Source: an uncultured cyanobacterium (GTDB lineage Bacteria > Cyanobacteriota > Cyanobacteriia > Cyanobacteriales > CAWCAG01). From it: a DNA stretch of 64,000 nt. The notes beneath the pieces are model-generated. The model had not been told where the DNA came from and did not search any database. It was given only the letters and a program-made list of their open reading frames with translations. The stretch spans positions 32,001 through 96,000 of the forward strand of contig CAWDOD010000009.1 in the NCBI GenBank assembly GCA_963803805.1, read 5' to 3'. Made by a program: the position numbers and the translations under genes. How positions within the stretch are numbered: position 1 is the first letter of the stretch; each line of letters begins with the position of its first letter. Below are positions 1-64,000 of this stretch, one piece after another.

Positions 1-567
1 CAAAAAGCTAGTAAAATACTCTCTCCTATTAGCCTTCATCAATTAGCAGATCAAGGTAAGAGAAAGAAAATCAGCACTATTGTCATGGTGACAGATATTA
101 GGAATATTATTACCAAAAAAGGCGACCCTATGGCCTTTGTACAAATAGAAGATATTTCTAGTCAAGCCGAAGGGGTTGTTTTTCCGAGTAATTATGAGCA
201 AGTCTCTCCTTTTTTGGAAGTAGATAAACCCTTGATTATGTGGGGAAGGGCTGATAAACAAGAGGATAAGGTGCAACTAATTATCGAAGAAGTTGAACCA
301 GTAGAAAAGGTTCATATGGTTATGGTAGAATTAACTCCTCAACAAGCTGAAGATCGTTCAGAACAAGTTAGGTTAAAGGGAATTTTAAACCCAAGAAATG
401 ATCACAAGCAAGGGAAAGTTCCGGTGGTCGCGATTATTGGTTCCCGTAGTCAAGGACAATTCGTTCGCTTGGGGCAAGAATATTGGGTAGAAAATTATCA
501 AGCGGCAGTTGAAGCCCTTAATAAAGCCCAATTTCCGGCACAGGCGATGGCTTTAACTGGGAAATAA
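1..567 (+). CDS. dnaE: DNA polymerase III alpha subunit, C-terminal part (OB-fold); partial, begins upstream of the window
   Basis: Frame is open from base 1 (QKASKILSPISLHQL...). It contains the DnaE OB-fold signature ITKKGDPMAFVQIED...EGVVFP..YE and a cyanobacterial-type C-terminal tail. Confidence 0.9.
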   Translation, partial: QKASKILSPISLHQLADQGKRKKISTIVMVTDIRNIITKKGDPMAFVQIEDISSQAEGVVFPSNYEQVSPFLEVDKPLIMWGRADKQEDKVQLIIEEVEPVEKVHMVMVELTPQQAEDRSEQVRLKGILNPRNDHKQGKVPVVAIIGSRSQGQFVRLGQEYWVENYQAAVEALNKAQFPAQAMALTGK

Positions 568-812
568 TATCAATGATCACTGAGCAATGATCATTAACAA
601 TAGCATTTAATTTGCTTTTTGAACTTGACGGGTAAAGGGGGAAGACTGGGGTAAGTAACTAAATCTAACTTACCTCCTGTTTACTACTATTTACTTCGAC
701 CTTGGCGTATCTTAAAGAGTGCATCGACGTAGATTGAGGAGAGACTGTCCCTACAGGTAATATTCGACTAAAGTAGACTTTGCAAAAAAATCTTCTCCGC
801 CATAGTAGAGAT

Positions 813-1079
813 ATGGAAAACTCAATTGCTATTGTTCAATGGTTCATCAACTTTTTTCGGGCCTATTTTGCGGCTGGCTTTGTATTCGCCATTCTCTGGT
901 GTATTTTTTGGGTACAACGGTTAGATCCTGGGGCCCGTAGCTGGAATATTGGCTTTCGCCTTCTAATTGTTCCTGGCACGGTTGTATTTTGGCCCCTCTT
1001 GGCTATCCGCTTATTGCGAGGTAAAAGCCTTCCTACAGAACGCAATGCCCATCGCTTAAAAGCCAAACGTGCTGTTTAA
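813..1079 (+). CDS. Small membrane protein (2 TM), first gene of the redox cassette
   Basis: ATG at 813; hydrophobic segments AYFAAGFVFAILWCIFWV and FRLLIVPGTVVFWPLL; tightly linked to the next three genes. Confidence 0.7.
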   Translation: MENSIAIVQWFINFFRAYFAAGFVFAILWCIFWVQRLDPGARSWNIGFRLLIVPGTVVFWPLLAIRLLRGKSLPTERNAHRLKAKRAV

Positions 1080-1097
1080 CTGCAACTGTAGATTCAA

Positions 1098-1610
1098 ATG
1101 ATTCTTTCTCGTCGCCAAGCTCATTTCTACTCTTTCGTAATTTTAGCTGTTCTCATCCCCATCTGCTTTGTAGCTGGGATTTGGTTGCGTCCTAGCTATA
1201 ACGCAGTTGGAGAGTCTGCAACAGAATTATTTTACCAAGCAGGGTTTGTTAGGGAAACTCCTGCCAATAAGGCTATTACTACCGCTAAATTATCCGATGC
1301 AACCTTTTGGGCCCAAGCAAAAACTTTCCTTACCCCTGAAGGAGAAATACTTCTCCAACTCCAGCCCAACTCTAATCTCCAATTTCCCGATCCCTTACTA
1401 TACTGGGAAGCAGGAGAAAAGCAACCCACAAAACTTAGCGACACCTCCCTTCTGCTAGGGGATTTAGCTGGGCCTTTCCAGCGTCATTTTCTTGTTCCTA
1501 AAGCAATGCAGGGTCAAGCAGGACATTTGCTAATTTACAGTCCTATTCAACAGGAAGTTGTTGCCACCCTGCCCCTTCCTGCTAAGTTAACTAAACCTAG
1601 AAGAAAATAA
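1098..1610 (+). CDS. Hypothetical membrane-anchored protein
   Basis: 170-aa ORF with an N-terminal TM helix (FVILAVLIPICFVAGIWL) and a soluble beta-rich C-terminus. Confidence 0.75.
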   Translation: MILSRRQAHFYSFVILAVLIPICFVAGIWLRPSYNAVGESATELFYQAGFVRETPANKAITTAKLSDATFWAQAKTFLTPEGEILLQLQPNSNLQFPDPLLYWEAGEKQPTKLSDTSLLLGDLAGPFQRHFLVPKAMQGQAGHLLIYSPIQQEVVATLPLPAKLTKPRRK

Positions 1611-1638
1611 GATTCGTGCTTTTAATTGGGAGAAGAAA

Positions 1639-2673
1639 GTGAGTGTTCTATATAAAGCGGTGCAATGGAACCGCCAAAAATTTATCTATGATGCTATCTT
1701 ACTCAGTGCCATTGTCTTTTACATCGTCCTCTTTGTCGATGTTGCTCAGTTAGTAGATAGCAACATCGAATTACGAGGTGTTCGCATTCGAGCTTTTGGT
1801 TCAGCCGCTTTTATTCTACTACACATCATCCTCTCCATTGGCCCCTTAACCCGTCTTAGTCCTAAATTTTATCCCCTACTTTATAATCGTCGGCATATGG
1901 GGGTGATGATGTTCTTGCTAGCCCTTTATCATAGTCGCATTGCCCTAACGTGGTATCATGATTTCGGTAATATTGAACCCTTAGTAAGTTTGTTTGTGAG
2001 CAATACTTACTACGATACTTTCCTTCGCTTTCCTTTCCAAATTCTTGGTTTTGTGGCCTTATCTATCCTCTTCTTAATGGCTGCAACTAGCCACGATTTT
2101 TGGTTAGCAAACCTCACAGCCCCAGTTTGGAAAGCCCTCCATATGGGAGTTTATCTCGCCTACAGCTTATTGATTGGTCATGTGGTTTTAGGGGCATTGC
2201 AAACTAACAAACATCCCCTACTTACTGTCATGGTGGGAATAGGATTTGTTTGGATTATCGGCTTACATCTTTTTGTTGGATGGCGTGAAATGAAGCGCGA
2301 TCGCCCAGAATTAGGAAGTTTAGGAGAAGAGTTTGTTGATGTTGGTAGCCTGGCAGAGATACCAGAGAATGAGGCGAGGATTGTCAATATAGCAGGCGAT
2401 CGCGTAGCTATTTTCAAATATGATGGCAAGGTTGCTGCAGTTTCCAATGTTTGCCAGCATCAAAATAGTCCTCTTGGTGAAGGAAGAATTATCGATGGTT
2501 GCATCACCTGTCCTTGGCATGGCTATCAATACTTACCAGAAAATGGCGCATCACCTCCCCCCTTCACCGAAAAAATCCCTACTTTCGATGTCAAATTACA
2601 AGGTGATCGCATTCTGGTTAAAACTATTCCTAATCTCCCTGGTACGCCAGTAACTCCGGCAGTTTTTGACTAG
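1639..2673 (+). CDS. Ferric reductase-like (MsrQ-type) transmembrane domain fused to a Rieske [2Fe-2S] domain
   Basis: About 6 TM helices with candidate heme His motifs (NRRHMG, ALYH, WKALH, IGH); C-terminal Rieske ligands CQH...CPWHG. Confidence 0.88.
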   Translation: MSVLYKAVQWNRQKFIYDAILLSAIVFYIVLFVDVAQLVDSNIELRGVRIRAFGSAAFILLHIILSIGPLTRLSPKFYPLLYNRRHMGVMMFLLALYHSRIALTWYHDFGNIEPLVSLFVSNTYYDTFLRFPFQILGFVALSILFLMAATSHDFWLANLTAPVWKALHMGVYLAYSLLIGHVVLGALQTNKHPLLTVMVGIGFVWIIGLHLFVGWREMKRDRPELGSLGEEFVDVGSLAEIPENEARIVNIAGDRVAIFKYDGKVAAVSNVCQHQNSPLGEGRIIDGCITCPWHGYQYLPENGASPPPFTEKIPTFDVKLQGDRILVKTIPNLPGTPVTPAVFD

Positions 2674-2782
2674 GGAAATAAATAGAGGGAGTTGTGAGTT
2701 TAGGGAGAAAAATGTCACCTATTCCCTTTCCTCTTTCCCCAGCCGAGAAAATGTATACCTCACTTCTAGCAAAAATTGCTAT

Positions 2783-3553
2783 ATGACTTATCCAAATCAA
2801 GAACAACACCAAGATGAATTTTACATTGGCTATGGTCAAGTACCACCAAAATTAGGGAATTTTCTCAAGATTTTCATTCCTGTCCTCGTCATTGGCTACT
2901 TATTACTAGCTTGCATCTTACCCCTCATTCACAACCAGTTTAATTCAGGCAAACTCGGTGCAGGGCAGGAATTTGAGGGCTTGCTTATAGACCAACCTGT
3001 CCCTCAACTCCTTGTACCCCGTCAAGGAGATACTGCATCGGAGGCTGCTTATTCTCGCTACCTACTCACAGGCCCAGGTAAAACAGCACCTGCACCGGAA
3101 GTTATGGCACAGTCAGGAGAATGGGTCAAATTAATGGGACTTCCTGTTTATCGGGACAACCTTACCGTGATCGCTACTCAATCGGCTGAAACTATCGCCA
3201 AACCACAAGAAGCAGCCACCCTAGATCAAGGTAAATCATTAGGAGAATTTTCCTTAATTGGGGAGATTGTTGATAGCAAATGTTATCCTGGGGTCATGAA
3301 ACCAGGGCAAATGAAAACCCATCGTTCCTGCGCCATCCGCTGCATCAGTGGTGGCGTACCCCCCGTATTTGTTACCCATAATCAGCAAGGAGAAAAACTC
3401 TACCTACTCCTAGCAGACTCCCAGGGTAAAGCTGTTAATGCCAAAGTTTTAGGAAAAGTTGCTGATCCGATTAGTATTACCGGGGAAGTAGTTAAATATG
3501 GCGATATGTTTATCCTCAAAGCCGAACCAAAAACCTACAAATTATTGCTATAG
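2783..3553 (+). CDS. Hypothetical membrane-anchored protein with a Cys/His cluster
   Basis: Likely ATG at 2783 (ORF track starts at 2666); one TM helix; motif GEIVDSKCY...HRSCAIRCISGG. Confidence 0.75.
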   Translation: MTYPNQEQHQDEFYIGYGQVPPKLGNFLKIFIPVLVIGYLLLACILPLIHNQFNSGKLGAGQEFEGLLIDQPVPQLLVPRQGDTASEAAYSRYLLTGPGKTAPAPEVMAQSGEWVKLMGLPVYRDNLTVIATQSAETIAKPQEAATLDQGKSLGEFSLIGEIVDSKCYPGVMKPGQMKTHRSCAIRCISGGVPPVFVTHNQQGEKLYLLLADSQGKAVNAKVLGKVADPISITGEVVKYGDMFILKAEPKTYKLLL

Positions 3554-3679
3554 CAACAGGGAAGCGGGAATAAGGAATAAGTCAATAGGGAGTGGGGAGT
3601 AGAAAAACGACTTACTAGCTTTGCTTTTTAGCCTTTTATCGATAGTCAACTACAAATGTTTAATGATAGATGATACAAA

Positions 3680-4660
3680 ATGATCTCCTCTGCTTTGCAA
3701 AGTGCTAATCCTAAACTACTGCTGATTATTTCTCGCGCCCTGGCTGCATTGCGCCCTTCCTTAATTGCTTTCATGGTGGCTAATGCAACCAGACTGAGTG
3801 GAGGCATGGAAACTCCCATTTCTTTTTGCAATGTCCTTTTTGTCGGCAACCTGTGTGCTGCTATAGCGGTGCTGTTTTGGTTTGGAGTCAAGGAGATTTG
3901 GCAAGACATCAAAAATTTGCAACCGAAACTAATGCTGGGTTTGTTTATCAATGGTTGCTTAGCCGCTTTACTCTCTTCTCTAATTTTTATTGGTTTAGAA
4001 TTCACCACTGTCACCAATGCTGTATTGTTAGGGAGATTTGGGCCGGTTATTTATGCTATTGTCGGGGCGCTGCTTTTCAAAAAAACTATTCGTAAACAGG
4101 AATGGTTTGGTTTTTCTCTCATTGCCGTAGGTATAACTGCTGTAGTCCTAAAAAGCAGCAACTTTCAAATCAACAAAGGGGATATTTTCATCTTAGCTTC
4201 AACCTTTATTTATGCTGCTACTTCAGTGATTGGTAAAGTAATGCTTTCCCAAGAAGGGAGTGTACGCATTGTCGTTTTTAGTCGTAACTTTGTCTCTGCC
4301 ATAATTTTCTTTATCATTGCCTATAGCTTATTTGGTCCTAATCATTTTGGCGATGTCTTTTCTGGTCAGCTTTGGATAATTATGGCAGTGTATGCTGTTA
4401 TTATCATCGTACTAGCCCAGTTTTTATGGTATGCAGCACTAGATAAATTAGACTCCAAAACTATTGGTAAATGGACTGTTTTATCCCCAGTATTTGGTAT
4501 TATTTACGCTTTACTCCTCAATGGCGAACAGCCTTCAGCAACCCAATTTACTGCCTTTGCCGTAATAATGGCGGGGGTGCTGATTACTAGTTTAGGTAAA
4601 AAAGCACCGCAAGAAGTTCAGGAAATGGCCACCGAAGGGGAAAGCAGTGTTTCTGCTTAA
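3680..4660 (+). CDS. DMT/EamA family transporter
   Basis: 326 aa, about 10 TM helices in two repeats; GLEFTTVTNAVLL and LSPVFGIIYALLLNGE are EamA-like motifs. Confidence 0.88.
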   Translation: MISSALQSANPKLLLIISRALAALRPSLIAFMVANATRLSGGMETPISFCNVLFVGNLCAAIAVLFWFGVKEIWQDIKNLQPKLMLGLFINGCLAALLSSLIFIGLEFTTVTNAVLLGRFGPVIYAIVGALLFKKTIRKQEWFGFSLIAVGITAVVLKSSNFQINKGDIFILASTFIYAATSVIGKVMLSQEGSVRIVVFSRNFVSAIIFFIIAYSLFGPNHFGDVFSGQLWIIMAVYAVIIIVLAQFLWYAALDKLDSKTIGKWTVLSPVFGIIYALLLNGEQPSATQFTAFAVIMAGVLITSLGKKAPQEVQEMATEGESSVSA

Positions 4661-4770
4661 ATTGCTAGTTGCTAGTTGCTAATGGGCATTGGTAACAAGT
4701 TAGTTTTTGCCTCCTTTACCCTTTCCCTTTACCCCCAAAAAATAACCTCTGTTGCTCAACAGAGTCTAGT

Positions 4771-5793
4771 ATGAAACTACTATCCATTTGCAATCCTGCT
4801 GCCTATAATCGCCCGTCGTTGGATGTACCAATTTACTACCAACAACTGGCTAGGGATACCAGGGTTAAGTCCTTTCATATCCCTACTGAGGAAGTTTTAA
4901 CTCAAAAAAGTTCTTTTCCATTGCTTCAGGTTGCTTCTGTGGCAGGAGAACTTCCTTATAGAGAGTTTTTAAACTTAAATGCAACGGTTAATCAACAATG
5001 TTCTCTGGCAGAAGTAGATTTAGTATTTTGTCGCACCTTAAAACCCTTTCCTACAGGATATCTTAATACTCTAAGCCATTGGGAAAAACAGATTAAATTT
5101 GTTAACAGTCCTAAAGGTATTCGCGAACAGATTCAACCAGATTTCCTTGGTAAGGCTGCAAGCAAGTTTACACCAGCAATGATTGTTACCAAGGACTTGG
5201 CAGAAGCGTTAGCCTTTTTTGAACAGCATCAAACCATTGTTGCTAAACAGTTTAATAGTTGTGGAGGCAGGGGAGTGTTTAAAATCTACTATCACAACAG
5301 TTCCTTTCAAGTTGATAATCTTTTCTTGGGGACAAGAGAATTTAGTGACTTTTCCCAGGTTATGAATTACCTACAAAGCACAACCAGCAAACCTTTGCTA
5401 TTTGTACGCTACCTCACAAGAGTAGATGCAGGAGACAAACGCATTGTTGTGGTTGATGGGGAGATTTACGGGGCTTACATTCGCCGTTCTCAAAGTGGTC
5501 ATTGGGTACACAATGTTAGTGGGGACGGAGAATGCTTTTTAGCAGAAATTAGCGACGGAGAAAAAGAAGCGATCGCCGGTACTTTTGAGTATTATCGCCG
5601 TTACGGAATACATACTTTGGGATATGACTTTTTACTTGATGAAGATCATAATTGGTGTATTAGTGAAATTAATGCTGGCAATGTGGGTGGTTTTTCTCGA
5701 TTAGAACAGTTAACTAATAAACCTGTTATGAACCAGTTAATTAGTTGGTTAATTGAATTTTCACAAAAGACCTGTCCAAAAATAAAAAGATAA
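4771..5793 (+). CDS. ATP-grasp ligase (glutathione synthetase/RimK-like); last codons supplied by an IS end
   Basis: FVNSP, VAK...GGRGV, GDKRIVVVDG and GYDF...EINAGN are ATP-grasp motifs. KTCPKIKR* reads through the IS terminal repeat at 5768. Confidence 0.8.
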   Translation: MKLLSICNPAAYNRPSLDVPIYYQQLARDTRVKSFHIPTEEVLTQKSSFPLLQVASVAGELPYREFLNLNATVNQQCSLAEVDLVFCRTLKPFPTGYLNTLSHWEKQIKFVNSPKGIREQIQPDFLGKAASKFTPAMIVTKDLAEALAFFEQHQTIVAKQFNSCGGRGVFKIYYHNSSFQVDNLFLGTREFSDFSQVMNYLQSTTSKPLLFVRYLTRVDAGDKRIVVVDGEIYGAYIRRSQSGHWVHNVSGDGECFLAEISDGEKEAIAGTFEYYRRYGIHTLGYDFLLDEDHNWCISEINAGNVGGFSRLEQLTNKPVMNQLISWLIEFSQKTCPKIKR

Positions 5794-6233
5794 GGAAAAA
5801 TAGAGAAGTTAATATTAATATAGTGCATTACAAACTGTGGTAACTCCTCTTGAACAAATTGAGAAATATCCAGACAAGTGCAAGAATTACTCACAGAATA
5901 TGAAGTGATAGTGGATAGCTACGAGCAAAGCAGGGAAAGGCCAAGAGAATATGACCAGCAGAAGAAATACTACTCAGGCAAGAAGAAAAACCATACATTA
6001 ATACTGTTTGTGGCTTAGTAAGACTACGAATAGGGACATTAATATTTTCTGTTTAAAAAACTCAATTTCGGAAGCATATATGCTCCGGTAGCCATCCAGT
6101 ATCAAAGAAGATGTTGCTAACAATAAATCAATCTTTGTGTCTATTTTAGGTTGTTTTGGCTCGTATGTTGTTTGAGACTTAGTTAGACTATAAGCCTTGC
6201 CATGACTTACTTTTCTAATTTTTGGACAGGTCT
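5768..6233 (+). mobile_element. Internally deleted IS remnant/MITE (IS5-like, DDE_Tnp_4-type)
   Basis: Terminal inverted repeats AGACCTGTCCAAAAAT (5768) and ATTTTTGGACAGGTCT (ends 6233); internal transposase fragment IVDSYEQSRERPREYDQQKKYYSGKKKNHTL. Confidence 0.8.
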
Positions 6234-6320
6234 ATTGAGGACAATTAAGCATGGAGAGCATTCTTCGTTCACCAGGTTTTCTCTCCTCAATGTTATTATC
6301 ATTACCTCTACATGACTACC
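6234..6320 (-). mobile_element. IS1-family left end, truncated copy 1
   Basis: 87 bp identical to 33938-34024. The minus strand starts GGTAGT and contains the first codons (MLNCPQ) of an InsA-type zinc ribbon. Confidence 0.75.
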
Positions 6321-6335
6321 GTATAGATAAGGGAA

Positions 6336-9300
6336 CTACCAAGGACTACCGACTAAAGTAAAGCCAGACCAGTTAGAAGGATGGGAAAAGTCGCTTTTTG
6401 ACAAACTTGAGAGCTGCTTGGACATATCTTCTTTTGTTTGAAGTCGTGCTGTTATATTGCCCACTTCCCCCCGTAGTAGGTCAATTTGAGCTTTTCTTAA
6501 AGCTACTGCTTTAGTTTTAGACTCTGGTAAATATTGGTAAAACTTACTCATCAAGGCAAAAGTAGCTAAGTCGTCGCTTTTCCATAAACTAGCAATCGCA
6601 GATTTAACCCCAGCTTTAATAGCTAAGCCAGCAAAACCCATTTCTGCATACTTATCTCCTAAAGCAGTTTCACAAGCACTAAGAACAAGCAAGTCTACTT
6701 CTGGGTCTTTTGACCATTGCAAATCTGTTAAATTATCTAAGAGAAGTTTCTGATCCCACATTTGAATGTAGGATTCTTTGCCTTGAGATTGGAATCTAGC
6801 GTGAGTTGCCAGATGAATAACCTTGAAAGGTTGTTGCCGTAGTGCTTTAAGGTTAACTAAGGTCGCTTCTTCATTGAGAAAAGCCTGACTCCCGGTTATT
6901 TGTTCAGAGATGGCTGCTATTTCAGCAGGGACAGCAGGTAAAGCCTCTTTGCTGTTAGCAAACTCAGAAACTCCCATAGCCAGCAATTCCCCTTCTTTAA
7001 TTTTGCTATGTTCAACATCCGCGAAGGTGAAGCTAGGAATTACACTAGTTTGGTATTTTTCTATCAAAAACTGTTCACCGTCATACAAGGCCGCAACAGG
7101 TAAAGAACGCATTTCACCATCTAAAGAAAAAAGGAGAGTGTCAATGTTTTGGGCTGCTAACTCTGCTTCAATAGGTGCAATCAGCCAATTGTAGAGTTCT
7201 TGAGCTTCATTGCGGTAGTGGGATATTTTGCTATCTCGTAATTTTTGCTGCAAGCGATAAACTTTGCGGCGTATTTCTTGCTTGTTGGTATCAAGGATAG
7301 TTTTACTAATTTGTTTCCCATCAGGGCGTAGCAAAGTTATTTTCAGTTGTTCTTCAGCAAACTCAGTATAGATAACAGCCGGATTAATACCAACTTCGGT
7401 TTGCACTTCCTTTAAGCGATTTTGAATATCAATTCCTGTCATTAGCTGGTTAGGGAAGCTAACGCCAAAATGATTAACGTATTCTTGTGTACGGCGTTTC
7501 TCAATTTCTAGTTCTTCATCAGCAAGGTTTTCTTCTTCTGTAATGTCCCTTAAGGTTGTATTTTGACCAATGTTAACTTTGTCTACATTTACCTGGGGAG
7601 CTTCGGCATCAATAATACCAAATTCTCCGTTACCATCATAGGCGCTGGAATCAATTAACTTGGCCGTAATTGATTCCCATGCACGTAGGGTAACATCTCC
7701 TCCAGAGCCAACGTTGCTAGAAGTAATGAAATAATCACCGTTAATATTACGACCCCCTAAATAAAGATCGCCGCCATCACCATAGCGGGTAGTACCAGTG
7801 AAAGTAAGCCCAGGAAGATTAATATCAAAACCAGCATTGCCTGTAATATCCCCTCCAAGCCCATCGATTGCACCAGTAAATAAGGAAAGGTTACTGATAA
7901 TAATGTTGCCTCTGTTATCAATGAAGCTAGGGTTTTTAAATAAGAAGGTATTGAATAGAAGATTATCCACGGCAGGATTAAGGATTTTAATACCACCGTT
8001 AAGGGTTATTTCCCCTGTTAAGGTTACACCAAATAGAAGTTCTATCGCTGGATGAACAGTTTTACCTGAAGGGGTTACAGTAAAAGTACTACCACTCGTG
8101 CTGCAATTCAGTCCTGCACCTCCCCCAGCACCACATTGGGTCATCAAATAGTCTCGCAGCACCCCAGTAGAAACTTTGATATCATTACCAGTGGTGATGA
8201 AAATATCTCCACCTTTACCCCTTATAGCACCGGAGAGAATGCTACTAAAGTCAACATTGCCCCCAGCAAAGATTTTTACTTCACCCCCATTTCCTCTTCC
8301 CAAACTACCAGAACCAATTGTCTCCACAGATACGTCACCTTGCTCACTAAAAATTAAGACATTGCCCCCATTTCCCTGATCAGCTTGGGATTGTATGGCT
8401 TTTATGTTAATATTTCCCTTGGCAATAAAAGCTGCATTACCCCCATCACCTGAGTAGGTGGCACGAGTGTAACCACTATGGGTATTGATATTCCCACCAG
8501 CTCTATAAAAGATTGAACCTCTTAGTCCATTGTCACTATCAGCTCTCGGTGACTGAGTGTTAATATTTCCTTGGGGCGCATAGACACCTATTGTCCCTCC
8601 TCCTGTTACTCCACTAGCTTCTAGATCTCTAGTAGTAATATTTCCCTGCAAAGAGGTTAAGAAAATATTGCCTCCCTTAGCCTGCCATGACCTAGCCTCA
8701 ATATCACTACCAATGGTGATATCATTAAGAGCATTAATGAGAACTGAACCACCACCATTCAAACCATTTGGCCACAACTCTACATCAATACGCCCCATTA
8801 CTACATCACCGAAGTTGACGGGAACATTATTGAGAAGCACGCTGGGAGAATTAGCGACAATGCCTCCACCAGTGGTAACAACTAAACCTGTATTGACATT
8901 AGCAGCGTCTGCACCAGTGAGTAAAGCAGGTAAATCTTTAGGTTGGAAGGGTAGTACATTGCCTTGAGGATCTCTTGGTGGTTCAATTTCTAAGCTTAGA
9001 ATGCTCCCCGGTTGAGAGATTCTGACACGACTTGAACCTTCTACAGCAGCAACAATAATTTTACCTTCTGGAGCAAACGATGTAGCAGTATTAACTACTG
9101 TTCCCCCCAAGAAGGTTAAGCTTTTTCCCTCTTTTACAGGCAAGCCACCGCCAATAATAATTGCTCCTGGTTGTGGTGAATCGAAGGCGAATTGAGTGGG
9201 ATTTCCTACTAGGCTGTTATAGTCATTAACTCCTACTGCATTAAACCAATTATTGTCACCGAAGCCAATACCTGTAGCGGTGGTTGCAGTGAAGTCTCCC

Positions 9301-9701
9301 GGCACATTTAAAAACGCATTGCTACCAAAAACCATGCCTGCGGGGTTCATTAAAAAGAGATTAGAATTTCCCCCTGTTACTTTAATTAAACCGTCGATAA
9401 TAGAAGGATTGCCGCCAACTACTCTACCTAAAATGTTTTGTATTCCAGGTTGAGACATAAAGTTAGCTATTTGCCCAGGATTGAGTCCCAACTCTTTAAA
9501 ACTATGGAAAAGATTGATGTCGACACGAGTACCGCCAGTAATATCCAGTTGGTTAGGATTAATACTATTGTTATTAACTAATGTACCTGTCCCATCATTT
9601 GCAGGCTCAATTTGCGCCTGCCCTTTCTCTACATAAAAAGCCGTAGCACAAACAGCAGCACCGACAAATAACAAACTAAGTTTTTGGTAGATGGTATTCA
9701 T
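6336..9701 (-). CDS. Filamentous haemagglutinin (TPS) N-terminal domain + beta-helix + C-terminal CHAT protease
   Basis: Signal peptide; TPS motifs NLFHSF, NILGRVVGG, NLFLMNPAG; Gly-rich GGNI repeats; CHAT dyad HLATH and LVLSAC; ends HPSNWSGFTLVGSPW. Confidence 0.92.
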   Translation of the reverse strand: MNTIYQKLSLLFVGAAVCATAFYVEKGQAQIEPANDGTGTLVNNNSINPNQLDITGGTRVDINLFHSFKELGLNPGQIANFMSQPGIQNILGRVVGGNPSIIDGLIKVTGGNSNLFLMNPAGMVFGSNAFLNVPGDFTATTATGIGFGDNNWFNAVGVNDYNSLVGNPTQFAFDSPQPGAIIIGGGLPVKEGKSLTFLGGTVVNTATSFAPEGKIIVAAVEGSSRVRISQPGSILSLEIEPPRDPQGNVLPFQPKDLPALLTGADAANVNTGLVVTTGGGIVANSPSVLLNNVPVNFGDVVMGRIDVELWPNGLNGGGSVLINALNDITIGSDIEARSWQAKGGNIFLTSLQGNITTRDLEASGVTGGGTIGVYAPQGNINTQSPRADSDNGLRGSIFYRAGGNINTHSGYTRATYSGDGGNAAFIAKGNINIKAIQSQADQGNGGNVLIFSEQGDVSVETIGSGSLGRGNGGEVKIFAGGNVDFSSILSGAIRGKGGDIFITTGNDIKVSTGVLRDYLMTQCGAGGGAGLNCSTSGSTFTVTPSGKTVHPAIELLFGVTLTGEITLNGGIKILNPAVDNLLFNTFLFKNPSFIDNRGNIIISNLSLFTGAIDGLGGDITGNAGFDINLPGLTFTGTTRYGDGGDLYLGGRNINGDYFITSSNVGSGGDVTLRAWESITAKLIDSSAYDGNGEFGIIDAEAPQVNVDKVNIGQNTTLRDITEEENLADEELEIEKRRTQEYVNHFGVSFPNQLMTGIDIQNRLKEVQTEVGINPAVIYTEFAEEQLKITLLRPDGKQISKTILDTNKQEIRRKVYRLQQKLRDSKISHYRNEAQELYNWLIAPIEAELAAQNIDTLLFSLDGEMRSLPVAALYDGEQFLIEKYQTSVIPSFTFADVEHSKIKEGELLAMGVSEFANSKEALPAVPAEIAAISEQITGSQAFLNEEATLVNLKALRQQPFKVIHLATHARFQSQGKESYIQMWDQKLLLDNLTDLQWSKDPEVDLLVLSACETALGDKYAEMGFAGLAIKAGVKSAIASLWKSDDLATFALMSKFYQYLPESKTKAVALRKAQIDLLRGEVGNITARLQTKEDMSKQLSSLSKSDFSHPSNWSGFTLVGSPW

Positions 9702-10777
9702 GAGTTGATTTCCGGTTTTAATAGTTTTTAAATCTTTTAAATAAATGCTGAGATATTAGAGTTTGATGTGAACGAAGAGTTTTCTAAAATCCACATTTTC
9801 ATAGAGCATTTAATAAATTGCTTAACTCCATTACTCGCTGAGTATCACCCCAGCTTTCATAAATAACTATTACTTTTTCTAAATAGCTTCTCGCTTTATT
9901 TGCCTCTCCTAAATCGATGTACAAAGAAGCTAGCTCTTCTGTTGCTGCTACTTGTTCTGTTTCTGAAGCTGCTAACTCCACAGCTTTTAAATAAGCTTTT
10001 TCTGCTAAGTTAGCTAGCTCAATGGAGTGATAGATTTCTGCTAAAGTACGATAAACGGCCGAACTTACTTTAGTTTGTGCTAAAAACTTTTGTAGACTAT
10101 TAATAGCTTCTAATTTAAGGTCATAGTGAAGATATATCTGAGCTAAAGATAAAACCTGACCTTCTGTATTCAAACTAGTATTATTGAGAACTTGTTCAAC
10201 TTCATTTCTTACTTCTTTTTGTTCGCTATTAGTAAGTAAAGTAAATCCTAAGTTAGAAGCTTTATCTTCACTGGAGTAGCGATAGTTACTTGCTTCGATA
10301 AAAAGAGAATAGTAAGTTCCTGGTTGTAAAGGAAATTCACCATCGTATATGATGTTATTATCAGTAACTTCTTGACTCCAGATAAAATCTTCTCCTTCAA
10401 TTGTGACGTAATAATTATCAACTCCAGAAACCGCATTCCAAGTTAAAATTATGGGTTGATCGTTAAACAAACTTGTACGACGAGGACTAATAATATAGGG
10501 AATGCTGGGATTACTCCTAGCAATATCACCACGGCGAGGACAGCCCAAACTCCCAGGTGTACAGTTAGCTTCTTCTTTTTTGGCACAGTTATTAAGCCAA
10601 TTACTACTTTGAATATTTTTTAACTTCAAAGTACTACACTGTACCGTAACTGCCCCTCCTGTTGCTGCTAATAGTTTGTCTCCCGGATAAAGAAGAGTTC
10701 CTAAGTTTGCTTCAACTAAATAACCAGGCGATCGCTCAATTTTTACCTCCCCAGTAAGAGAAACTATTTGTCCGTTA

Positions 10778-11955
10778 CAGAAGCGTTGAGTGATAGCAAA
10801 TAAAAGTAAAAAAGAGCCTCCAAATTGGTAAAATGGAAGCGATTAAAATAAATAATAAAGTTAAGTAGATGGTATCAAACTTCCCAAAAATAGTCAAAAA
10901 GTACCTGGGAGACTTACCCAAAGACGATTATCCAGTACTAAATACATTTTTATTTGTATCAACCTGGCTAAGTTTCGTATTAGACCAAGGGCAAGTAAGC
11001 ATGACTTCTGTATTCAAAACTCTGAATATTCGTGGCATAACAGTAGATAAATCAACATTCTCCAGAGCGAGTAAAAAACGAGACCCAATGTTGTTTTACA
11101 ATCTGTTTAAAAAACTGAGAAAACAGTTAAACAAGAGTAAAAAAATAGACAACAGAAGGTTAGCTTTGTTTCCTTTAGATTCAACCATAGTGACATTGAC
11201 AAGTAAGTTACTAACAAAGCAAGGATTAAAACAAGTTAAATTATTTAGTGGTCTGAACTTATTAACATCCTCCCCAGAAGGAATACTGATACACTTTGGT
11301 CAAGGTCATGACAGCAAGTATGGAGACTATACAATAGAGTCTAATCCTGAAAACGGAGTTAGCCTAATGGATAGAGGGTTTTCAGGATTGTCAAGAATCA
11401 GGTCACTATTGAGTGAAACCAATAAATATTTCCTATTAAGAATAAAGAAAAACATAAGCATTCAAATGCTAGAGAATGGCAATTACATATTGGGTAAAGG
11501 AAAAGAGCAAGTAGAAGTAAGAGTAGTAATATTTTGCGACTTAGAAAGTAGAACAGAATTTCGACTAGCAACTAACTTGCCAGAAAAAGGAGAGGAGGAA
11601 ATGAGTAACCAAGAAATTGGAGAATTGTACCGTTTAAGATGGCAAATAGAATTGTTCTGGAAATTCCTTAAGATGCACTTAAAACTAGACAAATTAATAA
11701 CTAAAAACACTAATGGAATTGAAATCCAAATATACAGTTGCTTGATTGGTTATGTGTTACTAGCTTTGGTGAAAATACCTCAAGAGTTTGGCAATAAACT
11801 ATTAGATAAGCTTCGCTATTTACAGGCTTTTATGAGTGAACATATCAGCTATGTTCACTGGTTTAAAAAGCTAGTGTTCATATAAAGGTATTTTCTTGAT
11901 CATAGGTGTAGTGTGTCTATTTTTAGACTGAACACCCCCTCGCGCAACACTTCTG
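10778..11955 (+). mobile_element. IS4-family insertion sequence, complete
   Basis: TIRs CAGAAGCGTTG / CAACACTTCTG; 8-bp target duplication GTCCGTTA at 10770-10777 and 11956-11963. Confidence 0.92.
10869..11885 (+). CDS. IS4-family DDE transposase
   Basis: LDST, MDRGF and YRLRWQIELFWKFLK (YREK-type) motifs. Confidence 0.93.
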   Translation: MVSNFPKIVKKYLGDLPKDDYPVLNTFLFVSTWLSFVLDQGQVSMTSVFKTLNIRGITVDKSTFSRASKKRDPMLFYNLFKKLRKQLNKSKKIDNRRLALFPLDSTIVTLTSKLLTKQGLKQVKLFSGLNLLTSSPEGILIHFGQGHDSKYGDYTIESNPENGVSLMDRGFSGLSRIRSLLSETNKYFLLRIKKNISIQMLENGNYILGKGKEQVEVRVVIFCDLESRTEFRLATNLPEKGEEEMSNQEIGELYRLRWQIELFWKFLKMHLKLDKLITKNTNGIEIQIYSCLIGYVLLALVKIPQEFGNKLLDKLRYLQAFMSEHISYVHWFKKLVFI

Positions 11956-12123
11956 GTCCGTTAGATAAGGTAGTGGAAGTTGCTCTAGCCGGCAAAACAG
12001 AGGTAGTAAAAATCAAACCAATACTTAAACTCTTAAAAAGATATTGTAACCAAGAATTAACTTCTAGAAATAGCGGAAACTTTTGCCCCTTACCTTTTAC
12101 TTTTTGCTTATACCTAAACATAA

Positions 12124-13923
12124 TTATTTTTCCCGTGTTAATCTCTGATTAGCTTCAGCAATACATTCATCTTCTTCCGGTACTTCGTAACTGGCATATT
12201 GTTTGACTTTTTTCCAGGCACTCAATGATTGTGTTTTTTTACCTTGTAATTCCCAAACTTGTGCCAACAAACAATGGGAATGGGGACTATCATCTATTAA
12301 ATTAATTGCTTGTTGTAAATCTTTTTCTGCTTCTTCTAAACGACCTTGTTCTAAACGTAACCACGCTCTATTTTTCAGACAAGCCGCTTTAACAGGATCA
12401 TAGTCAGTTATTTCTAAACATTGCCAGACTCCTTTTAATACGGATGATAAATTATCTGTTTTAATGGAAAGACGAGCAAATTCAGCAAATGCTTCAGCAT
12501 AACCTCTTTTTGCTGCTTTTTCGTGATATTTAAGAGCGCAGTCCAAATTATCAAAGTTGTTATCGCATATCCAACCAAGATTATAATAAGCCTGAGAATT
12601 GTTATTATCTAATAAAGTAGATGTTTTATAAATTTTATAAGCTAAGTCAAAGTTTTTTTCCTTTTGATAATAGTAAAGTCCTATTTTATTAGTTTCTTTA
12701 GCTAGCGCTGGGCCAAAGATAAAATACAAAATGACTAAACTAGCAGCGAAAATTATTGTTTTTCTCAAGCTAAAATTTTTATTCAAGAAATAAAATTTAT
12801 CTTTCGTTGACAGTGTGTTTATACCAGTAATCTCCTCCCAACTGGGAGGAGAAATTGCTGGGTGTTGACAAATAACAGGTAGCCAACTTGCTTGAGGAAA
12901 AGCTCCTTCTAAACCTTTTAATTGTTCCCTGGCTTGTCGCACAGCAACAGGAAAAGGCTCTCCATCAGTAAAGGCACGAAAGAAATATTGTAAAAAAGCT
13001 TGGGCTACTGGGTCTGGTACAGGCTCCCGCATGACAATACTAGGGGGCAAAGGTATACCCTGATTTGCTAAATCTCTTGGTAAACCTAAGCCATCACAGG
13101 AATTAAAAATAGCTAACTTTAAGCCTCTGCTTACAGCGTAACTAAGGGCTTCTTTTAACTCTTCTATAGTTAGGCTATTTTCTTGCTCTTGACTATTAAT
13201 ATAAATACGCCCTTTTGTACCATCAGCAACAGTAGCGGAATGACCACCAAAAAAGAGAATATCCCAACCTGTTTGCCAAAGTTGCTCGTTTAATTCTCTC
13301 CTTGTTGGTTCGACTAAAGTATGCAAATCTACCTGGGGTAATTTCTTGAGTAATTGCCAATCTTGTTGAATATCAATCCCCCTACTATCACCCAAAATAG
13401 CGAGAATTTTTACCTTGTTTTTTAAGCTAGAAAAGTAGGCTGGAGGAGAGGGGTATTCTGGGGTAGAAAGAGCTACTTCGGCTTGGGGATAGTCCTGAAA
13501 AAAATCCCATAATAACCAAGGAATACGCCAAACGTCAGGATGAGCGCTTTCTATAATTACCTGGATAGTATCTGAGGTATTTAATTGAGTTCTAAGTTGT
13601 CTAGCAATATTTTGGAAACCGGATTTATTTAACCATTGATTTAATCTCAAACCTAACTGCTTACTAATGAGGTTGAAATCGCTCAAAGAAATATTAGTTA
13701 CCCCAACTTGTTCTACTTCAATTCGCCCTCTATTTTCTCTTTGGCAACTATTATAAATTAGTTGCCAGTTATGATAGAGCTGAGTAATTTCTGGTGCTGG
13801 GGGCAAATTGCCCGTAAGTTGTGTATGTAGATTTCCCTGAGTTCCTAGTCTGACAGCTAAGTTAGGAAATCCTGCTTCAAAACTTCCTTGACCGAAACTA
13901 ATAATGACTAACTTATTCATCAA
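12124..13923 (-). CDS. Membrane-anchored CHAT (HetF-like) protease with C-terminal TPR domain
   Basis: Dyad FFGGHS and IFNSCDG; one TM helix (TIIFAASLVILYFIFGPALA); Cys-rich TPR/SEL1-like repeats follow. Confidence 0.88.
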   Translation of the reverse strand: MMNKLVIISFGQGSFEAGFPNLAVRLGTQGNLHTQLTGNLPPAPEITQLYHNWQLIYNSCQRENRGRIEVEQVGVTNISLSDFNLISKQLGLRLNQWLNKSGFQNIARQLRTQLNTSDTIQVIIESAHPDVWRIPWLLWDFFQDYPQAEVALSTPEYPSPPAYFSSLKNKVKILAILGDSRGIDIQQDWQLLKKLPQVDLHTLVEPTRRELNEQLWQTGWDILFFGGHSATVADGTKGRIYINSQEQENSLTIEELKEALSYAVSRGLKLAIFNSCDGLGLPRDLANQGIPLPPSIVMREPVPDPVAQAFLQYFFRAFTDGEPFPVAVRQAREQLKGLEGAFPQASWLPVICQHPAISPPSWEEITGINTLSTKDKFYFLNKNFSLRKTIIFAASLVILYFIFGPALAKETNKIGLYYYQKEKNFDLAYKIYKTSTLLDNNNSQAYYNLGWICDNNFDNLDCALKYHEKAAKRGYAEAFAEFARLSIKTDNLSSVLKGVWQCLEITDYDPVKAACLKNRAWLRLEQGRLEEAEKDLQQAINLIDDSPHSHCLLAQVWELQGKKTQSLSAWKKVKQYASYEVPEEDECIAEANQRLTREK

Positions 13924-13937
13924 TTAAAGTGGTTATT

Positions 13938-14999
13938 TCAAGTGGTGAAAGATTCAATAAAACTAAGCTCATCACTAGTTACTTTAAGCTGAAACTTAGT
14001 ATTTGGTTCCACACGAAATCTTCTCAATTGTATATACTGATCTTGAGAGCGAGAAGTTACTTCTTGTAAAATTTCCATTGCTTCTGAAAGCAAAATTAAA
14101 TCCAGATTAGCTGGTAAAATCGACTCTCTGACTGAATGCAATTGTACCAAGATATTCAATCTTTGATCTTCTTCTTGAGTTATGGCTACCAACAAAGCTA
14201 AATTCTGTTCCCTCAATTGGAAACCTAAATCGATTAATTTAGCCCTAGCAATATCACTATTTCCTAAACGTTCAAGAAAGTTCCTTTGCTGAAGATTCGG
14301 GTAACTACGGAACTGCCAGTTAGCTTCTGGAGGAGGAGTAAATAAATCTCCAATTCCTTGCCAACCCTGCTGAAAAATATTACCAAACCAACTTGTCAAA
14401 TTAGTAGTATCTTCTGCATTAGGTTCGACTGTAGTTTCCGGCTGAGGTACAAAAACAGCCTCCAAATCTTGCCAAGCTGCGGAGAATTTTCCGGTTAACC
14501 AAGCTGTAAGATTAACTTGCGATCGCTCTAATTCATCAATCTGTTCTAAAAAAGTATCAAGGGGCTGTAAATCTGCCCTAAATAATTCTCCTGTCTCTGC
14601 TGAAGGAGCAAAACCTAAAATTATGCCCTTTTTACTCTCTGAATCAATTTCCACCATGATATAGCCCAAGCGTTCTCCTCTTTCCTCTAAAGGCAAATGA
14701 CAACTAGAACTACCCTTTAGTACAGGGCGACAGACCAACCGTCCTAAGCCTGTCACCATTAAATCTGCTATATCCACAGTTAAACGTATTGCTGGGTTCC
14801 AGCTATCGCTTGCTTCAAGACTTGTAGCAATATCCATTAACTGACAATAACTATGTACTGTCCAAACAGCTAAAGTATTCAAATAAATTTGTTCTGCCTT
14901 CTCAGGAGAGAAATTATCTCTGGCAAACCTTTGTGCAGTCTGCAATGCTGATTGAGTTAAAGGTAAACAGATAACTTCTGCGTGAGTGATCTCGTTCAT
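13938..14999 (-). CDS. DUF1822 family protein
   Basis: Family-like motifs IYLNTLAVWTV, DL.V.GLGRL.CRPV, NL..W.....WQ (twice), RAKLIDLG and DQYIQL. Confidence 0.85.
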   Translation of the reverse strand: MNEITHAEVICLPLTQSALQTAQRFARDNFSPEKAEQIYLNTLAVWTVHSYCQLMDIATSLEASDSWNPAIRLTVDIADLMVTGLGRLVCRPVLKGSSSCHLPLEERGERLGYIMVEIDSESKKGIILGFAPSAETGELFRADLQPLDTFLEQIDELERSQVNLTAWLTGKFSAAWQDLEAVFVPQPETTVEPNAEDTTNLTSWFGNIFQQGWQGIGDLFTPPPEANWQFRSYPNLQQRNFLERLGNSDIARAKLIDLGFQLREQNLALLVAITQEEDQRLNILVQLHSVRESILPANLDLILLSEAMEILQEVTSRSQDQYIQLRRFRVEPNTKFQLKVTSDELSFIESFTT

Positions 15000-15022
15000 G
15001 TTCGGTACTAAATATCGTTCTC

Positions 15023-15700
15023 TTAAAGGTATCCCTGATGTCGAGCAAATTTTCGCAACTTAGGCAAACATTTTCTCTGGTAAAAATTAGCTAAAGTTGA
15101 GTAGGAACAGTCCCACTCAGCCCCTAATTGTTGCCAACTAGTTTCCGGGGGCAAACGGCGCAAAATTATGAGTTGACAAGTAATATCCTTTCTACCTTTT
15201 ACATGGATACTTCGTAATTCTCCTTCAGGATCGCTTTGAACCCAATGCCGGGTTTCCTCTTGAATATCTTGAGTAGCTGGAGGTGCAGGAATATTTTGCA
15301 CAGGGTCATAAAAATTACCTTCTTTCGCTGCTGATGGTAAAACTCGCTTTTCCTTTTCTGCTTGGGCTTGCAGATAAAAGTCTTGCAAACGGCGTTTGAG
15401 ATAACGATCTAACCAAGTTGTCACTAAACTCTTTTGGGGATTATATGGTTGTTTTGCCGTAACAGCTTCACAAAGATTGCGGCAAAGATATATCCAAGTT
15501 TGTTGCAAAGCATCTTCATAATAATCTGTCTGTTCATGCCAAAGTTTACCTGCTTTAGTGATAGCCGCAATCAAACGATTAAGGTATTTGCGTCGCTGTA
15601 AACTCTGGGGTGGTTGACAACAAGCTTGGTTGACTAACTGTTGAAGATAGTCTTTGTTCGGAATAGATGATGGTTTTTCTTCTGAGTTAGGACAACTCAT
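15023..15700 (-). CDS. Sigma-70-family (ECF-like) RNA polymerase sigma factor
   Basis: Sigma-2-like YYEDALQQTWIYLCRN...TTWLDRYLKRRLQD; C-terminal HTH WQQLGAEWDCSYSTLANFYQRKCLPKL; directly upstream of DUF1822. Confidence 0.8.
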   Translation of the reverse strand: MSCPNSEEKPSSIPNKDYLQQLVNQACCQPPQSLQRRKYLNRLIAAITKAGKLWHEQTDYYEDALQQTWIYLCRNLCEAVTAKQPYNPQKSLVTTWLDRYLKRRLQDFYLQAQAEKEKRVLPSAAKEGNFYDPVQNIPAPPATQDIQEETRHWVQSDPEGELRSIHVKGRKDITCQLIILRRLPPETSWQQLGAEWDCSYSTLANFYQRKCLPKLRKFARHQGYL

Positions 15701-16535
15701 GGTTAGCACTCTAATTTTGGCCTGTTATTTAAAAGCATCCACTATTACTTTTGCTGCAACAGCGATCGCCTTAATCTCTAGCCAATCAGGCCAAGCAGCA
15801 ACGATATCTACATCGGAATCTCAACCGATTGATTTAACCACCTGGCAACAAGAAGGTTCTCCTGAAAATGGTAACTGGGTTGTCTCTCCTGATGGTAGCT
15901 CAGTTCTCCAAACTATTAACGGAATTCCCACTTTCTTTGTTAGCCCCGACAATTTTATTGACACCGAAATTAAAGGAAAATTTGGCGTTGCATCACCTGG
16001 TAATTGGGATGATGACTGGATAGGCTTTGTCTTTGGATACCAGTCTCCGATAGCAGCTAATGGTGATGAACTCAACAACCTAAATTTCTTACTATTTGAC
16101 TGGAAGCAAAATGGAGGTATAAGCCGTGGTAACGAAGGCTTTAGTTTGATTAAAGTTGATGGTAACTTTACTAATCTTGATGCTACCTTCTGGAGACGTT
16201 CACCTACTCCTGAATTTGAATTTTTAGCTACTAACTACGGTTCGAATAAAGGTTGGCGAGATAATACCGAATATGATTTCACACTGCTTTATCAAAGCAA
16301 TCGCATCAAAATTGACATTGATGGAAGCACTATTTTTGATATCGAGGGTGAATTTGAGCCTGGGCGCTTTGGTTTTTATAATCACTCTCAAGAATATGTC
16401 GGTTATTCTGGGTTAACCCAAAAGCCAGCACCAGTGCCAGAATCTAGTTCTGTATTAGCTTTGTTAGGGGTTAGCACTGGGAGTTTTTTGCTTGCTCAAG
16501 GCAAAAAGCGAAAGAGTAAAGCATTAAGCAATTAG
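15699..16535 (+). CDS. PEP-CTERM protein with a thrombospondin C-terminal-like (lectin-fold) domain
   Basis: DDDWIGFVFGYQ resembles the TSP-C signature; ends PVPESSSVLALLGV...KKRKSK. The start position is uncertain. Confidence 0.8.
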   Translation: MVSTLILACYLKASTITFAATAIALISSQSGQAATISTSESQPIDLTTWQQEGSPENGNWVVSPDGSSVLQTINGIPTFFVSPDNFIDTEIKGKFGVASPGNWDDDWIGFVFGYQSPIAANGDELNNLNFLLFDWKQNGGISRGNEGFSLIKVDGNFTNLDATFWRRSPTPEFEFLATNYGSNKGWRDNTEYDFTLLYQSNRIKIDIDGSTIFDIEGEFEPGRFGFYNHSQEYVGYSGLTQKPAPVPESSSVLALLGVSTGSFLLAQGKKRKSKALSN

Positions 16536-16589
16536 CATATTTCAAATAGCTTTTTGCCCACCATCAATAGCAATGTAAACAAAGGGAAA

Positions 16590-17420
16590 TCAATTGAACT
16601 TGTTAACCTCTTCTACAGACAAACCTAAAGCCTCAGCCACCTGCTCTGTGGTTAGCCCCATACTCAACAATCGAGGAATAGAGTCTTGTAGTTTCTGTTC
16701 AGTCTGTTGCAGGTTTTGTTCAGCCTGTTGCAAATCCTGTTCAGCTTGTTGTAGATTCTGTTGGGCTATTTCTTCTGGCAAGGGGACTACATTCTCCCCA
16801 TCCTCGTCGTAGTAAAAACGTAACCAGCTTGCTTGCACCTCATCAATAACTCCATCCCAGGTTCCTAACCATAAACCTAAACTCTCACACCATAGCCAAC
16901 CTTTCCCGTTGGCTTCGAGGGCTTGATAGCCTTGTTGTAAATCCAAACTCCAGCCCAACAATGAATTGGGGTCAAAGGGATTAAACACAAAGTAATCTGG
17001 TGTGCGGAAAGTCTGTTCGTAGAGGTCTTTTTTCTTCCCTGTATCATTACTTGCTGTTGAACGAGACATCAGTTCAATGATGACATTTGGGTAACGGCCA
17101 TTTTCTTCCCAGACTACCCAACCTTGGCGTTCATAGGTTCCATCTATGTTTAAGACTAGAAAAAAGTCCGGCCCTCGGAAGTCTTGATTGCGAACTTGTT
17201 GGCTGCTGTAGTAGACAAACATATTGCCCCCAACAAAGTAGTCGGTTCGGTTAGCAAGAGCAGCAGGAATTGAGCGAATGAGGACATTCATCGCTTGTCG
17301 GTGGCGATTGGTTTCCAAGGGTTCTCCATCATCAAAGATTAACTCTGTCGGCGGTGGGGTTGGTTCCCATTCGACGGCATTATCAGTAGTATTTTGGTCT
17401 TGGCTTAGTAGGGTTGACAT
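16590..17420 (-). CDS. Uma2 family (PD-(D/E)XK) putative endonuclease
   Basis: DDGEPLETNRH, FRGPDFF, PNVIIELMS.STA..D..KK.LY; QAEQ coiled-coil tail. Confidence 0.92.
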   Translation of the reverse strand: MSTLLSQDQNTTDNAVEWEPTPPPTELIFDDGEPLETNRHRQAMNVLIRSIPAALANRTDYFVGGNMFVYYSSQQVRNQDFRGPDFFLVLNIDGTYERQGWVVWEENGRYPNVIIELMSRSTASNDTGKKKDLYEQTFRTPDYFVFNPFDPNSLLGWSLDLQQGYQALEANGKGWLWCESLGLWLGTWDGVIDEVQASWLRFYYDEDGENVVPLPEEIAQQNLQQAEQDLQQAEQNLQQTEQKLQDSIPRLLSMGLTTEQVAEALGLSVEEVNKFN

Positions 17421-17766
17421 GGCAGTTATAGCTATCAGGTTTAATAAGTTTAATTTAGCTTACTCAACATTTACCCATCTAATTGCTCCGGCTTGTGGAG
17501 CATTTTTTAGCTAGACAATATAAACGCTTTTGGTCGCAAAATGACCAAAGTTAAGTGTATTTAGGGATAGTCCTTTTTTTAAGGAAGAAAATGCTTAAGG
17601 AAAGTAAACGGCTGTTTTTCCCTAAGTCCCTTAAGCTACCTGTTAAGTAAATCTGAAAAAGATTGTAAAGATTTGTAAATAGCTACGAAAAACGACCCTT
17701 CTCATCCCGATACATTTACAGAGCAGAAAATACTTATCCCAATTTCAACTCCAACTAGAGATATCT

Positions 17767-18894
17767 ATGACTTCTTCAAAAAAACGTCTACAAGTTCATA
17801 TCCTCGAACCTATTCTTACTCCCAGTGGTTTATTTGATGGAGGAGAGGATACACCAGACCCCACATCTCTAGATATAGACCTAATAGATGACTTTGATAA
17901 TGGAGATATTGAGGATCTAACTTCCATCGCTGATGTTCCCATAGAGGAACTGGAAACTATAGACTTTATCAATGAACTAGACTTATCCTCTACTTTTGAA
18001 TCTGGTTACTTTACTGTCGGGGAAACAGGAGAAGTTAGTGTTGATTTCCTCTTCGATGGCGGTGGCTATGAAGGAGAAGTAGCTATTTTTAGTTTGGAGG
18101 GAATGGAGGAGTTTGCACCGGGTTCAGAAGAATTTATTGCTGAAGCGGCTAGTCGGAGTTTAAGTAATTCGGAGTTGGGCTATGTGGTGATTAGTGATTC
18201 CCTTGAAGGAGCTAGGTTTGAAGGAGATTTAGGGGAAGACAACCGCAACACTGGGGAATATCTTGGACTCAAAACAGTGAAGATGAAGCCTGGGGATGAG
18301 TTTGGTATCATGCTTGTTCCCAATCAATCTGTGCAGTACGTCTTGGAAAACCCTGATGCAGATGGTACAGCCCGTCCCCTTTTCTCAATGGCAACTGCTA
18401 ACCCTGATGATGGCTTTCATATTGGTCAAGTTGCGGATGTAACCGGGGACGGCAGCACCTTTGTGATGGAGGATTTGCGAGTTGATGGGAGGAGCGATCG
18501 CGACTACAACGATATCATTTTTCAAGTTAAGGGTGCTTTTGGTAAAGCTGAACTTTTAGATAATCTTATTGACGAAGATCTAGATTGGCGAGATACTGAA
18601 TTAGGGCAGCAACTCCTCCATTATGCAATCCCTGAAGTAATTGACCCTGTAGAAGATGTCACTCTCACAGGAGAAACTCCTCAAGTAACCATTGACTTAA
18701 ATAGTGTTTTCAATGATCCAGAAGGGCAAAAGTTAACCTATGAGGTTGTTAGTGGTAATGGGGAGAGTTTAGTAGCCAGTTTAGAGGAGAATTTATTAAG
18801 TTTAGTAGCCCAGGAAAAAACGGGTGTTAATACTGTTGCTATCCGTGCCATAGACCCAGATGGCAACTCCATAGTCCATAATTGGCAAACGTGA
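17767..18894 (+). pseudogene. N-terminal fragment of the giant protein (LEPILTPS leader, DUF4114-like domain, Ig/cadherin-like repeat), truncated by IS982
   Basis: FVMEDLRVDGRSDRDYNDIIF is DUF4114-like; FNDPEGQKLTYEV is cadherin-like; the stop codon lies inside the IS end. Confidence 0.8.
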
Positions 18895-19900
18895 GTTCGA
18901 TGAAGTTAAAAAACAGCAGAAGGAAGTTCAGCTAGGCCTTTGGGGTCAAGGTCAAGGGAAGGCTTTTTGGGCAAGAAAGTATAAGCGATTAGACCAGCTA
19001 AGAGATTAACCAAAAAATTCCAAACGCTACGGTGTCTTGAATGCTGAATCTGACAGATATTCTTGAGCTGGTCATTAACAGTCTCAATCAGAGAACGCTT
19101 ACGTAGGAGAATCTTATCCTGAAGACGCATTAACTTCGGCTTCATATTTTTCTTGCGGTGTGTAATCAGTTGTAGTCTTTGTTCATAGAGTTTCTCAAAC
19201 AAATCCTGAGAAATATAACCTCGGTCGCCAAATAACTTACCAATCAAGCCATCAGCCATATCTGGCACAGGGTTACGGTCATCAGTATTACCCTCTGTAA
19301 GTTTGAAAGCAAGCAGCTCACCTTTGTCATTAATAATTAGATGTAGCTTGAAGCCATAATGCCATCCCATAGCATTTTTGCCCCAACCTACCAAACCTTC
19401 AAAAACACGGTGGCTTTTGGAGCGATTCGGGTGGCAGACCTCAATGGGGGTAGAATCAATAAAGCTGATGCCGGTAATTTCTCCTCGAAGAGTATGTAGA
19501 AAACAGCAAAGAAGCATTAAGCTCCACGGCATTAGCTCTACGAATCGAGTGTAACTGACCAAGTTGGGAAAAGCTTTCTTCCAGTAAGGCAAGACTTGTA
19601 GAGTGTAAAATTCTTTAAAAGTGCGAAATCCCGAACCATGAAAGGCAATGACAATGGTCATCACTTCGCTTAGGCTTAGGCGGGAGCGACATAGACGCTC
19701 TCCACAAGTTGCTGTTAACATTGGCTGTTGTTGCCAATGCCTCTCAAACCTTTGATAAAAGTCATCTACCTGACAGAATATTTGGGTGATATCGAGACGA
19801 GATACAATATTGGACATAGCATCAGATTCTGATTAAGATTCATTTTCAGCATACCTCTGATGCTTTTCTTTTCTCTCTTTTTCCTCCGTCGAACTCACGT
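18889..19900 (-). mobile_element. IS982-family insertion sequence, complete
   Basis: TIRs ACGTGAGTTCGA / TCGAACTCACGT; target duplication TGGCAA at 18883-18888 and 19901-19906. Confidence 0.92.
18906..19817 (-). CDS. IS982-family transposase
   Basis: IDSTPI, GWHYGFKLHL, GDRGYIS and RKRSLIETVNDQLKN motifs. Confidence 0.95.
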   Translation of the reverse strand: MSNIVSRLDITQIFCQVDDFYQRFERHWQQQPMLTATCGERLCRSRLSLSEVMTIVIAFHGSGFRTFKEFYTLQVLPYWKKAFPNLVSYTRFVELMPWSLMLLCCFLHTLRGEITGISFIDSTPIEVCHPNRSKSHRVFEGLVGWGKNAMGWHYGFKLHLIINDKGELLAFKLTEGNTDDRNPVPDMADGLIGKLFGDRGYISQDLFEKLYEQRLQLITHRKKNMKPKLMRLQDKILLRKRSLIETVNDQLKNICQIQHSRHRSVWNFLVNLLAGLIAYTFLPKKPSLDLDPKGLAELPSAVF

Positions 19901-22900
19901 TGGCAAGTAACAGTAACTAATCTTGACCAGGAATCCATTCAAACCATTGAAACTGCCCTAAAACAAGTACAGAATTTACTGCAAACGGAAATAACTGAAG
20001 AATCATTTAGTAACTTAGATACACAGTTAGTAGAAATTGAAGAAATAATTAGGGAAAACTCCTCCTTAAAGAAATTTTTAACGCAACCGGAACAACTGCA
20101 ACAACTGGGTTTTAGTGAAGAAGGAATAGAAAGCCTCCAGGAAATCTTACAAAGTGAGGAGTTACAGGAGTTACTGGGTTTACCCACAGATTTAGAAACA
20201 GCCCTACAAGGTGATGCTTGGGATGAATATTTAATTAATGCCCAAATAGCAGAAGAAATACTGCCAGCGACAGCCGAGCATCCTGCTATAGGATTCTTGG
20301 ATTTTACTGGGGAACATGGAGAAAATACCACAGCAGCATTTGCCAATATTAACAGTTTAGCTAGTTATGAAACCCTACCCATTAGCCAAGGAAACTGGGC
20401 CGAACAATTAATTAAGTTTGTTGAGCAAGTTAAAGCTTCTGGTCAAAAAAATGCCATTGTTAACCTCAGCTTTGATTTAGCCCAAATTGATGAGGTTGGC
20501 ACTACTACCCGTTATGAAATTACCCCAGAAGAACAAATTGCCCTCAACTATGCGAGGGAAAATAATATTTTACTGGTGGTGGCTTCCGGTAATACTGGGG
20601 ATAGGATGTCGGCTTTGGGGGCTGCGGCAGAGGATTTTGATAATATTATTACCGTTGGTGCGGTTAACCGTTGGGAAGAAGTAACTGACTATTCCAGTCG
20701 TGGGGATGGGTTAACCCTGGTTGCACCGGGAGGAGAATTTGCCAATGATCCTGATGCTTTTGTTGGTACTTCCCGTGCCGCTGCCTATGTAACTGGTGCA
20801 GCCTCTTTAGTTTGGGCTGCTAATCCCGAATTGAGTTATCAGCAAGTTAAAGATATCCTCATGGCCACTGCCCAGGATTTAGGGCCAGAAGGTTGGGATG
20901 CTGATAGTGGGGCTGGTTTGTTGGATGTGACAGAAGCCTTGCTGATGGCTAGTTTGGTAAAACCAGAGGAAGTCATTCCCCCAGAAGCCCTTTCCCTATC
21001 TCCAGGTTTTAGTGGTCAAGGCAGGGTGCAACTCCTAGAAAGAGCAGCTTCCGCAGCAACGGCAGCAGAAATTGATAGGTTAGTTGATAGCCAAGATAGT
21101 TTACTGGAACAGTGGCAAATCCTAGCCCTAGCAGGAAATCCCTCCTTAACCTTAACTGAATTATCTTCCGTTGTGGCTGGGCAACAACAGGAAGGATTAG
21201 ATAAATATGAGGAAGTTAGTCGTACAGCAGCAATTGATAAAGCCCAGAATCAGCAATTAGCAGAAGCTTTAGTTTTAGCTACTAACCATTATCAAATCGA
21301 ACAACAGCGACTAGAGGCGCTAGAAGGCAGACAACAAGAATTGCAGAGTTTATTGGAGCAGCTAAAACAGGAAAAAACCCAATTGGAAGTAGTTCATCCT
21401 CAATATTTAGCTACCATAGAAACTGCGATCGCCCAAACTAAAAAGGACATTGCCCAAGCTAAAAACAAGCTTAAATACCAATTAGTTGACCCGGAAACCC
21501 TGTCAACTGACCCCACAGCGGCCAAGGAACAAGCTAAACAACAGTTAGCATTAGCTCAAGTTTATCGTGACCAAGCCCAGGCTTTAGCCACACAACAAAA
21601 CTATCATCAAGCCCTAGCTAATGACTACAGTTCTAAGACTCAAGATTGGGTAATTATCGGGCATGAGAAAAAGTCTTGCGGTCGCACGGGTAGTCCTATT
21701 TGGGGTTGGAGAACTAATCCACAAATGGTTGCACTTCATACACAACATCGGGATTTAGCAGGGATATTAGGTAACAATGCAGCTCAAAAGAATCAATTGG
21801 CAGCCCAATTAGAACAACAAGCAGCAGCCCTGACTACCCATAGTCATTTCCTAGAAGATAAAAACCAAAACCTCAGCCAATATGTAGGCAAACCAGAAGA
21901 AGGATTAGAACTCCTGCAATTACTCCAAACAGAAGCAACAAAGCAACAGGAAATTGCTAATCAATATTGGCTACAAGCCCAATTAGCTGAGAAACGGCGC
22001 AAACAAAACCAAGATACTGCCAACAGACACAACTCCCTAATTAATCGTTGGGAAGTAGTAGGACATCGACGTAGAAGTTGTGGTGGGAAGAAGCCAATTT
22101 ATGGTTGGCGACATTACCCAGAACATATTCCCCCCCGTAACCAAGCACAACAGCAAGCTAATATTGCTGAGGCGGAACGAAAGCAGTTGGAACAATTTGC
22201 TCAACAGGCGCAACAACTAGCGGATGCTTTGGCAGAAGAAGCAAAGCGTTTAGAAGAAAGGATTGAAGATTGGCCTAGTTTGAAGTGGGGAATTAATTCA
22301 GAAATCAATGCTTACAAACTTAAGCTACAGGGGGAAAAGGATTTATTAACACTGCAAACTCCTGTACAAAAGCAACAATTAGAAAAACTGAATTTGGAAA
22401 TTGACCAGTTAGAAGCAGAATTGCAAACGCTGGAAACCAGCCAAATTCCTAAGCAAAAGCGAACTATCGCTACACCAGAAAAGCGTTGGCAAAAACTCCA
22501 AGCAGAGGTGGAAGCAAGCCGTAAGGAGAGGGAAGCAAGTCAAAAGCAGTTGGAGAATTTCCTGGAAGTATCTGGTTATCTGCTGCCCTATCAGGAACGT
22601 AAAGCGGCTATTGAGAGGCAGATTAAGGAACTCGAAGCAGAGTCTGTGCAAGTACAGGAACTCATTCTCCAACTCTCCCAACATAATAACGGGAACCTGC
22701 AACCACAATTAGACCAAGCTAAGGAATACTTAGAAGATATAGAAGGAAGTTTAAACTGGGCTAAAATCCAGGAAGAACAGCTTCATCTTTCTGCTGCTGC
22801 CTCTCCCCAAAGGTTAGCCCTTAAGGCCCTGCTGAATAAACTCCAACAACGCCAACAGGCTGCTCTCCCCAGCAATAGCTTACCCCTACAGCATTATATT

Positions 22901-25900
22901 CAATTCCTAGAAGAAGTTGAAGCAGGAAATACTAATCTGTTGAAAGGGTTTAATAATTTAAGCGATCGCCTAACTAAAGCCCAGGCAGAACAGGAAACTA
23001 TTCCTCCTATATTGGAGAGATTAAAGGAAGAGTATCGTAATTTGGGTTTTGTGAAGACAGATTTAGAGAAGCAAGTTGCTCAACAACAAGAAAAGTTAGC
23101 TGCTAAGGATAAAGAGATTGCAACTATTAATGGACAAATTAAGAATACTAAAACTGCTGCTAATTTGCTACAAGATAAGTTGCAATTAGAGCAAGAATTA
23201 CAAGTAAACAAGCAAGAAGAAATTACTAATCAAGAAAAGAGAATTTCTCGAACTGAAACTAAGATAACTACATTGCAAGATAAAATTGATGGCAAGAATC
23301 AAGATATTGCTAGCCAGGAAGCGATTTTGCAAGATTATCAGCAGCAAATTAAACAAGCTGGGCAAATAGCAAAACAGCCCTACCTAGACGAAGCTGCTAA
23401 ATTTGAGCAAGAACGCATTTACCATCAGAATTCAGCTAACTCTTGGAATTCGCGAATTCCAGATTGGTTTCATGGCCTTTCCTCCGAATGTCAATCTCTT
23501 GCTTTAGGACAACCTCAAAATGCCTGGATTAAACAAGCTATTACCAATCGTAATAGTTATCAACATTTTGCTAATGTTAAGGCTAATCAAAGAAATAGAG
23601 CTAACAAACAAGCAGTAGAAGCAGGTCAAATTGCCTCTCAAGCTAAAGCTACTGAATTACAACCCCAAATTGAAGCTGTTAACCAAGAAATAAAGAAACT
23701 ACAAGAAGAAAAGCTTTCTTTGATTAAGTCCAAAAATACTCGGAAAGAAACCATAGAAGAGGAACAAAAAGAGCTACGAAAACTACAGCAAGAACTTACG
23801 AATATTGCTCAAAGAATTGAGTCTTTGAATGGAGAAATTAAAGTCAATCAAGAACAATTAATATCCTTAGATAAACAACTACAAAATCAACACATACAAA
23901 GGGATAATTTAATAGTAGTTCTTAATAATTGGCAGGAAAAACTAAAGGAACAAGAAGATAAATTAGCTGATAAATATCAAGAAATTGAACTAAGTGAACA
24001 GTACTTAGAACAAGTTGAACAGGAAATTAAACGTCTACAAAGTCGTTTAGATTTACTCAATCAAGCTGATGCTTTAGAACAGGAATATCAAAACCAAGAA
24101 CAACAGTGGCAAGAGGCACTGCAAAAACAAATAGCAGCTACCAAAACCCTTTTAGCCTCCCGTCAAGCAAAAGAAAGCGATCGCCAATTACTTTTATCCC
24201 TACAATCTCAGTTAGAGGATGTCCAAACCCAACTTACTCCCCTGCAAACGGAGGAAGCTAGCTTACAAGCAGAAGTTAACCAAGCAAACGAAGACTTTAT
24301 TTTTGCCCAGGAACAATTACGTAGTCAACAACTCCAACTACAAGCCCTTATAGACCGTGACCCTGGTTTAGTTAGTGCGGAGGCTTATCACTACAACCTT
24401 GCTCAACAACATCTTCGTCGCATTTGGTATTGGAATGGTCGTCAATATATTTTCAATTCTGGAGAAGCTGCGGCTTATCGTGCCAATCTGCAAAAAGCTT
24501 CTCTCCTAGCTGATGAACGTAATCGAGTTTGGCAACAAAGCCAGGAAATCAAGGATAATCTTCCTAAGTTAGAGGAAAAAAGCCAAGAGAAAGAGGTTGT
24601 TTGGTTAAATAAACAAGAGCAGTTAACGGAAGTGGAACAAAAAGTTGCTCCCCTTGTTACCCAAGCAACTAACCTACAACAGCAAATTACCCCCTTGCAA
24701 ACAAGTTTGGCCCCCTATTTAGCACAGGAACAAATTCAAACTCAAAACTTCCAAACAGCAGTTAATCAATCCCAAAGTGTAGCTGGGGAACTAATTGATA
24801 CAACCCTAGACCAAGTAGTTTCTTTGCAACGCCTGATTAGCTTTGGAGTCTTAGCAGCAGAATCCGATGTAGATTTCTTCCCCCTACAAGTAGAACCCAA
24901 GGTGCAAGAATTTATTAGGCAATTACAGCAACGGAGTGAAGATTTAGGTCAGCAAAGTGAACAGTTAGGTAAATTAATTGGGGACTGGCAAAAAGAATTA
25001 GGAAAAACCTCTGACCCTGCTAGCCGGGAAGCTTTAGAAAATTTAATTACCCAAACTACAGCACAGCGAGATACTTTGAGAATTTGGCTAGGAGATAATC
25101 AAGCTGCCATTAAACAACTCGAAGAACGGTTACAACAGGCCAATACTTCCCTGGAAGCCTTGCGGCAACAACAGGAATTAACCATTCGTCAAAACCTGGG
25201 CAGTAATGAAGAGCGTTTAGAGAATCTGCGATCGCAACTTGCTGTTGAAGAGGCAGCAGCAAATGCTCTGAACACTAATACAGTTTTGGGTTATGCGGAA
25301 TTAAACGACAAGGTTAAGGAAGATTTAACCCAAAGTACGATTCATTGGACGGAACAATTTAAAGAAGGTAATCAACAAACCAAGAATTTAGGTAAAGCAC
25401 AGCTTAATTTATCAGGGAATGTCGATCAGTTACTTACTCACATTGAAGATAACTTTGCTGATCCTCATGGTGAATATCATCGTAGTCATGCTAATTTACG
25501 AGATACTGTTGCTACATTAGGGGTGGTTGCCCCCCTTTATGATGAATTTGTGCAAGGGGAAACTCTTCTTAAGCAAGAAATTGCCAAGATGGAGCAGTGG
25601 ATTAAACAAGATGCCGAACTTTGGGAAGAGATTGCCCCCATTGTTGAGCGTTATGGAGTTGAGTCGGAAGAGTTAAAAGCTTATCAGCAACAGTATCAAT
25701 GGTATAAAGACCAAGATCAACAATTAGCAGATCAGTTTGAGGTGCAACGACAGCAATATCAAAACAATGCTAATTATTGGAGTAGTAAGGTACGTACTTG
25801 GGGTATTACTGGTTATAATAATTGGCTTTTCGGAAGATGGCCTGTCTATGGCTGGATTCACAACCCCCAAGCTGAAGCTAACCGCAAAGCCGCTCAAGCT

Positions 25901-27268
25901 AAGGCTAATGAGGCTACAAAAGAAAGGGATGCTGCTCTTGAGTTTCCCCAAGCTAAAGCTTTCCGTGGTCAATGGCTGACTGAAAATCCTAAGAACGGTA
26001 CAGCAATTGATATTCTTCACGAAGAAACCTCCTACCACAGCAACACCTATAACCAAAAATTAGCTCAGGCTCAAGCGAGTTATAACAACAACTCAGCCCA
26101 ATCTGCTGCGGCGATTTCTCAAGCAGATTGGTATGAAAAACGGGCCGCAGAACATTGGCAACGGAGCCGTAAAAACGGTCCCACTTGGCAGGAATGGCGT
26201 AGTACTTGGAAACGGGGTAAATCCGGTAAGAAAGAAGAGCATTCGGTGCTAGTTACCCATATCGACCATGATTGGATTCTTTGGGATACCTACACTAAAT
26301 ACGCCCAACAACTACGCCAGCAAGGAGTGGGCCAACTTCAAGCAGCTAGGGCCAGTGACCAGGCGCAAAAACGCTATGAACCTTTGGCTCAGCAGTGGAC
26401 AGATGCCCACAACGCCGTTAATCAAGCAGCCTCCCCTGTTAATGCACCCCGGAATTTAGTAGAAAGCCTAGAAGTTGCACGGGAACAAATACCTGGGGTG
26501 AAAGAACAGTTAAAGATTTTACAAGAATTGCTACCAGAAGTGGAAGACAAACTCCAGGAAGCGAAGAGAGAAAATACTACCTATCAAACTCAAGTTAAGG
26601 AAGAGTGGGCAGAGTATGAACCAGCCGGGGCAAGTTATCGTCAAGCAGTAGCAGATGTACTGCAACGTCAAGCTAAAGTCAACAAGCAGGCTCAGGAGTT
26701 ACAGCATCAGTTAGCTGATACGGAAATTTGGGTAGAAGGACAGAGTGTGGCTTTAGCAACGGAATTACAGGAAATTAAGGCCCTGGAAAAGCAGTTAATA
26801 GCCCAGGAACAGGTAATTGCTGGAGAAATTACTGCTTTAGTAAACCAAGGAGTAACGGTGGATGGTTTAGCTGACCTACAAACCCAACAGGCCCAGATTC
26901 AACAAATTCTCCCCTTGTTACAAAATAAAGATGCAGTACTGACGGCTCAACAAACGGCTTTAACCCAGAAACGTAATCTCCTAACTGCTCAGAATGAAGT
27001 AATTAATGCCGAACAGCAACTAATAAACGCCTATTTAGAGAGTCCCGATGGAGATTTAGGCAATCTGCGATCGCAACTCCAAGATGCCCGTGCTGCCCTA
27101 GCGGAGGCCCAAAGATTAGCAGAGCAAGCAGAAGCAAGTAGCCAAGCTTTAACCACTCCCCTACAGGAATTACAGGAGAACCTGCTATTACAAAATGATG
27201 CCCAACTTCAAGCTGCTAAGGAGCGCAAAACGATCCTTGATGACCTCCTAGAAGCTATCGAGATTTAG
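19901..27268 (+). pseudogene. Central part of the giant protein: S8 subtilase domain + very long coiled coil
   Basis: Frame is open from 19901 into the 2323-aa ORF; S8 motifs FLDFTGEHG, VNLS, VASGN and GTSRAAAYVTGAA; Q/E/K/L-rich heptads. Confidence 0.85.
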
Positions 27269-30204
27269 CTAGTGATAATGGCGGTAGTTGTGCCGGGGGA
27301 ATTGCTCGTCCTGAAGATGCTATTTTAGCTAACCGCTATCTCCACGAAAGCCTAGTTCACCAAGAATTACAACGTCGCGCCCAAGCACAGGCTAATGCTT
27401 TCCGCCAGGTTAAGGAAACAGCCCAGGCCCAGTTACAGACCCTCCAACAAGAACAAAATGCCGCACGGAGTCAATTGGAGCAACTGAATGAGCAAATTGC
27501 TGCTACCCAAGAGGAAAGGGAGAAAAAACAAGATGAATTAGCGATCGCAGAAGGTCGTTTAGATAGTATCACTCGCCTACGCAACTCCACAGAACAAACC
27601 TTTATTCAATTGGTTAACATAGAACAACTCAATTTAGCCCAAGCCAGTTTAGAGTTAGAAATTGCCCAACAGCGACAGGCTGAAATTGAAGAGGCTGTAA
27701 ATGCTCGTTTAGAAAGGGAGAAAATTGAGTTAGCAAGGCAGCGTTTAGAAGCGCAAGCGAAGATTGAACAGTTGCAGCAACTGCAATCAGAAGAGGAGTT
27801 ACGGCAAGCCTTAAACCAAGCCCGGAGTGATATTGGTTTAAAGGATTTGCAGGGGGGAGATGATCCTGTACAGTTACAAACCCAGTTAGCTGGATTGCTG
27901 GCTCAACTGAAGGATTTAGAAGGTCAACAACCAGATTTACAAGCTAATGTGAAGGCTTTGTTGGCAGAAGCAAAGGGGGATATTCACGAAGCACTGCAAG
28001 GAAAAGAAGCGACCACTATACAGGAAAATCTTCTCAAGGCGATGGGAGGTTTAATTGGGCAAGTGCAGCACCATCAAAGCCTATTAGCTGAATTGGAAGT
28101 TGAGGCTCAATGGGATAAGAATCTTTTAGCTCAGACGGAGCAGGATTTACAAGGGGCAACCCAGGAACTCCTGAAAGAAGTAGAACAAAATCAGCCCTTG
28201 CAGGATGCTTTAGCAGCAATCGAGCCCCTGTACACGGAAACCCTCACTAAAGTTGCCTATGCTAGCCAAGCTGTGGATATTTCCCAGGAGTTGGCAGCCC
28301 AATCTCGCAAACTGTTGGAGGATGTGATTACGCAACGGGTGGCAGAACGGAAAGCTAGGAAGAAATACTTTTGGAATCAGATGTTAGGTATGGTTTCCAG
28401 TATTCTTTCCATCGTTAGTATGATTCTGTTAGTAATTCCTCCAACTACTGCTATTGGTGCGATAACTGCCAAAATTGGCTTAGGAGTTTCTCTACTATCT
28501 GGTGCAATTAATGCTACCCAAGCAGCTATCAATGGCGATTTTATGGGAGCTATTTTCAGCGCTGTGATGGCTGGTACAAGTTTTGTTGGTGGTGCTATTG
28601 GTAATGCTCTCCAAGCTGGCAAACAAGCTATTTTGGGTATGACTCAGACAGTAGCCAAGAAAGTCGCCAGCACTATTAAGACAATGCAGGCTCTAGCTTC
28701 CGGTGCTTACAATTCAGTCCGCAGCTTTGCTTCTGGTGATAGCATTATGGGCTTCCTAAATATCGTTGCTGGGTTAGCTAGTACTGCGACTACAGGAATT
28801 GCTGGTTTTGCTGAAGGTGGTTTGCAAGGTTTGAGCGATTTAGGAAAGTTCGGCTACAAGGTACTAGATTCTCTATCTAAGGCTCCCACAGCTATTTATA
28901 GCGGTATTAAGGCGATTCAAAGTGGGGATTGGGTTAATGGCATTGGCAGTATTGTTAAGTCCGTTGTCTCCCTAGCTAATACCTGGACGAATGATTTTAA
29001 TGATGACCATGATTCCCCTGGGGAAAAGCTGGCTAATGTTTTGGAGAATATTAGTTCTGTTGGTATTGGTGTAAGTAAGTTTATTACTGGTGGTTTCCAA
29101 GGTTTGCTTGATGGAATTGGGGATATTGTTGGGGGGTTAAGTGATGATATATCTAAATTAATCAACAAGATTAAAGATAAACATCAATGTGGTTGCCTCA
29201 AGTTTGGAGAAAATATAGACGATCCTGATTTACTAAAATTAGCTAACTTAATTAATGTTAATCCAGAGGAAATTAGCATAGACGATGAAGGCAAATTACT
29301 TCTGAATGCAAGTAGTGCATATCTTAGCGAAAATCAAGAATCAATTGCCATAAGCGATGACTCTTTGGTTTTTGACAAAAAGGTTATTCAGCTTTTTTTG
29401 GCTAACCAAGAAGTTAATGGTTACTGTAGTTGTGCTTCTCAAAATTTGGTTATTATGCTTTATAAAGAAGGCTATCAGTTTGAAGAAGTTATTTCTCACA
29501 TTAGCTCAGAACAGTTCGAAAAAATTGATAAAAACTATGCAGGCATAGTGCATGATAAAAATCGAGAAATAGTAGAATATGCAGAATCTTTTAAAGTGAT
29601 AAAAGATGAAAAAATTATCACTTTATCACAAGAAGAGTGGGATAATTTACCAGAAGAATCTGTTCCTATTGCTCCCTATAAAAGACCTGGAAATACAGGA
29701 GCATCACCTGAAAAATTAGGTTTATTACTCCATGATTATGGTATTCCTATTACTCAAGTAGAAAAAGCCTCAAAGGAACAACTTATTGAGCAACTAAAGA
29801 ATGGTAAACCAGTCGTTGTAGGTGTTGGAGTGAGCCATTTACCATACTGGAAATTTAACGATGTTAGGGATGGTCATGCTTTAACTGTGATAGGTGTAGA
29901 AGATTCTAATTCAACAAACCCCACATTTATACTGGCAGATACTGGTATAGATATTCCTCACTATACCTCACAGGGAACAATGCAAAAGGTTAAGTGGAGC
30001 AATTTCAAGCAAGCTTGGGAAAAAGGAAGTGATAGACTCATGGTATACCCAAATTTTTCAATAACTGAATATCAGAAACTTATTAAAAATGGTGCATCTG
30101 CAAAAGACTTATTAGAGGAACGTCCTTCACAATTTTCTAAATTACGCATTACAAATAGTGAGTTTCCACATACAAAAGAAGGTTTTAATGCAACATATAA
30201 ATAA
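27262..30204 (+). pseudogene. C-terminal part of the giant protein: coiled coil, hydrophobic Gly/Ala-rich helices, C39-like cysteine peptidase
   Basis: Frame is open from about 27244 and overlaps the end of the previous frame; motifs QEVNGYCSCAS, DGHALTVIG and FILADTG. Confidence 0.75.
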
Positions 30205-30274
30205 AAATATATTGAAAGTATAATCACTTCTCTGTAGGTACTGTGCTTAGTCTAAAGAGTGTGATCACTTTTTT

Positions 30275-30340
30275 GTTGGTTGGGTTGAGCAACAAAATAA
30301 TTCAGACAAAACAACAAAGTTCTGCAAGCGAAACCCAACA
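30275..30340. repeat. REP-like palindromic element
   Basis: Inverted arms GTTGGGTT...AACCCAAC around a spacer; resembles the cyanobacterial GTAGGTTGGGTTGAG...GAAACCCAAC repeats. Confidence 0.55.
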
Positions 30341-30550
30341 TTCCCAACTACGCAAGATAGCAGAATATATTTTTGGTCATGTGGAAAAAGATTGAAAACA
30401 TTTGTTTACAAATGCGTAAAACTGCTCTTCTTATACCTAAAACATCTATGGAGCTTCAAATACTCTTTTCAAGTATCTAATGCTTGATGTGTTTAAGCCG
30501 GGGTTAGTCGCCTAAACCCATATCTTAATAATCCAGAGGAGAAAAAAATT

Positions 30551-31321
30551 ATGAAAAGATTATTGACAGTAACAGGTCTTTCTGTTGGGATTGCTTCTTT
30601 GATGAGCTTATCAGCACAAGCTGTAGTTCTCTTTGAAGAGGACTTTGACACACCCGTAGGTTATACTGGCAACGCTCTGAATGGAGATCTTTCAAGTAAA
30701 AAAGTAAATTCTCTTCATGGTACTTCTTTTCAAAATAGTTTCACCGTAGAAACTTTACGCATCGCAGGTGGCAAGACCTTCAGCGATCCTAGTGGTACAG
30801 GCGGAGAATATGCTTTGGGTATGCTTTCATCTGCACAAAATGATCTTGTTTCAGCAGTCTTTGATACTCAATCATTAGCTTTTTTGAACCTTAATATCGA
30901 TATCTCTGCCATTGATCTTGATTGCTGCGGGGGACCATTTAACCCAACAGGATTCCTGGTTCCCCAGTTTGAGTTCAGGCTATATGACGCGCCATCAGGT
31001 GTCTTTAATCTGTTTGCACCGGGGACTCTACTAGACAGTGAGAGCATTGTGGGTACGCCATCCGACAGGACTACATTTTCCTGGACTAACCATACCGTTG
31101 CACTTGATGCGAGCAGCAGTACTGATGGCAATGTAGCTCTTGTTATAGACTTGCTTGAGGGGGGCTATGCCTCCTTTGATAATCTTGTCATTGCATCATC
31201 AGATGATGCGGGTGGTGGCCTACCCAGTGAGACTGTTCCTGAGCCTTCATCAATATTAGGTTTAATTGCCTTGGGGATTTTCGGCGCAAGTTCATTGCGA
31301 AAATCTAAGAAATTACAATAG
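30551..31321 (+). CDS. PEP-CTERM sorting domain protein
   Basis: Signal peptide ending AQA; C-terminal VPEPSSILGLIALGIFGASSLRKSKK; GAGGAG RBS upstream. Confidence 0.92.
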   Translation: MKRLLTVTGLSVGIASLMSLSAQAVVLFEEDFDTPVGYTGNALNGDLSSKKVNSLHGTSFQNSFTVETLRIAGGKTFSDPSGTGGEYALGMLSSAQNDLVSAVFDTQSLAFLNLNIDISAIDLDCCGGPFNPTGFLVPQFEFRLYDAPSGVFNLFAPGTLLDSESIVGTPSDRTTFSWTNHTVALDASSSTDGNVALVIDLLEGGYASFDNLVIASSDDAGGGLPSETVPEPSSILGLIALGIFGASSLRKSKKLQ

Positions 31322-31324
31322 ACT

Positions 31325-31531
31325 TTATTTGACAGCCTTGGCTGCTTTTTGTTCTTCCTTTAATTTAAACAGTCGCAGTATAACAGGCGGTGGATCATTA
31401 TCGTGTTCTTCTTGGGCTTTGTGACAGTAATCAAGCCACTCATTAAAATACTTACCCACCGCTTCTTTGTGCCGTAAATAGTATAGGATAGTTGCCTAAA
31501 TTTGCTCTACACTAACGGTTGATAGGTAGAA
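31325..31531 (-). pseudogene. DUF433-like gene remnant
   Basis: Minus strand reads STVSVEQI*ATILYYLRHKEAVGKYFNEWLDYC...KAVK*, with an in-frame stop and no 5' part. Confidence 0.55.
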
Positions 31532-31570
31532 TCAATTAATAGCGAACTTTAGGAAAAATTATTAGGACTT

Positions 31571-31774
31571 ATGATAGAGGATGATGAACCTCAAAAAACC
31601 TATCACGTCAAAGCAGCAGTAAGTAAAAAAGCTTGTGAGGAAATAGCTCAAAAGTATAACCAAAGGTTAGTTGATGCTATAGACAATGACGATCCTATTT
31701 TAAGTAAAGATTGCTTGTTTTATGGTTCTCCCTTTAACTTTCAAGAGGAATGGTATGACCACCAAGATAATTAA
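31571..31774 (+). CDS. Hypothetical protein
   Basis: 67 aa; AGGA RBS; overlaps the start of the next gene. Confidence 0.6.
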   Translation: MIEDDEPQKTYHVKAAVSKKACEEIAQKYNQRLVDAIDNDDPILSKDCLFYGSPFNFQEEWYDHQDN

Positions 31775-32114
31775 GCGTAGCTACATTTACATCGCCCAGT
31801 TGGGAAACGAGGAAGCCCCCCAAACCAGGCTACCTTTGGGTAATGCTATGAACCTTTTGGGTTCTCATCTAGATTATGATACCAAACCAGATATTCCTCA
31901 ACCTGGCGATCGCCCAGTAACAGTACAACAAAACCCCTCATCAGAAAAATCAAGCTGTATTGAGGTTAGTGAGGCAGATTGGCTTGTAGTCAGCGTATGT
32001 AAATTTGTTAGTGAGGGTGAAGAAGTTTACTTTTGCTATTGTCAATACTCTCCTGTGGAGAAAAACTGGCAACCTGTACCCAGAACAGAAGAACTACTAA
32101 AGCCTTCAAGCTAA
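31755..32114 (+). CDS. Hypothetical protein
   Basis: Likely ATG at 31755 after GAGGA; motifs PQPGDR, WLVVSV and CYCQYSP. Confidence 0.65.
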   Translation: MTTKIIKRSYIYIAQLGNEEAPQTRLPLGNAMNLLGSHLDYDTKPDIPQPGDRPVTVQQNPSSEKSSCIEVSEADWLVVSVCKFVSEGEEVYFCYCQYSPVEKNWQPVPRTEELLKPSS

Positions 32115-32223
32115 TACTAATAACTAGCTTTATGAAGAAAAGTTAAAAGAAAACAGATATTGCGAAAAGCTACCTTTTTTGACCTGACGACTAACTGTAG
32201 AGATTAATAAGCCCCAACAAGCC

Positions 32224-33225
32224 ATGAACTACAGCCACCGCCTTGCAGTTACCGAAGATACAAATGCGATCGCAACTCTTTGGCAAGCCTTTGCCCAGGA
32301 AAGAGCAACAATTGACCCTTCAATGGCTATTAAGCCAGACTTTGACTTTACCCAATACATTACCAATCAACTAGCCAATCCTCTTAACTATGCTTGGGTT
32401 TTGGAACATAATAAAGAGACTACAAAAGAAATCGTCGGTTGCATAATCATCTACTTCTATGATGAAGCCCCCCCTTCTAACCTTCCTCAAGAAATGTTGG
32501 AACAACATGAAATTGATAACCCCTTCATTTCTCGCCGGGTTGCCTCTGTTTTAGGTCTTTATGTCAAACTAGAACATCGTCAAGCAGAAGTAATTCAACT
32601 CCTTGCCAAAGTAGCCATTGCTAAAGCAGAGGAAATGCAAGTTAACGATATTGATCTACTCATTAGTGCTGACAAAACGGGTATCCAAGCATTGCTGCAA
32701 AGGGCTGGGTTTACTAAAGCTGCTGTACAATATACGAAGCATTATGACCTCTCTGTGAATGCTAAATTACCTAATCTCCATCCCTCTCACCCTGAAGTTG
32801 ACTTCCCCCAACCTCCATTACCAAAAGCAATTCCCCTGCGCGCCCCCCAAACAGGAGAATTGGTACGCAATCATGAAGGGGAACCAGTTTTTCTTTTCCC
32901 CCTAGAAACAGAAGCAATTGAAGCAAGCAAGTTACCCATTTATCCTACTCCAATACGCCACCCCCAAACCCAAGACTTTATCTTTAATAGCCAAGGAGAA
33001 TTAGTTGTTTCTCCGGTTTTACGGGACAAAGACGGTAAAGTTATTGAATATAAGGGCATTCCTCAGTTTCATCCTCCTGCTTATCAAACTATTCAAGGAA
33101 AACTCCACCTTAAACAGAACGAAGCGGGGGATTACATTTTTTGTGAAGTGGAGCTAGACAAAGAAGGAGAAATAATTTTTACTCCAGAAGGTCAACCAGT
33201 TTTTAAGCAATCTTTAACCGCGTAG
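32224..33225 (+). CDS. GNAT-family N-acetyltransferase with a C-terminal extension
   Basis: GNAT-like VLGLYVKLEHRQ and ALLQRAGF; C-terminal repeated D..G..VF/P beta-hairpin motifs. Confidence 0.7.
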   Translation: MNYSHRLAVTEDTNAIATLWQAFAQERATIDPSMAIKPDFDFTQYITNQLANPLNYAWVLEHNKETTKEIVGCIIIYFYDEAPPSNLPQEMLEQHEIDNPFISRRVASVLGLYVKLEHRQAEVIQLLAKVAIAKAEEMQVNDIDLLISADKTGIQALLQRAGFTKAAVQYTKHYDLSVNAKLPNLHPSHPEVDFPQPPLPKAIPLRAPQTGELVRNHEGEPVFLFPLETEAIEASKLPIYPTPIRHPQTQDFIFNSQGELVVSPVLRDKDGKVIEYKGIPQFHPPAYQTIQGKLHLKQNEAGDYIFCEVELDKEGEIIFTPEGQPVFKQSLTA

Positions 33226-33377
33226 CTACAGCTTATACGTTGAGCCAGAAGTGTTGCACGAGGGGGGTGTTCTGGCTAAACCCCTTTTGGTCACTCTCCG
33301 GAATAAACAAGTAAGAATAATTGGGAGCTATCCGTCAGGATAATAAGGTGAAAATTGATTCATCACTCCGATTAAAC

Positions 33378-33868
33378 GGGAGCATCCCAAAAATGTAATG
33401 AGTAATAATACCCGGAGGGAAAAAGTAAAGTTGTGAGAGATTAGAGGCAGAAGAGAAAAAAGGAGAGCAGAAGATGAGTCCAGCACAAGAGCGGAAACTG
33501 AAGTATCACCTCAAAGAAGTAGCCAAACTGCTCAAAGAAGAAACACCGAAGGAAAAATTAGAGGAGTTTGAAAGCAGTGGCTCAAGCAGGGTGTGAGTGG
33601 CGAGATTACAAAGCAGTGAGTCTGAATGATTCGGTGTGCGGAGCATACTTTCAAGACAATGAAGCTCTGATTAAATGGGTGAGTGAGCAACCTTTGTCGG
33701 CAATGGTGACCTGCTTGGGGGATGGCCATGCTGGGGTCTGGAATTTGATTGCCCAATTCAATCACGAACAACAGAAGCGCGAAGTTCTCGACTGGTATCA
33801 TTTAGTGGAGAATCTCTATAAGCTCGGTGGCTCACTCAAACAATTGAAGCGAATTAAAGCTTCTCTGT
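33378..33868 (+). mobile_element. ISKra4-family IS remnant (internally deleted, truncated)
   Basis: End sequence GGGAGCATCCC; fragments MSPAQERKLKYHLKEVAKLL and EWRDYKAVSL...CLGDGHAGVWNL...EVLDWYHLVENLYK. Confidence 0.8.
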
Positions 33869-34024
33869 ACTCATGGCATTTAAAGCGTTGTTTGCCATTG
33901 TGGATATGACCATTTTTGACAACTTGCTGGGAGTTACATTGAGGACAATTAAGCATGGAGAGCATTCTTCGTTCACCAGGTTTTCTCTCCTCAATGTTAT
34001 TATCATTACCTCTACATGACTACC
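33869..34024 (-). mobile_element. IS1-family left end with InsA zinc-ribbon fragment, copy 2
   Basis: From ATG 33956 on the minus strand: MLNCPQCNSQQVVKNGHIHNGKQRFKCHE; terminus GGTAGT at 34024. Confidence 0.85.
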
Positions 34025-34047
34025 ACTTATTTAATTGGACTTCCCAA

Positions 34048-34899
34048 TTAGTGATACCTACGGTGGGCTTTGCCTACGCAACAAGAAATAATTGATTGTT
34101 CTGCTAAGGATTCTAAACCCACATACTCTGATTTTAATAAATCTCGTAAGTATAGTTTAGCTAGTTCTGAATCGAGAGGGTATAACTCTTGCAAAATAGT
34201 GGTTATCGTTTCATTCCAAAGACCATCTTGAGCATAAAGAATGACTTTTTCTTCTGGTTTTGCTGTAGGTATAGGAGTTAGTTGAGGTGTTGCATTTACT
34301 CTTCTTAGATTACCTTCTACATAAACATCAGAATCTCTATTTTCGGGGTCACAAATAATTGTCAAACTCCAATAATAATTTTTTCCTACTACTAGAGGTT
34401 TATCCTGTAAAATAATACTAACAATTCCCGGAGTTTTATCTATTTTATAGATGCCATTGTGGGCAACCTCTTGGCTTTCATTGGTCATGACTAGAAACTC
34501 TGCTTCTAGTTCTCCTTTAGCAGGATAAGGAATATAGAACCAGAAAGTAGGAGATTCTTGAGCAGTGATAGACCAAAGAGTTTTATCTTCTGCAACTTGA
34601 TTGTTATCCTGTGAGGCCAAACCTTCACCTGGAACTAAAGCTGTTAAGTTAGGGATAGATTGAGGGCATCTATCTTCACCATAACTGCCAGTAGCAGACT
34701 GACTAGATGGCCCTTGTTCAGATCCTTTTTTAGCTCTGGGAATAAATATTAATTCATTATTAGTGTTGGTAGTAATTTCTTCGGTAACACTAGGAGTTTG
34801 TGCTACTATTTTCTCTTCAACTAGAGACAAGATACTAAGAGTAAAAAATGCTACAAGAGCAAGCTTACTGATTAGGAGAAATGAGAAAAATAGTTTCAT
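34048..34899 (-). CDS. DUF928 family exported protein
   Basis: Signal peptide; motifs LTALVP, PTFWFYIPY, TPGIVSI, YYWSLTIICDP and YAQDGLWNE. Confidence 0.88.
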   Translation of the reverse strand: MKLFFSFLLISKLALVAFFTLSILSLVEEKIVAQTPSVTEEITTNTNNELIFIPRAKKGSEQGPSSQSATGSYGEDRCPQSIPNLTALVPGEGLASQDNNQVAEDKTLWSITAQESPTFWFYIPYPAKGELEAEFLVMTNESQEVAHNGIYKIDKTPGIVSIILQDKPLVVGKNYYWSLTIICDPENRDSDVYVEGNLRRVNATPQLTPIPTAKPEEKVILYAQDGLWNETITTILQELYPLDSELAKLYLRDLLKSEYVGLESLAEQSIISCCVGKAHRRYH

Positions 34900-34903
34900 A
34901 ATT

Positions 34904-37291
34904 TTAGGTTTGAGATTGTAATATTTTGTATAAAGCAACCGAAAAACTAGTTAACAAGAAAGCTAAAATTGTTGGGATTAAAGGTAGCCAAATATCCTTA
35001 CCAAAAGCATACCAACAGATACCGTAAGTTATGGTCAAAGCAACTCCATTAATGAGCAAAAACTCAAATTTAGTTTGCCAGTTAGGCCAATTTTTAATAG
35101 CAGCGATACTACCACCTGCTAATGCCCCAAACCAAATTATGAGGCCGTCTTGCCACCATAGTAAAGTAGAAATTAAATTGCGTTTTCCCAGCACCACATC
35201 AAGCACTTGACTAACCTTTTGGGCTTGTATTAGTACTCCTGGTGAGGTATTAAGACCTTTCGCAAAAGGGGTATGATGGCGATCTCGTCCAGGTCTATCT
35301 GCCCCAATAAGAACAATTTTGTCTTTAACTTCTTTAGCTGTAAGATTACCTCGCAAGACATCTACTATTGAAACTACTTGGGCGATATCTTCTAAGTTTC
35401 GGTAAGGGCGATAATTAAGCATAGTTTGATAAGCTTTGTCTACCTCCGAGTCGGCACGGTGATAGCCACCAAGATGGGCTTTTAAGTAAGGAAAATCTAC
35501 ACCACCGATAGTCAAAAAAGGTTCTTCAGGGGTATCTTCCCGCTTAATTCCCTGAGAGGTAAGATAACTAAGAGCTAACTTAAGACTCAAGGATTCTACT
35601 TCGACTTGAGGGGAACGGCAAAAGTATTGATTTCTTACGCCTCTTAACATTAAATAGCGACGAATGATATTATCTTGGTCTACTACCGCATTAACAAAGC
35701 CTGCTTTTCCCAGTGGTGCATCTAGAGGGGCAGCTATTATCCCAGGATCTGACTTGGATGCCCCTTTACAAGCAGTTATTAAGCGTCCTTGCTGGATACT
35801 TGCTTGTAAGTTTGGGTAATCATTACCATCTATCTTCCCTTCCCGAAATATATCTAAACCGATAATTGCAGGTTGGTATTTTTGCAATTGCTGCACAAGA
35901 CTATCTAGGGATTTATCAGAGAGTGATCGCGCTCCATCGCCAATTTCTATTAGTGGTTGTTGTAGTTGTTTAATGTCTTCTTCGGTTACTGACACAACTA
36001 ATAAACGAGAGTCTACTTCAGCAATAGGTTGCTGACGCATTAATAGATCAAAAGCCTTTAATTCCCAACTTTGTAAATGTCCTTGCCATCTAGCAGTAAA
36101 AACTAGTAAAGTTAAGCAAAAGCTAGCAATCAAAGCAGTACGCAGGAAAGAGGTAACAGAGGGAAAAAGCTTGACAGGTAAAGCTTTTTGAGATTGGTAA
36201 AGGTCAGTCCATTTGTGGGAACTCAAAGAAGGATTTTGAAACATTATCGGCAACCAAGTGCAGCCTGGCAAACTAGTAAACTCTTCTAGCCTCTCTTGGG
36301 CTAATCTCACTGCTATTTGTAGAGTTTTTCCCCCAGCATATTCTTGTAGGAATTCCCTTAAAAAACATTGAGCAACTTGGTCTGGGACTTGTTCTTGCAT
36401 AACAATAACCACAGGAATTTGCAAATCTGCTAAATCCTGGGCTAAACCTAAACCATCACAGGAATTAAAAATGGCGATTTGTAAGCCCCCTTGAACTGCT
36501 GAGTGCAAAGCATATTTAAACTGCTTTATTGTCAAACTCTCCTCTTCATCAAGATAAATACGTCCTCTTTCTCCTTCTGTATTGCTATGGCCAGCGAAGA
36601 AAAAGACTGTCCAGTTAGCTTTTCTCAAAGTTTCTACTAATACCTTTCCGGGGGGGTGCTGTAAAAAAGTAGGGGTAGCCCCAGGTAAACTCCCAATCAA
36701 CTGCTGATCTACTTCGGTATCTATATGGCTACTGTTACCTAAAACCGCCAGGATAGGGACTTGTTTTTGGGGAACAAAATTATCTAGTTGAGGAGGTGCA
36801 AACTCTTGAAAACTATAAACTACACTAACATCAGTATATTGCTGCAACAAATCCCAACTATGCCAAGGCAACTTCCATAGTTGTGGTTCTGAGGTGTGAA
36901 TTACCAAACGTAGTTCAGCAGAGTTGCTAGCTAATTCTTGAAGTAACTTTTCCCTAATTCTTTGCCAGGGCTGATTATCTGTAGATTGTAGCCAAATTTG
37001 CATTTGTGCTTCTAAATTTTCTACCCAGTGCTGACAGGTTTCAATTTCTTGAGAAGCTATATTTGTAGGTAGGTTTTCTTCAATAATCCAGGTATTACTA
37101 CGACTAGATTTCAGAAGTAAGTTGAAGGAATTACGCCAACAAGCATATAAACCTCTCAATTGGGAATTACTAGGTAAACTTCCTTCAAGATCACTCGAAG
37201 GAGATTGACCATCACTCCATACTTGTAAAGCGAGGGATAGCCCCTCCTCCAGAGTGCCAGTTCGTATTTTTAGTATAGCTACTCTACTCAT
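34904..37291 (-). CDS. CHAT protease + CHASE2 sensor domain membrane protein
   Basis: Dyad FFFAGHS and IFNSCDG; TM helix; CHASE2 motifs ELKAFDLLMR, RLLVV, IGLDIFR, DQDNIIRR and KDKIVLIG; three C-terminal TM helices. Confidence 0.92.
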   Translation of the reverse strand: MSRVAILKIRTGTLEEGLSLALQVWSDGQSPSSDLEGSLPSNSQLRGLYACWRNSFNLLLKSSRSNTWIIEENLPTNIASQEIETCQHWVENLEAQMQIWLQSTDNQPWQRIREKLLQELASNSAELRLVIHTSEPQLWKLPWHSWDLLQQYTDVSVVYSFQEFAPPQLDNFVPQKQVPILAVLGNSSHIDTEVDQQLIGSLPGATPTFLQHPPGKVLVETLRKANWTVFFFAGHSNTEGERGRIYLDEEESLTIKQFKYALHSAVQGGLQIAIFNSCDGLGLAQDLADLQIPVVIVMQEQVPDQVAQCFLREFLQEYAGGKTLQIAVRLAQERLEEFTSLPGCTWLPIMFQNPSLSSHKWTDLYQSQKALPVKLFPSVTSFLRTALIASFCLTLLVFTARWQGHLQSWELKAFDLLMRQQPIAEVDSRLLVVSVTEEDIKQLQQPLIEIGDGARSLSDKSLDSLVQQLQKYQPAIIGLDIFREGKIDGNDYPNLQASIQQGRLITACKGASKSDPGIIAAPLDAPLGKAGFVNAVVDQDNIIRRYLMLRGVRNQYFCRSPQVEVESLSLKLALSYLTSQGIKREDTPEEPFLTIGGVDFPYLKAHLGGYHRADSEVDKAYQTMLNYRPYRNLEDIAQVVSIVDVLRGNLTAKEVKDKIVLIGADRPGRDRHHTPFAKGLNTSPGVLIQAQKVSQVLDVVLGKRNLISTLLWWQDGLIIWFGALAGGSIAAIKNWPNWQTKFEFLLINGVALTITYGICWYAFGKDIWLPLIPTILAFLLTSFSVALYKILQSQT

Positions 37292-37295
37292 TGCT

Positions 37296-40040
37296 TTAGT
37301 TCCCAACTAATACAAAAGGTGACCAATGATAAGGACTGGTATATCTACTTTCTTCTAGTAAATATTGTTGGGCTAAATGTAATGCTTCTGCTTTGCTAAC
37401 TTCTTTATTGACTAAATTTTCATAAAACTTTTCAATTATTAAATTAGAAGAGGCTTGGTCTACCGTCCATAAAGGAGCAACTGTTCCTTTTGCTCCTGAT
37501 TTTACAGCAACTCCTGCAATACCCAAGACAGCCCGATTGTCTCCTTCTGCTGATTCACAGGCGCTGAGAACTAATAGTTCTATTCTTTGCTTTTGTGGTG
37601 TAGTTTTAAGCAGGTTTTCAAATTCATTGATGTTTAGAGAATAACCTTCTATGGTTGCGGCTAGATCGTCAGTAAGAATGAATGTTTCTTGGGGGTTAGA
37701 ACTAAATTGACCGTGGGTTACTAGGTGGATGATGGGATAGTAATTATTGACTAGTTCTTGTTTGATTGCTGCTTTAGTGAAGTTACCATTACTAAGGATT
37801 TTGTAGTCGGGTAGAATGTTTTTTATGGCAGTAATTTGGGCTTTGACGTTTGCTTCTAGAGGATTATAGTTATCGCGCTGTTTGATTGCACCACCTACTA
37901 AGGCAGTTAAGTTTTGCGATTGAAAGCTTAGGGGTTGGAGAAGTTGTACGGTGGGAACAACGAGGGTGGCATAATTTTGGGCGGCTAGATAGTTTTCTCC
38001 ATTGTGTAAGGCACTCATGGGGATGGGACGGAAGATGTTATCGAGGATGAAGATTAAAGTTTTGATTTGTGCTTGTTCTAAATTAGAAAGAGATTTAGCT
38101 AGTAAGAGTTGGTACAACTCTTGTAAGGGTTGTTTTTGATTGGGCAGGAGGCGACGTTTGGTTTGTAAGGTTTTTTGGGCGGCTTGGACAATTTTTCCTA
38201 CTTGGTTTTTATCTTGGGCTGTTACTTGATAAACTAGTTTTTCTTGGTTGGGTAGTTTGAGAATTACTGCTACTTGTTCCGGTAAGAGAATGGGATAAAG
38301 GAAGGCGGTCTTTTGCTCAGGATCATTTTGAATTACTCTCTCGATACGCTTGATTAATAGCTCGATTTGTGCTTGCTGGGTAGTGATTTCTGTCGGTAGC
38401 AAACCTTCAGTGTCTTGGCTTTGAACGGTACAGCGTAGGAAGTTTTCTAATTCTGCTAATTGTAGGGCTTCGACGTAGTAAAGGGACTTTCTAAGATGTT
38501 CTTGGGGAGGATTAGTTTCTCCTTTTGGTAGCAACAGAGAGACTAGTTGACGATATAAAGGTTCGACGTTATCTCGAAAGGAAAATTGGACATCGGAATT
38601 GATGATAAGTAGGTCACGACGCACTTTGTCTAGGGTTTGGGCTGCTGATTCATAAGCTGCGATCGCCTCTTTCCTTTTACCTTGACTAGCCAAGAGTCTA
38701 CCTAGTTGCCATTGCCATTGATAAGCAATGCCAGGACTTCCTTGGGGTTGGACAATCAGTAAGGCTTGTTGTGTTAAGCGTTGGGCTTGTTCACGCCACT
38801 GTTGGGCCATTGTCGGTTGTGAAGCAACGTTGGCAAAGTACTCTTCTAGACCACCTAAGTTCCCCAAAGTGTATGCTTGGGCGTAGTTATCTTCTAATTC
38901 TTGGGCTTCGTTTAAGGCTGTGTTAAGGAGATTAGTTATGGTTTGCCAGCTAGTAGGTAATAGGTGTTGCTTAGGTGTTGACTTTTTTGACTCTTGACCT
39001 CTAGCCCTATTTGGACTTGGGGGTTTTTGGGAGATTTGCTGTAGAAAGGCTAGGCTTTTGGCTAGGTTGATGCGGAGGTAGATTTTGGTGCGACTTAAGG
39101 GTAGAGTTTCTAGATTGATTTGTAAATCTTGGGGTTGGGGTTGCAGTCCTCTTTCTAATAGCAAGCTGAGATGGTTAATTTTACTCCTAGTTTTTAAGGA
39201 CAGAGGTAAGGAAGTATTTTTAATTAAAGCCAGATAAAGATTATCTGCTTGTTCGTAAAATGTCTTTGCATCGTCAGGAATAGATTTAGTTTCATAACGC
39301 CAAGGGAGATGTTGATATTCTGGTTGAGAGAGGCGATCGCGTTCTAAATTTCCCCTTGCCCTGAAAGTATTAGCTAAGCTAAGTTGTGTTGCACCTTTAG
39401 TTTCGGGATCAACCGCTTTAGTGGCAGCCTGTTGCAACACGAATTCTGAATCTTCTAACCTGCCCATTCCCCGAAATAAGTTACCCCAAGAGCGTAAACC
39501 ATCTACCTGTATTAGTATAGAAGGAAGGCGATTATAGCTAGCTAATAGTTGTAATTTCTCCCCAGTTAATTCGCTACAGTGGAGAGGGGCAAGTTGAAAG
39601 GCAGCAATGAGGGTATTGCAGGCGCGAGGATATAAGCCTAAAGCTTGCAGTCCCCTGCTTTGGTTAATTTGACTAAGGGTGACACCAGCATAATCGGCTA
39701 AATTTTCATAAACAGTCTGGGCTTCTTGCCAGGTTTCTAAGGCTTGTTGTGGTTTTCCTAGAGTTAACTGGATGTTACCTAAATTAGTTAAAGTAATGGC
39801 AACATTCTCCTGTTGTTCCTCCTCGCGAAACAATTCTACAGCTTCTTGTAAAGATGCGATCGCATCATTTAATTTCCCTGCTTGATAATAAGTTTTCCCT
39901 TCCTGTACCAACTGTTGGGGAGTAGTTTGCGCCCGCAACATAGTCGGACAAAGAGTAATAAACAAAGCCAACAAAAAAGCCAAAACCTGTCGCAAAGCCA
40001 ACCAACGAAAACCCAAAAAATATCTATGCACCATCATCAA
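37296..40040 (-). CDS. Secreted TPR + CHAT protease
   Basis: Signal peptide; TPRs; AYQWQWQLGRL; dyad IHLVTHGQF and LVLSAC; ends PYHWSPFVLVGN. Confidence 0.92.
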   Translation of the reverse strand: MMMVHRYFLGFRWLALRQVLAFLLALFITLCPTMLRAQTTPQQLVQEGKTYYQAGKLNDAIASLQEAVELFREEEQQENVAITLTNLGNIQLTLGKPQQALETWQEAQTVYENLADYAGVTLSQINQSRGLQALGLYPRACNTLIAAFQLAPLHCSELTGEKLQLLASYNRLPSILIQVDGLRSWGNLFRGMGRLEDSEFVLQQAATKAVDPETKGATQLSLANTFRARGNLERDRLSQPEYQHLPWRYETKSIPDDAKTFYEQADNLYLALIKNTSLPLSLKTRSKINHLSLLLERGLQPQPQDLQINLETLPLSRTKIYLRINLAKSLAFLQQISQKPPSPNRARGQESKKSTPKQHLLPTSWQTITNLLNTALNEAQELEDNYAQAYTLGNLGGLEEYFANVASQPTMAQQWREQAQRLTQQALLIVQPQGSPGIAYQWQWQLGRLLASQGKRKEAIAAYESAAQTLDKVRRDLLIINSDVQFSFRDNVEPLYRQLVSLLLPKGETNPPQEHLRKSLYYVEALQLAELENFLRCTVQSQDTEGLLPTEITTQQAQIELLIKRIERVIQNDPEQKTAFLYPILLPEQVAVILKLPNQEKLVYQVTAQDKNQVGKIVQAAQKTLQTKRRLLPNQKQPLQELYQLLLAKSLSNLEQAQIKTLIFILDNIFRPIPMSALHNGENYLAAQNYATLVVPTVQLLQPLSFQSQNLTALVGGAIKQRDNYNPLEANVKAQITAIKNILPDYKILSNGNFTKAAIKQELVNNYYPIIHLVTHGQFSSNPQETFILTDDLAATIEGYSLNINEFENLLKTTPQKQRIELLVLSACESAEGDNRAVLGIAGVAVKSGAKGTVAPLWTVDQASSNLIIEKFYENLVNKEVSKAEALHLAQQYLLEESRYTSPYHWSPFVLVGN

Positions 40041-40075
40041 AAAAACTCCATCTCATACCTATTACTGATTACCCA

Positions 40076-43000
40076 TTACTTAGAATAGCGATCACAAGAA
40101 GCAATTAATTCAGCCATTTCAGCAGCAACTTGAGGCGGGAAAGATTCCTCTGTGGAAGCACTTTCTTCTGCCAAAGCTAACCACCTCCAACTCTCAGCAT
40201 TCACAGGTTCATCTGGGTTTGTTAAGGTTCCCCCTTTACCAATATCAAAAAAAGCTACCGCTTCATCTTCTTCTATCGCTTCACAACTGTCATTCACATC
40301 TGGGGCTACTGCATCATTAGGTAAGGTGCTTAAGCCCCGGCTAGGATCTATCCCAGGAGTGTTAATATTTACCGTACCATCAACTCCTAACTCGGAACTG
40401 GCGGTAATATCGCTTAGGGGTGTGAGTTCGTCGCGGAATTTTAAGCCAAAAATTGCTTGGGTAGTAATATTAATATTGCCCCCACGTCCTTCAAAAGCAT
40501 TGGCAGTAATATCGCTGTTTTCACTGGGAAGAGCGACAATAAAATCAGCATTAATATTAATGTTGCCCCCGTTTCCCCCTTGTTGTGCTGTACCTGCGGT
40601 GGTGGAAATGAGGCTATTGCGACGCATTAGTAAGAGGTTTGAGTCCCGCAGAGTAATATTACCACCGTCACCAGATTTAGTTTCTGCAATTAGTTGCCCT
40701 TGATTATCCAGAAAAAGGGTATTGGCAGTGATAGTTAAATCTCCTGCTTTAGCTGCTGTACCAGTACTGCTAACATTGATTTCACCACCGTTTAGGAGGT
40801 TGATTCGGTTAGCTATGATAGCGATATTACCTGTATCCCCTGCGTTGATAGAGTTGGCAACGATACCGCTACGCACTTGTTCATCGGCGGAAGTCCCCCT
40901 AACTTCAATAAGGTCAGTAGCTTGTATGTTGATGTTGCCCCCTGTACCTGAATTGGCAGTAGCAGACCCAAGGCGGGAACCATTGATAATATGGAGTTGA
41001 TTGGTGATGATGTCTAATTTTCCTGCATTTCCGGAACCACTAACCGCAGTATCCGTAGAGATAACTGCACCGTCTTTGAGAGTAACGCTGTCGGCATCGA
41101 CAAATAAATTTCCTGAATCACCTCCTCCTGTAGTTGCTGCTACTATCCCTGCTAGTCCCTGTAACTCGACTTCATTAGCATTAATATTCAATTCCCCACC
41201 ATTTCCTTGGGGAGAAACAGTTCCGGTTGTTACCCCTGCACCATTTTTAATGGTTAATCTTCCTGTGTTAATAGTTAATTTACCTGAATTGCCAAAACCT
41301 AAAGTTCCTGTAGAAATGCCTGTAGGTATGGAAGCCACAGCAAAAACAGAACCTGGTTGGGTAATATCTGGAGTAAAGGAACCTGGTTGATTGCCAATTA
41401 TTTCTACAGACTCGGAAACATCAATTAAAATATTGCCTCCCTCACCACTACTACCTATAGCTGTTAAGCTACTAATTCCTGTTTCTCCAGTTGACCCAAA
41501 ATTGCTACTATCAATTCGCAAATTTCTTGCTTTGATAGTTACTTCTCCAGCATCGCCCCTTGAGAAGGTATTACTTTCTACTCCGCTACCATCAAGAATC
41601 TCGACAACATCTGTTACATCGATTTTAATTTTTCCTCCTTCGCCTTCGCTAAAGGTTGCAGCAGAAATTAGGGCATTATCTCTCAAAGACAAGGAATTAG
41701 CTTCTATTCTTATATCCCCTGGTTTTCCTAACCCAAAAGTACTGCTGGATATTTCGCTATTTGCTACTGTGATTTCTCCTTTAGTTGTGAGGGTTATATT
41801 ACCACCGGAAGTAGAAATATTTTCAGTGGTAATGTTTCCTTGGGCGTTGATTACTAGATTGCCTGAAACTGAAGAATCGCCTAAGTTAATGCCGTTTATA
41901 TCTTCAATGGCGACATTTTGACCACGGTTAATAGCTAAAGTGCTAAAGTCGTTGTTGTCTTGCAAGGTGATGTCGCTATTACCAGAGTTGAGAGTAGTGT
42001 TTCCTGCTACGTTCCAAGTTCCTGTTTGACTAATCTCACCTCCAGAATTGATAGTTAAGTCACCGAGTAAATTGGTTTCTGCTATTTGGGTAGGAACGAG
42101 GAAGTTAGCTAAGCTGACATCTCCTTTTCCGTTTGTAGCAAAGCTGATGATGCCGTTGAGTTGATTGTTAGCGTTTAAACTAATATCTGCGTCAGGAGAA
42201 AGGGTGACAAAGTTTGATTCTCCAGTAACTTTCAGTCCACCACTTTGAGTTATGGCCCCGTTTGCGGTTAGTAGCAAATTTTCTGTAGCTATGGAGTTGA
42301 GGAGATTGGTTGTATCATTTTCCTGGATAGAAACATTTGCCCCCTGAAAGGCTAGCTTACCAAACTGATTGCTGGAGTCATTGAGGGTAATATCTCCATC
42401 TTCTGCATTAAAAGTGGCTGTGCCATTAACTTGGAGAGAATTGCTTTGAGTAATGCCAGGAGTACCACTAGCAACAACAATAGTATTAGCATCGGTTTCT
42501 AGTCTGAGTGTACCACCAAAGCTATTGGCTGATTCATCGAGAGTTATGGCTGCGGCATTGTCATAAATTCCGGCAAACTTCAGGGCCTCTTTTAAACTAT
42601 TGACAGTGAGGTTGCCAGAGATAGTTTCTCCTTCAAGATTCACTGTTCCTACTTGAGTAATAATTACATCACCATTGCCTAACTCTATTCTCGCTACAAG
42701 ACTACCGTTGCCGTTGGGAGTTAACTGAGGATTATTAAGCACAAAATTCGGGTCGCTAATATTAAAACTGGGGGCAAGAATAAACTCTCCGGGGACTTGG
42801 GAAACTGAACCACCAGAAGTTATGGTTAAATTGCCACCAACTAAAGATTGTCCAATTGTGGTGCTATTGCTGTTGTTAATGGTGACATTTCCTGCTTGAG
42901 CTAAAGTTGTGGTGAAGCTAGCATCTCCAGCGATACTTAAAGCGCCAGTTTGGGTAATTGCACCACCGGAAGTTAGTTCTAGGTTTCCTGTGGCAGCAGA

Positions 43001-46000
43001 AGTTAGGAGGTTGGTTGCGTTGTTTTCTTGAATAGAGACGTTGTTACCCACAAAAGCAAGATTACCAAAGCGATTTCCTGAATCTTCTAGACTAATGTTG
43101 CCTGTATCTGCTTTGAAGGTAGCAGTACCAGCAACGTCTAAGGAACCACTTTGAATAATACCGGGAGTTCCTTCAACAGTAACAGCATCTCCTATGGCTG
43201 TATTAAAGCGTAGTGTACCGCCAAAGGAGTTGGCTTGGTTTAGGGTGATAGCTGGTGCAGCTAAGACTTCGTTAAATTGTAGAACAGCTTTGGGTAAGCT
43301 ATTGACGGTTAGATTGCCAGCAATAGTTTGTGATTCAAGGTTAACAGTTCCTACCTGAGTGATGATTTTGTCACCATTAGGGAGGATGGTAACGGGAGTT
43401 GGTGTACCGATGGTGTTGACGAGGGGATTACTACCACCACCGTTAACAGAAATGTTGCCTGCTAATTGTAATATTTCTCCTGGTGCTTGAGAAACTGCAC
43501 CATTAGAGTTGAGGCTGAAATTGCCACCAATGATTGAATTGCCTATGTTTGTAGCTTGAGTATTGGTGACGGAAACACTACCTACACCAGTTAAGGTACT
43601 GGTAAAACTTGCATCCCCTTTGATGTCAAGTATACCGTTGCCGATAATTGCACCACTGGAGTTGACAGTTAGATTGTTGGCAAGAATGTTGTTTAAGGTG
43701 ACATCACCACTAGAGTTGTTAGTTAAGCCTGCACCGTTATCTAAGTTGATATTAATATTACCTGTTCCAGTATCAATAGTAGTTCCTGGCAACATAGTAA
43801 TAGTTGCTATACCGGGGTCTCGTTCATTGTTTACTACACCATTGTTGAGGACATCGTTGGCAATGAGAGTAAGGTTGCCATTATCTGTAGTGATGTCTTG
43901 GTTGATGAAGATACTGCGTCCTGCTTGTAGAGTTAGTGAACCGCCATCGCCTAGGGAATTGTTGCTAGTAATTGCTTGGTTGACAGTAATGTCATTGTTG
44001 GCTTGGAGAATGACGGATGTGCCTGTATCAGTAACACTGGTGATGATTTTAGGGGTAAGGGTTATGCTGCGGTCTGGGAAATAGTTGTAGGTTAGGGTGT
44101 TAGGATTGGCGATGCCTATGTCTACTCTTCCTGAATTATTGTTAACTTCTGGGCTTGCTATTAGGTAATTACCATTGGGTAGGGATGATATGCCGTTTGA
44201 GCTAAAAATGCCATAAAAATTTGAGCCAAGCGAGTCACCAGGATTAGCTCCAGAAATACGGCTGATTTCTGTACCAGTAGTACCATCAGCCAGAATTACT
44301 GTTCCTGCATTTCCTATACCCCCAATATCAGCTCCAGCGTTAGCAAAAACGTAATTGCCATGAGGTAGAACTACTATTTGGTTGGAGCCAAATAAATCAT
44401 CTGGATTGATCCCGGAAATACGGCTGATTTCTGTGCCAGTAGTACCATCAGCTAGAATTACTGTTCCGGCATTTCTTGTACCGATATCAGCGTGCCTGTT
44501 GCCAATAATATAATTGCCATTGGGTAGGACTACTATTTGGTTGGAGCCATGCGAATCGCTAGGATTAGCCACAGAAATACGGCTGATTTCTGTGCCAGTA
44601 GTACCATCAGCTAGAATTACTGTTCCAGCATTTCTTGTACCGATATCAGCTAGCCTGTTACCAAAAACATAATTGCCATTGGGTAGGGCTAATATGTCAT
44701 CTGAGCCAAACTTGTCATCTGGATTGATCCCGGAAATACGGCTGATTTCTGTACCAGTAGTACCATCAGCTAGAATTACTGTTCCGGCATATTCTCTACC
44801 CCCAATATCAGCTAGCCTGTTACCAAAAACATAATTGCCATTGGGTAAGGCTAATATGTCATCTGAGCCAAACATATCAGAAGGGTTGGTCCCAGAAATA
44901 CGGCTGATTTCTGTGCCAGTAGTACCATCAGCTAGAATTACTGTTCCGGCATTTCTTATACCCCTTATACTAGCTATAGCATTACCAAAAACATAATTGC
45001 CGTTGGGTAGGGCTAATATGTCATTTGAGCCAAACGAGTCACCAGGATTAACCCCAGAAATACGGCTGATTTCTGTGCCAGTAGTACCATCAGCTAAAAT
45101 TACTGTTCCGGCATCTTCTCTGCCCTCAATATCAGTTAGCCTGTTACCAAAAACATAATTGCTATTGGGTAGGGCAAATATGTCATCTGAGCCAAACGAG
45201 TCACCAGGATTAACCCCAGAAATACGGCTGATTTCTGTGCCAGTAGTACCATCAGCTAAAATTACTGTTCCGGCATTTCTTATACCCTCGATATCAGCTA
45301 GCCTGTTACCAAAAACATAATTGCTATTGGGTAGAGTTAATATTTGTCCTAAGCCAAACCTGTCATCAAGATTTGGCCCAGAAATACGGTTTATCTCTGT
45401 GCCAGTAGTACCATCAACAAGAATCACTGTTCCAGCATTTCCTATACTCTCGATATCAGCTAGTATGCTATCAAAAACATAATTGCCATTGGGTAGGACT
45501 ACTATTTGGTGGAAGCCAAACGAGTCACCAGGATTGACCCCAGAAATACGGTTTATCTCTGTGCCAGTAGTACCATCAACAAGAATCACTGTTCCGGCAT
45601 CTTCTCTACCGCCGATATTAGCTCCCCCGTTACCAAAAACATAATTGCTATTGGGTAGGGCTAATATGTCATCTGAGCCAAACCTGTCATCAGGATTCGC
45701 TCCAGAAATACTACCTAAAATCGCACTTGTATGCGGCTCAAAAAGATACACACTTCCTGCATCTGTCGCTGTCAAATCATCAAATGGTGAACTAATGACA
45801 ATATTCCCATTCTTCAAAACAGTAGTATTTTCGCCAAACCCATTCCCAGGGGCAGGATTAGGATCATACAACTGAAAAGAATTACCTTGAACAACAGTAT
45901 CAATAACAATATTCTTCGGATCTAACAACAACTGCCCCGCCACCCCATCAACAGCCCCAGCATCCGCACTCCCAGCAAAAACCAACTCCTCCTTCCCCGA

Positions 46001-47509
46001 AACCTCAATAAATCCTCCATCACCACCTAACTTTCCACCCCGCGCCGTCACACTGCCATAAAACTCTGTCTCCTCATCCGCCCAAACAATTACTTTTCCC
46101 CCATCTCCAGCCACCCTAGCATCCGCCTGTAAACTACTACTATGATTAACAATCACCTTCTGGGCATTCTCCACCCCCTCACTCTGCCCCTGAAAATCTC
46201 CCCCTACCAAAATCTCTCCCCCACCACTATCACCACGAACATCCACACCAGCAGCCAAAAGTTGCACCGTCTCCCCAAACAAATGCACCTTTCCACCTTC
46301 TTCTCCCGCCGCCGCCAACTGCCCAGAAGTAGTCAAAACCCTACCTCCTTGCAATCTAATTACTCCCCCCACCTCACTGCCACTAGCATCAGTCACCGCG
46401 CTAGCAGTCTGAATTACCGTCCCTGTATAATCAACCGCAATTGTCCCACCATCACCAGCACTGCCTACTGCATTCAACTCTCCAGTATCCAAAAAATTAT
46501 TAGTTTCAATAGCAATCTTGCCCCCAGTTTCCCCATTAACAAAAACTTCTCCCCGATTCTCCAAATAACGACTACTAAGGTTAACTTCTCCCCCTTTAAC
46601 ACCAGAAGCATCAATTACCCCCGCAACCTTAACCCTATCTCCAGAAACATTAACCGTCCCTCCCACCTCAGCAGCAACATCCACCTCACCATTAATCACA
46701 ACAGTTTCCGGATTAACATAAACTGAATCTAACCCAGCCCCTACCAACAACTCAGCCACCGACAAAGCAGCCTTCCCATCAACACTTCCCCTCAACTCCT
46801 GCCAACCCAAAACCTCACCTCCACTCCCCAACTCAACCAAACTACTGCCAGGTAGCGCCACCAAACTTACTTCCCCACCAGAGGCAACCAACTCCCCATC
46901 ATTAACCACCGTACCCCCCAACAAACTCAAACTCTGCCCCGCCTCAACCACCAAATTTCCAGCATTAACAATTGCTCCACTACTCCCCTCAAACTGCAAA
47001 CCAATAGGAGCAACTACATTCACTGTCAACAACGGCGCAGCCTCCGGATTAGTAGCACTAAAAACCTCTCCCCCAGGAAAAACAAAACTATCCCCTGTAC
47101 TAGCCACAAAAGCCCCCCGCAGATCCAAACTGGCATTAGGGCCAAAAACAATACCGTTAGGATTGAGGAAAAACAAATTAGCCTCCCCCAAAACCCCCAA
47201 CTTGCCAAACAAATGAGAAGGATTACTCCCTGTCACCCGACTAAAAATATTCTCCACCGCCACCGGATTAGCAAAATAAGCAGCAGAATCCTCAGCAATA
47301 TTAAACTCAGCAAAACTATGAAAGAGATTATCCCCCCGCAACGCCCCACCATCAAGACGTTGAACCTGAGAATTGATAGGAGTAACTACAGAACTTTCCC
47401 CACCAAGGGTACTATCAGGAATAATCTGTGCAGAAACACCGCCAGGAACAGTAAAAATAGCACCAGTAAAACCAAAAGCTAGCCAGAGTAGTTGAGATGC
47501 ACGTTTCAT
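40076..47509 (-). CDS. Large filamentous haemagglutinin-family (TPS) exoprotein with internal 53-54-aa repeats
   Basis: Signal peptide; NLFHSF, NIFSRVTG and NLFFLNPNG motifs; GG.I.I beta-helix repeats; C-terminal NSDITANAFEGRGGNINI. Likely start 47509 (ORF track gives 47554). Confidence 0.92.
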   Translation of the reverse strand: MKRASQLLWLAFGFTGAIFTVPGGVSAQIIPDSTLGGESSVVTPINSQVQRLDGGALRGDNLFHSFAEFNIAEDSAAYFANPVAVENIFSRVTGSNPSHLFGKLGVLGEANLFFLNPNGIVFGPNASLDLRGAFVASTGDSFVFPGGEVFSATNPEAAPLLTVNVVAPIGLQFEGSSGAIVNAGNLVVEAGQSLSLLGGTVVNDGELVASGGEVSLVALPGSSLVELGSGGEVLGWQELRGSVDGKAALSVAELLVGAGLDSVYVNPETVVINGEVDVAAEVGGTVNVSGDRVKVAGVIDASGVKGGEVNLSSRYLENRGEVFVNGETGGKIAIETNNFLDTGELNAVGSAGDGGTIAVDYTGTVIQTASAVTDASGSEVGGVIRLQGGRVLTTSGQLAAAGEEGGKVHLFGETVQLLAAGVDVRGDSGGGEILVGGDFQGQSEGVENAQKVIVNHSSSLQADARVAGDGGKVIVWADEETEFYGSVTARGGKLGGDGGFIEVSGKEELVFAGSADAGAVDGVAGQLLLDPKNIVIDTVVQGNSFQLYDPNPAPGNGFGENTTVLKNGNIVISSPFDDLTATDAGSVYLFEPHTSAILGSISGANPDDRFGSDDILALPNSNYVFGNGGANIGGREDAGTVILVDGTTGTEINRISGVNPGDSFGFHQIVVLPNGNYVFDSILADIESIGNAGTVILVDGTTGTEINRISGPNLDDRFGLGQILTLPNSNYVFGNRLADIEGIRNAGTVILADGTTGTEISRISGVNPGDSFGSDDIFALPNSNYVFGNRLTDIEGREDAGTVILADGTTGTEISRISGVNPGDSFGSNDILALPNGNYVFGNAIASIRGIRNAGTVILADGTTGTEISRISGTNPSDMFGSDDILALPNGNYVFGNRLADIGGREYAGTVILADGTTGTEISRISGINPDDKFGSDDILALPNGNYVFGNRLADIGTRNAGTVILADGTTGTEISRISVANPSDSHGSNQIVVLPNGNYIIGNRHADIGTRNAGTVILADGTTGTEISRISGINPDDLFGSNQIVVLPHGNYVFANAGADIGGIGNAGTVILADGTTGTEISRISGANPGDSLGSNFYGIFSSNGISSLPNGNYLIASPEVNNNSGRVDIGIANPNTLTYNYFPDRSITLTPKIITSVTDTGTSVILQANNDITVNQAITSNNSLGDGGSLTLQAGRSIFINQDITTDNGNLTLIANDVLNNGVVNNERDPGIATITMLPGTTIDTGTGNININLDNGAGLTNNSSGDVTLNNILANNLTVNSSGAIIGNGILDIKGDASFTSTLTGVGSVSVTNTQATNIGNSIIGGNFSLNSNGAVSQAPGEILQLAGNISVNGGGSNPLVNTIGTPTPVTILPNGDKIITQVGTVNLESQTIAGNLTVNSLPKAVLQFNEVLAAPAITLNQANSFGGTLRFNTAIGDAVTVEGTPGIIQSGSLDVAGTATFKADTGNISLEDSGNRFGNLAFVGNNVSIQENNATNLLTSAATGNLELTSGGAITQTGALSIAGDASFTTTLAQAGNVTINNSNSTTIGQSLVGGNLTITSGGSVSQVPGEFILAPSFNISDPNFVLNNPQLTPNGNGSLVARIELGNGDVIITQVGTVNLEGETISGNLTVNSLKEALKFAGIYDNAAAITLDESANSFGGTLRLETDANTIVVASGTPGITQSNSLQVNGTATFNAEDGDITLNDSSNQFGKLAFQGANVSIQENDTTNLLNSIATENLLLTANGAITQSGGLKVTGESNFVTLSPDADISLNANNQLNGIISFATNGKGDVSLANFLVPTQIAETNLLGDLTINSGGEISQTGTWNVAGNTTLNSGNSDITLQDNNDFSTLAINRGQNVAIEDINGINLGDSSVSGNLVINAQGNITTENISTSGGNITLTTKGEITVANSEISSSTFGLGKPGDIRIEANSLSLRDNALISAATFSEGEGGKIKIDVTDVVEILDGSGVESNTFSRGDAGEVTIKARNLRIDSSNFGSTGETGISSLTAIGSSGEGGNILIDVSESVEIIGNQPGSFTPDITQPGSVFAVASIPTGISTGTLGFGNSGKLTINTGRLTIKNGAGVTTGTVSPQGNGGELNINANEVELQGLAGIVAATTGGGDSGNLFVDADSVTLKDGAVISTDTAVSGSGNAGKLDIITNQLHIINGSRLGSATANSGTGGNINIQATDLIEVRGTSADEQVRSGIVANSINAGDTGNIAIIANRINLLNGGEINVSSTGTAAKAGDLTITANTLFLDNQGQLIAETKSGDGGNITLRDSNLLLMRRNSLISTTAGTAQQGGNGGNININADFIVALPSENSDITANAFEGRGGNINITTQAIFGLKFRDELTPLSDITASSELGVDGTVNINTPGIDPSRGLSTLPNDAVAPDVNDSCEAIEEDEAVAFFDIGKGGTLTNPDEPVNAESWRWLALAEESASTEESFPPQVAAEMAELIASCDRYSK
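44150..45800 (-). repeat. Intragenic tandem array, 9 near-identical units plus 1 degenerate unit of 159-162 bp
   Basis: GTAGTACCATC recurs at about 44277, 44439, 44598, 44757, 44919, 45081, 45243, 45405 and 45567; encodes AGTVILADGTTGTEISRISG...LPNGNYVFGN. Confidence 0.92.
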
Positions 47510-47638
47510 GATCATCGAAGGGAACAGGAGACTACATAAATTACTCTGGTTCAATGCCCTCCTTTTTATGCAGCTATCCCCGGATTTGCTATATATTTTA
47601 ATATTTGTTAATAATTTGCAATAGCTAAATCACTTCTC

Positions 47639-49093
47639 CTAAGCAACAAAAGACTGCAAAATATCAGTTTCTCCAATAGAAATTCTCACCTCAAAAACTG
47701 CCCCAACCGGAGGGTAAAAACGTAACTGTAAAGATTGATCTCCTTTACCTTCATTATCCTGTCTTGCCGTTACTTCCCTATACACCTCTCCCGAAATCAC
47801 TAAAGCAAGTTTAACTCCTGGGGGCAACTTCGCTTTTTTCCCTACACTCTTCAACTCCAACCATACACCAACCTTACTATCCTCGCGGGGCATCAATGCC
47901 ACCACCAAGGCAATATGTTTCCCCTCTAGCTGCCAAGCCAAATCAATCAACCTCCCCTTTCTAATCCCTCCTTGGGGGTGTTGGGGGGCAACCTTACCCA
48001 AACTAAGGGCTGCTTGCCAACGGGTTTCTTCTTCCTTGCTAGTAGAGAGTAAATCTTCTAAAGCCTGCACAACTTCAGGATTACCGATACCAAGTTCCCC
48101 TAAAACTCCCGCAGCTTGACGACGAACATTTTCAGTGCGATCGTTCCTCAACAACTCCATTATCGACTTTAACTCCTGGGGATTATTACCAGGTTGAGAA
48201 GCCGTTACACCTCTAACTGACACTGTTTCTGGAGGGATTAATAAATCTTCAACTCCATGCCAACCTTCTTCAATTACCTCCGTTACCCTTTGCAACCAGC
48301 TACGCAAATTAATAGCTGTAACTGTCTTGCTTCCTCGTCTTCGGTACAATTCCAATTCCTGCCGCCATTTCTCGTTGCTAATCAAAGCTGCCCACTGTTG
48401 AAAATCTATTGCTAATCTAGGGTTATGTAAATTGCGATCGCTTAACTTCCTTAGCAAATCTTCAGCCTGTTGATTAGATAACTTGGAAATTGGTTGAGAC
48501 AGAGTTACTTGATTAGGAGTAGGTTGTAATTCTGTGAGTAAATTAGTCAAGCCCTCAGTTAAATATTTGGCTGGTAAATTGTAAGTGCGATCGCCTTGAT
48601 TATATTTACCCTGACTTTTTATTTTCCCATAACTTGCCCCTCCCCACAAACGTAACCAAGATTGTTCAGGGTTAACTTGTACAGCTAAATAATGATCTGC
48701 TTGCCAATCCAGAATATCTACCCATTCTTGAGGAATAACCAACTCATCAGTTTCACTCATGTCTCCAGGTAACAAAACTAGCCTTACCCGTTCTAAATTA
48801 ATAGCACTACCATTAACTACCTCCCACATACTAGCTAAAGATTGTTCTTGAAAAATATCTAGCTTAACTAAAATGTTTTCATGATCATTTTCGAGTAATA
48901 AATCTTCCTCTAACCAACCTTGAAGCCAAGGGATAAATGTATGCAGACATAGATAATTTAAATAAGCATTACAACGAGCTGTCGTATTAGAATGTTGCCG
49001 TGATACTTGCCAAGCTTCCTTGTGAATTTGGGGAGATATTTCCAACCACAATTGCTGAGAAAAGACTGTTGCTAGTTTTTCAATATCAAACAT
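47639..49093 (-). CDS. DUF1822 family protein with inserted HEAT repeats
   Basis: AYLNYLCL, SMWEVVNG, IPQEWVD, YLAVQV and GRLIDL motifs; HEAT-like VRRQAAGVLGEL and TRWQAALSLGKV. Confidence 0.87.
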   Translation of the reverse strand: MFDIEKLATVFSQQLWLEISPQIHKEAWQVSRQHSNTTARCNAYLNYLCLHTFIPWLQGWLEEDLLLENDHENILVKLDIFQEQSLASMWEVVNGSAINLERVRLVLLPGDMSETDELVIPQEWVDILDWQADHYLAVQVNPEQSWLRLWGGASYGKIKSQGKYNQGDRTYNLPAKYLTEGLTNLLTELQPTPNQVTLSQPISKLSNQQAEDLLRKLSDRNLHNPRLAIDFQQWAALISNEKWRQELELYRRRGSKTVTAINLRSWLQRVTEVIEEGWHGVEDLLIPPETVSVRGVTASQPGNNPQELKSIMELLRNDRTENVRRQAAGVLGELGIGNPEVVQALEDLLSTSKEEETRWQAALSLGKVAPQHPQGGIRKGRLIDLAWQLEGKHIALVVALMPREDSKVGVWLELKSVGKKAKLPPGVKLALVISGEVYREVTARQDNEGKGDQSLQLRFYPPVGAVFEVRISIGETDILQSFVA

Positions 49094-49135
49094 AGTTATA
49101 GTTCCTAAAAATAATCATTTAATTACTACTACAAA

Positions 49136-50893
49136 TTAGTCAATTAAATTAGAAGAGTAAACCAAATTACTTAACCACTCTTCAATCACTCTAGCTAAGT
49201 GCTTTTCTTCCTTACTATCAAAATCAATACTGAACTGAGACTTAATCCATTGATGCAGTTGAGTCTGTAAATATTGTCTAGCATGAGCGATAGTACTAGA
49301 AATGTTTAGATGAGAATAATTACTTTGTATTTGCTCTTGCTGCTGTTGCTGACAGTAATACAGCTTGATAATCTCTCTACTCTCTTGATCTACCGTTTGT
49401 AAAAAATTTAGCAAAACCAAATCAATAACTCTTCTATAGTGAGAACTTAACCAGAAGTGAACCATTCCTTGCTTAGATTTTTGCATTTCAGTAAATAACG
49501 AATTTGCCAATTCTTTTTTTAAATCGTGAATTTTTTCCTCAATATATTCTTTTGTTTTATTTAGTTGCTCAACAATTTGTTCGATACTTATTTTTTGAAT
49601 AAATTTTAATTTGACTATTATTTTTAACTCAGCATCAAATTCTTGTAGGACATCACTTAAAACTTCTTTTACAAAGCTATTGTCACTCTCATTACTAATG
49701 CCTGAATCAAGAAAATCATTCACACAATTTTCAACCCAAGTTTCTTCTGTGATTGCTAATTGTCTGTTAATTAAAAATTCAAGTTTCCTAAGTAAAGTCT
49801 GTCTATAATGGGCATCTATGTATCGTGAAACAGTACCTTGATGAACCCCAACTTTAGCTGCGAATTGTGACTGTCTAAGTAAATAAAAAGAATGGTTGTA
49901 ACATAGTAGCATTAGTCCCTTGCGAAATTGCTTTGGTATGCGACTACGAAAATTTTCCTCTTTCTTCTCTACATTACTAAGTTCCTCTCTAAAAGCTTGT
50001 TCTACTTGTTGAGCAAAACTAGAGTGTTCTTCTTGATTCTCTAATCTTTGCCAAGGACTACCTGAAAACTCATTTCCCCTAGCATACTTTTCATAGTCAT
50101 TGGCATCACGAGAAACTTCTAAAATATTTTGATAGTCGTATAATGCTGCGATAGTTTGGTTTAACAATACTTCTAACTCTTTGGTTGTCAAGTCTAAATC
50201 ATAAGACAAACTAGGGGGAACATCAGGTTGAAATCGTCTACTATTATAATCCTTCGTTGCTGCGGTAAAATCTGCCTGTTCTGGACTGGGCGAACTATCG
50301 TTAGAATTTCTATAGGGATTGTAAATATGATTTTCCTTGTAAACTCTAATAAAACATTCCCACGCCAGTACATAGCGAGAAATTGCCCTAGGAGACAGTC
50401 CTGATCTAGCTAGAGCTTGTTTGATATCTTTTCGAGAACTATGACCTAATAAATGCCAAGAGGATTGCAGTTTTAACCTTTCCTTGATACGACGCTCTAC
50501 TACACTAGCAAAATAACCTCTGAAACTAGACTGGCTAATATGTTGAGGATTGTATCTGTTGAGGATTGTTTTCAAACCATTTCTATCAGTTAAAAGATCC
50601 GTAATTACTTCTGAGTAAGAATCCTCTCCTTCTTCATAGTTGTATAACTTCAAAGATAACTTTTTAATAACTTGCTTTATAACTGGATATAGGTGAACAA
50701 TAAACCACAGATAAGCAGTTTTTTTAAGGCTATTCGCTTGATAATCATCGTTAATAATGTGCAGAAAATGTCTAAAGTAATCATTTTCTGTCCAGTTAGG
50801 ATGTTGTTTGGCTAGTCTATCTAAGCACCTAGCTAATTTAGGGTCATAAAACTGGTTCCAATACATTACTCTTTTCGCTTGAGGTAGACGCAA
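49136..50893 (-). CDS. Long sigma-70-like factor with several C-terminal HTH-like units
   Basis: Sigma-2-like region (RYNPQ..SSFRGYFASVVERRIKE, SSWHLL); HTH QSQFAAKVGVHQGTVSRY followed by further KL.F/Y...EQI units; directly upstream of DUF1822. The start position is uncertain. Confidence 0.7.
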   Translation of the reverse strand: MRLPQAKRVMYWNQFYDPKLARCLDRLAKQHPNWTENDYFRHFLHIINDDYQANSLKKTAYLWFIVHLYPVIKQVIKKLSLKLYNYEEGEDSYSEVITDLLTDRNGLKTILNRYNPQHISQSSFRGYFASVVERRIKERLKLQSSWHLLGHSSRKDIKQALARSGLSPRAISRYVLAWECFIRVYKENHIYNPYRNSNDSSPSPEQADFTAATKDYNSRRFQPDVPPSLSYDLDLTTKELEVLLNQTIAALYDYQNILEVSRDANDYEKYARGNEFSGSPWQRLENQEEHSSFAQQVEQAFREELSNVEKKEENFRSRIPKQFRKGLMLLCYNHSFYLLRQSQFAAKVGVHQGTVSRYIDAHYRQTLLRKLEFLINRQLAITEETWVENCVNDFLDSGISNESDNSFVKEVLSDVLQEFDAELKIIVKLKFIQKISIEQIVEQLNKTKEYIEEKIHDLKKELANSLFTEMQKSKQGMVHFWLSSHYRRVIDLVLLNFLQTVDQESREIIKLYYCQQQQQEQIQSNYSHLNISSTIAHARQYLQTQLHQWIKSQFSIDFDSKEEKHLARVIEEWLSNLVYSSNLID

Positions 50894-51037
50894 TAAGGGT
50901 TGGCCGTTAGATATTTGTAATTCTGTTGCATAGAACTTTTGCCCCAGGATAATCCCTAGGGTGGCTTGCTCTAATTATTCCTTATGGTCGAAGGATAGGT
51001 TTTATGCACTTACACTTCAAGAGAACAAAGAGGATAT

Positions 51038-51092
51038 TTGACATCCTCCCCGACCTATTCGCGTAGCGTTGCCGCAGGCTAACCGCGAGGTC
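51038..51092. repeat. IS200/IS605-type end remnant with a GC-rich hairpin
   Basis: TTGACATCCTCCCCGACCT followed by nested inverted arms GACCT/AGGTC, CGCG/CGCG and TAGC/GCTA. Confidence 0.5.
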
Positions 51093-51239
51093 TTAAACCT
51101 TTTTTTATTTTGATAAACTTTTGTAACTTAAAACCCTATATCTGCATAAAAATTCATCGTTGCTACCAAGGAAGAAATAAGAACACTTGTTCAGGAAGCA
51201 AGCTTCTTTATGTAAAATCATACTTTTTAGTAAACCGCT

Positions 51240-53069
51240 ATGGAAATAACTACTTATTTAAGCAATACCAAGTATGAAATTCAAACTTTTGTAGAGCTAC
51301 TAAATTATAGAGGGCAAAATCAGCCTGATACAATAGCCTATACCTTTTTGAAGGATGGAGAAACACAGGTAAATACGCTAACTTATCAAGAATTAGATAA
51401 ACAGGCACGGGCGATCGCTGCTACGCTTCAAAGTCTCGTTTTTACTGGTTCCCGCGCCTTACTACTCTACCCATCAGGTTTAGAGTTTATTAATGCTTTT
51501 TTTGGGTGTTTGTATGCTGGGGTTATAGCTGTTCCTGCATATCTACCCCGACGCAACCAGAATATGTCTAGGTTACAAGCGATTATAGCTTCTTCACAGG
51601 CAGCAGTAGCACTGACTACAACCTCTTCCTTGGACTATCTCGAAAGCCGCTTCACTAAAGAGCCAGAATTAGCTCAGTTACCTTGGATAACTACGGATAA
51701 TATTGCTAGCGACCAAGCTCAAGCTTGGCGGCAACCGGACATAAAAAGCACTACCCTAGCGCTTCTTCAGTACACATCAGGTTCAACTGGTACACCAAAA
51801 GGGGTGATGGTTAGCCATAGCAATTTGCTACACAATGCTGCTTCAATCAACGAAAGTTTTGACGATACACCCAATAGTCAGGGGGTCATTTGGCTACCTC
51901 ACTACCACGATATGGGATTAATTGGAGGAATACTGCAACCTCTCTATATTGGTATGCCAACAGTTTTAATGCCAGCCACAATGTTTATACAAAAGCCTTG
52001 GCGCTGGTTACAGGCAATTTCCCGCTACAACGCAACCACTAGCGGCGGACCAAATTTTGCCTATGACCTTTGTATTCGTAAGATTACTCCTGAACAAAGG
52101 GCAAGTCTTGACTTAAGTAGCTGGGAAGTAGCTTTTACCGGGGCTGAACCCATTCGTGCTGAAACCTTAGAGCAGTTTGCTGCTACGTTTGCTGATTGTG
52201 GTTTTCGACGAGAGGCATTTCATCCCTGTTACGGAATGGCAGAAACAACTTTGATGGTTTCGGGGGGTTTGAGAAATACTCCACCCATTATTCGCCAAGT
52301 TAATGGGGAAGCACTTGAACGAAATCAAGTTGTGACAGCCACGAGTAAGCAAGAAATCACTCGCACAATAGTTAGCTGTGGTCAGGGTTTATTAGACCAA
52401 AAAATTGTGATTGTTGACCCTCAATCCCTAACTCCTTGTCCTCCTAACAGAGTGGGGGAGATTTGGATATCAGGTTTGAGTGTGGCTCAAGGCTATTGGA
52501 ATCAGCAGAAGGAAACAGAACAGACATTTCATGGCAATCTAGGGAATACGGATGACAGAACTTTTCTACGGACAGGGGATTTGGGATTTGTACAGGATGG
52601 TGAGTTATTTATTACCGGGCGCATTAAAGATGTGATTATCATCCGAGGACGAAACCATTATCCTCAAGACATTGAACTGACCGTAGAGAAGAGCCATGCA
52701 GCACTAAAGTCTGGTTGTGGAGCAGCATTTGCAGTAGAAGTAAAGGGTGAAGAGCGACTGGTAGTTGTTCAAGAGGTGGAACGGAGTTACCTACGGAAGC
52801 TGAATGCAAATGAGGTAATAGAGAGTATCCGTCGGGCTGTGACAGCAGAACACGCCCTACAGCTTTATGCAATAGTTCTAGTTAAGACTGGGAGTATCCC
52901 TAAGACTTCAAGTGGCAAGATTCAGCGCCACATATGTCGGTATAGATTTCTAACTGGAAGCTTGAATGTGGTAGGAGATTGGAGTCAAACGGCTCAGGGC
53001 AAATCGAAATTCATTCATCTACAAGTTGAGGTCGAATCTATGTTGAAGGAACTATCAACTAGTTTGTGA
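51240..53069 (+). CDS. Fatty acyl-AMP ligase (FAAL)
   Basis: LQYTSGSTGTPKG, WLPHYHDMGLIG, PCYGMAETTL, LRTGDLG, GRNHYPQDIE and IPKTSSGKIQR motifs. Confidence 0.95.
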   Translation: MEITTYLSNTKYEIQTFVELLNYRGQNQPDTIAYTFLKDGETQVNTLTYQELDKQARAIAATLQSLVFTGSRALLLYPSGLEFINAFFGCLYAGVIAVPAYLPRRNQNMSRLQAIIASSQAAVALTTTSSLDYLESRFTKEPELAQLPWITTDNIASDQAQAWRQPDIKSTTLALLQYTSGSTGTPKGVMVSHSNLLHNAASINESFDDTPNSQGVIWLPHYHDMGLIGGILQPLYIGMPTVLMPATMFIQKPWRWLQAISRYNATTSGGPNFAYDLCIRKITPEQRASLDLSSWEVAFTGAEPIRAETLEQFAATFADCGFRREAFHPCYGMAETTLMVSGGLRNTPPIIRQVNGEALERNQVVTATSKQEITRTIVSCGQGLLDQKIVIVDPQSLTPCPPNRVGEIWISGLSVAQGYWNQQKETEQTFHGNLGNTDDRTFLRTGDLGFVQDGELFITGRIKDVIIIRGRNHYPQDIELTVEKSHAALKSGCGAAFAVEVKGEERLVVVQEVERSYLRKLNANEVIESIRRAVTAEHALQLYAIVLVKTGSIPKTSSGKIQRHICRYRFLTGSLNVVGDWSQTAQGKSKFIHLQVEVESMLKELSTSL

Positions 53070-53173
53070 GAAAGGGAGTGCTTTTGTAACGGCGAAATAA
53101 ATAGTGTTTGCTCTTTAAGCGAACAAGAGTCACAAGAATGAAAAGCTAATCCAAATAATTAAGGGTTTAAACA

Positions 53174-53509
53174 ATGGAAAATCAGGGTTTCCAAAAAATG
53201 GCATCTTCAGGTTCAGCAGGCTTTCTAACTACTATTCAAGACAATGTAAGCAAGAATCCACTAACAGCGACAGAGATTCAAGAGTGGATCGTTTCTTACT
53301 TAAGCCAACTATTAGAAATTGATCCTGATGAAGTAGATATCACAGTTCCCTTCGACCAATATGGTTTTGATTCCTCAGTTGCTGTAGGTATGACTGGTGA
53401 TTTGGAGGATTGGGTGGGTAGAAAAATTGATCCAACCCTGCTATACGATTACCCTACCATCGAAACTCTCGCTCAGCATTTGGTCGAGGAGTTCAAGACC
53501 AAAGAGTAG
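53174..53509 (+). CDS. Acyl carrier protein
   Basis: FDQYGFDSSVAV phosphopantetheine site; PTLLYDYPTIE. Confidence 0.93.
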   Translation: MENQGFQKMASSGSAGFLTTIQDNVSKNPLTATEIQEWIVSYLSQLLEIDPDEVDITVPFDQYGFDSSVAVGMTGDLEDWVGRKIDPTLLYDYPTIETLAQHLVEEFKTKE

Positions 53510-53575
53510 AACACCTTATATTAGCTGACTCAGAAATGCCACTTGTCCTTGCTTGAAGGTTTTTAGGAGAATGCC

Positions 53576-54967
53576 ATGAGCAATACCACTAAAGATTTAG
53601 GTTTACCAAATAAAAATTTAGTCCCACCTGATGGAAAGATAAAGAAACACCTCAAACTAGCTGCAATCACCTATCAGCATAATACTGAGTCTGACTTCAC
53701 TGAAAAAATAGAAGAACTAGATAGTAAATTCAACTACAGCAGTAATAGCAATGACTATTGGAGCGAACCCGAACTCTCACTGCTTTATGGTACTCCACTC
53801 TACGAGCAAGCTTCCTCTTCTCAAAAATTGGCTCTCAATCACCTTTACTGGGCAACTCAGTATAACCAGACGGCTGCAACCGAAGCAAATGCTGTACTTT
53901 ATAATCAGGTGACGGCTGGAGTTTTCAGAGCGTTTAGTGGTTACGAAGCGCTGTGCAAAGAGCTAGACCTTGAAACAGTACAGGAACGGCATCATATTCA
54001 TGCCTTTCATATGATGGGCTACAAAACAAAAAAGGCTTTGTTAGGTTCCACGTTTAATACTTTTATTCAAGGAAAGTCTTATAAAAAGAAGGATTCTTGT
54101 CGAGGAGTTATACCAAGACAAATATTCACCTTTAATATGCTAAGTTCACCTTTGTCAGGATTTCAGGAAACTGCCCTGCGTTTCGCCACCAAAAAAGTGG
54201 TGCTGAAAAATCCAGCTTGTTGCTATTCTCGGTATTTGAAAGAGTTGGAAGCCAAAGGTGAATCAATTCCTGCTCAAACAACTGGTTTGTTAGGACAATT
54301 AGCACCTCGGCCTTTTCTACAATTCTTCACCTTGAACTGCGGAACTTCACCTTTCTTAGCTTGCCTGTTCTACGTTACGCGCTTCATGGCAAATATGCTG
54401 ATTAAGAATTACGAATACCGCTATTCCCAGTATTATAGAGAATTGGAAAAGCAAGGGAAATTTATTCCCGCCCCACTAGCTGTTTCTCACTACCATCTTT
54501 TGGATGAGGCTTTCCACACCACAACGTCTCAACTAATTGCTCGAGAACTATACAAGGATTTTCCGAAGCCTACAGCCTACGAGAAGTTTTTAGCTAATCT
54601 AATCATCTACAGGGCGCAAGTCGTGGTTCTCAGTGGGCTTTCTGGGGGAATACCTGCAATCTTTCGGAATGATGATACGTTCATGCTTTCGTTCTACAGG
54701 CTGCTACAGTCTCCTGTTTTCAATATGTCTAATCGAGAAGCCTTAGAGTGGCTCAGAGTGTGTATGTGTCAAGAACATGAAGGGTTTTATCTCACTCTCA
54801 AATACCACCAACGCCTCTTGTCAGATCTCCGCCGGCTTTTTGAACCTATTGATTACCTTTGGTCTGTCAACCGCGAGATGAACATTATGGCCGTCGGAGG
54901 TGTAATTAGTAAAGCTATCTCCAACAACATTAAGGCTTTTGAAAAGTTTTCTCAAACTTTTGTTTAA
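53576..54967 (+). CDS. CylC-type dimetal-carboxylate halogenase (AurF-like fold)
   Basis: YWSEPELSLLYGTPLY and LALNHLYW; metal motifs ETVQERHHIHAF and HYHLLDEAFHTTTS; FAAL-ACP context. Confidence 0.9.
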   Translation: MSNTTKDLGLPNKNLVPPDGKIKKHLKLAAITYQHNTESDFTEKIEELDSKFNYSSNSNDYWSEPELSLLYGTPLYEQASSSQKLALNHLYWATQYNQTAATEANAVLYNQVTAGVFRAFSGYEALCKELDLETVQERHHIHAFHMMGYKTKKALLGSTFNTFIQGKSYKKKDSCRGVIPRQIFTFNMLSSPLSGFQETALRFATKKVVLKNPACCYSRYLKELEAKGESIPAQTTGLLGQLAPRPFLQFFTLNCGTSPFLACLFYVTRFMANMLIKNYEYRYSQYYRELEKQGKFIPAPLAVSHYHLLDEAFHTTTSQLIARELYKDFPKPTAYEKFLANLIIYRAQVVVLSGLSGGIPAIFRNDDTFMLSFYRLLQSPVFNMSNREALEWLRVCMCQEHEGFYLTLKYHQRLLSDLRRLFEPIDYLWSVNREMNIMAVGGVISKAISNNIKAFEKFSQTFV

Positions 54968-55029
54968 AGAAAGTTCAACATTATGAATGTTTGAATTGGT
55001 TTGTTTGCAAATTAACTAGAGGTTTAGTA

Positions 55030-58000
55030 GTGGAACCCATAGCAATTATCGGTATTGGTTGTCGTTTTCCCAAAGCAAAAGACCCTGAATCCTTCTGGCA
55101 GTTGTTGCGTGATGGTGGAGATGCGATCACACAAGTGCCTCAAGAGCGGTGGAATATTGATGCATTCTATGACCCAGAACCCGGTACACCAGGAAAAATG
55201 AGTACCCGTTGGGGTGGATTCCTGGAGCAGGTTGACCAATTCGATCCTGCTTTCTTCGGGATTTCCCCTCGTGAAGCAGAGCGAATAGACCCTCAGCAAA
55301 GGCTAGTTTTGGAAGTCGCTTGGGAAGCATTAGAAAATGCCGGGATTGCACCTAACAAGCTAGCTGGAAGTCAGACAGGGGTTTTCATGGGAGTTGGTAA
55401 CTACGATTATTGCAGGTTACTAGCTAAGGATATAAATCTTGTAAACGCCTATGACGGCACTGGAAATACTCTTTCTATTACAGCTAATCGCCTATCGTAC
55501 ATTCTGAATCTGCGGGGGCCGAGTGTACTTATTGAGACAGCCTGCTCCTCGTCTTTGGTAGCATTGCATTTTGCCTGTCGGAGTTTGCAAAGTGGAGAAT
55601 CTAATTTGTGCTTAGTGGGTGGAGCCAGTCTGATGCTATCTCCAGAACCGTTTATCACCTACTCCCATGCGCGGATGATGGCAGCCGATGGTCGCTGTAA
55701 AACTTTTGACGCTAGTGCAGATGGTTATGTTCGGGGGGAAGGATGTGGTGTGGTTGTCATCAAGCGCCTCTATGATGCTCTCAGGGAAGAAGATAATATT
55801 CTAGCAGTTATTAAAGGTACAGCAGTTAACCAGGATGGTCTGAGCAATGGACTGACCGCTCCTAATAGCCTTTCCCAGCAGGAAGTTATCCGTCAGGCTT
55901 TGAAAAATGCTGAAGTGACTCCTGCTCAAATTAGCTACGTTGAAGCTCATGGTACTGGTACATCTTTAGGAGATCCCATTGAAGTTAAATCCTTAAAAGC
56001 TGTGTTGATGAAGGAGCGGGAGGCAGACCAACCCTGTTGGCTAGGTTCAGTCAAAACGAATATTGGTCATTTGGAAGCCGCTTCTGGAATGGCTGGTTTA
56101 ATTAAAGTAGTTCTTTCCCTAAAACATAAAGAAATTCCTCCTCACCTGCACCTAAAGCAGCTCAACTCCCTAATTTCCCTAGAAGGGACTACTTTTGCTA
56201 TTCCCACCGAGTGTCAACCTTGGTTGGCTGGTGCAGAAAGCTGCTTAGCTGGACTCAGTGCATTTGGCTTCGGTGGCACTAACTGCCACGTAGTTTTAGA
56301 AGAAGCTCCCTCTCAGGAAGTGGGGAAAATTCCAGAGCTAAATTCTACATTAGGGCAAAACTCTATTAAGAGCGATCGCCCTCTCCATCTTCTCAGTCTT
56401 TCAGCAAAAAATGAGCAGGCTTTAAAAGAGTTAGCCAAACGTTATACAGATTTCTTAGTTGCTCATCCTGAGAAATCCTTAGCAGATGTCTGTTTTACAG
56501 CAAATACGGGGCGATCGCATTTTGATTATCGCCTAGCTGTAGTAGCTGAATCGACTAAACCGATGCAAGGAGTACTAGAAGCTTTCACTGCTGGTAGGGA
56601 GACTACGGGACTAATAAGTGGACGGGTACAACCTAAGAAGTACCGGAAAGTAGCTTTCCTTTTCACAGGTCAGGGGTCACAGTATGTAGGCATGGGACAG
56701 CAACTCTATGACACCCAACCTATTTTCCGCCAAACCCTTGAGCGCTGTGATGAAATTTTACGTCCCTATCTAAAGCAACCCTTGCTTTCAGTAATCTATC
56801 CTGAATCAGGAGTAAGTTCTCTCCTTAATGAAACAGGCTATACTCAACCTGCCTTATTTGCCTTGGAGTATGCTCTGTTTCAGTTATGGAAATCTTTGGG
56901 AATAGAACCTTCTGTTGTCATGGGTCATAGTGTGGGGGAATATGTTGCGGCTTGTGTTGCTGGAGTATTCAGCCTTGAAGATGGTTTGAAATTAATGGCA
57001 GAACGGGGCCGTTTGATGCAGGCTCTACCTCAGAATGGTGAGATGGTAGCCGTGCTAGCAAGGGAAACCCAAGTAGCAAAAGCCATTCAACCCTACACTC
57101 AAGATATCTCAATTGCCGCCATCAACGGCCCTCAAAGTATTGTCATTTCTGGGAGACGTGAAGCAGTTCGAGCAGCGATCGCAGCTTTAAACACTAAAGG
57201 AATAAAAACAAAAAGGTTAACTGTATCTCATGCTTTCCACTCTCCTTTAATGGAGCCTATGTTAGCTACTTTTGAGAAAGTCGCGGCCTCCGTATCATAC
57301 TCTCTGCCAAAAATTAAGTTAATTTCTAACCTCACTGGAGAACTTGCCACAACTGAGGTAACAAATCCTCAATATTGGTGCCATCATGTGCGACAACCAG
57401 TAAAATTTGCTGCCAGTATGGAAACCCTTTACCAACAGGGTTACGAAATGTTTCTAGAAATTGGAGCGCGACCGACTCTATTAGGTATGGGTCGCTACTG
57501 CTTACCAGAAAATCTAGGCATTTTTCTTCCTAGCTTGTCTCCAACCCAAGAAGATTGGCAACAGCTTCTGCAAAGTTTAGCAGCATTATATGTACGCGGC
57601 CTACCAGTAGATTGGTCTGCCTTTGACCAAGATTATTCCCGTCGCCGCCTCCAACTACCGACTTATCCATTTCAACGGCAACGCTACTGGGCAAACATTT
57701 CTGAAGATAGTCCTCAAAAGTCCTTGTCTAAAGATAATCCACTCACTAATTTGCTACTCAAAGGCAATACCAAACAGTTAGCTCAGCATTTAGAAACCAC
57801 AGGAAAACTATCAAAAGATGAGTTGAAATTACTGCCTAAGCTGCTACAACTATTAGTTCATCACAATCAGGAGCAACTTAAGGTAACATCCATTGAAGAT
57901 TGGTTTTGTGAAATAGAATGGCAGCTACAGCCACGCAGATCCACCAACCATAAGCAAAACGGGTTCCATAAACCTGGTAGTTGGTTAATTTTAGCTGACG

Positions 58001-60909
58001 AGGGAAGTGTAGGACAAACCATAGCTAAGCTTCTTTACCAACAGGGTCACACCTGTATTCTGGTTTATGTTGGAGATGCTTACCAGATTAAAGAAGACGG
58101 AACATACATCATCAATCCTGCTAGTCCAACAGACTTTGAGCGTCTTTTCCAAGAAGTTGTAGGAAACCTAAATCCACCTTTACAGAAAGTTATTCACCTT
58201 TGGAGTTTACAGGCTCAAGTCGCTTCAGAATTGACAATCTCCTCTTTGAAACAGGCTCAAATTCTAGGTGTTGGTAGCACACTCCATTTGTTACAAGCAT
58301 TAGTGAAATTTAATCATTTTCCTCGGTTGTGGTTAGTGACACGGGGGGCGACACCAGTTGGAAGTAAACTTCCTGGAATTGCTCAAGCACCTCTTTGGGG
58401 ATTGGGTAAAGTTGTTTCTCTAGAACACCCAGAACTATGGGGAGGAATGCTGGATTTAGCTTTTGAGGCTACAGAAGACGAAGTAACAAAGCTTTTAGCC
58501 GAAATTCAAGATTATCAAGACGAAGATCATTTAGCTTTCCGAGAGGGAAACCGTTATGTAGCTCGCTTGGTAAAAAAGCCACTACCGGAAGTCAAAGAAA
58601 TTTCTTTTCATTCAGATGGTACTTACCTAATTACTGGTGGTTTAGGAGCGTTGGGGCTGAAAGTTGCTTGCTGGATGGTAGAACGGGGTGTCCGACAACT
58701 GGTACTCACCAGCCGCCGTGGAACTGTAACTCCGGTACAGGAAACCTTAAGACAACTGGAGCAGGCAGGAGCCAAGGTTGTCGTGGCTAGGGCAGATGTA
58801 TCTCAAGAAGAGGATATGGTCAGAATTTTTGAAGAAATTGAAACATCAATGCTACCTCTGCGAGGTATTGTTCATGCTGCTGGCGTTCCTGGCTACGAAG
58901 CGATTAAAGATATGAACTTTAACAGCTTTGAGTCTGTGCTTCGTCCCAAAGTAGAAGGGACATGGATTCTACATCAACTGACCAAAGGGATGAAGTTAGA
59001 CTTTTTTGTTAACTTTTCCTCTATTTCGTCAGTGTGGGGGTCTAAAGGACAGGCCCACTATACAGCAGCAAATTGTTTTCTTGATCTGTTAGCTCACTAT
59101 CGTCAGGGACTAGGACTACCTGCTTTAAGTGTGAATTGGGGGCCGTGGCAAGGTGGCGGCATGGCTGTTGAAGAATTTCAGACCTGGATGACTAAGCTAG
59201 GGATGGAAGTCTTGCAGCCAGAGCAGGCGCTTACTGCCCTAGAATATCTACTTGAAGCAGGCTGTGTTCAAACAACTGTGGCTAATGTTGATTGGACTCG
59301 ATTCAAAAGTATCTATGAAACACGAGGAAAGCGATTGCTGTTAGAACAAATTGAAGTAGGCGAAGCCACTGAGCAACAGGATTCAAAGCAACAATCGGAG
59401 ATTTTAGAGAAATTAGATGCAGCTTCGGTACAAGATTACTATTCCATTCTGGTAGCTTACCTTCAAAGCTTAGTTGCCAAAGTATTAAGGCTTGCCTCAT
59501 CTCAACTAGTTTCTCCTCAACAAGGTCTTTTTGAGATGGGTATGGACTCACTAATGACAGTTGAGTTGGTTGAATTGGTTCAGTCTCAGTTAAAGTTAAA
59601 ATTATCGATGTTAGAGGTTTTGCAGGCACATAATATTGATAAGTTAGCTAAGCTATTACTTCAACAACTTGCTCCGAATATCTCCACTCCGTCTGCTACC
59701 GAGAATGAGTTGAATCTCACTCATGAGGCTGTTCTAGAAGATTCAATCACTCCAGAAAACGTCGATGTTGAGCTTGCTCAAATAAGTTCAATCTTTTTGA
59801 CTGGCGCAACAGGTTTCTTAGGGGCGTTTTTACTAAAAGAACTTCTAGAAAAAACCGATGCAAAGCTTTATTGTTTAGTTCGTGCAACCGACCCTACTTC
59901 AGGATTGCAGAAAATTTACAAAAACTTATACAAATACTCCTTATTAGAGGGGCAACTAAGTCCTAGAATTATTCCTGTTGTTGGCAATCTATCTCAACCT
60001 AGATTAGGTCTTGGAGCAGAACAGTTTAAAGAATTAGCTGAGGGAATTGATGTTATTTATCACAATGGAGCAGTTCTAAACTTTGTCTACCCTTATTCAG
60101 CTTTGAAGCCAACTAACGTTCTGGGTACGCAGGAAATACTGCGCTTAGCTTGTCAGTCTAAGGTTAAACCTCTCCACTATGTTTCTACTGACGCTGTGTT
60201 TGATTCGTCTGCTTATTACGGCAAGGAAGTCAGAGAATCAGAGGCAATTTTTCACGCAGAAGGAATTGACCTTGGCTATACCCAAAGTAAGTGGGTAGCA
60301 GAAAAATTAGTTACCATTGCTCGCGATCGCGGACTTCCAGTTTCTATCTACAGACCGCCTTTGATTGCTGGGGATAGTAAAAGTGGTATTTGGAAGACCG
60401 ATGACTTTACCTGCCGATTCATCAAAGGCTGCATTCAAATGGGAAGCATACCGGATATGAGTTGTGATGTTACCTTAGTTCCAGTGGATTATGTTAGCCA
60501 AGCAATCGTTCATCTGTCCTTGAAAAAGGGGTCGCTAAGCAGGGCATTTCACTTAAATAATCCCAATGCTTCTAGCTGGGATAAAGTGACCGATTGCATC
60601 AATGAGCTAGGTTATCCTCTTCGGACATTGCCTTATGAGAAATGGGAAGCCGAACTTATCGCAATAGTAGGAGCGAAGGAGAATGCTTTAAGTAGCCTCT
60701 TACCCTTCTTTTTACGGCGATGGTCACAGGAAAAACTAACTTTTGCTGGGCTTGGTCAAAGAAGAGTCAAACTTAACTGTAAAGAGACAATTGCTAGTCT
60801 TGCAGATAGTTTTATTAATTGTCCTGCCGTGGATTATCAATTACTGAACACCTATTTTTCTTATTTCAATCGCAGCAGTTTCTTAGAGACTCCCAAACAA
60901 CGGATTTGA
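55030..60909 (+). CDS. Type I PKS module KS-AT-KR-ACP-thioester reductase
   Basis: KS TACSSS/HGTGT/NIGHLE; AT GHSVGE and HAFHS; KR GGLGALG and HYTAAN; ACP GMDSL; R domain TGATGFLG and GYTQSKWVAE. Likely GTG start at 55030. Confidence 0.95.
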   Translation: MEPIAIIGIGCRFPKAKDPESFWQLLRDGGDAITQVPQERWNIDAFYDPEPGTPGKMSTRWGGFLEQVDQFDPAFFGISPREAERIDPQQRLVLEVAWEALENAGIAPNKLAGSQTGVFMGVGNYDYCRLLAKDINLVNAYDGTGNTLSITANRLSYILNLRGPSVLIETACSSSLVALHFACRSLQSGESNLCLVGGASLMLSPEPFITYSHARMMAADGRCKTFDASADGYVRGEGCGVVVIKRLYDALREEDNILAVIKGTAVNQDGLSNGLTAPNSLSQQEVIRQALKNAEVTPAQISYVEAHGTGTSLGDPIEVKSLKAVLMKEREADQPCWLGSVKTNIGHLEAASGMAGLIKVVLSLKHKEIPPHLHLKQLNSLISLEGTTFAIPTECQPWLAGAESCLAGLSAFGFGGTNCHVVLEEAPSQEVGKIPELNSTLGQNSIKSDRPLHLLSLSAKNEQALKELAKRYTDFLVAHPEKSLADVCFTANTGRSHFDYRLAVVAESTKPMQGVLEAFTAGRETTGLISGRVQPKKYRKVAFLFTGQGSQYVGMGQQLYDTQPIFRQTLERCDEILRPYLKQPLLSVIYPESGVSSLLNETGYTQPALFALEYALFQLWKSLGIEPSVVMGHSVGEYVAACVAGVFSLEDGLKLMAERGRLMQALPQNGEMVAVLARETQVAKAIQPYTQDISIAAINGPQSIVISGRREAVRAAIAALNTKGIKTKRLTVSHAFHSPLMEPMLATFEKVAASVSYSLPKIKLISNLTGELATTEVTNPQYWCHHVRQPVKFAASMETLYQQGYEMFLEIGARPTLLGMGRYCLPENLGIFLPSLSPTQEDWQQLLQSLAALYVRGLPVDWSAFDQDYSRRRLQLPTYPFQRQRYWANISEDSPQKSLSKDNPLTNLLLKGNTKQLAQHLETTGKLSKDELKLLPKLLQLLVHHNQEQLKVTSIEDWFCEIEWQLQPRRSTNHKQNGFHKPGSWLILADEGSVGQTIAKLLYQQGHTCILVYVGDAYQIKEDGTYIINPASPTDFERLFQEVVGNLNPPLQKVIHLWSLQAQVASELTISSLKQAQILGVGSTLHLLQALVKFNHFPRLWLVTRGATPVGSKLPGIAQAPLWGLGKVVSLEHPELWGGMLDLAFEATEDEVTKLLAEIQDYQDEDHLAFREGNRYVARLVKKPLPEVKEISFHSDGTYLITGGLGALGLKVACWMVERGVRQLVLTSRRGTVTPVQETLRQLEQAGAKVVVARADVSQEEDMVRIFEEIETSMLPLRGIVHAAGVPGYEAIKDMNFNSFESVLRPKVEGTWILHQLTKGMKLDFFVNFSSISSVWGSKGQAHYTAANCFLDLLAHYRQGLGLPALSVNWGPWQGGGMAVEEFQTWMTKLGMEVLQPEQALTALEYLLEAGCVQTTVANVDWTRFKSIYETRGKRLLLEQIEVGEATEQQDSKQQSEILEKLDAASVQDYYSILVAYLQSLVAKVLRLASSQLVSPQQGLFEMGMDSLMTVELVELVQSQLKLKLSMLEVLQAHNIDKLAKLLLQQLAPNISTPSATENELNLTHEAVLEDSITPENVDVELAQISSIFLTGATGFLGAFLLKELLEKTDAKLYCLVRATDPTSGLQKIYKNLYKYSLLEGQLSPRIIPVVGNLSQPRLGLGAEQFKELAEGIDVIYHNGAVLNFVYPYSALKPTNVLGTQEILRLACQSKVKPLHYVSTDAVFDSSAYYGKEVRESEAIFHAEGIDLGYTQSKWVAEKLVTIARDRGLPVSIYRPPLIAGDSKSGIWKTDDFTCRFIKGCIQMGSIPDMSCDVTLVPVDYVSQAIVHLSLKKGSLSRAFHLNNPNASSWDKVTDCINELGYPLRTLPYEKWEAELIAIVGAKENALSSLLPFFLRRWSQEKLTFAGLGQRRVKLNCKETIASLADSFINCPAVDYQLLNTYFSYFNRSSFLETPKQRI

Positions 60910-60941
60910 TAATTATTTCAACAGTATGAGGCTTGAACAGA

Positions 60942-62153
60942 ATGAAACCTCTCAAAATCCACACTCTGGCTTTTTTAGTAACTGGTTTTCCTCCAGACGT
61001 AAGCGGCGTTTCTCACTTTAATTGGGAACGTGTCCAATGGTTTGCCCAGCAAGAAATGTATCGTGTTGTTGTCTTTGCACCTGATTGGCAAAAACAGTCC
61101 AATGAGTTATTGGGGTTGTCAAAATTAGAGGGGAAATTGATTATTGAACGCTATCCCTCAAAGCCTTGGCTTCCCTACAAACTAACTCATGTTCCCAAGT
61201 TTCGTGCAGCCCGTGAAATCAATCAAAAGTTAGCTGATTACCAACCCGACTTGATTGTTGTGACAGACGTAGAGCGCTTTTTCTTATTAAGTGCGTGGCA
61301 ATTGCCAGGTCAGCGTTATGCCAAGGAGCATTGTATTCCCTACCTAGCTGAATACCACACAGACCTTTACAATTTTTCAGCCGCTTATCCAGGTTGGCAG
61401 TGGTTACGAAAGCTGGTTCGTAGTTCTCATTTAGTAAGTTATTTATATAGTGATATCAATATGACAATATGTTCGAGTAATGCTGCTAGTCAAAGCTGTA
61501 AAGAACTGGGGATTAACAAAGTTCAGACGATTCCTTTTTTAGGCATTGACGTTTCCACCTATAGCCCCAATCGGGGTCACCGAAAATGGTTAGAACCTTG
61601 GTTGAGTCATCAGGAAAGGGATAATAAAGTCTTGCTTTTCTTGGGTCGTCTTGGTTTCGAGAAAAGAGTAGATTTACTCATCGAAGCATTTGCAAAGTTA
61701 AAGAGTAAAGAACCTAATTATTCTCTTCTTATCGCCGGGGATGGGCCTGTTGAAGTTGTAAACAAACTCAGACGCCTTGCTGAAACGGTTGACAACATCC
61801 ACTTTACAGGCTTTCTCGTTGGAGAAACCAAGGCTAATGTGCTGTCTTCGTGTGATGTGTTTTGCAGTCCTTCTCCTTACGAAACTTTTGGACGGACAAT
61901 TGTGGAAGCGATGGCTTCAGGAGTTCCGGTTGTAACTGTCGATAGCGGCGCGGTATCTGAATACATAATTCACGGTGTAAATGGATATCTCGTTCCAAGT
62001 GGCGATGTTGAAGGATTAGCTAATGGTATTCACAAAGCTTTATCAAGCGACAATACACAAATGATTAAGCAGGTATTGCGGGATGCAAAGCAGTTCTCCC
62101 TCTCTCAAGGCTGTCGGAATTTGCATGACTACTATCAGCAATTATTGAATTGA
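60942..62153 (+). CDS. Glycosyltransferase family 4 (GT-B)
   Basis: FPPDVSGVS, FLGRLGFEKRVD and PSPYETFGRTIVEAMASG motifs. Confidence 0.92.
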   Translation: MKPLKIHTLAFLVTGFPPDVSGVSHFNWERVQWFAQQEMYRVVVFAPDWQKQSNELLGLSKLEGKLIIERYPSKPWLPYKLTHVPKFRAAREINQKLADYQPDLIVVTDVERFFLLSAWQLPGQRYAKEHCIPYLAEYHTDLYNFSAAYPGWQWLRKLVRSSHLVSYLYSDINMTICSSNAASQSCKELGINKVQTIPFLGIDVSTYSPNRGHRKWLEPWLSHQERDNKVLLFLGRLGFEKRVDLLIEAFAKLKSKEPNYSLLIAGDGPVEVVNKLRRLAETVDNIHFTGFLVGETKANVLSSCDVFCSPSPYETFGRTIVEAMASGVPVVTVDSGAVSEYIIHGVNGYLVPSGDVEGLANGIHKALSSDNTQMIKQVLRDAKQFSLSQGCRNLHDYYQQLLN

Positions 62154-62176
62154 GCTAAATATACGGTAATCAAACG

Positions 62177-62998
62177 ATGAAACAAAAACATAGTATTTCT
62201 AGAAAACAGCCAGTTGCAAGTAGCTCCACTACTGCATTCACCGAAAACACGAAAAACCTTCAGGTAAAGGTAAGCCTTCCTGCAACATGGGGACTGGGAG
62301 AACGACTAGTTCCTGACCAAATGGCGTGTGATCCGACAAGTCGAAGGATTGTTGAGATTAATTTTCACCATTATGAAATTGCGGGACACTATGCTAGAGG
62401 AAAAAAAGTTTTAGACATTGCGTGCGGTGTAGGATATGGCAGTCAAATATTACACCTCGCTGGAGCAAGCAAGGTGGTGGGAGTCGATGTATGTCCAGAC
62501 ACAATACAGTATGCCCAGCAACACTACTCTGCATTTGGAATAGAGTTTGTTTGTAGTGAGGCAGAGCAGTTTGAATACCCAGAGCTATTTGATGTAGTAG
62601 TTTCATTTGAAACTCTAGAGCATCTTCGCTACCCAGAGAAATTTCTTGAACGTATTCGTAGTTACTTAACTCCAAAAGGTGAATTTTTACTGTCAGTGCC
62701 GTTAGGCGAAACGCGACACTTTGACCCTTATCATCTTCACAAATACACCAAAGGAGAAATCTTTGCTCTTCTTGAGAAAGCAGGATTTTCAATAAATCTG
62801 TATCGCTGTGACGATTTATTTTTGAGTTGTTCTGACTTGGAACATTGGGAAAAGCTTTATCCAGAGGCTCCACAACCATCAGTCTATGAGTTGCTGTTTA
62901 CTCAAAGAGGAAGAAAAGTGATGTATGACTTGATTTTTCAGGGCGGATTTAAGTTTCAGCAGCTACTTGTCAGTACTTCAGTAAATATTACTAAGTGA
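62177..62998 (+). CDS. Class I SAM-dependent methyltransferase
   Basis: VLDIACGVGYG, VVGVD and FDVVVSFETLEH motifs. Confidence 0.92.
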   Translation: MKQKHSISRKQPVASSSTTAFTENTKNLQVKVSLPATWGLGERLVPDQMACDPTSRRIVEINFHHYEIAGHYARGKKVLDIACGVGYGSQILHLAGASKVVGVDVCPDTIQYAQQHYSAFGIEFVCSEAEQFEYPELFDVVVSFETLEHLRYPEKFLERIRSYLTPKGEFLLSVPLGETRHFDPYHLHKYTKGEIFALLEKAGFSINLYRCDDLFLSCSDLEHWEKLYPEAPQPSVYELLFTQRGRKVMYDLIFQGGFKFQQLLVSTSVNITK

Positions 62999-63073
62999 AG
63001 AGTTAGTAATTGTAAGTTTGCTGAAACAAAAGCTTCAAACCGAATCATTTTAATTTTTATTAGGAAAGCTCAA

Positions 63074-64000
63074 GTGCAACTATCAGCTCCATTACCTCAA
63101 ACCTATTCCCCCGGTAGCGATATTGCTGCTGGCTTTAGACCAAATCAAATTGTCTGGGGTCGCACAGGAAACGATACCGTTTTAGGTTCTTTACCTATCA
63201 GTTTTGATACAGAAGAGCCAATAATAGATGTTCTTTTAGGAGATTTTGAAATTCCTCTACTAGTAGATCCGGTTCCTCGTGATTGGAGTGACTCTTTTGT
63301 TTTAGGAGATTGGAGTCGAGCCTATTATGCAACTGATGATTTCTTTGTCACCCAGCTAGAAGACATCGGGTTGAACAATTTTGCTGTGATTGCTGACTTC
63401 AACTCTAATCTAGATTCCATTCAGCTATACGGTACTCCATCAGACTACCAACTAACGAGTTTTACCTTTGGGACTGCAATTTGGTCGCCGAGAACAATAT
63501 TTTCAGATTTTACCTATGTACCGGATGTTATTGGGGTTTTGCCGGTATTCGACCTAGAACTAGATGCTGATTATTTTCAGTTTTTGGGCTATGCTCCCCC
63601 AGATAGACCCGAAACAAGACAATCTCAACAGATAGGAACTTCTGGTTTTGATTTCTCTAATGCTGTTGCTGTAGATGCCTCCAATAACCTTTATGTAGCA
63701 GGGGTGACAACTGGCTCTTTAGGAGATTTTTTGAATTCTGGAGTTCGCGATGTTTGGTTAAGCAAGTATAACAGTGCAGGGGAATTATTATGGACTAATC
63801 AATTTGGCAGTTCTGAAACTGATTTTGTGATTTCAATAGCAACTAACAATGCAGGTGAGTTGTATTTAACTGGATTAACAGAGGGAGATTTAGGAGGTGA
63901 AAGAGGGGAAGGAATCTCAGATGCGTGGATTGCTAAATTTGACTCTGATGGCAACCAAAGTTGGATACAAAAGATTGAGGGAACAACTGGTCGTCCCACA
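63074..64000 (+). CDS. CylK/BrtB-like protein (Ca-binding-type N-terminal domain + SBBP beta-propeller repeats); partial, runs off the window
   Basis: Not in the ORF track. Translated by hand from GTG 63074: GRTGNDTVLG, DSFVLGDW, IADFN..LDSIQLYG, then repeats VDASNNLYVAGVTTGSL...DVWLSKY...G.LLW..QFG. Confidence 0.82.
   Translation, partial: MQLSAPLPQTYSPGSDIAAGFRPNQIVWGRTGNDTVLGSLPISFDTEEPIIDVLLGDFEIPLLVDPVPRDWSDSFVLGDWSRAYYATDDFFVTQLEDIGLNNFAVIADFNSNLDSIQLYGTPSDYQLTSFTFGTAIWSPRTIFSDFTYVPDVIGVLPVFDLELDADYFQFLGYAPPDRPETRQSQQIGTSGFDFSNAVAVDASNNLYVAGVTTGSLGDFLNSGVRDVWLSKYNSAGELLWTNQFGSSETDFVISIATNNAGELYLTGLTEGDLGGERGEGISDAWIAKFDSDGNQSWIQKIEGTTGRPT

What the first reader, a model, noticed from the sequence alone, without database searches (positions are those of the whole stretch)
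6336..50893. Two parallel sigma/DUF1822/CHAT cassettes: candidate trans-envelope caspase-like cascade controlling a sigma factor
Seen in sequence: two minus-strand gene runs (6336-15700 and 34048-50893) with a matching parts list in different order and fusion state. Each has (1) a sigma-70-like gene first, (2) DUF1822 directly after it, (3) a membrane-anchored CHAT protease of the GHS/FNSCDG type with an outward-facing domain (TPR in cassette 1, CHASE2 in cassette 2), (4) a signal-peptide CHAT protease of the TH/LSAC type (fused to the haemagglutinin in 1, to TPRs in 2), (5) a TPS haemagglutinin, and (6) a small exported protein (TPR protein in 1, DUF928 in 2). All four CHAT domains keep His and Cys. 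Established: CHAT domains are caspase-like proteases; in type III-E CRISPR the CHAT protease Csx29 cuts Csx30, which binds a sigma factor, and HetF is a CHAT protease acting in cyanobacterial development. Inference: an outside protease or ligand step activates the membrane CHAT, which cleaves DUF1822 acting as an anti-sigma factor and releases the sigma. I know of no characterised pathway with this layout.
Basis: partly seen in the sequence, partly recalled or inferred. Interest (0 to 1): 0.85.

Follow-up and report, generated by a model that had tools for sequence, protein, structure and literature searches.

The report
Caspase-gated sigma factor signalling cassettes
Two gene cassettes of a filamentous cyanobacterium pair a membrane sensor that carries a caspase-like protease with its own sigma factor, a sigma-binding partner and secreted proteins; the core set was catalogued by computer in 2021, has not been tested, and probably works like the HetF-PatU3-HetZ switch of Anabaena.

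Summary
Both minus-strand runs exist with the parts listed, and all four CHAT domains keep His and Cys. Two amendments: the small TPR gene of cassette 1 is cut by a 1178-bp IS, and the 228-aa 'sigma' of cassette 1 matches no family model.

The core (sigma, DUF1822, membrane N-domain+caspase sensor) is already in print as a computed neighbourhood (Kaur et al. 2021, PMC8195603). This scan noted the module before in at least 10 other genomes.

New here:
- DUF1822 sits directly behind a sigma-like gene in 20 of 20 genera sampled.
- In 37 genera sampled on the membrane CHAT, DUF928 follows the CHASE2 type in 27 of 28. A secreted CHAT or TPS gene lies within 10 kb in 18 of 28, against 1 of 9 for other types and 1 of 12 for CHAT-less sigma-DUF1822 pairs.
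- A complex model supports sigma-DUF1822 binding (0.86; best control 0.01).
- DUF1822 models as a nuclease-like domain, a disordered linker and a beta-sandwich, not TPR. The linker holds a conserved Arg (52 of 54).

A characterised pathway has the same logic: HetF (CHAT-TM-TPR) cuts PatU3, the likely anti-sigma of sigma-HetZ. Sequence homology to it was not shown. Cleavage is inferred, not shown.

The parts
15023..15709 (-). sigma-like gene of cassette 1 (228 aa as called; the database form has 225 aa)
   Evidence: No Pfam or NCBIfam match. It has 744 relatives, which NCBI names 'sigma-70 family RNA polymerase sigma factor'. Pfam hits among 42 family members are weak: Sigma70_r2 in 3, r4_2 in 2. 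The complex model places it against DUF1822.
13938..14999 (-). DUF1822 protein of cassette 1, the candidate anti-sigma
   Evidence: PF08852, E 7e-67. AF2 model pLDDT 83.9: N-domain, disordered linker 194-234, C-terminal beta-sandwich. The N-domain resembles PD-(D/E)xK nucleases, Z 8.7. R231 is conserved in 52 of 54 relatives; V89 stands where 53 of 54 have E.
12124..13923 (-). membrane CHAT protease of cassette 1: cytoplasmic N-domain + CHAT, one TM segment, outside TPR (the HetF-like layout)
   Evidence: Pfam CHAT + TPR. TM segment at 386-404. GHS and NSC are conserved. The weak NCBIfam HetF match covers only the catalytic core.
11956..12121 (-). 5' piece of the interrupted small TPR gene (start codon and signal-like peptide)
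   Evidence: A reading frame with a hydrophobic N-terminus ends at the IS border. The intact paralog on contig 2 has 359 aa.
10778..11955 (+). IS element (DDE transposase ORF 10869-11885) inserted in the TPR gene
   Evidence: DDE_Tnp_1. A second copy, 99.7% identical, lies on contig 3. It is flanked by the 8-bp repeat GTCCGTTA.
9799..10777 (-). 3' part of the small TPR gene of cassette 1
   Evidence: TPR matches. 36% identity to the intact paralog from its residue 24 onward.
6336..9701 (-). TPS haemagglutinin-like exoprotein fused to a C-terminal CHAT protease
   Evidence: Pfam TPS 1.9e-41 and CHAT 3.4e-64. TH and LSAC present. Signal-like N-terminus.
49136..50893 (-). sigma factor of cassette 2 (585 aa, with insertions and a C-terminal extension)
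   Evidence: TIGR02937, 60.1 bits against a cut-off of 42.9. A profile of its subfamily hits SigF 1l0o_C at 1e-12, and FliA.
47639..49093 (-). DUF1822 protein of cassette 2 with a HEAT insert in the linker
   Evidence: PF08852 1.8e-74 and HEAT_2 1e-10. The sequence 'VSVRG' lies before the insert.
40076..47554 (-). TPS exoprotein, 2492 aa
   Evidence: Pfam TPS 4.5e-42; DUF5649 and DUF5650 repeats.
37296..40040 (-). secreted TPR + CHAT protease
   Evidence: Pfam CHAT 6.9e-47 and TPR. Signal-like N-terminus. TH and LSAC present.
34904..37306 (-). membrane CHAT protease with outside CHASE2 sensor
   Evidence: Pfam CHASE2 1.2e-50 and CHAT. TM segments at 387-405 and 774-792. GHS and NSC present.
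34048..34938 (-). DUF928 exported protein, the regular partner of CHASE2
   Evidence: PF06051 2e-39. Signal-like N-terminus. DUF928 lies directly behind the CHASE2-type CHAT in 27 of 28 genera.

Best explanation
Each cassette is a trans-envelope switch in which a protease gates a sigma factor.

1. DUF1822 holds the cassette's sigma factor inactive in the cytoplasm. It grips the sigma-2-like and sigma-4-like parts with its N-terminal nuclease-like domain. Binding is supported by a model; inhibition is inferred.
2. The membrane protein senses something in the periplasm through CHASE2 with DUF928 (cassette 2) or through TPR with a small exported TPR protein (cassette 1). This is inferred from topology and conserved pairing.
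3. Sensing switches on its cytoplasmic CHAT domain, which cuts DUF1822 in the disordered linker after the conserved Arg (FR|S/G; R231 in cassette 1). This is inferred by analogy with HetF, which cuts PatU3 after R117.
4. The freed sigma transcribes its own operon and the secreted arm: TPS exoprotein, secreted CHAT and, in other cassettes, TpsB. The only support is a shared promoter block in a paralogous cassette.
5. The secreted arm, or its products on neighbouring cells of the filament, may be what the outside sensor reads. This is speculative.

Cassette 1 is probably impaired, because its TPR partner gene is cut by an IS and its DUF1822 has lost a conserved Glu.
For: Gene linkage.
- A sigma-like gene lies directly upstream of DUF1822 on the same strand in 20 of 20 loci, one per genus.
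- In 37 genera sampled on the membrane CHAT, DUF1822 lies directly upstream in 31 and a sigma-like gene within 4 kb in 30.
- For the CHASE2 type, DUF928 lies directly downstream in 27 of 28, and a secreted CHAT or TPS gene within 10 kb in 18 of 28.
- The comparison figures are 1 of 9 for other C-terminal types and 1 of 12 for sigma-DUF1822 loci without the membrane CHAT.
- In this genome, 5 of 6 sigma-DUF1822 pairs carry the membrane CHAT, and all 5 have a secreted CHAT and/or TPS gene in the cluster, in differing gene orders.

Binding.
- Complex model of sigma 1 with DUF1822 1: score 0.86 in each of 3 runs, best of 3 controls 0.01.
- That mark was reached by 116 of 157 solved complexes and 2 of 215 mismatched pairs. 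These counts hold only roughly here, because my own alignments were used.
- The runs agree in at least 86% of contacts, and the partner's pLDDT is 76.
- The interface covers sigma residues 35-76 and 146-228.

Topology. Sigma and DUF1822 have no TM segment. The CHAT domain lies N-terminal to the single TM segment and the sensor lies behind it.

Catalytic dyad. It is invariant in 12 of 12 relatives aligned.

Candidate cleavage site. The linker 194-234 has pLDDT under 50. Its length varies from 27 to 101 residues, yet R231 is kept in 52 of 54 relatives. It is preceded by F or L in 42 and followed by S or G in 37.

Precedent.
- HetF has a cytoplasmic CHAT domain, a TM segment and a periplasmic TPR domain. 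It cuts PatU3 between R117 and S118 (PMC9457339, abstract and passages).
- PatU3 binds and inhibits the ECF-type sigma HetZ, and its gene is cotranscribed with hetZ (PMC13342950, abstract, section 8, passages and supplement 3).

Promoter. In the contig-2 paralog of cassette 1, a block of about 62 nt lies 40 nt upstream of the sigma gene and again 61 nt upstream of the secreted arm. A bipartite pattern drawn from it hits only 5 places in the genome, 4 of them beside such sigma genes or that arm.
Against: - No result here shows cleavage, inhibition or signal.
- Sequence homology of DUF1822 to PatU was not shown: hhalign probability 1.9%, E 0.026, over the C-terminal 57 columns only. The same holds for the sigmas against HetZ: 5.8% and 5.5%.
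- The model puts sigma on the N-domain of DUF1822, so a cut in the linker would not by itself free sigma. A further step, such as degradation or loss of a tether, must be assumed.
- Kaur et al. proposed self-cleavage of the caspase protein, not cleavage of DUF1822.
- The 228-aa protein is not shown to be a sigma factor. Its best PDB match to an ECF sigma has E 0.3, and Pfam r2 and r4 hits occur in 3 and 2 of 42 relatives.
- The promoter block was not found in either window cassette.
- 10 of 28 CHASE2-type loci have no secreted CHAT or TPS gene within 10 kb.
- 12 of 20 sigma-DUF1822 pairs have no membrane CHAT nearby, so DUF1822 does not always need an adjacent protease.
- The window has no TpsB gene.
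Confidence: 0.5

Rival explanations
1. DUF1822 is an adaptor or co-factor rather than an inhibitor. It docks the sigma factor to the membrane caspase protein. The protease then processes itself (the proposal of Kaur et al.) or trims the sigma factor (pro-sigma processing), which would suit the long 585-aa sigma of cassette 2.
For: - Kaur et al. propose autopeptidase activation.
- Sigma 2 and its relatives carry large insertions and extensions, 558-608 aa.
- The modelled interface leaves the DUF1822 C-terminal beta-sandwich free for another partner.
- The N-domain of DUF1822 has a nuclease-like fold with D79, E89, C90 and R91 conserved, which could bind DNA.
Against: - The model has DUF1822 contacting both the sigma-2-like and the sigma-4-like parts, as anti-sigma factors do (the comparison with anti-sigma factors is from general knowledge).
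- The best-conserved feature of the variable linker is a single Arg in DUF1822.
- In the characterised analogue, the protease substrate is the sigma's inhibitor.
Confidence: 0.2
2. The cassettes are conflict or cell-death systems of a multicellular bacterium. The caspase is an effector that destroys cell proteins after an invader or damage signal. The sigma factor drives a defence regulon. The TPS-CHAT proteins are contact-dependent weapons.
For: - Kaur et al. place these caspase proteins among apoptosis and immunity systems.
- A solitary copy of the membrane-CHAT N-module in this genome sits next to an EAD4-NB-ARC-TPR STAND gene.
- The genome holds up to 11 membrane-type CHAT hits, of which 6 are full-length strong copies.
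- It also holds about 32 secreted-type CHAT ORFs.
- IS elements and Uma2 genes lie beside the cassettes.
Against: - The strict pairing with a dedicated sigma and a sigma-binding partner, and of CHASE2 with DUF928, points to signalling.
- The nearest studied protease of this layout, HetF, is a specific regulatory protease.
- A PADLOC scan was not run.
Confidence: 0.15
3. Only the core (sigma, DUF1822, membrane CHAT, DUF928 or the TPR protein) is a unit. The TPS and secreted-CHAT genes merely gather nearby, because such genes are many and cluster in variable genome regions.
For: - This genome has about 32 secreted-type CHAT and 18 TPS ORFs.
- 10 of 28 CHASE2-type loci lack them within 10 kb.
- Their position and strand vary between genera.
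- IS elements are present.
Against: - The rate is 18 of 28 for the CHASE2 type, against 1 of 9 and 1 of 12 in the two comparison sets.
- In cassette 2 the TPS and secreted-CHAT genes lie inside the operon, between DUF1822 and the membrane CHAT, with gaps of at most 84 nt.
- The contig-2 paralog has the shared promoter block.
Confidence: 0.12

Closest known systems
EACC2-caspase neighbourhoods with an ECF sigma factor and DUF1822 (Kaur, Iyer, Burroughs, Aravind, eLife 2021, PMC8195603; passages of section 9 read)
   Same: [quoted passage not shown] - A proposed path from sensing through protease activation to sigma-driven transcription.
   Different: - The main text of that paper does not hold the words hemagglutinin or DUF928, so the secreted arm and the CHASE2-DUF928 pairing are not described there.
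- It calls DUF1822 a TPR protein; the model here shows a nuclease-like domain, a linker and a beta-sandwich.
- It proposes self-cleavage.
- Nothing in it was tested by experiment.
- Its figures and supplements were not seen.
HetF - PatU3 - sigma-HetZ of Anabaena PCC 7120 (Xing et al. PNAS 2022, PMC9457339; Hu et al. PNAS 2026, PMC13342950)
   Same: - The membrane protease has a cytoplasmic CHAT domain, a TM segment and a periplasmic TPR domain, which is exactly the layout of the cassette-1 protease.
- It cuts, after an Arg followed by Ser, a protein that binds and inhibits an insertion-bearing ECF-type sigma.
- That inhibitor is encoded directly downstream of the sigma gene.
- PatU also models with a C-terminal beta-sandwich, and 12 of its top 50 PDB matches are shared with DUF1822.
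   Different: - hetF is not next to hetZ-patU.
- No sequence homology was shown.
- PatU lacks the nuclease-like N-domain.
- PF08852 does not detect PatU in this genome: the 8 hits do not include the patU locus.
- This genome has its own hetZ-patU and a HetF-like gene elsewhere, so the cassettes are separate systems.
- The main text of Hu et al. does not hold the words HetF, CHAT or DUF1822.
- Its SI PDF, which holds the tree of HetZ homologs, could not be read.
Type III-E CRISPR Craspase: Csx29 (TPR-CHAT) cuts Csx30, which holds an RpoE-like sigma (recalled; no paper read here)
   Same: A CHAT protease frees a sigma factor by cutting its binding partner.
   Different: - No Cas gene was found among the window's ORFs of at least 100 aa.
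- The protease here is a membrane sensor, not RNA-guided.
- One relative's sigma gives only a sub-threshold match to the III-E sigma model, 28 bits against a cut-off of 100.
Two-partner secretion systems (TpsA with TpsB)
   Same: Both large exoproteins carry the N-terminal TPS domain. Paralogous cassettes on contigs 7 and 3 carry a ShlB/POTRA_2 TpsB gene.
   Different: No TpsB gene lies in the window; 10 TpsB-like ORFs lie elsewhere in the genome. One TpsA ends in a CHAT protease.

Membership tests
EACC2-caspase / ECF sigma / DUF1822 neighbourhood (Kaur et al. 2021) | Caspase-fold (CHAT) domain with a His-Cys dyad behind a constant N-terminal module | tested here: met
   Pfam CHAT in both membrane proteins. 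They share 34% identity over the first 400 residues or so. His and Cys are invariant in 12 of 12, and conserved W97/L98/P135/W136 lie in the part before the CHAT core. Identity of that part with 'EACC2' itself could not be checked, because no model of it is held.
EACC2-caspase / ECF sigma / DUF1822 neighbourhood (Kaur et al. 2021) | Variable C-terminal sensor, e.g. CHASE2 with TM helices | tested here: met
   CHASE2 1.2e-50 in cassette 2 and TPR in cassette 1. TM segments found.
EACC2-caspase / ECF sigma / DUF1822 neighbourhood (Kaur et al. 2021) | Neighbouring genes for an ECF-type sigma and a DUF1822 protein | tested here: met
   Both cassettes have them. In the survey, DUF1822 is directly upstream in 31 of 37 genera and a sigma-like gene lies within 4 kb in 30 of 37.
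Sigma-70 family (ECF-type) | Regions 2 and 4 recognised by a curated model - cassette 2 protein | tested here: met
   TIGR02937, 60.1 bits against 42.9. Its subfamily profile hits SigF at 1e-12, with separate matches to region 2 and region 4 chains.
Sigma-70 family (ECF-type) | Regions 2 and 4 recognised by a curated model - cassette 1 protein | tested here: inconclusive
   No Pfam or NCBIfam match. Family profiles against PDB ECF sigmas give E 0.056 to 0.5. Sigma70_r2 hits 3 and r4_2 hits 2 of 42 relatives. hhalign to the cassette-2 type gives 46%.
HetF / PatU / HetZ pathway | Protease is a HetF ortholog | tested here: not met
   NCBIfam HetF scores 38.3 and 27.1 bits against a cut-off of 1200, over the catalytic core only. 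The genome's HetF-like gene lies on contig 4. Only the layout CHAT-TM-TPR is shared, by the cassette-1 protein.
HetF / PatU / HetZ pathway | DUF1822 homologous to PatU | tested here: not met
   hhalign of 24 PatU against 54 DUF1822 sequences: probability 1.9%, E 0.026, C-terminal 57 columns only. The Atlas gives feature likeness 0.83 to 'PatU' clusters, which is a lead only. Both have a C-terminal beta-sandwich.
HetF / PatU / HetZ pathway | Sigma homologous to HetZ beyond general sigma likeness | tested here: not met
   hhalign probability 5.8% and 5.5%.
HetF / PatU / HetZ pathway | Protease cuts the sigma's partner after an Arg | not testable with these tools
   Only a conserved linker Arg was found, in 52 of 54 relatives.
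Two-partner secretion | TpsA with N-terminal TPS domain | tested here: met
   PF05860 at 1.9e-41 and 4.5e-42; TIGR01901 also matches.
Two-partner secretion | Cognate TpsB (ShlB/POTRA) gene adjacent | tested here: not met
   None among the window's ORFs of at least 100 aa. Present in the contig-7 and contig-3 cassettes.
Type III-E CRISPR Craspase | Adjacent gRAMP/Cas7-11 and CRISPR array | tested here: not met
   No Cas family among the window's ORFs scanned with Pfam. No search for arrays was made.
Known anti-sigma domains (ASD/zf-HC2 type) | Recognisable anti-sigma domain in DUF1822 | tested here: inconclusive
   Pfam finds only PF08852, plus HEAT in cassette 2. NCBIfam finds nothing. The fold search lists no anti-sigma sigma-binding domain, but only part of the model was well tested.

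The most novel reading that the evidence does not exclude
The sigma / DUF1822 / membrane-CHAT cassettes and hetZ-patU/hetF are two branches of one cyanobacterial way of signalling: a caspase-like membrane protease that cuts an anti-sigma factor.

On this reading:
- DUF1822 would be a new class of anti-sigma factor built on a PD-(D/E)xK nuclease fold and cut at a conserved FR|S/G linker site.
- The CHASE2-DUF928 receptor would read the cell's own, or its neighbours', TPS exoproteins after processing by the secreted CHAT protease.

That would make a two-protease relay across the envelope for contact or kin sensing in filaments.
Probability: 0.25. Interest if true: 0.8.

Novelty: new variant of a known kind. 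Interest (0 to 1): 0.58.

Why it matters
If the mechanism holds, cyanobacteria use caspase-like proteases as a general gate for alternative sigma factors. The heterocyst switch HetF-PatU3-HetZ would then be one specialised case among many copies per genome; this genome has 5 such cassettes.

The work gives concrete handles for experiments:
- a predicted sigma-DUF1822 interface;
- a single conserved Arg as candidate cleavage site;
- a candidate promoter shared by a sigma operon and a secreted arm;
- a strict CHASE2-DUF928 pairing that may lead to the unknown ligand of CHASE2 domains.

It also corrects the printed description of DUF1822 as a TPR protein, at least for this subfamily.

Tried and rejected
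- The search for related loci with a DUF1822 alignment failed because the alignment had no conserved stretch. I used the genome search and the fetch from genomes instead.
- The idea that the widespread pairs of a sigma of about 390 aa with a DUF1822 of about 390 aa are hetZ-patU was rejected. They carry no HetZ or PatU3 motif. This genome's real hetZ-patU lies elsewhere and is not hit by PF08852.
- Sequence homology of PatU to DUF1822 and of HetZ to the cassette sigmas was not detected.
- The PDB copy holds no HetZ chain.
- Foldseek found no PDB match at E <= 0.001 for the DUF1822 model.
- Consensus promoter and terminator scans of cassette 2 gave counts at shuffle level.
- The promoter block of the contig-2 paralog was not found in the window cassettes.
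- No RNA holder was listed for window 44001-51000.
- In the small genomes of a sister lineage, PF08852 matches only its first 160-210 positions (of 370), at the N-terminus of long proteins. Pfam found no anti-sigma motif in the partial ORFs scanned. I did not follow this further.
- The literature searches 'DUF928'+'CHAT', 'CHAT domain'+hemagglutinin+cyanobacteria and 'PF08852' each found 0 papers. 'DUF928' alone found 1 paper, which is unrelated.
- No PADLOC scan, no CHAT-DUF1822 complex model and no cognate-against-non-cognate test were run.

Full report
WHAT IS THERE

The window is contig 9, 32001-96000, of a 5.3-Mb cyanobacterial genome. ORF listing and Pfam/NCBIfam scans confirm two minus-strand gene runs.

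Cassette 1:
- a 228-aa sigma-like ORF (15023-15709; no family match);
- DUF1822 (13938-14999);
- a 599-aa CHAT+TPR protein (12124-13923);
- a TPR ORF (9799-10629);
- a TPS+CHAT fusion (6336-9701).

Cassette 2:
- a 585-aa sigma (49136-50893; TIGR02937, 60.1 bits against a cut-off of 42.9);
- DUF1822 with a HEAT insert (47639-49093);
- a 2492-aa TPS protein (40076-47554);
- TPR+CHAT (37296-40040);
- CHAT+CHASE2 (34904-37306);
- DUF928 (34048-34938).

Cassette 2 is packed with gaps of at most 84 nt and two overlaps.

The two membrane CHATs are 34% identical over their first 400 residues or so, with GHS and FNSCDG. The two secreted CHATs are 28% identical, with TH and LSAC.

A hydropathy script finds no TM segment in the sigmas or the DUF1822 proteins. 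It finds one TM segment directly behind the CHAT part of each membrane protein. It finds signal-like N-termini on the secreted CHATs, the TPS protein and DUF928.

AMENDMENTS TO THE OBSERVATION

- The small TPR gene of cassette 1 is broken. A 1178-bp IS (10778-11955) has a copy that is 99.7% identical on contig 3 and is flanked by the 8-bp repeat GTCCGTTA. It separates the gene's start and signal-like peptide (about 11956-12121) from the rest (9799-10777).
- The intact paralog on contig 2 has 359 aa and an extra Calx-beta gene beside it.
- DUF1822 of cassette 1 has Val where 53 of 54 relatives have Glu. Cassette 1 may therefore be decaying.
- The window holds no TpsB gene. Ten TpsB-like ORFs lie elsewhere in the genome.

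IS IT MORE THAN CHANCE?

Within the genome, local profile searches find six sigma-DUF1822 pairs. Five have the membrane CHAT beside them, and all five have secreted-CHAT and/or TPS genes in the cluster, in different orders and fusion states. Two of them (contigs 7 and 3) also carry a ShlB/POTRA_2 TpsB gene.

Across genomes, PF08852 is found in 211 of 301 genomes of the phylum and in 0 of 14 control genomes. The membrane-CHAT N-module is found in 68 of 121 genomes of the class.

Survey 1 took 20-kb stretches around the best DUF1822 match of 20 genomes from 20 genera.
- A sigma-like gene lies directly upstream on the same strand in 20 of 20.
- The membrane CHAT lies in the stretch in 8 of 20.

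Survey 2 took the first-listed membrane-CHAT match of 35 genera, plus two loci from survey 1, giving 37 genera.
- DUF1822 lies directly upstream in 31 of 37.
- A sigma-like gene lies within 4 kb in 30 of 37.
- Among the 28 CHASE2-type proteins, DUF928 lies directly downstream in 27, a secreted CHAT within 10 kb in 13, a TPS gene in 13, either one in 18, and TpsB in 5.
- Among the 9 with another C-terminus, DUF928 is adjacent in 0 and a secreted CHAT or TPS gene is near in 1.
- Among the 12 survey-1 loci without a membrane CHAT, a secreted CHAT or TPS gene is near in 1.
- Five stretches are cut by contig ends, so these counts are lower bounds.
- One genus was left out, and for one genus the second-listed genome was taken.
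- Relatives are not independent samples.

The core is therefore firmly conserved. The secreted arm goes specifically with the CHASE2-DUF928 type.

WHAT IS ALREADY KNOWN

'DUF1822' occurs in only two papers of the library. One is Kaur, Iyer, Burroughs and Aravind, eLife 2021. I read passages of its section 9. It describes proteins with a constant N-terminal domain (EACC2), a caspase domain and a variable C-terminus such as CHASE2. [quoted passage not shown] It proposes sensing, then autopeptidase activation, then sigma-driven transcription. Its main text holds neither 'hemagglutinin' nor 'DUF928'.

Earlier notes of this scan describe the same module in at least 10 other genomes and cite the same paper.

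A CHARACTERISED PATHWAY WITH THE SAME LOGIC

The Atlas look-alike search gave 'PatU' clusters as the nearest non-DUF1822 neighbours of DUF1822 (score 0.83, a lead only). That led to two papers.
- Xing et al. 2022 (abstract and passages). HetF has a cytoplasmic CHAT domain, a TM segment and a periplasmic TPR domain. It cuts PatU3 between R117 and S118, and C295A abolishes the cut. PatU3 sequesters HetZ.
- Hu et al. 2026 (abstract, section 8, passages, supplement 3). [quoted passage not shown] PatU3 (PatU in other filamentous cyanobacteria) is its likely anti-sigma. The genes are cotranscribed.

The main text of Hu et al. holds none of the words HetF, CHAT or DUF1822.

I located this genome's own genes:
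- hetZ-patU on contig 11, using short motifs taken from the published peptides;
- a HetF-like gene on contig 4.

The cassettes are therefore separate systems.

Profile-profile comparison does not show homology:
- PatU against DUF1822: probability 1.9%, E 0.026, C-terminal 57 columns only;
- HetZ against the cassette sigmas: 5.8% and 5.5%.

The likeness is one of working principle and of protease layout. It is not shown to be common descent.

WHAT DUF1822 LOOKS LIKE, AND WHETHER IT BINDS SIGMA

An AlphaFold2 model of DUF1822 from cassette 1 used 54 sequences and reached pLDDT 83.9 and pTM 0.61. It has three parts:
- an alpha/beta N-domain, about residues 10-170;
- a linker with pLDDT under 50, residues 194-234;
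- a C-terminal beta-sandwich, residues 250-352.

Foldseek finds nothing at E <= 0.001. The wide VIA search puts four PD-(D/E)xK nucleases on top for the N-domain:
- I-Ssp6803I: Z 8.7, rmsd 3.1, 114 residues aligned;
- Hjc 1ob8: Z 8.1;
- Hjc 1gef: Z 7.3;
- D212: Z 7.2.

Such Z values are near what unmatched models often reach. D79, E89, C90 and R91 are conserved. The protein is not a TPR protein.

The linker varies from 27 to 101 residues. Yet R231 is kept in 52 of 54 relatives, preceded by F or L in 42 and followed by S or G in 37. This resembles the YR|S site of PatU3.

The PatU model (pLDDT 73.7) also ends in a beta-sandwich, and 12 of its top 50 PDB matches are shared with DUF1822. Its N-part is helical.

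The one complex job (sigma 1 with DUF1822 1, both given as alignments) scored 0.86 in each of three runs against a best control of 0.01.
- That mark was reached by 116 of 157 solved complexes and 2 of 215 mismatched pairs. These counts hold only roughly, because my own alignments were used.
- The runs agree in at least 86% of contacts, and the partner's pLDDT is 76.
- The interface joins sigma residues 35-76 and 146-228 to the N-domain of DUF1822.

This supports binding; it does not show it. Gripping both halves of a sigma factor is what anti-sigma factors do (general knowledge).

A HINT ON THE REGULON

In the contig-2 paralog of cassette 1, a block of about 62 nt lies 40 nt upstream of the sigma gene. 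It occurs again 61 nt upstream of the Calx-beta / TPR / TPS-CHAT arm.

A bipartite pattern drawn from it hits 5 places in the whole genome on both strands: those two, the upstream region of the contig-6 sigma, the divergent side of that same region, and one other place. It was not found in the window's cassettes.

VERDICT

- linkage and sigma-DUF1822 binding are supported;
- cleavage and the outside step are inferred;
- the claim that no such pathway is known no longer holds.

The cassettes belong to a computationally catalogued but untested kind. The CHASE2-DUF928-secreted-arm extension, the DUF1822 fold, the linker Arg and the parallel with HetF-PatU3-HetZ are, by my searches, not in the searchable literature. 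SI files that I could not read may bear on this.

Noticed in passing
window 10778-11955: An IS of 1178 bp (DDE_Tnp_1 transposase) has a second copy, 99.7% identical, on contig 3 (195554-196731). The insertion into the TPR gene therefore looks recent.
   Followed up: yes
window 18906-19817 and 20297-27268: A second IS (DDE_Tnp_1_3) lies next to a 2323-aa ORF whose Peptidase_S8 match lacks the first 93 model positions. The giant gene may be truncated at its 5' end.
   Followed up: no
window 16590-17420; L003:5995-6783; L005:5579-6166; L007:3372-4058: Uma2 (putative restriction endonuclease) genes sit beside or inside four of the sigma-DUF1822 loci of this genome. The family may simply be abundant.
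   Followed up: no
window 51240-62998: Cluster on the plus strand: fatty acyl-AMP ligase, ACP, AurF-like protein, a 1972-aa PKS (KS-AT-KR-ACP-reductase), a glycosyltransferase and a methyltransferase.
   Followed up: no
window 27475-30204 and 30551-31321: A 909-aa protein with a C39-like peptidase/BtrH_N domain, followed by a PEP-CTERM protein, lies between the two cassettes.
   Followed up: no
L102:3030-5097 (own genome, contig 11, 306030-308097): The genome's own hetZ and patU, overlapping by 8 nt. PatU has 'SSPAR|GTE' at the position of the PatU3 R117 site, in a dip of model confidence (residues 205-207).
   Followed up: partly
own genome, contig 4, 206952-209332: The HetF-like gene matches the NCBIfam HetF model in three pieces lying in two open frames (206 and 623 aa). 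This suggests a frameshift, a stop or a split gene.
   Followed up: no
L054:5489-8299: In another genome, a 936-aa ORF joins HetZ (64% identical to this genome's HetZ over 288 residues) in frame to the transglutaminase-like gene that follows patU here. It has no PatU part. A short sigma + DUF1822 pair follows directly.
   Followed up: partly
L094, L095 (small genomes of a sister lineage in the phylum): PF08852 matches only its first 160-210 positions (of 370), at the N-terminus of proteins of 500 to 1100 aa. This is the N-domain of DUF1822 travelling alone.
   Followed up: partly
own genome, contig 11 486278-489369; contig 9 191125-194242; L042:15855-18974: DUF928 also lies next to CHASE2 proteins that have no CHAT domain, so the DUF928-CHASE2 pairing is wider than these cassettes.
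   Followed up: partly
L008:3465-5900 (own genome, contig 3): A solitary copy of the membrane-CHAT N-module (535 aa) sits beside an EAD4-NB-ARC-TPR STAND gene.
   Followed up: no

Follow-up and report, generated by a model that had tools for sequence, protein, structure and literature searches.

The window, i.e. the whole stretch of 64,000 nucleotides that was analysed, derives from an uncultured cyanobacterium, and its positions 17767-30204 hold one gene in three pieces. The original prediction had read three open reading frames as parts of a single gene; this is confirmed by collinear single-frame homologues, an exact pair of direct repeats (TSD) around an insertion sequence (IS) and an empty site in a relative. 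The frames are ORF 1 (17767-18894, frame 1), ORF 2 (20297-27268, frame 2, open already from 19880) and ORF 3 (27475-30204, frame 1, open already from 27244). All three pieces lie on the plus strand. Piece 1 (17767-18888; 374 codons) contains the start codon, a K/R-rich N-terminus, a conserved motif, an acidic linker, DUF4114 and an Ig-like stretch which reaches the IS. Piece 2 (19907-27255, frame 2; 2,449 codons and 2 nt) consists of a helical linker, the S8 protease and a heptad-rich helical stalk, and piece 3 (27256-30204, frame 1; 982 codons and the stop) of the stalk end, a hydrophobic module and the C-terminal tail. The coded length is now 3,806 codons; before a deletion it was ~3,868 codons (about 3,870 in round figures).

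Pieces 1 and 2 are separated by an IS982-type insertion sequence of 1,012 bp with 11-bp inverted ends (18889-19900, minus strand). Its transposase ORF (18906-19817, minus strand; 303 aa) matches PF13612 DDE_Tnp_1_3 in Pfam with 243 bits. The two TSD copies, TGGCAA, are located at 18883-18888 and 19901-19906. As had been proposed, excision restores the frame: removal of 1,018 nt (the IS and one TSD copy) joins ...HNWQ in frame to VTVTNLDQ..., and a contig of a related strain links 18880 straight to 19899. The genome (G000) contains 12 copies of the IS, all with 100% identity; in run X1 the IS forms a contig of its own at a depth of 51.9, with the flanks at depth 3-8.

The break joining pieces 2 and 3 had been correctly placed near 27260, but it is not the frameshift then suggested. 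At the junction 27255-27256 (plus strand), 62 codons and 1 nt are absent which all four compared homologues carry; a simple one-base frameshift is rejected in favour of this out-of-frame loss of exactly 62 residues and 1 nt, and a simple frame change therefore cannot give a read-through protein. Past the junction, frame 2 meets a stop at 27266-27268, and reading resumes in frame 1 from 27256. The contig of X1 covering 26743-27958 has the deleted form. The contigs of a relative in X2 and X3 diverge into other letters at 27255 and 27283, and the letters beyond these positions translate like both ends of the extra segment of the homologues. The copy in this genome is a recent pseudogene, because a relative with 90-95% identity, present in other metagenome runs, has neither the IS nor the deletion; the gene is dead and the system no longer works here.

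We looked for homologues which encode the parts as separate genes, and found one gene each instead. In each of the relatives L015, L016 and L017 a single frame (4,261, 4,123 and 4,114 aa, respectively) includes S8, coil and hydrophobic region; DUF4114 is present in L015 and L017. The 45 matches include 28 different open frames, 3,182-5,790 codons long; of 401 genomes from the order of the window's organism, 35 contain the family, with no match to the giant gene in a genome of the same genus (G001). Members with a named source organism come nearly all from filamentous cyanobacteria. The order of the parts is conserved: a basic N-terminus with TFILEPILTPSG, the lectin-type DUF4114, S8, ~2,400 aa of heptad-rich helix and the 283-aa hydrophobic module. 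Extracellular-type modules seen across members are DUF4114, C-type lectin, cadherin-like, FG-GAP, RTX, dockerin and Calx-beta; the RTX repeats belong to a distant branch of the family and are absent from the window protein. In the members scanned, no NTPase or sensor domain and no TcA family domain is found. Our literature search found no paper describing these giant cyanobacterial proteins, and the family is little studied.

The layout originally proposed (DUF4114, S8, coil, hydrophobic region and C39-like tail) is supported by Pfam, a heptad test and the homologue alignment. The N-terminal K/R-rich stretch with its motif is conserved across the family, and the conserved motif HILEPILTPSGLFDGG is located at 17797-17844 (plus strand) within piece 1. 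DUF4114 covers aa 173-256 (about 18283-18534, plus strand; Pfam E 4.6e-25). The S8 subtilase domain (20279-20926, plus strand) matches PF00082 with 76.7 bits (E 2.5e-21), and its candidate residues are D in GFLDFTG (20291-20311), H in EHGEN (20312-20326), N in VNLSFDL (20459-20479) and S in VGTSRAA (20762-20782), all on the plus strand. Of 74 sequences, at least 90% keep the residue in each of these four columns, in line with the subtilase first suggested. Two features count against the S8 reading: the match spans profile positions 93-288 only, with positions 1-92 missing, and the candidate D and H are just five residues apart. Domain scans of the window protein give no signal peptide and no secretion domain (TPS, PAAR, LXG, RTX), and no secretion genes adjoin the giant gene in the window or the relatives' loci examined, for which reason export is an assumption.

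The stalk (21047-28347, plus strand; ~2,440 aa) is rich in helix formers, heptad-periodic and spans the deletion. In heptad register, 41% (119/291) and 34% (16/47) of its 42-aa windows lie above the 95th percentile of shuffles, compared with 0% for the globular parts, which agrees with the roughly 2,400 aa of coiled coil expected. NCBIfam gives weak SMC coil matches on the stalk. Three conserved Trp/Gly-rich islands are found in it (21647-21709, 22049-22108 and 25799-25855, plus strand).

The Gly/Ala-rich hydrophobic module, previously estimated at about 28360-29150, extends from 28348 to 29196 (plus strand; 283 aa, RKARKKYFW to KDKHQCGC). It has ~10 predicted helices, closes with a C-x-C motif at the tail border and is alignable in 85 of 88 relatives; it is family-specific, with 61 representatives among 1.84 billion proteins. 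Its nearest language-model (Atlas) clusters are the T3SS translocators SctE/IpaB/SseC (0.89), which we take as a mere lead, and another neighbour is a viral cluster (0.84). In the profile scan the module reaches the curated cut-off of no pore or translocator family: SseC (PF04888) matches 6 of 26 member modules (best 29.5 bits vs a cut-off of 30.2), DUF2207_C-type membrane proteins match 12 of 26 (best E 0.009), and the window's own module matches only NolX (E 0.082). The module is modelled poorly by AF2 (pLDDT 54.8), and Foldseek gives no match at E ≤ 0.001. We also asked whether the module is a plain anchor or a tape-measure protein, and the answer is negative. The only PHROG match of the window's pieces is to an S8 'protease' family, none being to a tape measure; of the two full-length relatives scanned, L016 alone gives a weak match of its module, to phrog_58, a tail length tape measure protein (E 3e-4, 20.2 bits). 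No phage or tail genes are found in the window near the gene or in the loci of five relatives.

The C-terminal tail (29197-30201, plus strand; 335 aa) is variable. In the window it is a papain-fold, C39-like peptidase, as anticipated, with matches to C39_2 PF13529 (29.9 bits, cut-off 24) and BtrH_N PF14399 (34.7 bits, cut-off 29.7); its Atlas neighbours are Peptidase_C39_2 clusters (0.94). The candidate Cys is found in NGYCSC (29416-29433) and the candidate His in RDGHALTV (29866-29889), both on the plus strand. The sole relative found for this tail is the tail of P0059. The body before the tails is conserved and the tails are hypervariable: 68 of them (67 from relatives and the window's; 18 further tails of 10-33 aa were kept apart) form 44 clusters at 60% mutual coverage. 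Among 40 tail representatives, Pfam names Lipase, M23, Ntox44, Amidase_2, Lipase_3, GH19 and LysM, and the majority are unnamed; distant members contain Lipase, Amidase_3 and, in two cases, Pesticin (PF16754). Behind the hydrophobic module, domains are exchanged freely; among them are lysozyme-like and other peptidoglycan hydrolases, lipases, Ntox44 and many without a name.

In all four short-tail loci an RHS gene starts 106-291 nt downstream, accompanied by orphan RHS ends; these RHS proteins have the FN-plug at their start and no TcB propeller. The tail of the giant protein L016 shares 73% identity (E 1e-52) with residues 1107-1230 of the RHS protein of L015. This toxin tip common to an RHS protein and a member's tail, together with the hypervariable tails on a conserved body, gives strong comparative support to the C-terminal cargo that was predicted. 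Complex prediction for a short tail with the RHS N-terminus gives weak support (score 0.41, best control 0.02; partner pLDDT at least 37, runs sharing at least 9% of contacts). Of 157 solved complexes, 116 attain the mark, as do 2 of 215 mismatches; at ≤0.60 it is attained by just 18 of the 157 and by both mismatches.

Downstream of the tail, all on the plus strand, are a PEP-CTERM protein gene (30551-31321; 256 aa, signal-peptide-like start), the first gene past the tail and a candidate immunity or accessory gene, a 130-aa ORF with no family match (31722-32114) and, following it, a GNAT-fold acyltransferase gene (32224-33225; GNAT aa 1-175, beta-hairpin repeat domain aa 200-333). We identified no immunity gene, and the downstream ORFs vary without clean tracking of tail type. 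Across 41 related genomes the GNAT gene is present in 5 of 5 carriers of the giant gene, on one contig with it in every case, and in 0 of 36 non-carriers; it is near the giant gene in 18 of 28 loci. The GNAT protein is modelled by AF2 with pLDDT 86.6, and Foldseek finds GNAT acetyltransferases (E 1e-7), its matches being N-acetyltransferases; Pfam, NCBIfam and PDB-sequence scans give generic GNAT families alone. RTX/MARTX toxins are giant exported toxins genetically tied to a dedicated small GNAT-fold acyltransferase; the tie between the giant gene and its GNAT partner and the RTX repeats of the family's distant branch resemble this. Unlike there, the GNAT of the partner is generic and joined to a beta-hairpin repeat domain, acylation is putative and the window protein has no RTX repeats.

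Judging from sequence, the window gene, inactivated recently, probably belongs to a family of giant (3,200-5,800 aa) polymorphic-toxin-type delivery proteins of filamentous cyanobacteria, which appears built for bringing swappable cell-wall- or membrane-degrading enzymes to other cells. The giant protein would be exported, as the lectin, cadherin, RTX and dockerin-type modules of relatives suggest, and could be acylated or acetylated by its GNAT partner. The lectin-type modules may attach to a surface, and the long helical stalk would keep the distal end off the producer, perhaps across the sheath. We infer self-processing by the S8 domain, which would cleave the precursor, and membrane insertion by the hydrophobic module, which may enter the outer or cytoplasmic membrane of the target like type III translocators or tape-measure proteins and would so give the tail enzyme, or an RHS cocoon if one is docked, access to a competitor's periplasm or membrane.

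The protein is unlikely to be a self-directed envelope protein, with helices anchored in the producer's cytoplasmic membrane, a structural or measuring stalk and a hydrolase that remodels or lyses the own wall (filament breakage, necridia, programmed lysis). Named tails are mostly peptidoglycan hydrolases or lipases, and the many cell-wall enzymes could equally target the producer's own wall; the lack of a signal peptide and recognised secretion domain, the almost exclusively filamentous named members and the DUF2207_C-type matches also speak for it. However, 44 clusters among 68 tails, as well as Ntox44 and Pesticin domains, do not fit a housekeeping role; RHS cocoons and orphan toxin ends lie immediately downstream, the spread is patchy, with no match in the same-genus genome, and the gene was lost here through the IS and the deletion. 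As an effector of intracellular conflict or abortive infection in multicellular cyanobacteria, the protein would be a cytoplasmic sensor-stalk; once it is triggered, an S8 cut would send the module into the own membrane and free a lytic enzyme, and the infected cell would be killed. The window abounds in CHAT, CHASE2 and TPR genes, which are typical for systems of this kind, and the missing signal peptide and the layout of a protease with a membrane-active part would fit, but the extracellular-type modules and RHS partners of members and the lack of an NTPase or sensor domain in the scans make this reading quite improbable.

It is very improbable that the protein is of a phage- or contractile-injection-derived tape-measure type, with helices which gauge a tail tube, a hydrophobic segment as channel in the target membrane and a C-terminal lytic domain opening the wall. 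The phrog_58 match and the viral Atlas cluster point that way. Tape-measure proteins and related CIS effectors (Sle1) are likewise long and helical and contain hydrophobic segments, and some have a C-terminal lytic or functional domain that is exchangeable; for an actinobacterial contractile system, effectors related to tape measures are described whose C-terminal domains can be exchanged (PMC13277306). Against it stand the PHROG matches of the window's pieces, limited to the protease family, the absence of phage or CIS context in the loci examined, the N-terminal lectin-type and S8 domains, the much greater length (4,000-5,800 aa) and a conserved partner that is a GNAT and no tail chaperone. 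Three separate genes whose continuity is due to chance have next to no probability: every ORF has a possible start codon, but the collinear homologues, the TSD and the empty site contradict this.

Among known systems, the delivery protein favoured here is like polymorphic toxins (CdiA, Rhs, MafB) in its long conserved delivery body, hypervariable C-terminal toxin or enzyme domains, cassettes common to several scaffolds and orphan toxin ends downstream; the paper by Zhang et al. 2012 (PMC3482391) also names Tox-PLC39, a papain-like C39 domain, as a toxin and subtilisin as a protease for processing, and the word 'coiled' is absent from its excerpted text. The body differs, being a ~2,400 aa alpha-helical heptad-rich stalk with a hydrophobic module instead of beta-helical FHA repeats or an RHS shell; the giant protein lacks a TPS, PAAR, LXG or signal-peptide leader, and a GNAT is the partner, with no immunity genes identified. 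As in type III translocators (SctE: IpaB, YopB, SseC; PF04888), a helical coiled stretch is followed by a basic cluster and Gly/Ala-rich hydrophobic helices; unlike them, the matches are all below the cut-off, with none for the window's copy, type III context is absent and the module accounts for only a minor portion of a protein of 4,000 aa. Compared with Tc toxins (TcA translocator, TcB/TcC RHS cocoon), no TcA domain is found in the members scanned, the RHS proteins start at the FN-plug without the propeller, and most members, including the window's, fuse the enzyme directly without a cocoon; the four short-tail relatives nevertheless share the arrangement of a giant protein with a membrane-active module, then an RHS/YD-shell cocoon gene with an exchangeable tip. 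The delivery part is unrelated to that of pesticin and lytic bacteriocins (PF16754), and no TonB-box-type import domain is seen, but a periplasm-acting muramidase at the C-terminus of a delivery protein is common to both, the Pesticin domain being present in two distant members.

The giant gene occupies 17767-30204 of the window as three long open reading frames (ORFs), all on the same strand: piece 1 (17767-18894, plus strand, frame 1) with DUF4114, piece 2 (20297-27268, plus strand, frame 2, open from 19880) with Peptidase_S8, and piece 3 (27475-30204, plus strand, frame 1, open from 27244) with BtrH_N and Peptidase_C39_2 near its end. A transposase ORF lies between the first two pieces on the minus strand (18906-19817; Pfam: PF13612 DDE_Tnp_1_3, 243 bits), within an insertion sequence at 18889-19900 which has 11-bp inverted ends and is flanked by a 6-bp target-site duplication, TGGCAA (18883-18888 and 19901-19906). 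All traits of the IS982 family are present: the DDE transposase, the inverted ends, the duplication and several copies (12 at 100% identity, two diverged and one 35-nt fragment in the window's genome). We use the name 'IS982' for this Pfam type, PF13612. According to the original prediction, the three ORFs are one gene whose frame is restored by excision of the element. Both points hold: removal of 1,018 nt puts ...HNWQ and VTVTNLDQ... in a single frame, the duplication is exact, the frames of the homologues are collinear and stop-free, and the insertion site is empty in a relative. The prediction had also placed a frameshift near 27260. The break is indeed there, but it is not a one-base frameshift: when the window DNA is compared with five homologues by blastx, the frame-2 and frame-1 matches abut at 27255/27256, where exactly 62 residues carried by the related loci L015, L016, L017 and L018 are absent. 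Because of the frames on both sides, the deletion comprises 62 codons plus one base.

Both lesions were checked in public metagenome runs at the level of contigs. Run X1 is probably the source sample; here a contig over 26743-27958 shows the deleted form, and the insertion sequence is found as its own contig at a depth of 51.9, versus 3-8 for the flanks. One further X1 contig enters at 27256 from letters like the end of the missing segment, and therefore the undeleted form may co-exist in that sample. Runs X2 and X3, from another study, contain a relative which is 90-95% alike. One of its contigs links 18880 directly to 19899, and others depart from the window at 27255 and rejoin it at 27283, with run-on letters that translate like both ends of the homologues' 62-residue segment. 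A recent ancestor still carried the intact gene. The coding length is now 3,806 codons (~3,868 before the deletion); the gene is the sole copy in its genome, and this copy is dead.

Concerning the distribution of the family, piece 3 as a query gives matches in 5 of 41 related genomes, with stop-free frames of 4,291 (G039), 4,153 (G005) and 4,143 codons (G033) and two more distant copies in G020. G001, a genome of the same genus as the window's, has no match to the giant gene, and its matches to the window's flanks are short, multi-copy or inverted. An earlier proposal was to look for intact homologues, which might have carried the parts as separate genes; in the translations of L015, L016 and L017 the S8 domain, the coil and the hydrophobic region are instead found in one frame. 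DUF4114 is also present in L015 and L017, and a C-type lectin takes its place in L016. Several relatives are on short contigs and possibly truncated. The protein search gave 88 relatives of 2,274-5,452 aa. Those from named organisms belong to filamentous cyanobacteria, except for one Microcystis entry. The only database names they bear are 'S8 family serine peptidase', 'DUF4114 domain-containing protein', 'peptidoglycan DD-metalloendopeptidase family protein' and 'chromosome segregation ATPase'. Based on cluster representatives (at 90% or 50% identity) and a genome sample, from which all family-wide counts are taken, the hydrophobic module is found in 35 of 401 genomes of the order (about one in eleven) and in 24 of 142 genera; among the 45 module matches there are 28 distinct open frames, which run to 3,182-5,790 codons.

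The N-terminus of many members is K/R-rich and continues with TFILEPILTPSG(I/L)VDG; the motif reads KKRLQVHILEPILTPSGLFDGG in the window and LIDVLITDTLPGS in a second group. The N-terminus of the giant protein contains no signal peptide. LEPR-XLL, presumably an N-terminal domain with an NCBIfam model, was a candidate for the motif, and was rejected as the first 60 aa gave no NCBIfam match at E<=1. Double-glycine leader and prepilin-like readings were also dropped, since members do not conserve the GG and there is no hydrophobic stretch after the motif. DUF4114 is matched on piece 1 with E 4.6e-25 (Pfam). The accessible part of the DUF4114 literature concerns Myxococcus PilY1 adhesins and Acanthamoeba cyst-wall and mannose-binding proteins, which suggests a surface-binding module. 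The S8 domain is present in 73 of the 88 relatives. On piece 2, PF00082 reaches E 2.5e-21 (76.7 bits versus a cut-off of 21.8), the match covering only profile positions 93-288 of 288; a mycosin identity was rejected (90 bits versus the model cut-off of 278.75). The columns of the candidate D (GFLDFTG), H (EHGEN), N (NLS) and S (GTS) are each at least 90% conserved in 74 sequences. The candidate N and S fall inside the profile match. The D and H, assigned by motif and conservation only, lie outside the match and five residues apart, and their catalytic role is putative.

Between the S8 domain and the hydrophobic region, helix formers abound and proline is scarce. The heptad register was scored in 42-residue windows against shuffled sequence: in this helix-rich region the 95th percentile of the shuffles is exceeded by 119 of 291 and 16 of 47 windows, compared with none in the N-terminal part, the S8 part and the tail. 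From this test and the Pfam matches it follows that the parts named originally (DUF4114, S8, coiled coil and C39-like end) were correctly listed. The stalk is interrupted by three conserved Trp/Gly islands (21647-21709, 22049-22108 and 25799-25855; W-x-[IV]-x-G-[HY]...P-[IV]-[YW]-G-W), which may be knobs or hinges. The same island is seen at the start of the partial relative P0062.

The Gly/Ala-rich hydrophobic module (28348-29196) aligns in 85 of the 88 relatives. It has 61 matches among 1.84 billion representative proteins, and those looked at are family members or fragments. An AF2 model from a 26-row alignment predicts some ten helices, with low confidence (pLDDT 54.8), for which Foldseek against the PDB returned nothing at E<=0.001 and generic helical bundles only; PDB sequence searches with the module, the tail and the GNAT partner gave nothing meaningful. 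The nearest language-model neighbours are the type III translocators SctE/IpaB/SseC (0.89), which serves as a lead only. Pfam at E<=10 on 26 modules finds SseC in six, NolX in five, HlyE in five and DUF2207_C in 12. The window's own module has no SseC match at this threshold, and membership in the translocator family SctE/SseC (PF04888) was rejected, the best relative (L020) reaching 29.5 bits versus 30.2. A phage tape-measure protein, raised earlier as a possible identity of the module, was discarded: the window has no tape-measure match in PHROGs and no phage genes nearby, and the single tape-measure case is a weak match of L016 to phrog_58 (E 3e-4). SseC, NolX, HlyE, DUF2207_C and the tape-measure families have a membrane-inserting helical segment in common; the module resembles them in kind and is not a member.

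The C-terminal tails differ most among members. Eighteen relatives end 10-33 residues after the module, and the other 67 and the window continue for 127-2,844 residues. The 68 long tails form 17 clusters by single linkage, or 44 at 60% mutual coverage. Close homologues thus have a common body and an abruptly different C-terminal domain, as is the rule for polymorphic toxins. Pfam searches on 40 tail representatives found Lipase, M23, Ntox44, Amidase_2, Lipase_3, GH19, LysM and the window's own C39_2/BtrH_N, and most of the 40 have no Pfam family; in distant members, Lipase, Amidase_3, Pesticin and RTX repeats are found too. Toxins and lytic enzymes at the C-terminus, with cassettes common to other scaffolds (see the RHS genes below), are a second mark of polymorphic toxins, and one which the family bears as well. 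The window's tail alone matches PF13529 (29.9 bits, cut-off 24) and PF14399 (34.7 bits, cut-off 29.7), and its Atlas neighbours are C39_2 clusters (0.94). With the Peptidase_C39_2/BtrH_N profile of the papain fold and a Cys/His pair, we class it from sequence as a papain-fold, C39-like putative peptidase. The His region is inside the match; the candidate Cys (NGYCSC) is outside, yet conserved in P0059, the only relative which resembles this tail. Among longer proteins, searches for homologues of the tail returned only the window's own ORF, and nothing near tail length. At the border of module and tail (29173-29196) a C-x-C is found in 27 of 67 long-tail members, and it was thus rejected as a universal border motif; a Cys within the last 12 residues is seen in 17 of 18 short-tail members. 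A helical adaptor opens many unrelated tails (P0017, P0023, P0046, P0047, P0048, P0051, P0077 and P0087), with weak MgtE_N/FliG_M matches in P0048 and P0023 (E 1e-7 to 4e-7). It may be a pre-toxin linker, and the sharing of it explains the merging of tail clusters by single linkage.

The neighbourhood of the gene was surveyed in 28 loci with flanking DNA. All four short-tail genes are followed, 106-291 nt downstream and on the same strand, by an RHS/YD-shell gene (a cocoon-type toxin gene), together with orphan RHS ends. No RHS shell was found with that query after the 24 long-tail genes, matches of fewer than 60 residues being dropped. In L052, an ORF of 94 aa groups with ORFs derived from RHS genes. 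Between the RHS toxin tip of L015 (residues 1107-1230) and the tail of the giant protein of L016 the identity is 73%, and therefore the same cassette is carried on either scaffold. The predicted complex of a short-tail C-terminus with the RHS N-terminus scored 0.41 (best control 0.02), with a partner pLDDT of at least 37 and runs agreeing in at least 9% of contacts; this gives weak support to docking. Of 157 solved complexes 116 reached the mark, as did 2 of 215 mismatches; at scores of 0.60 or under, only 18 of the 157 and both of these mismatches did so. Polymorphic toxins are expected to have a cognate immunity gene next to the toxin on its downstream side; at this place small variable ORFs follow the tails, and their families do not vary cleanly with tail type across the 28 loci. 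Downstream of the window's tail the next genes encode a PEP-CTERM protein and a 130-aa orphan.

The GNAT partner gene (32224-33225, 333 aa) lies 2 kb downstream of the giant gene. Its product is 57-60% identical to that of the giant-gene neighbours in L015 and L016, and 43% in the distant L018. It is present in exactly the 5 of 41 genomes which contain the giant gene, always on the same contig; these five are kin and not independent, though in five different families. Of the 28 loci surveyed, 18 have it close to the giant gene, and four of the other ten had less than 2 kb of downstream DNA; in L017 it is 8.6 kb downstream. The AF2 model, which is confident (pLDDT 86.6), predicts a GNAT fold at residues 1-175 and beta-hairpin repeats at 200-333, and with Foldseek the N-terminal half matches N-acetyltransferases (E ~1e-7). 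Small ORF pairs lie between the giant and GNAT genes in L016 (17480-17986), L020, L021, L052 and L062, and one ORF of the L016 pair matches XisH (E 8.8e-49). The partner is tandem-duplicated in L067 (5055-7061) and L071 (7347-9412), and upstream of the full copy in L016 a fragment (17306-17542) is 90% identical to the first 79 residues of its own GNAT.

The window thus contains one broken gene of a family whose parts keep the same order and whose enzymatic end is hypervariable, with an RHS gene in place of the tail where this is missing, and with a strictly linked GNAT. We consider it probable that these are delivery toxins, each single step being less certain than the reading as a whole. The protein, in which no secretion domain was recognised, would be exported, as the extracellular-type modules in relatives suggest; the lectin-type modules would bind a surface, the long helical stalk would act as a spacer, and the hydrophobic module would insert into the target membrane for delivery of a periplasm- or membrane-acting enzyme or an RHS-caged toxin. 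The S8 domain may cut the protein and the GNAT may modify it. The main alternative is a self-directed protein for wall remodelling or lysis. We regard it as improbable, since it leaves the turnover of cassettes, the toxin-only domains, the RHS partners and the patchy distribution unexplained, although the enzyme types of the tails are accounted for. The delivery reading can be narrowed to an undescribed single-polypeptide, contact-dependent machine of filamentous cyanobacteria, with lectin-type heads, a self-cutting S8 domain, a sheath-crossing stalk, a translocator-like pore, and a fused enzyme or RHS cocoon. The alpha-helical stalk could span some hundreds of nanometres, enough to cross the sheath; the pore module would insert into the neighbour's membrane, the cargo would be the fused periplasm-acting enzyme or the docked RHS cocoon, and a dedicated GNAT acyltransferase would activate the machine. 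In this full form the proposal is possible but doubtful.

The family follows the same logic as polymorphic toxin systems, and we rate it as a putative new delivery body for polymorphic cargo. In its accessible part, the 2012 survey of these systems (PMC3482391) describes subtilisin as a processing protease of rare occurrence and includes Tox-PLC39, a papain-like toxin; the word 'coiled' is absent from it, and Microcoleus is mentioned twice, concerning PVC toxins. We found no paper on this architecture in the main text of open full-text articles. If the single-polypeptide machine is real, the family would be a one-chain counterpart, in bacterial warfare, of the principle of Tc toxins and type III translocons. 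A Tc toxin TcA was rejected, as no TcA-type Pfam family is present in the window or in L015-L019; what is found is only the partner RHS/YD-shell (252.7 bits) in short-tail relatives, and TcdB_toxin_midN in P0083 (E 3e-6). Two-partner secretion of the CdiA type was also rejected: the giant protein has no TPS domain, and the window's TPS proteins are encoded by other genes. The interbacterial weapons of cyanobacteria are poorly known, and mat- and bloom-forming Oscillatoria-type filaments inhabit dense mixed communities. If the family is a delivery system, the polymorphic toxins would gain a new trafficking architecture, which combines a helical stalk with a hydrophobic translocator module and a GNAT partner. 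Its unnamed C-terminal domains, of which there are dozens, would be candidates for new toxins or lytic enzymes, and nature would offer a case of one cargo that is fused to its carrier in some members and comes with an RHS cocoon in others. The broken copy and the intact near relative in other samples would then illustrate the loss of such weapons through insertion sequence activity.

Further genes of note are found on both sides. A row on the minus strand (34048-47551) comprises a DUF928 gene (34048-34935), a CHAT+CHASE2 gene (34904-37303), a TPR+CHAT gene (37296-40037) and the gene of a TPS-domain protein of 2,491 aa (40076-47551), which contains DUF5649/DUF5650 repeats; the row forms another large system of exported proteins next to the giant gene. 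The protein encoded at 6336-9698 (minus strand; 1,120 aa) has a TPS secretion domain at its N-terminus (E 1.9e-41) and a CHAT protease domain at its C-terminus (E 3.4e-64). The region is rich in mobile elements, and a different transposase gene (PF01609, E 1.9e-22) lies at 10869-11882 (plus strand) amid CHAT/TPR genes. The ORF at 15654-16532 (plus strand; 293 aa) has a match to the C-terminal region of thrombospondin (TSP_C, E 8.2e-15), an unusual find for bacteria.
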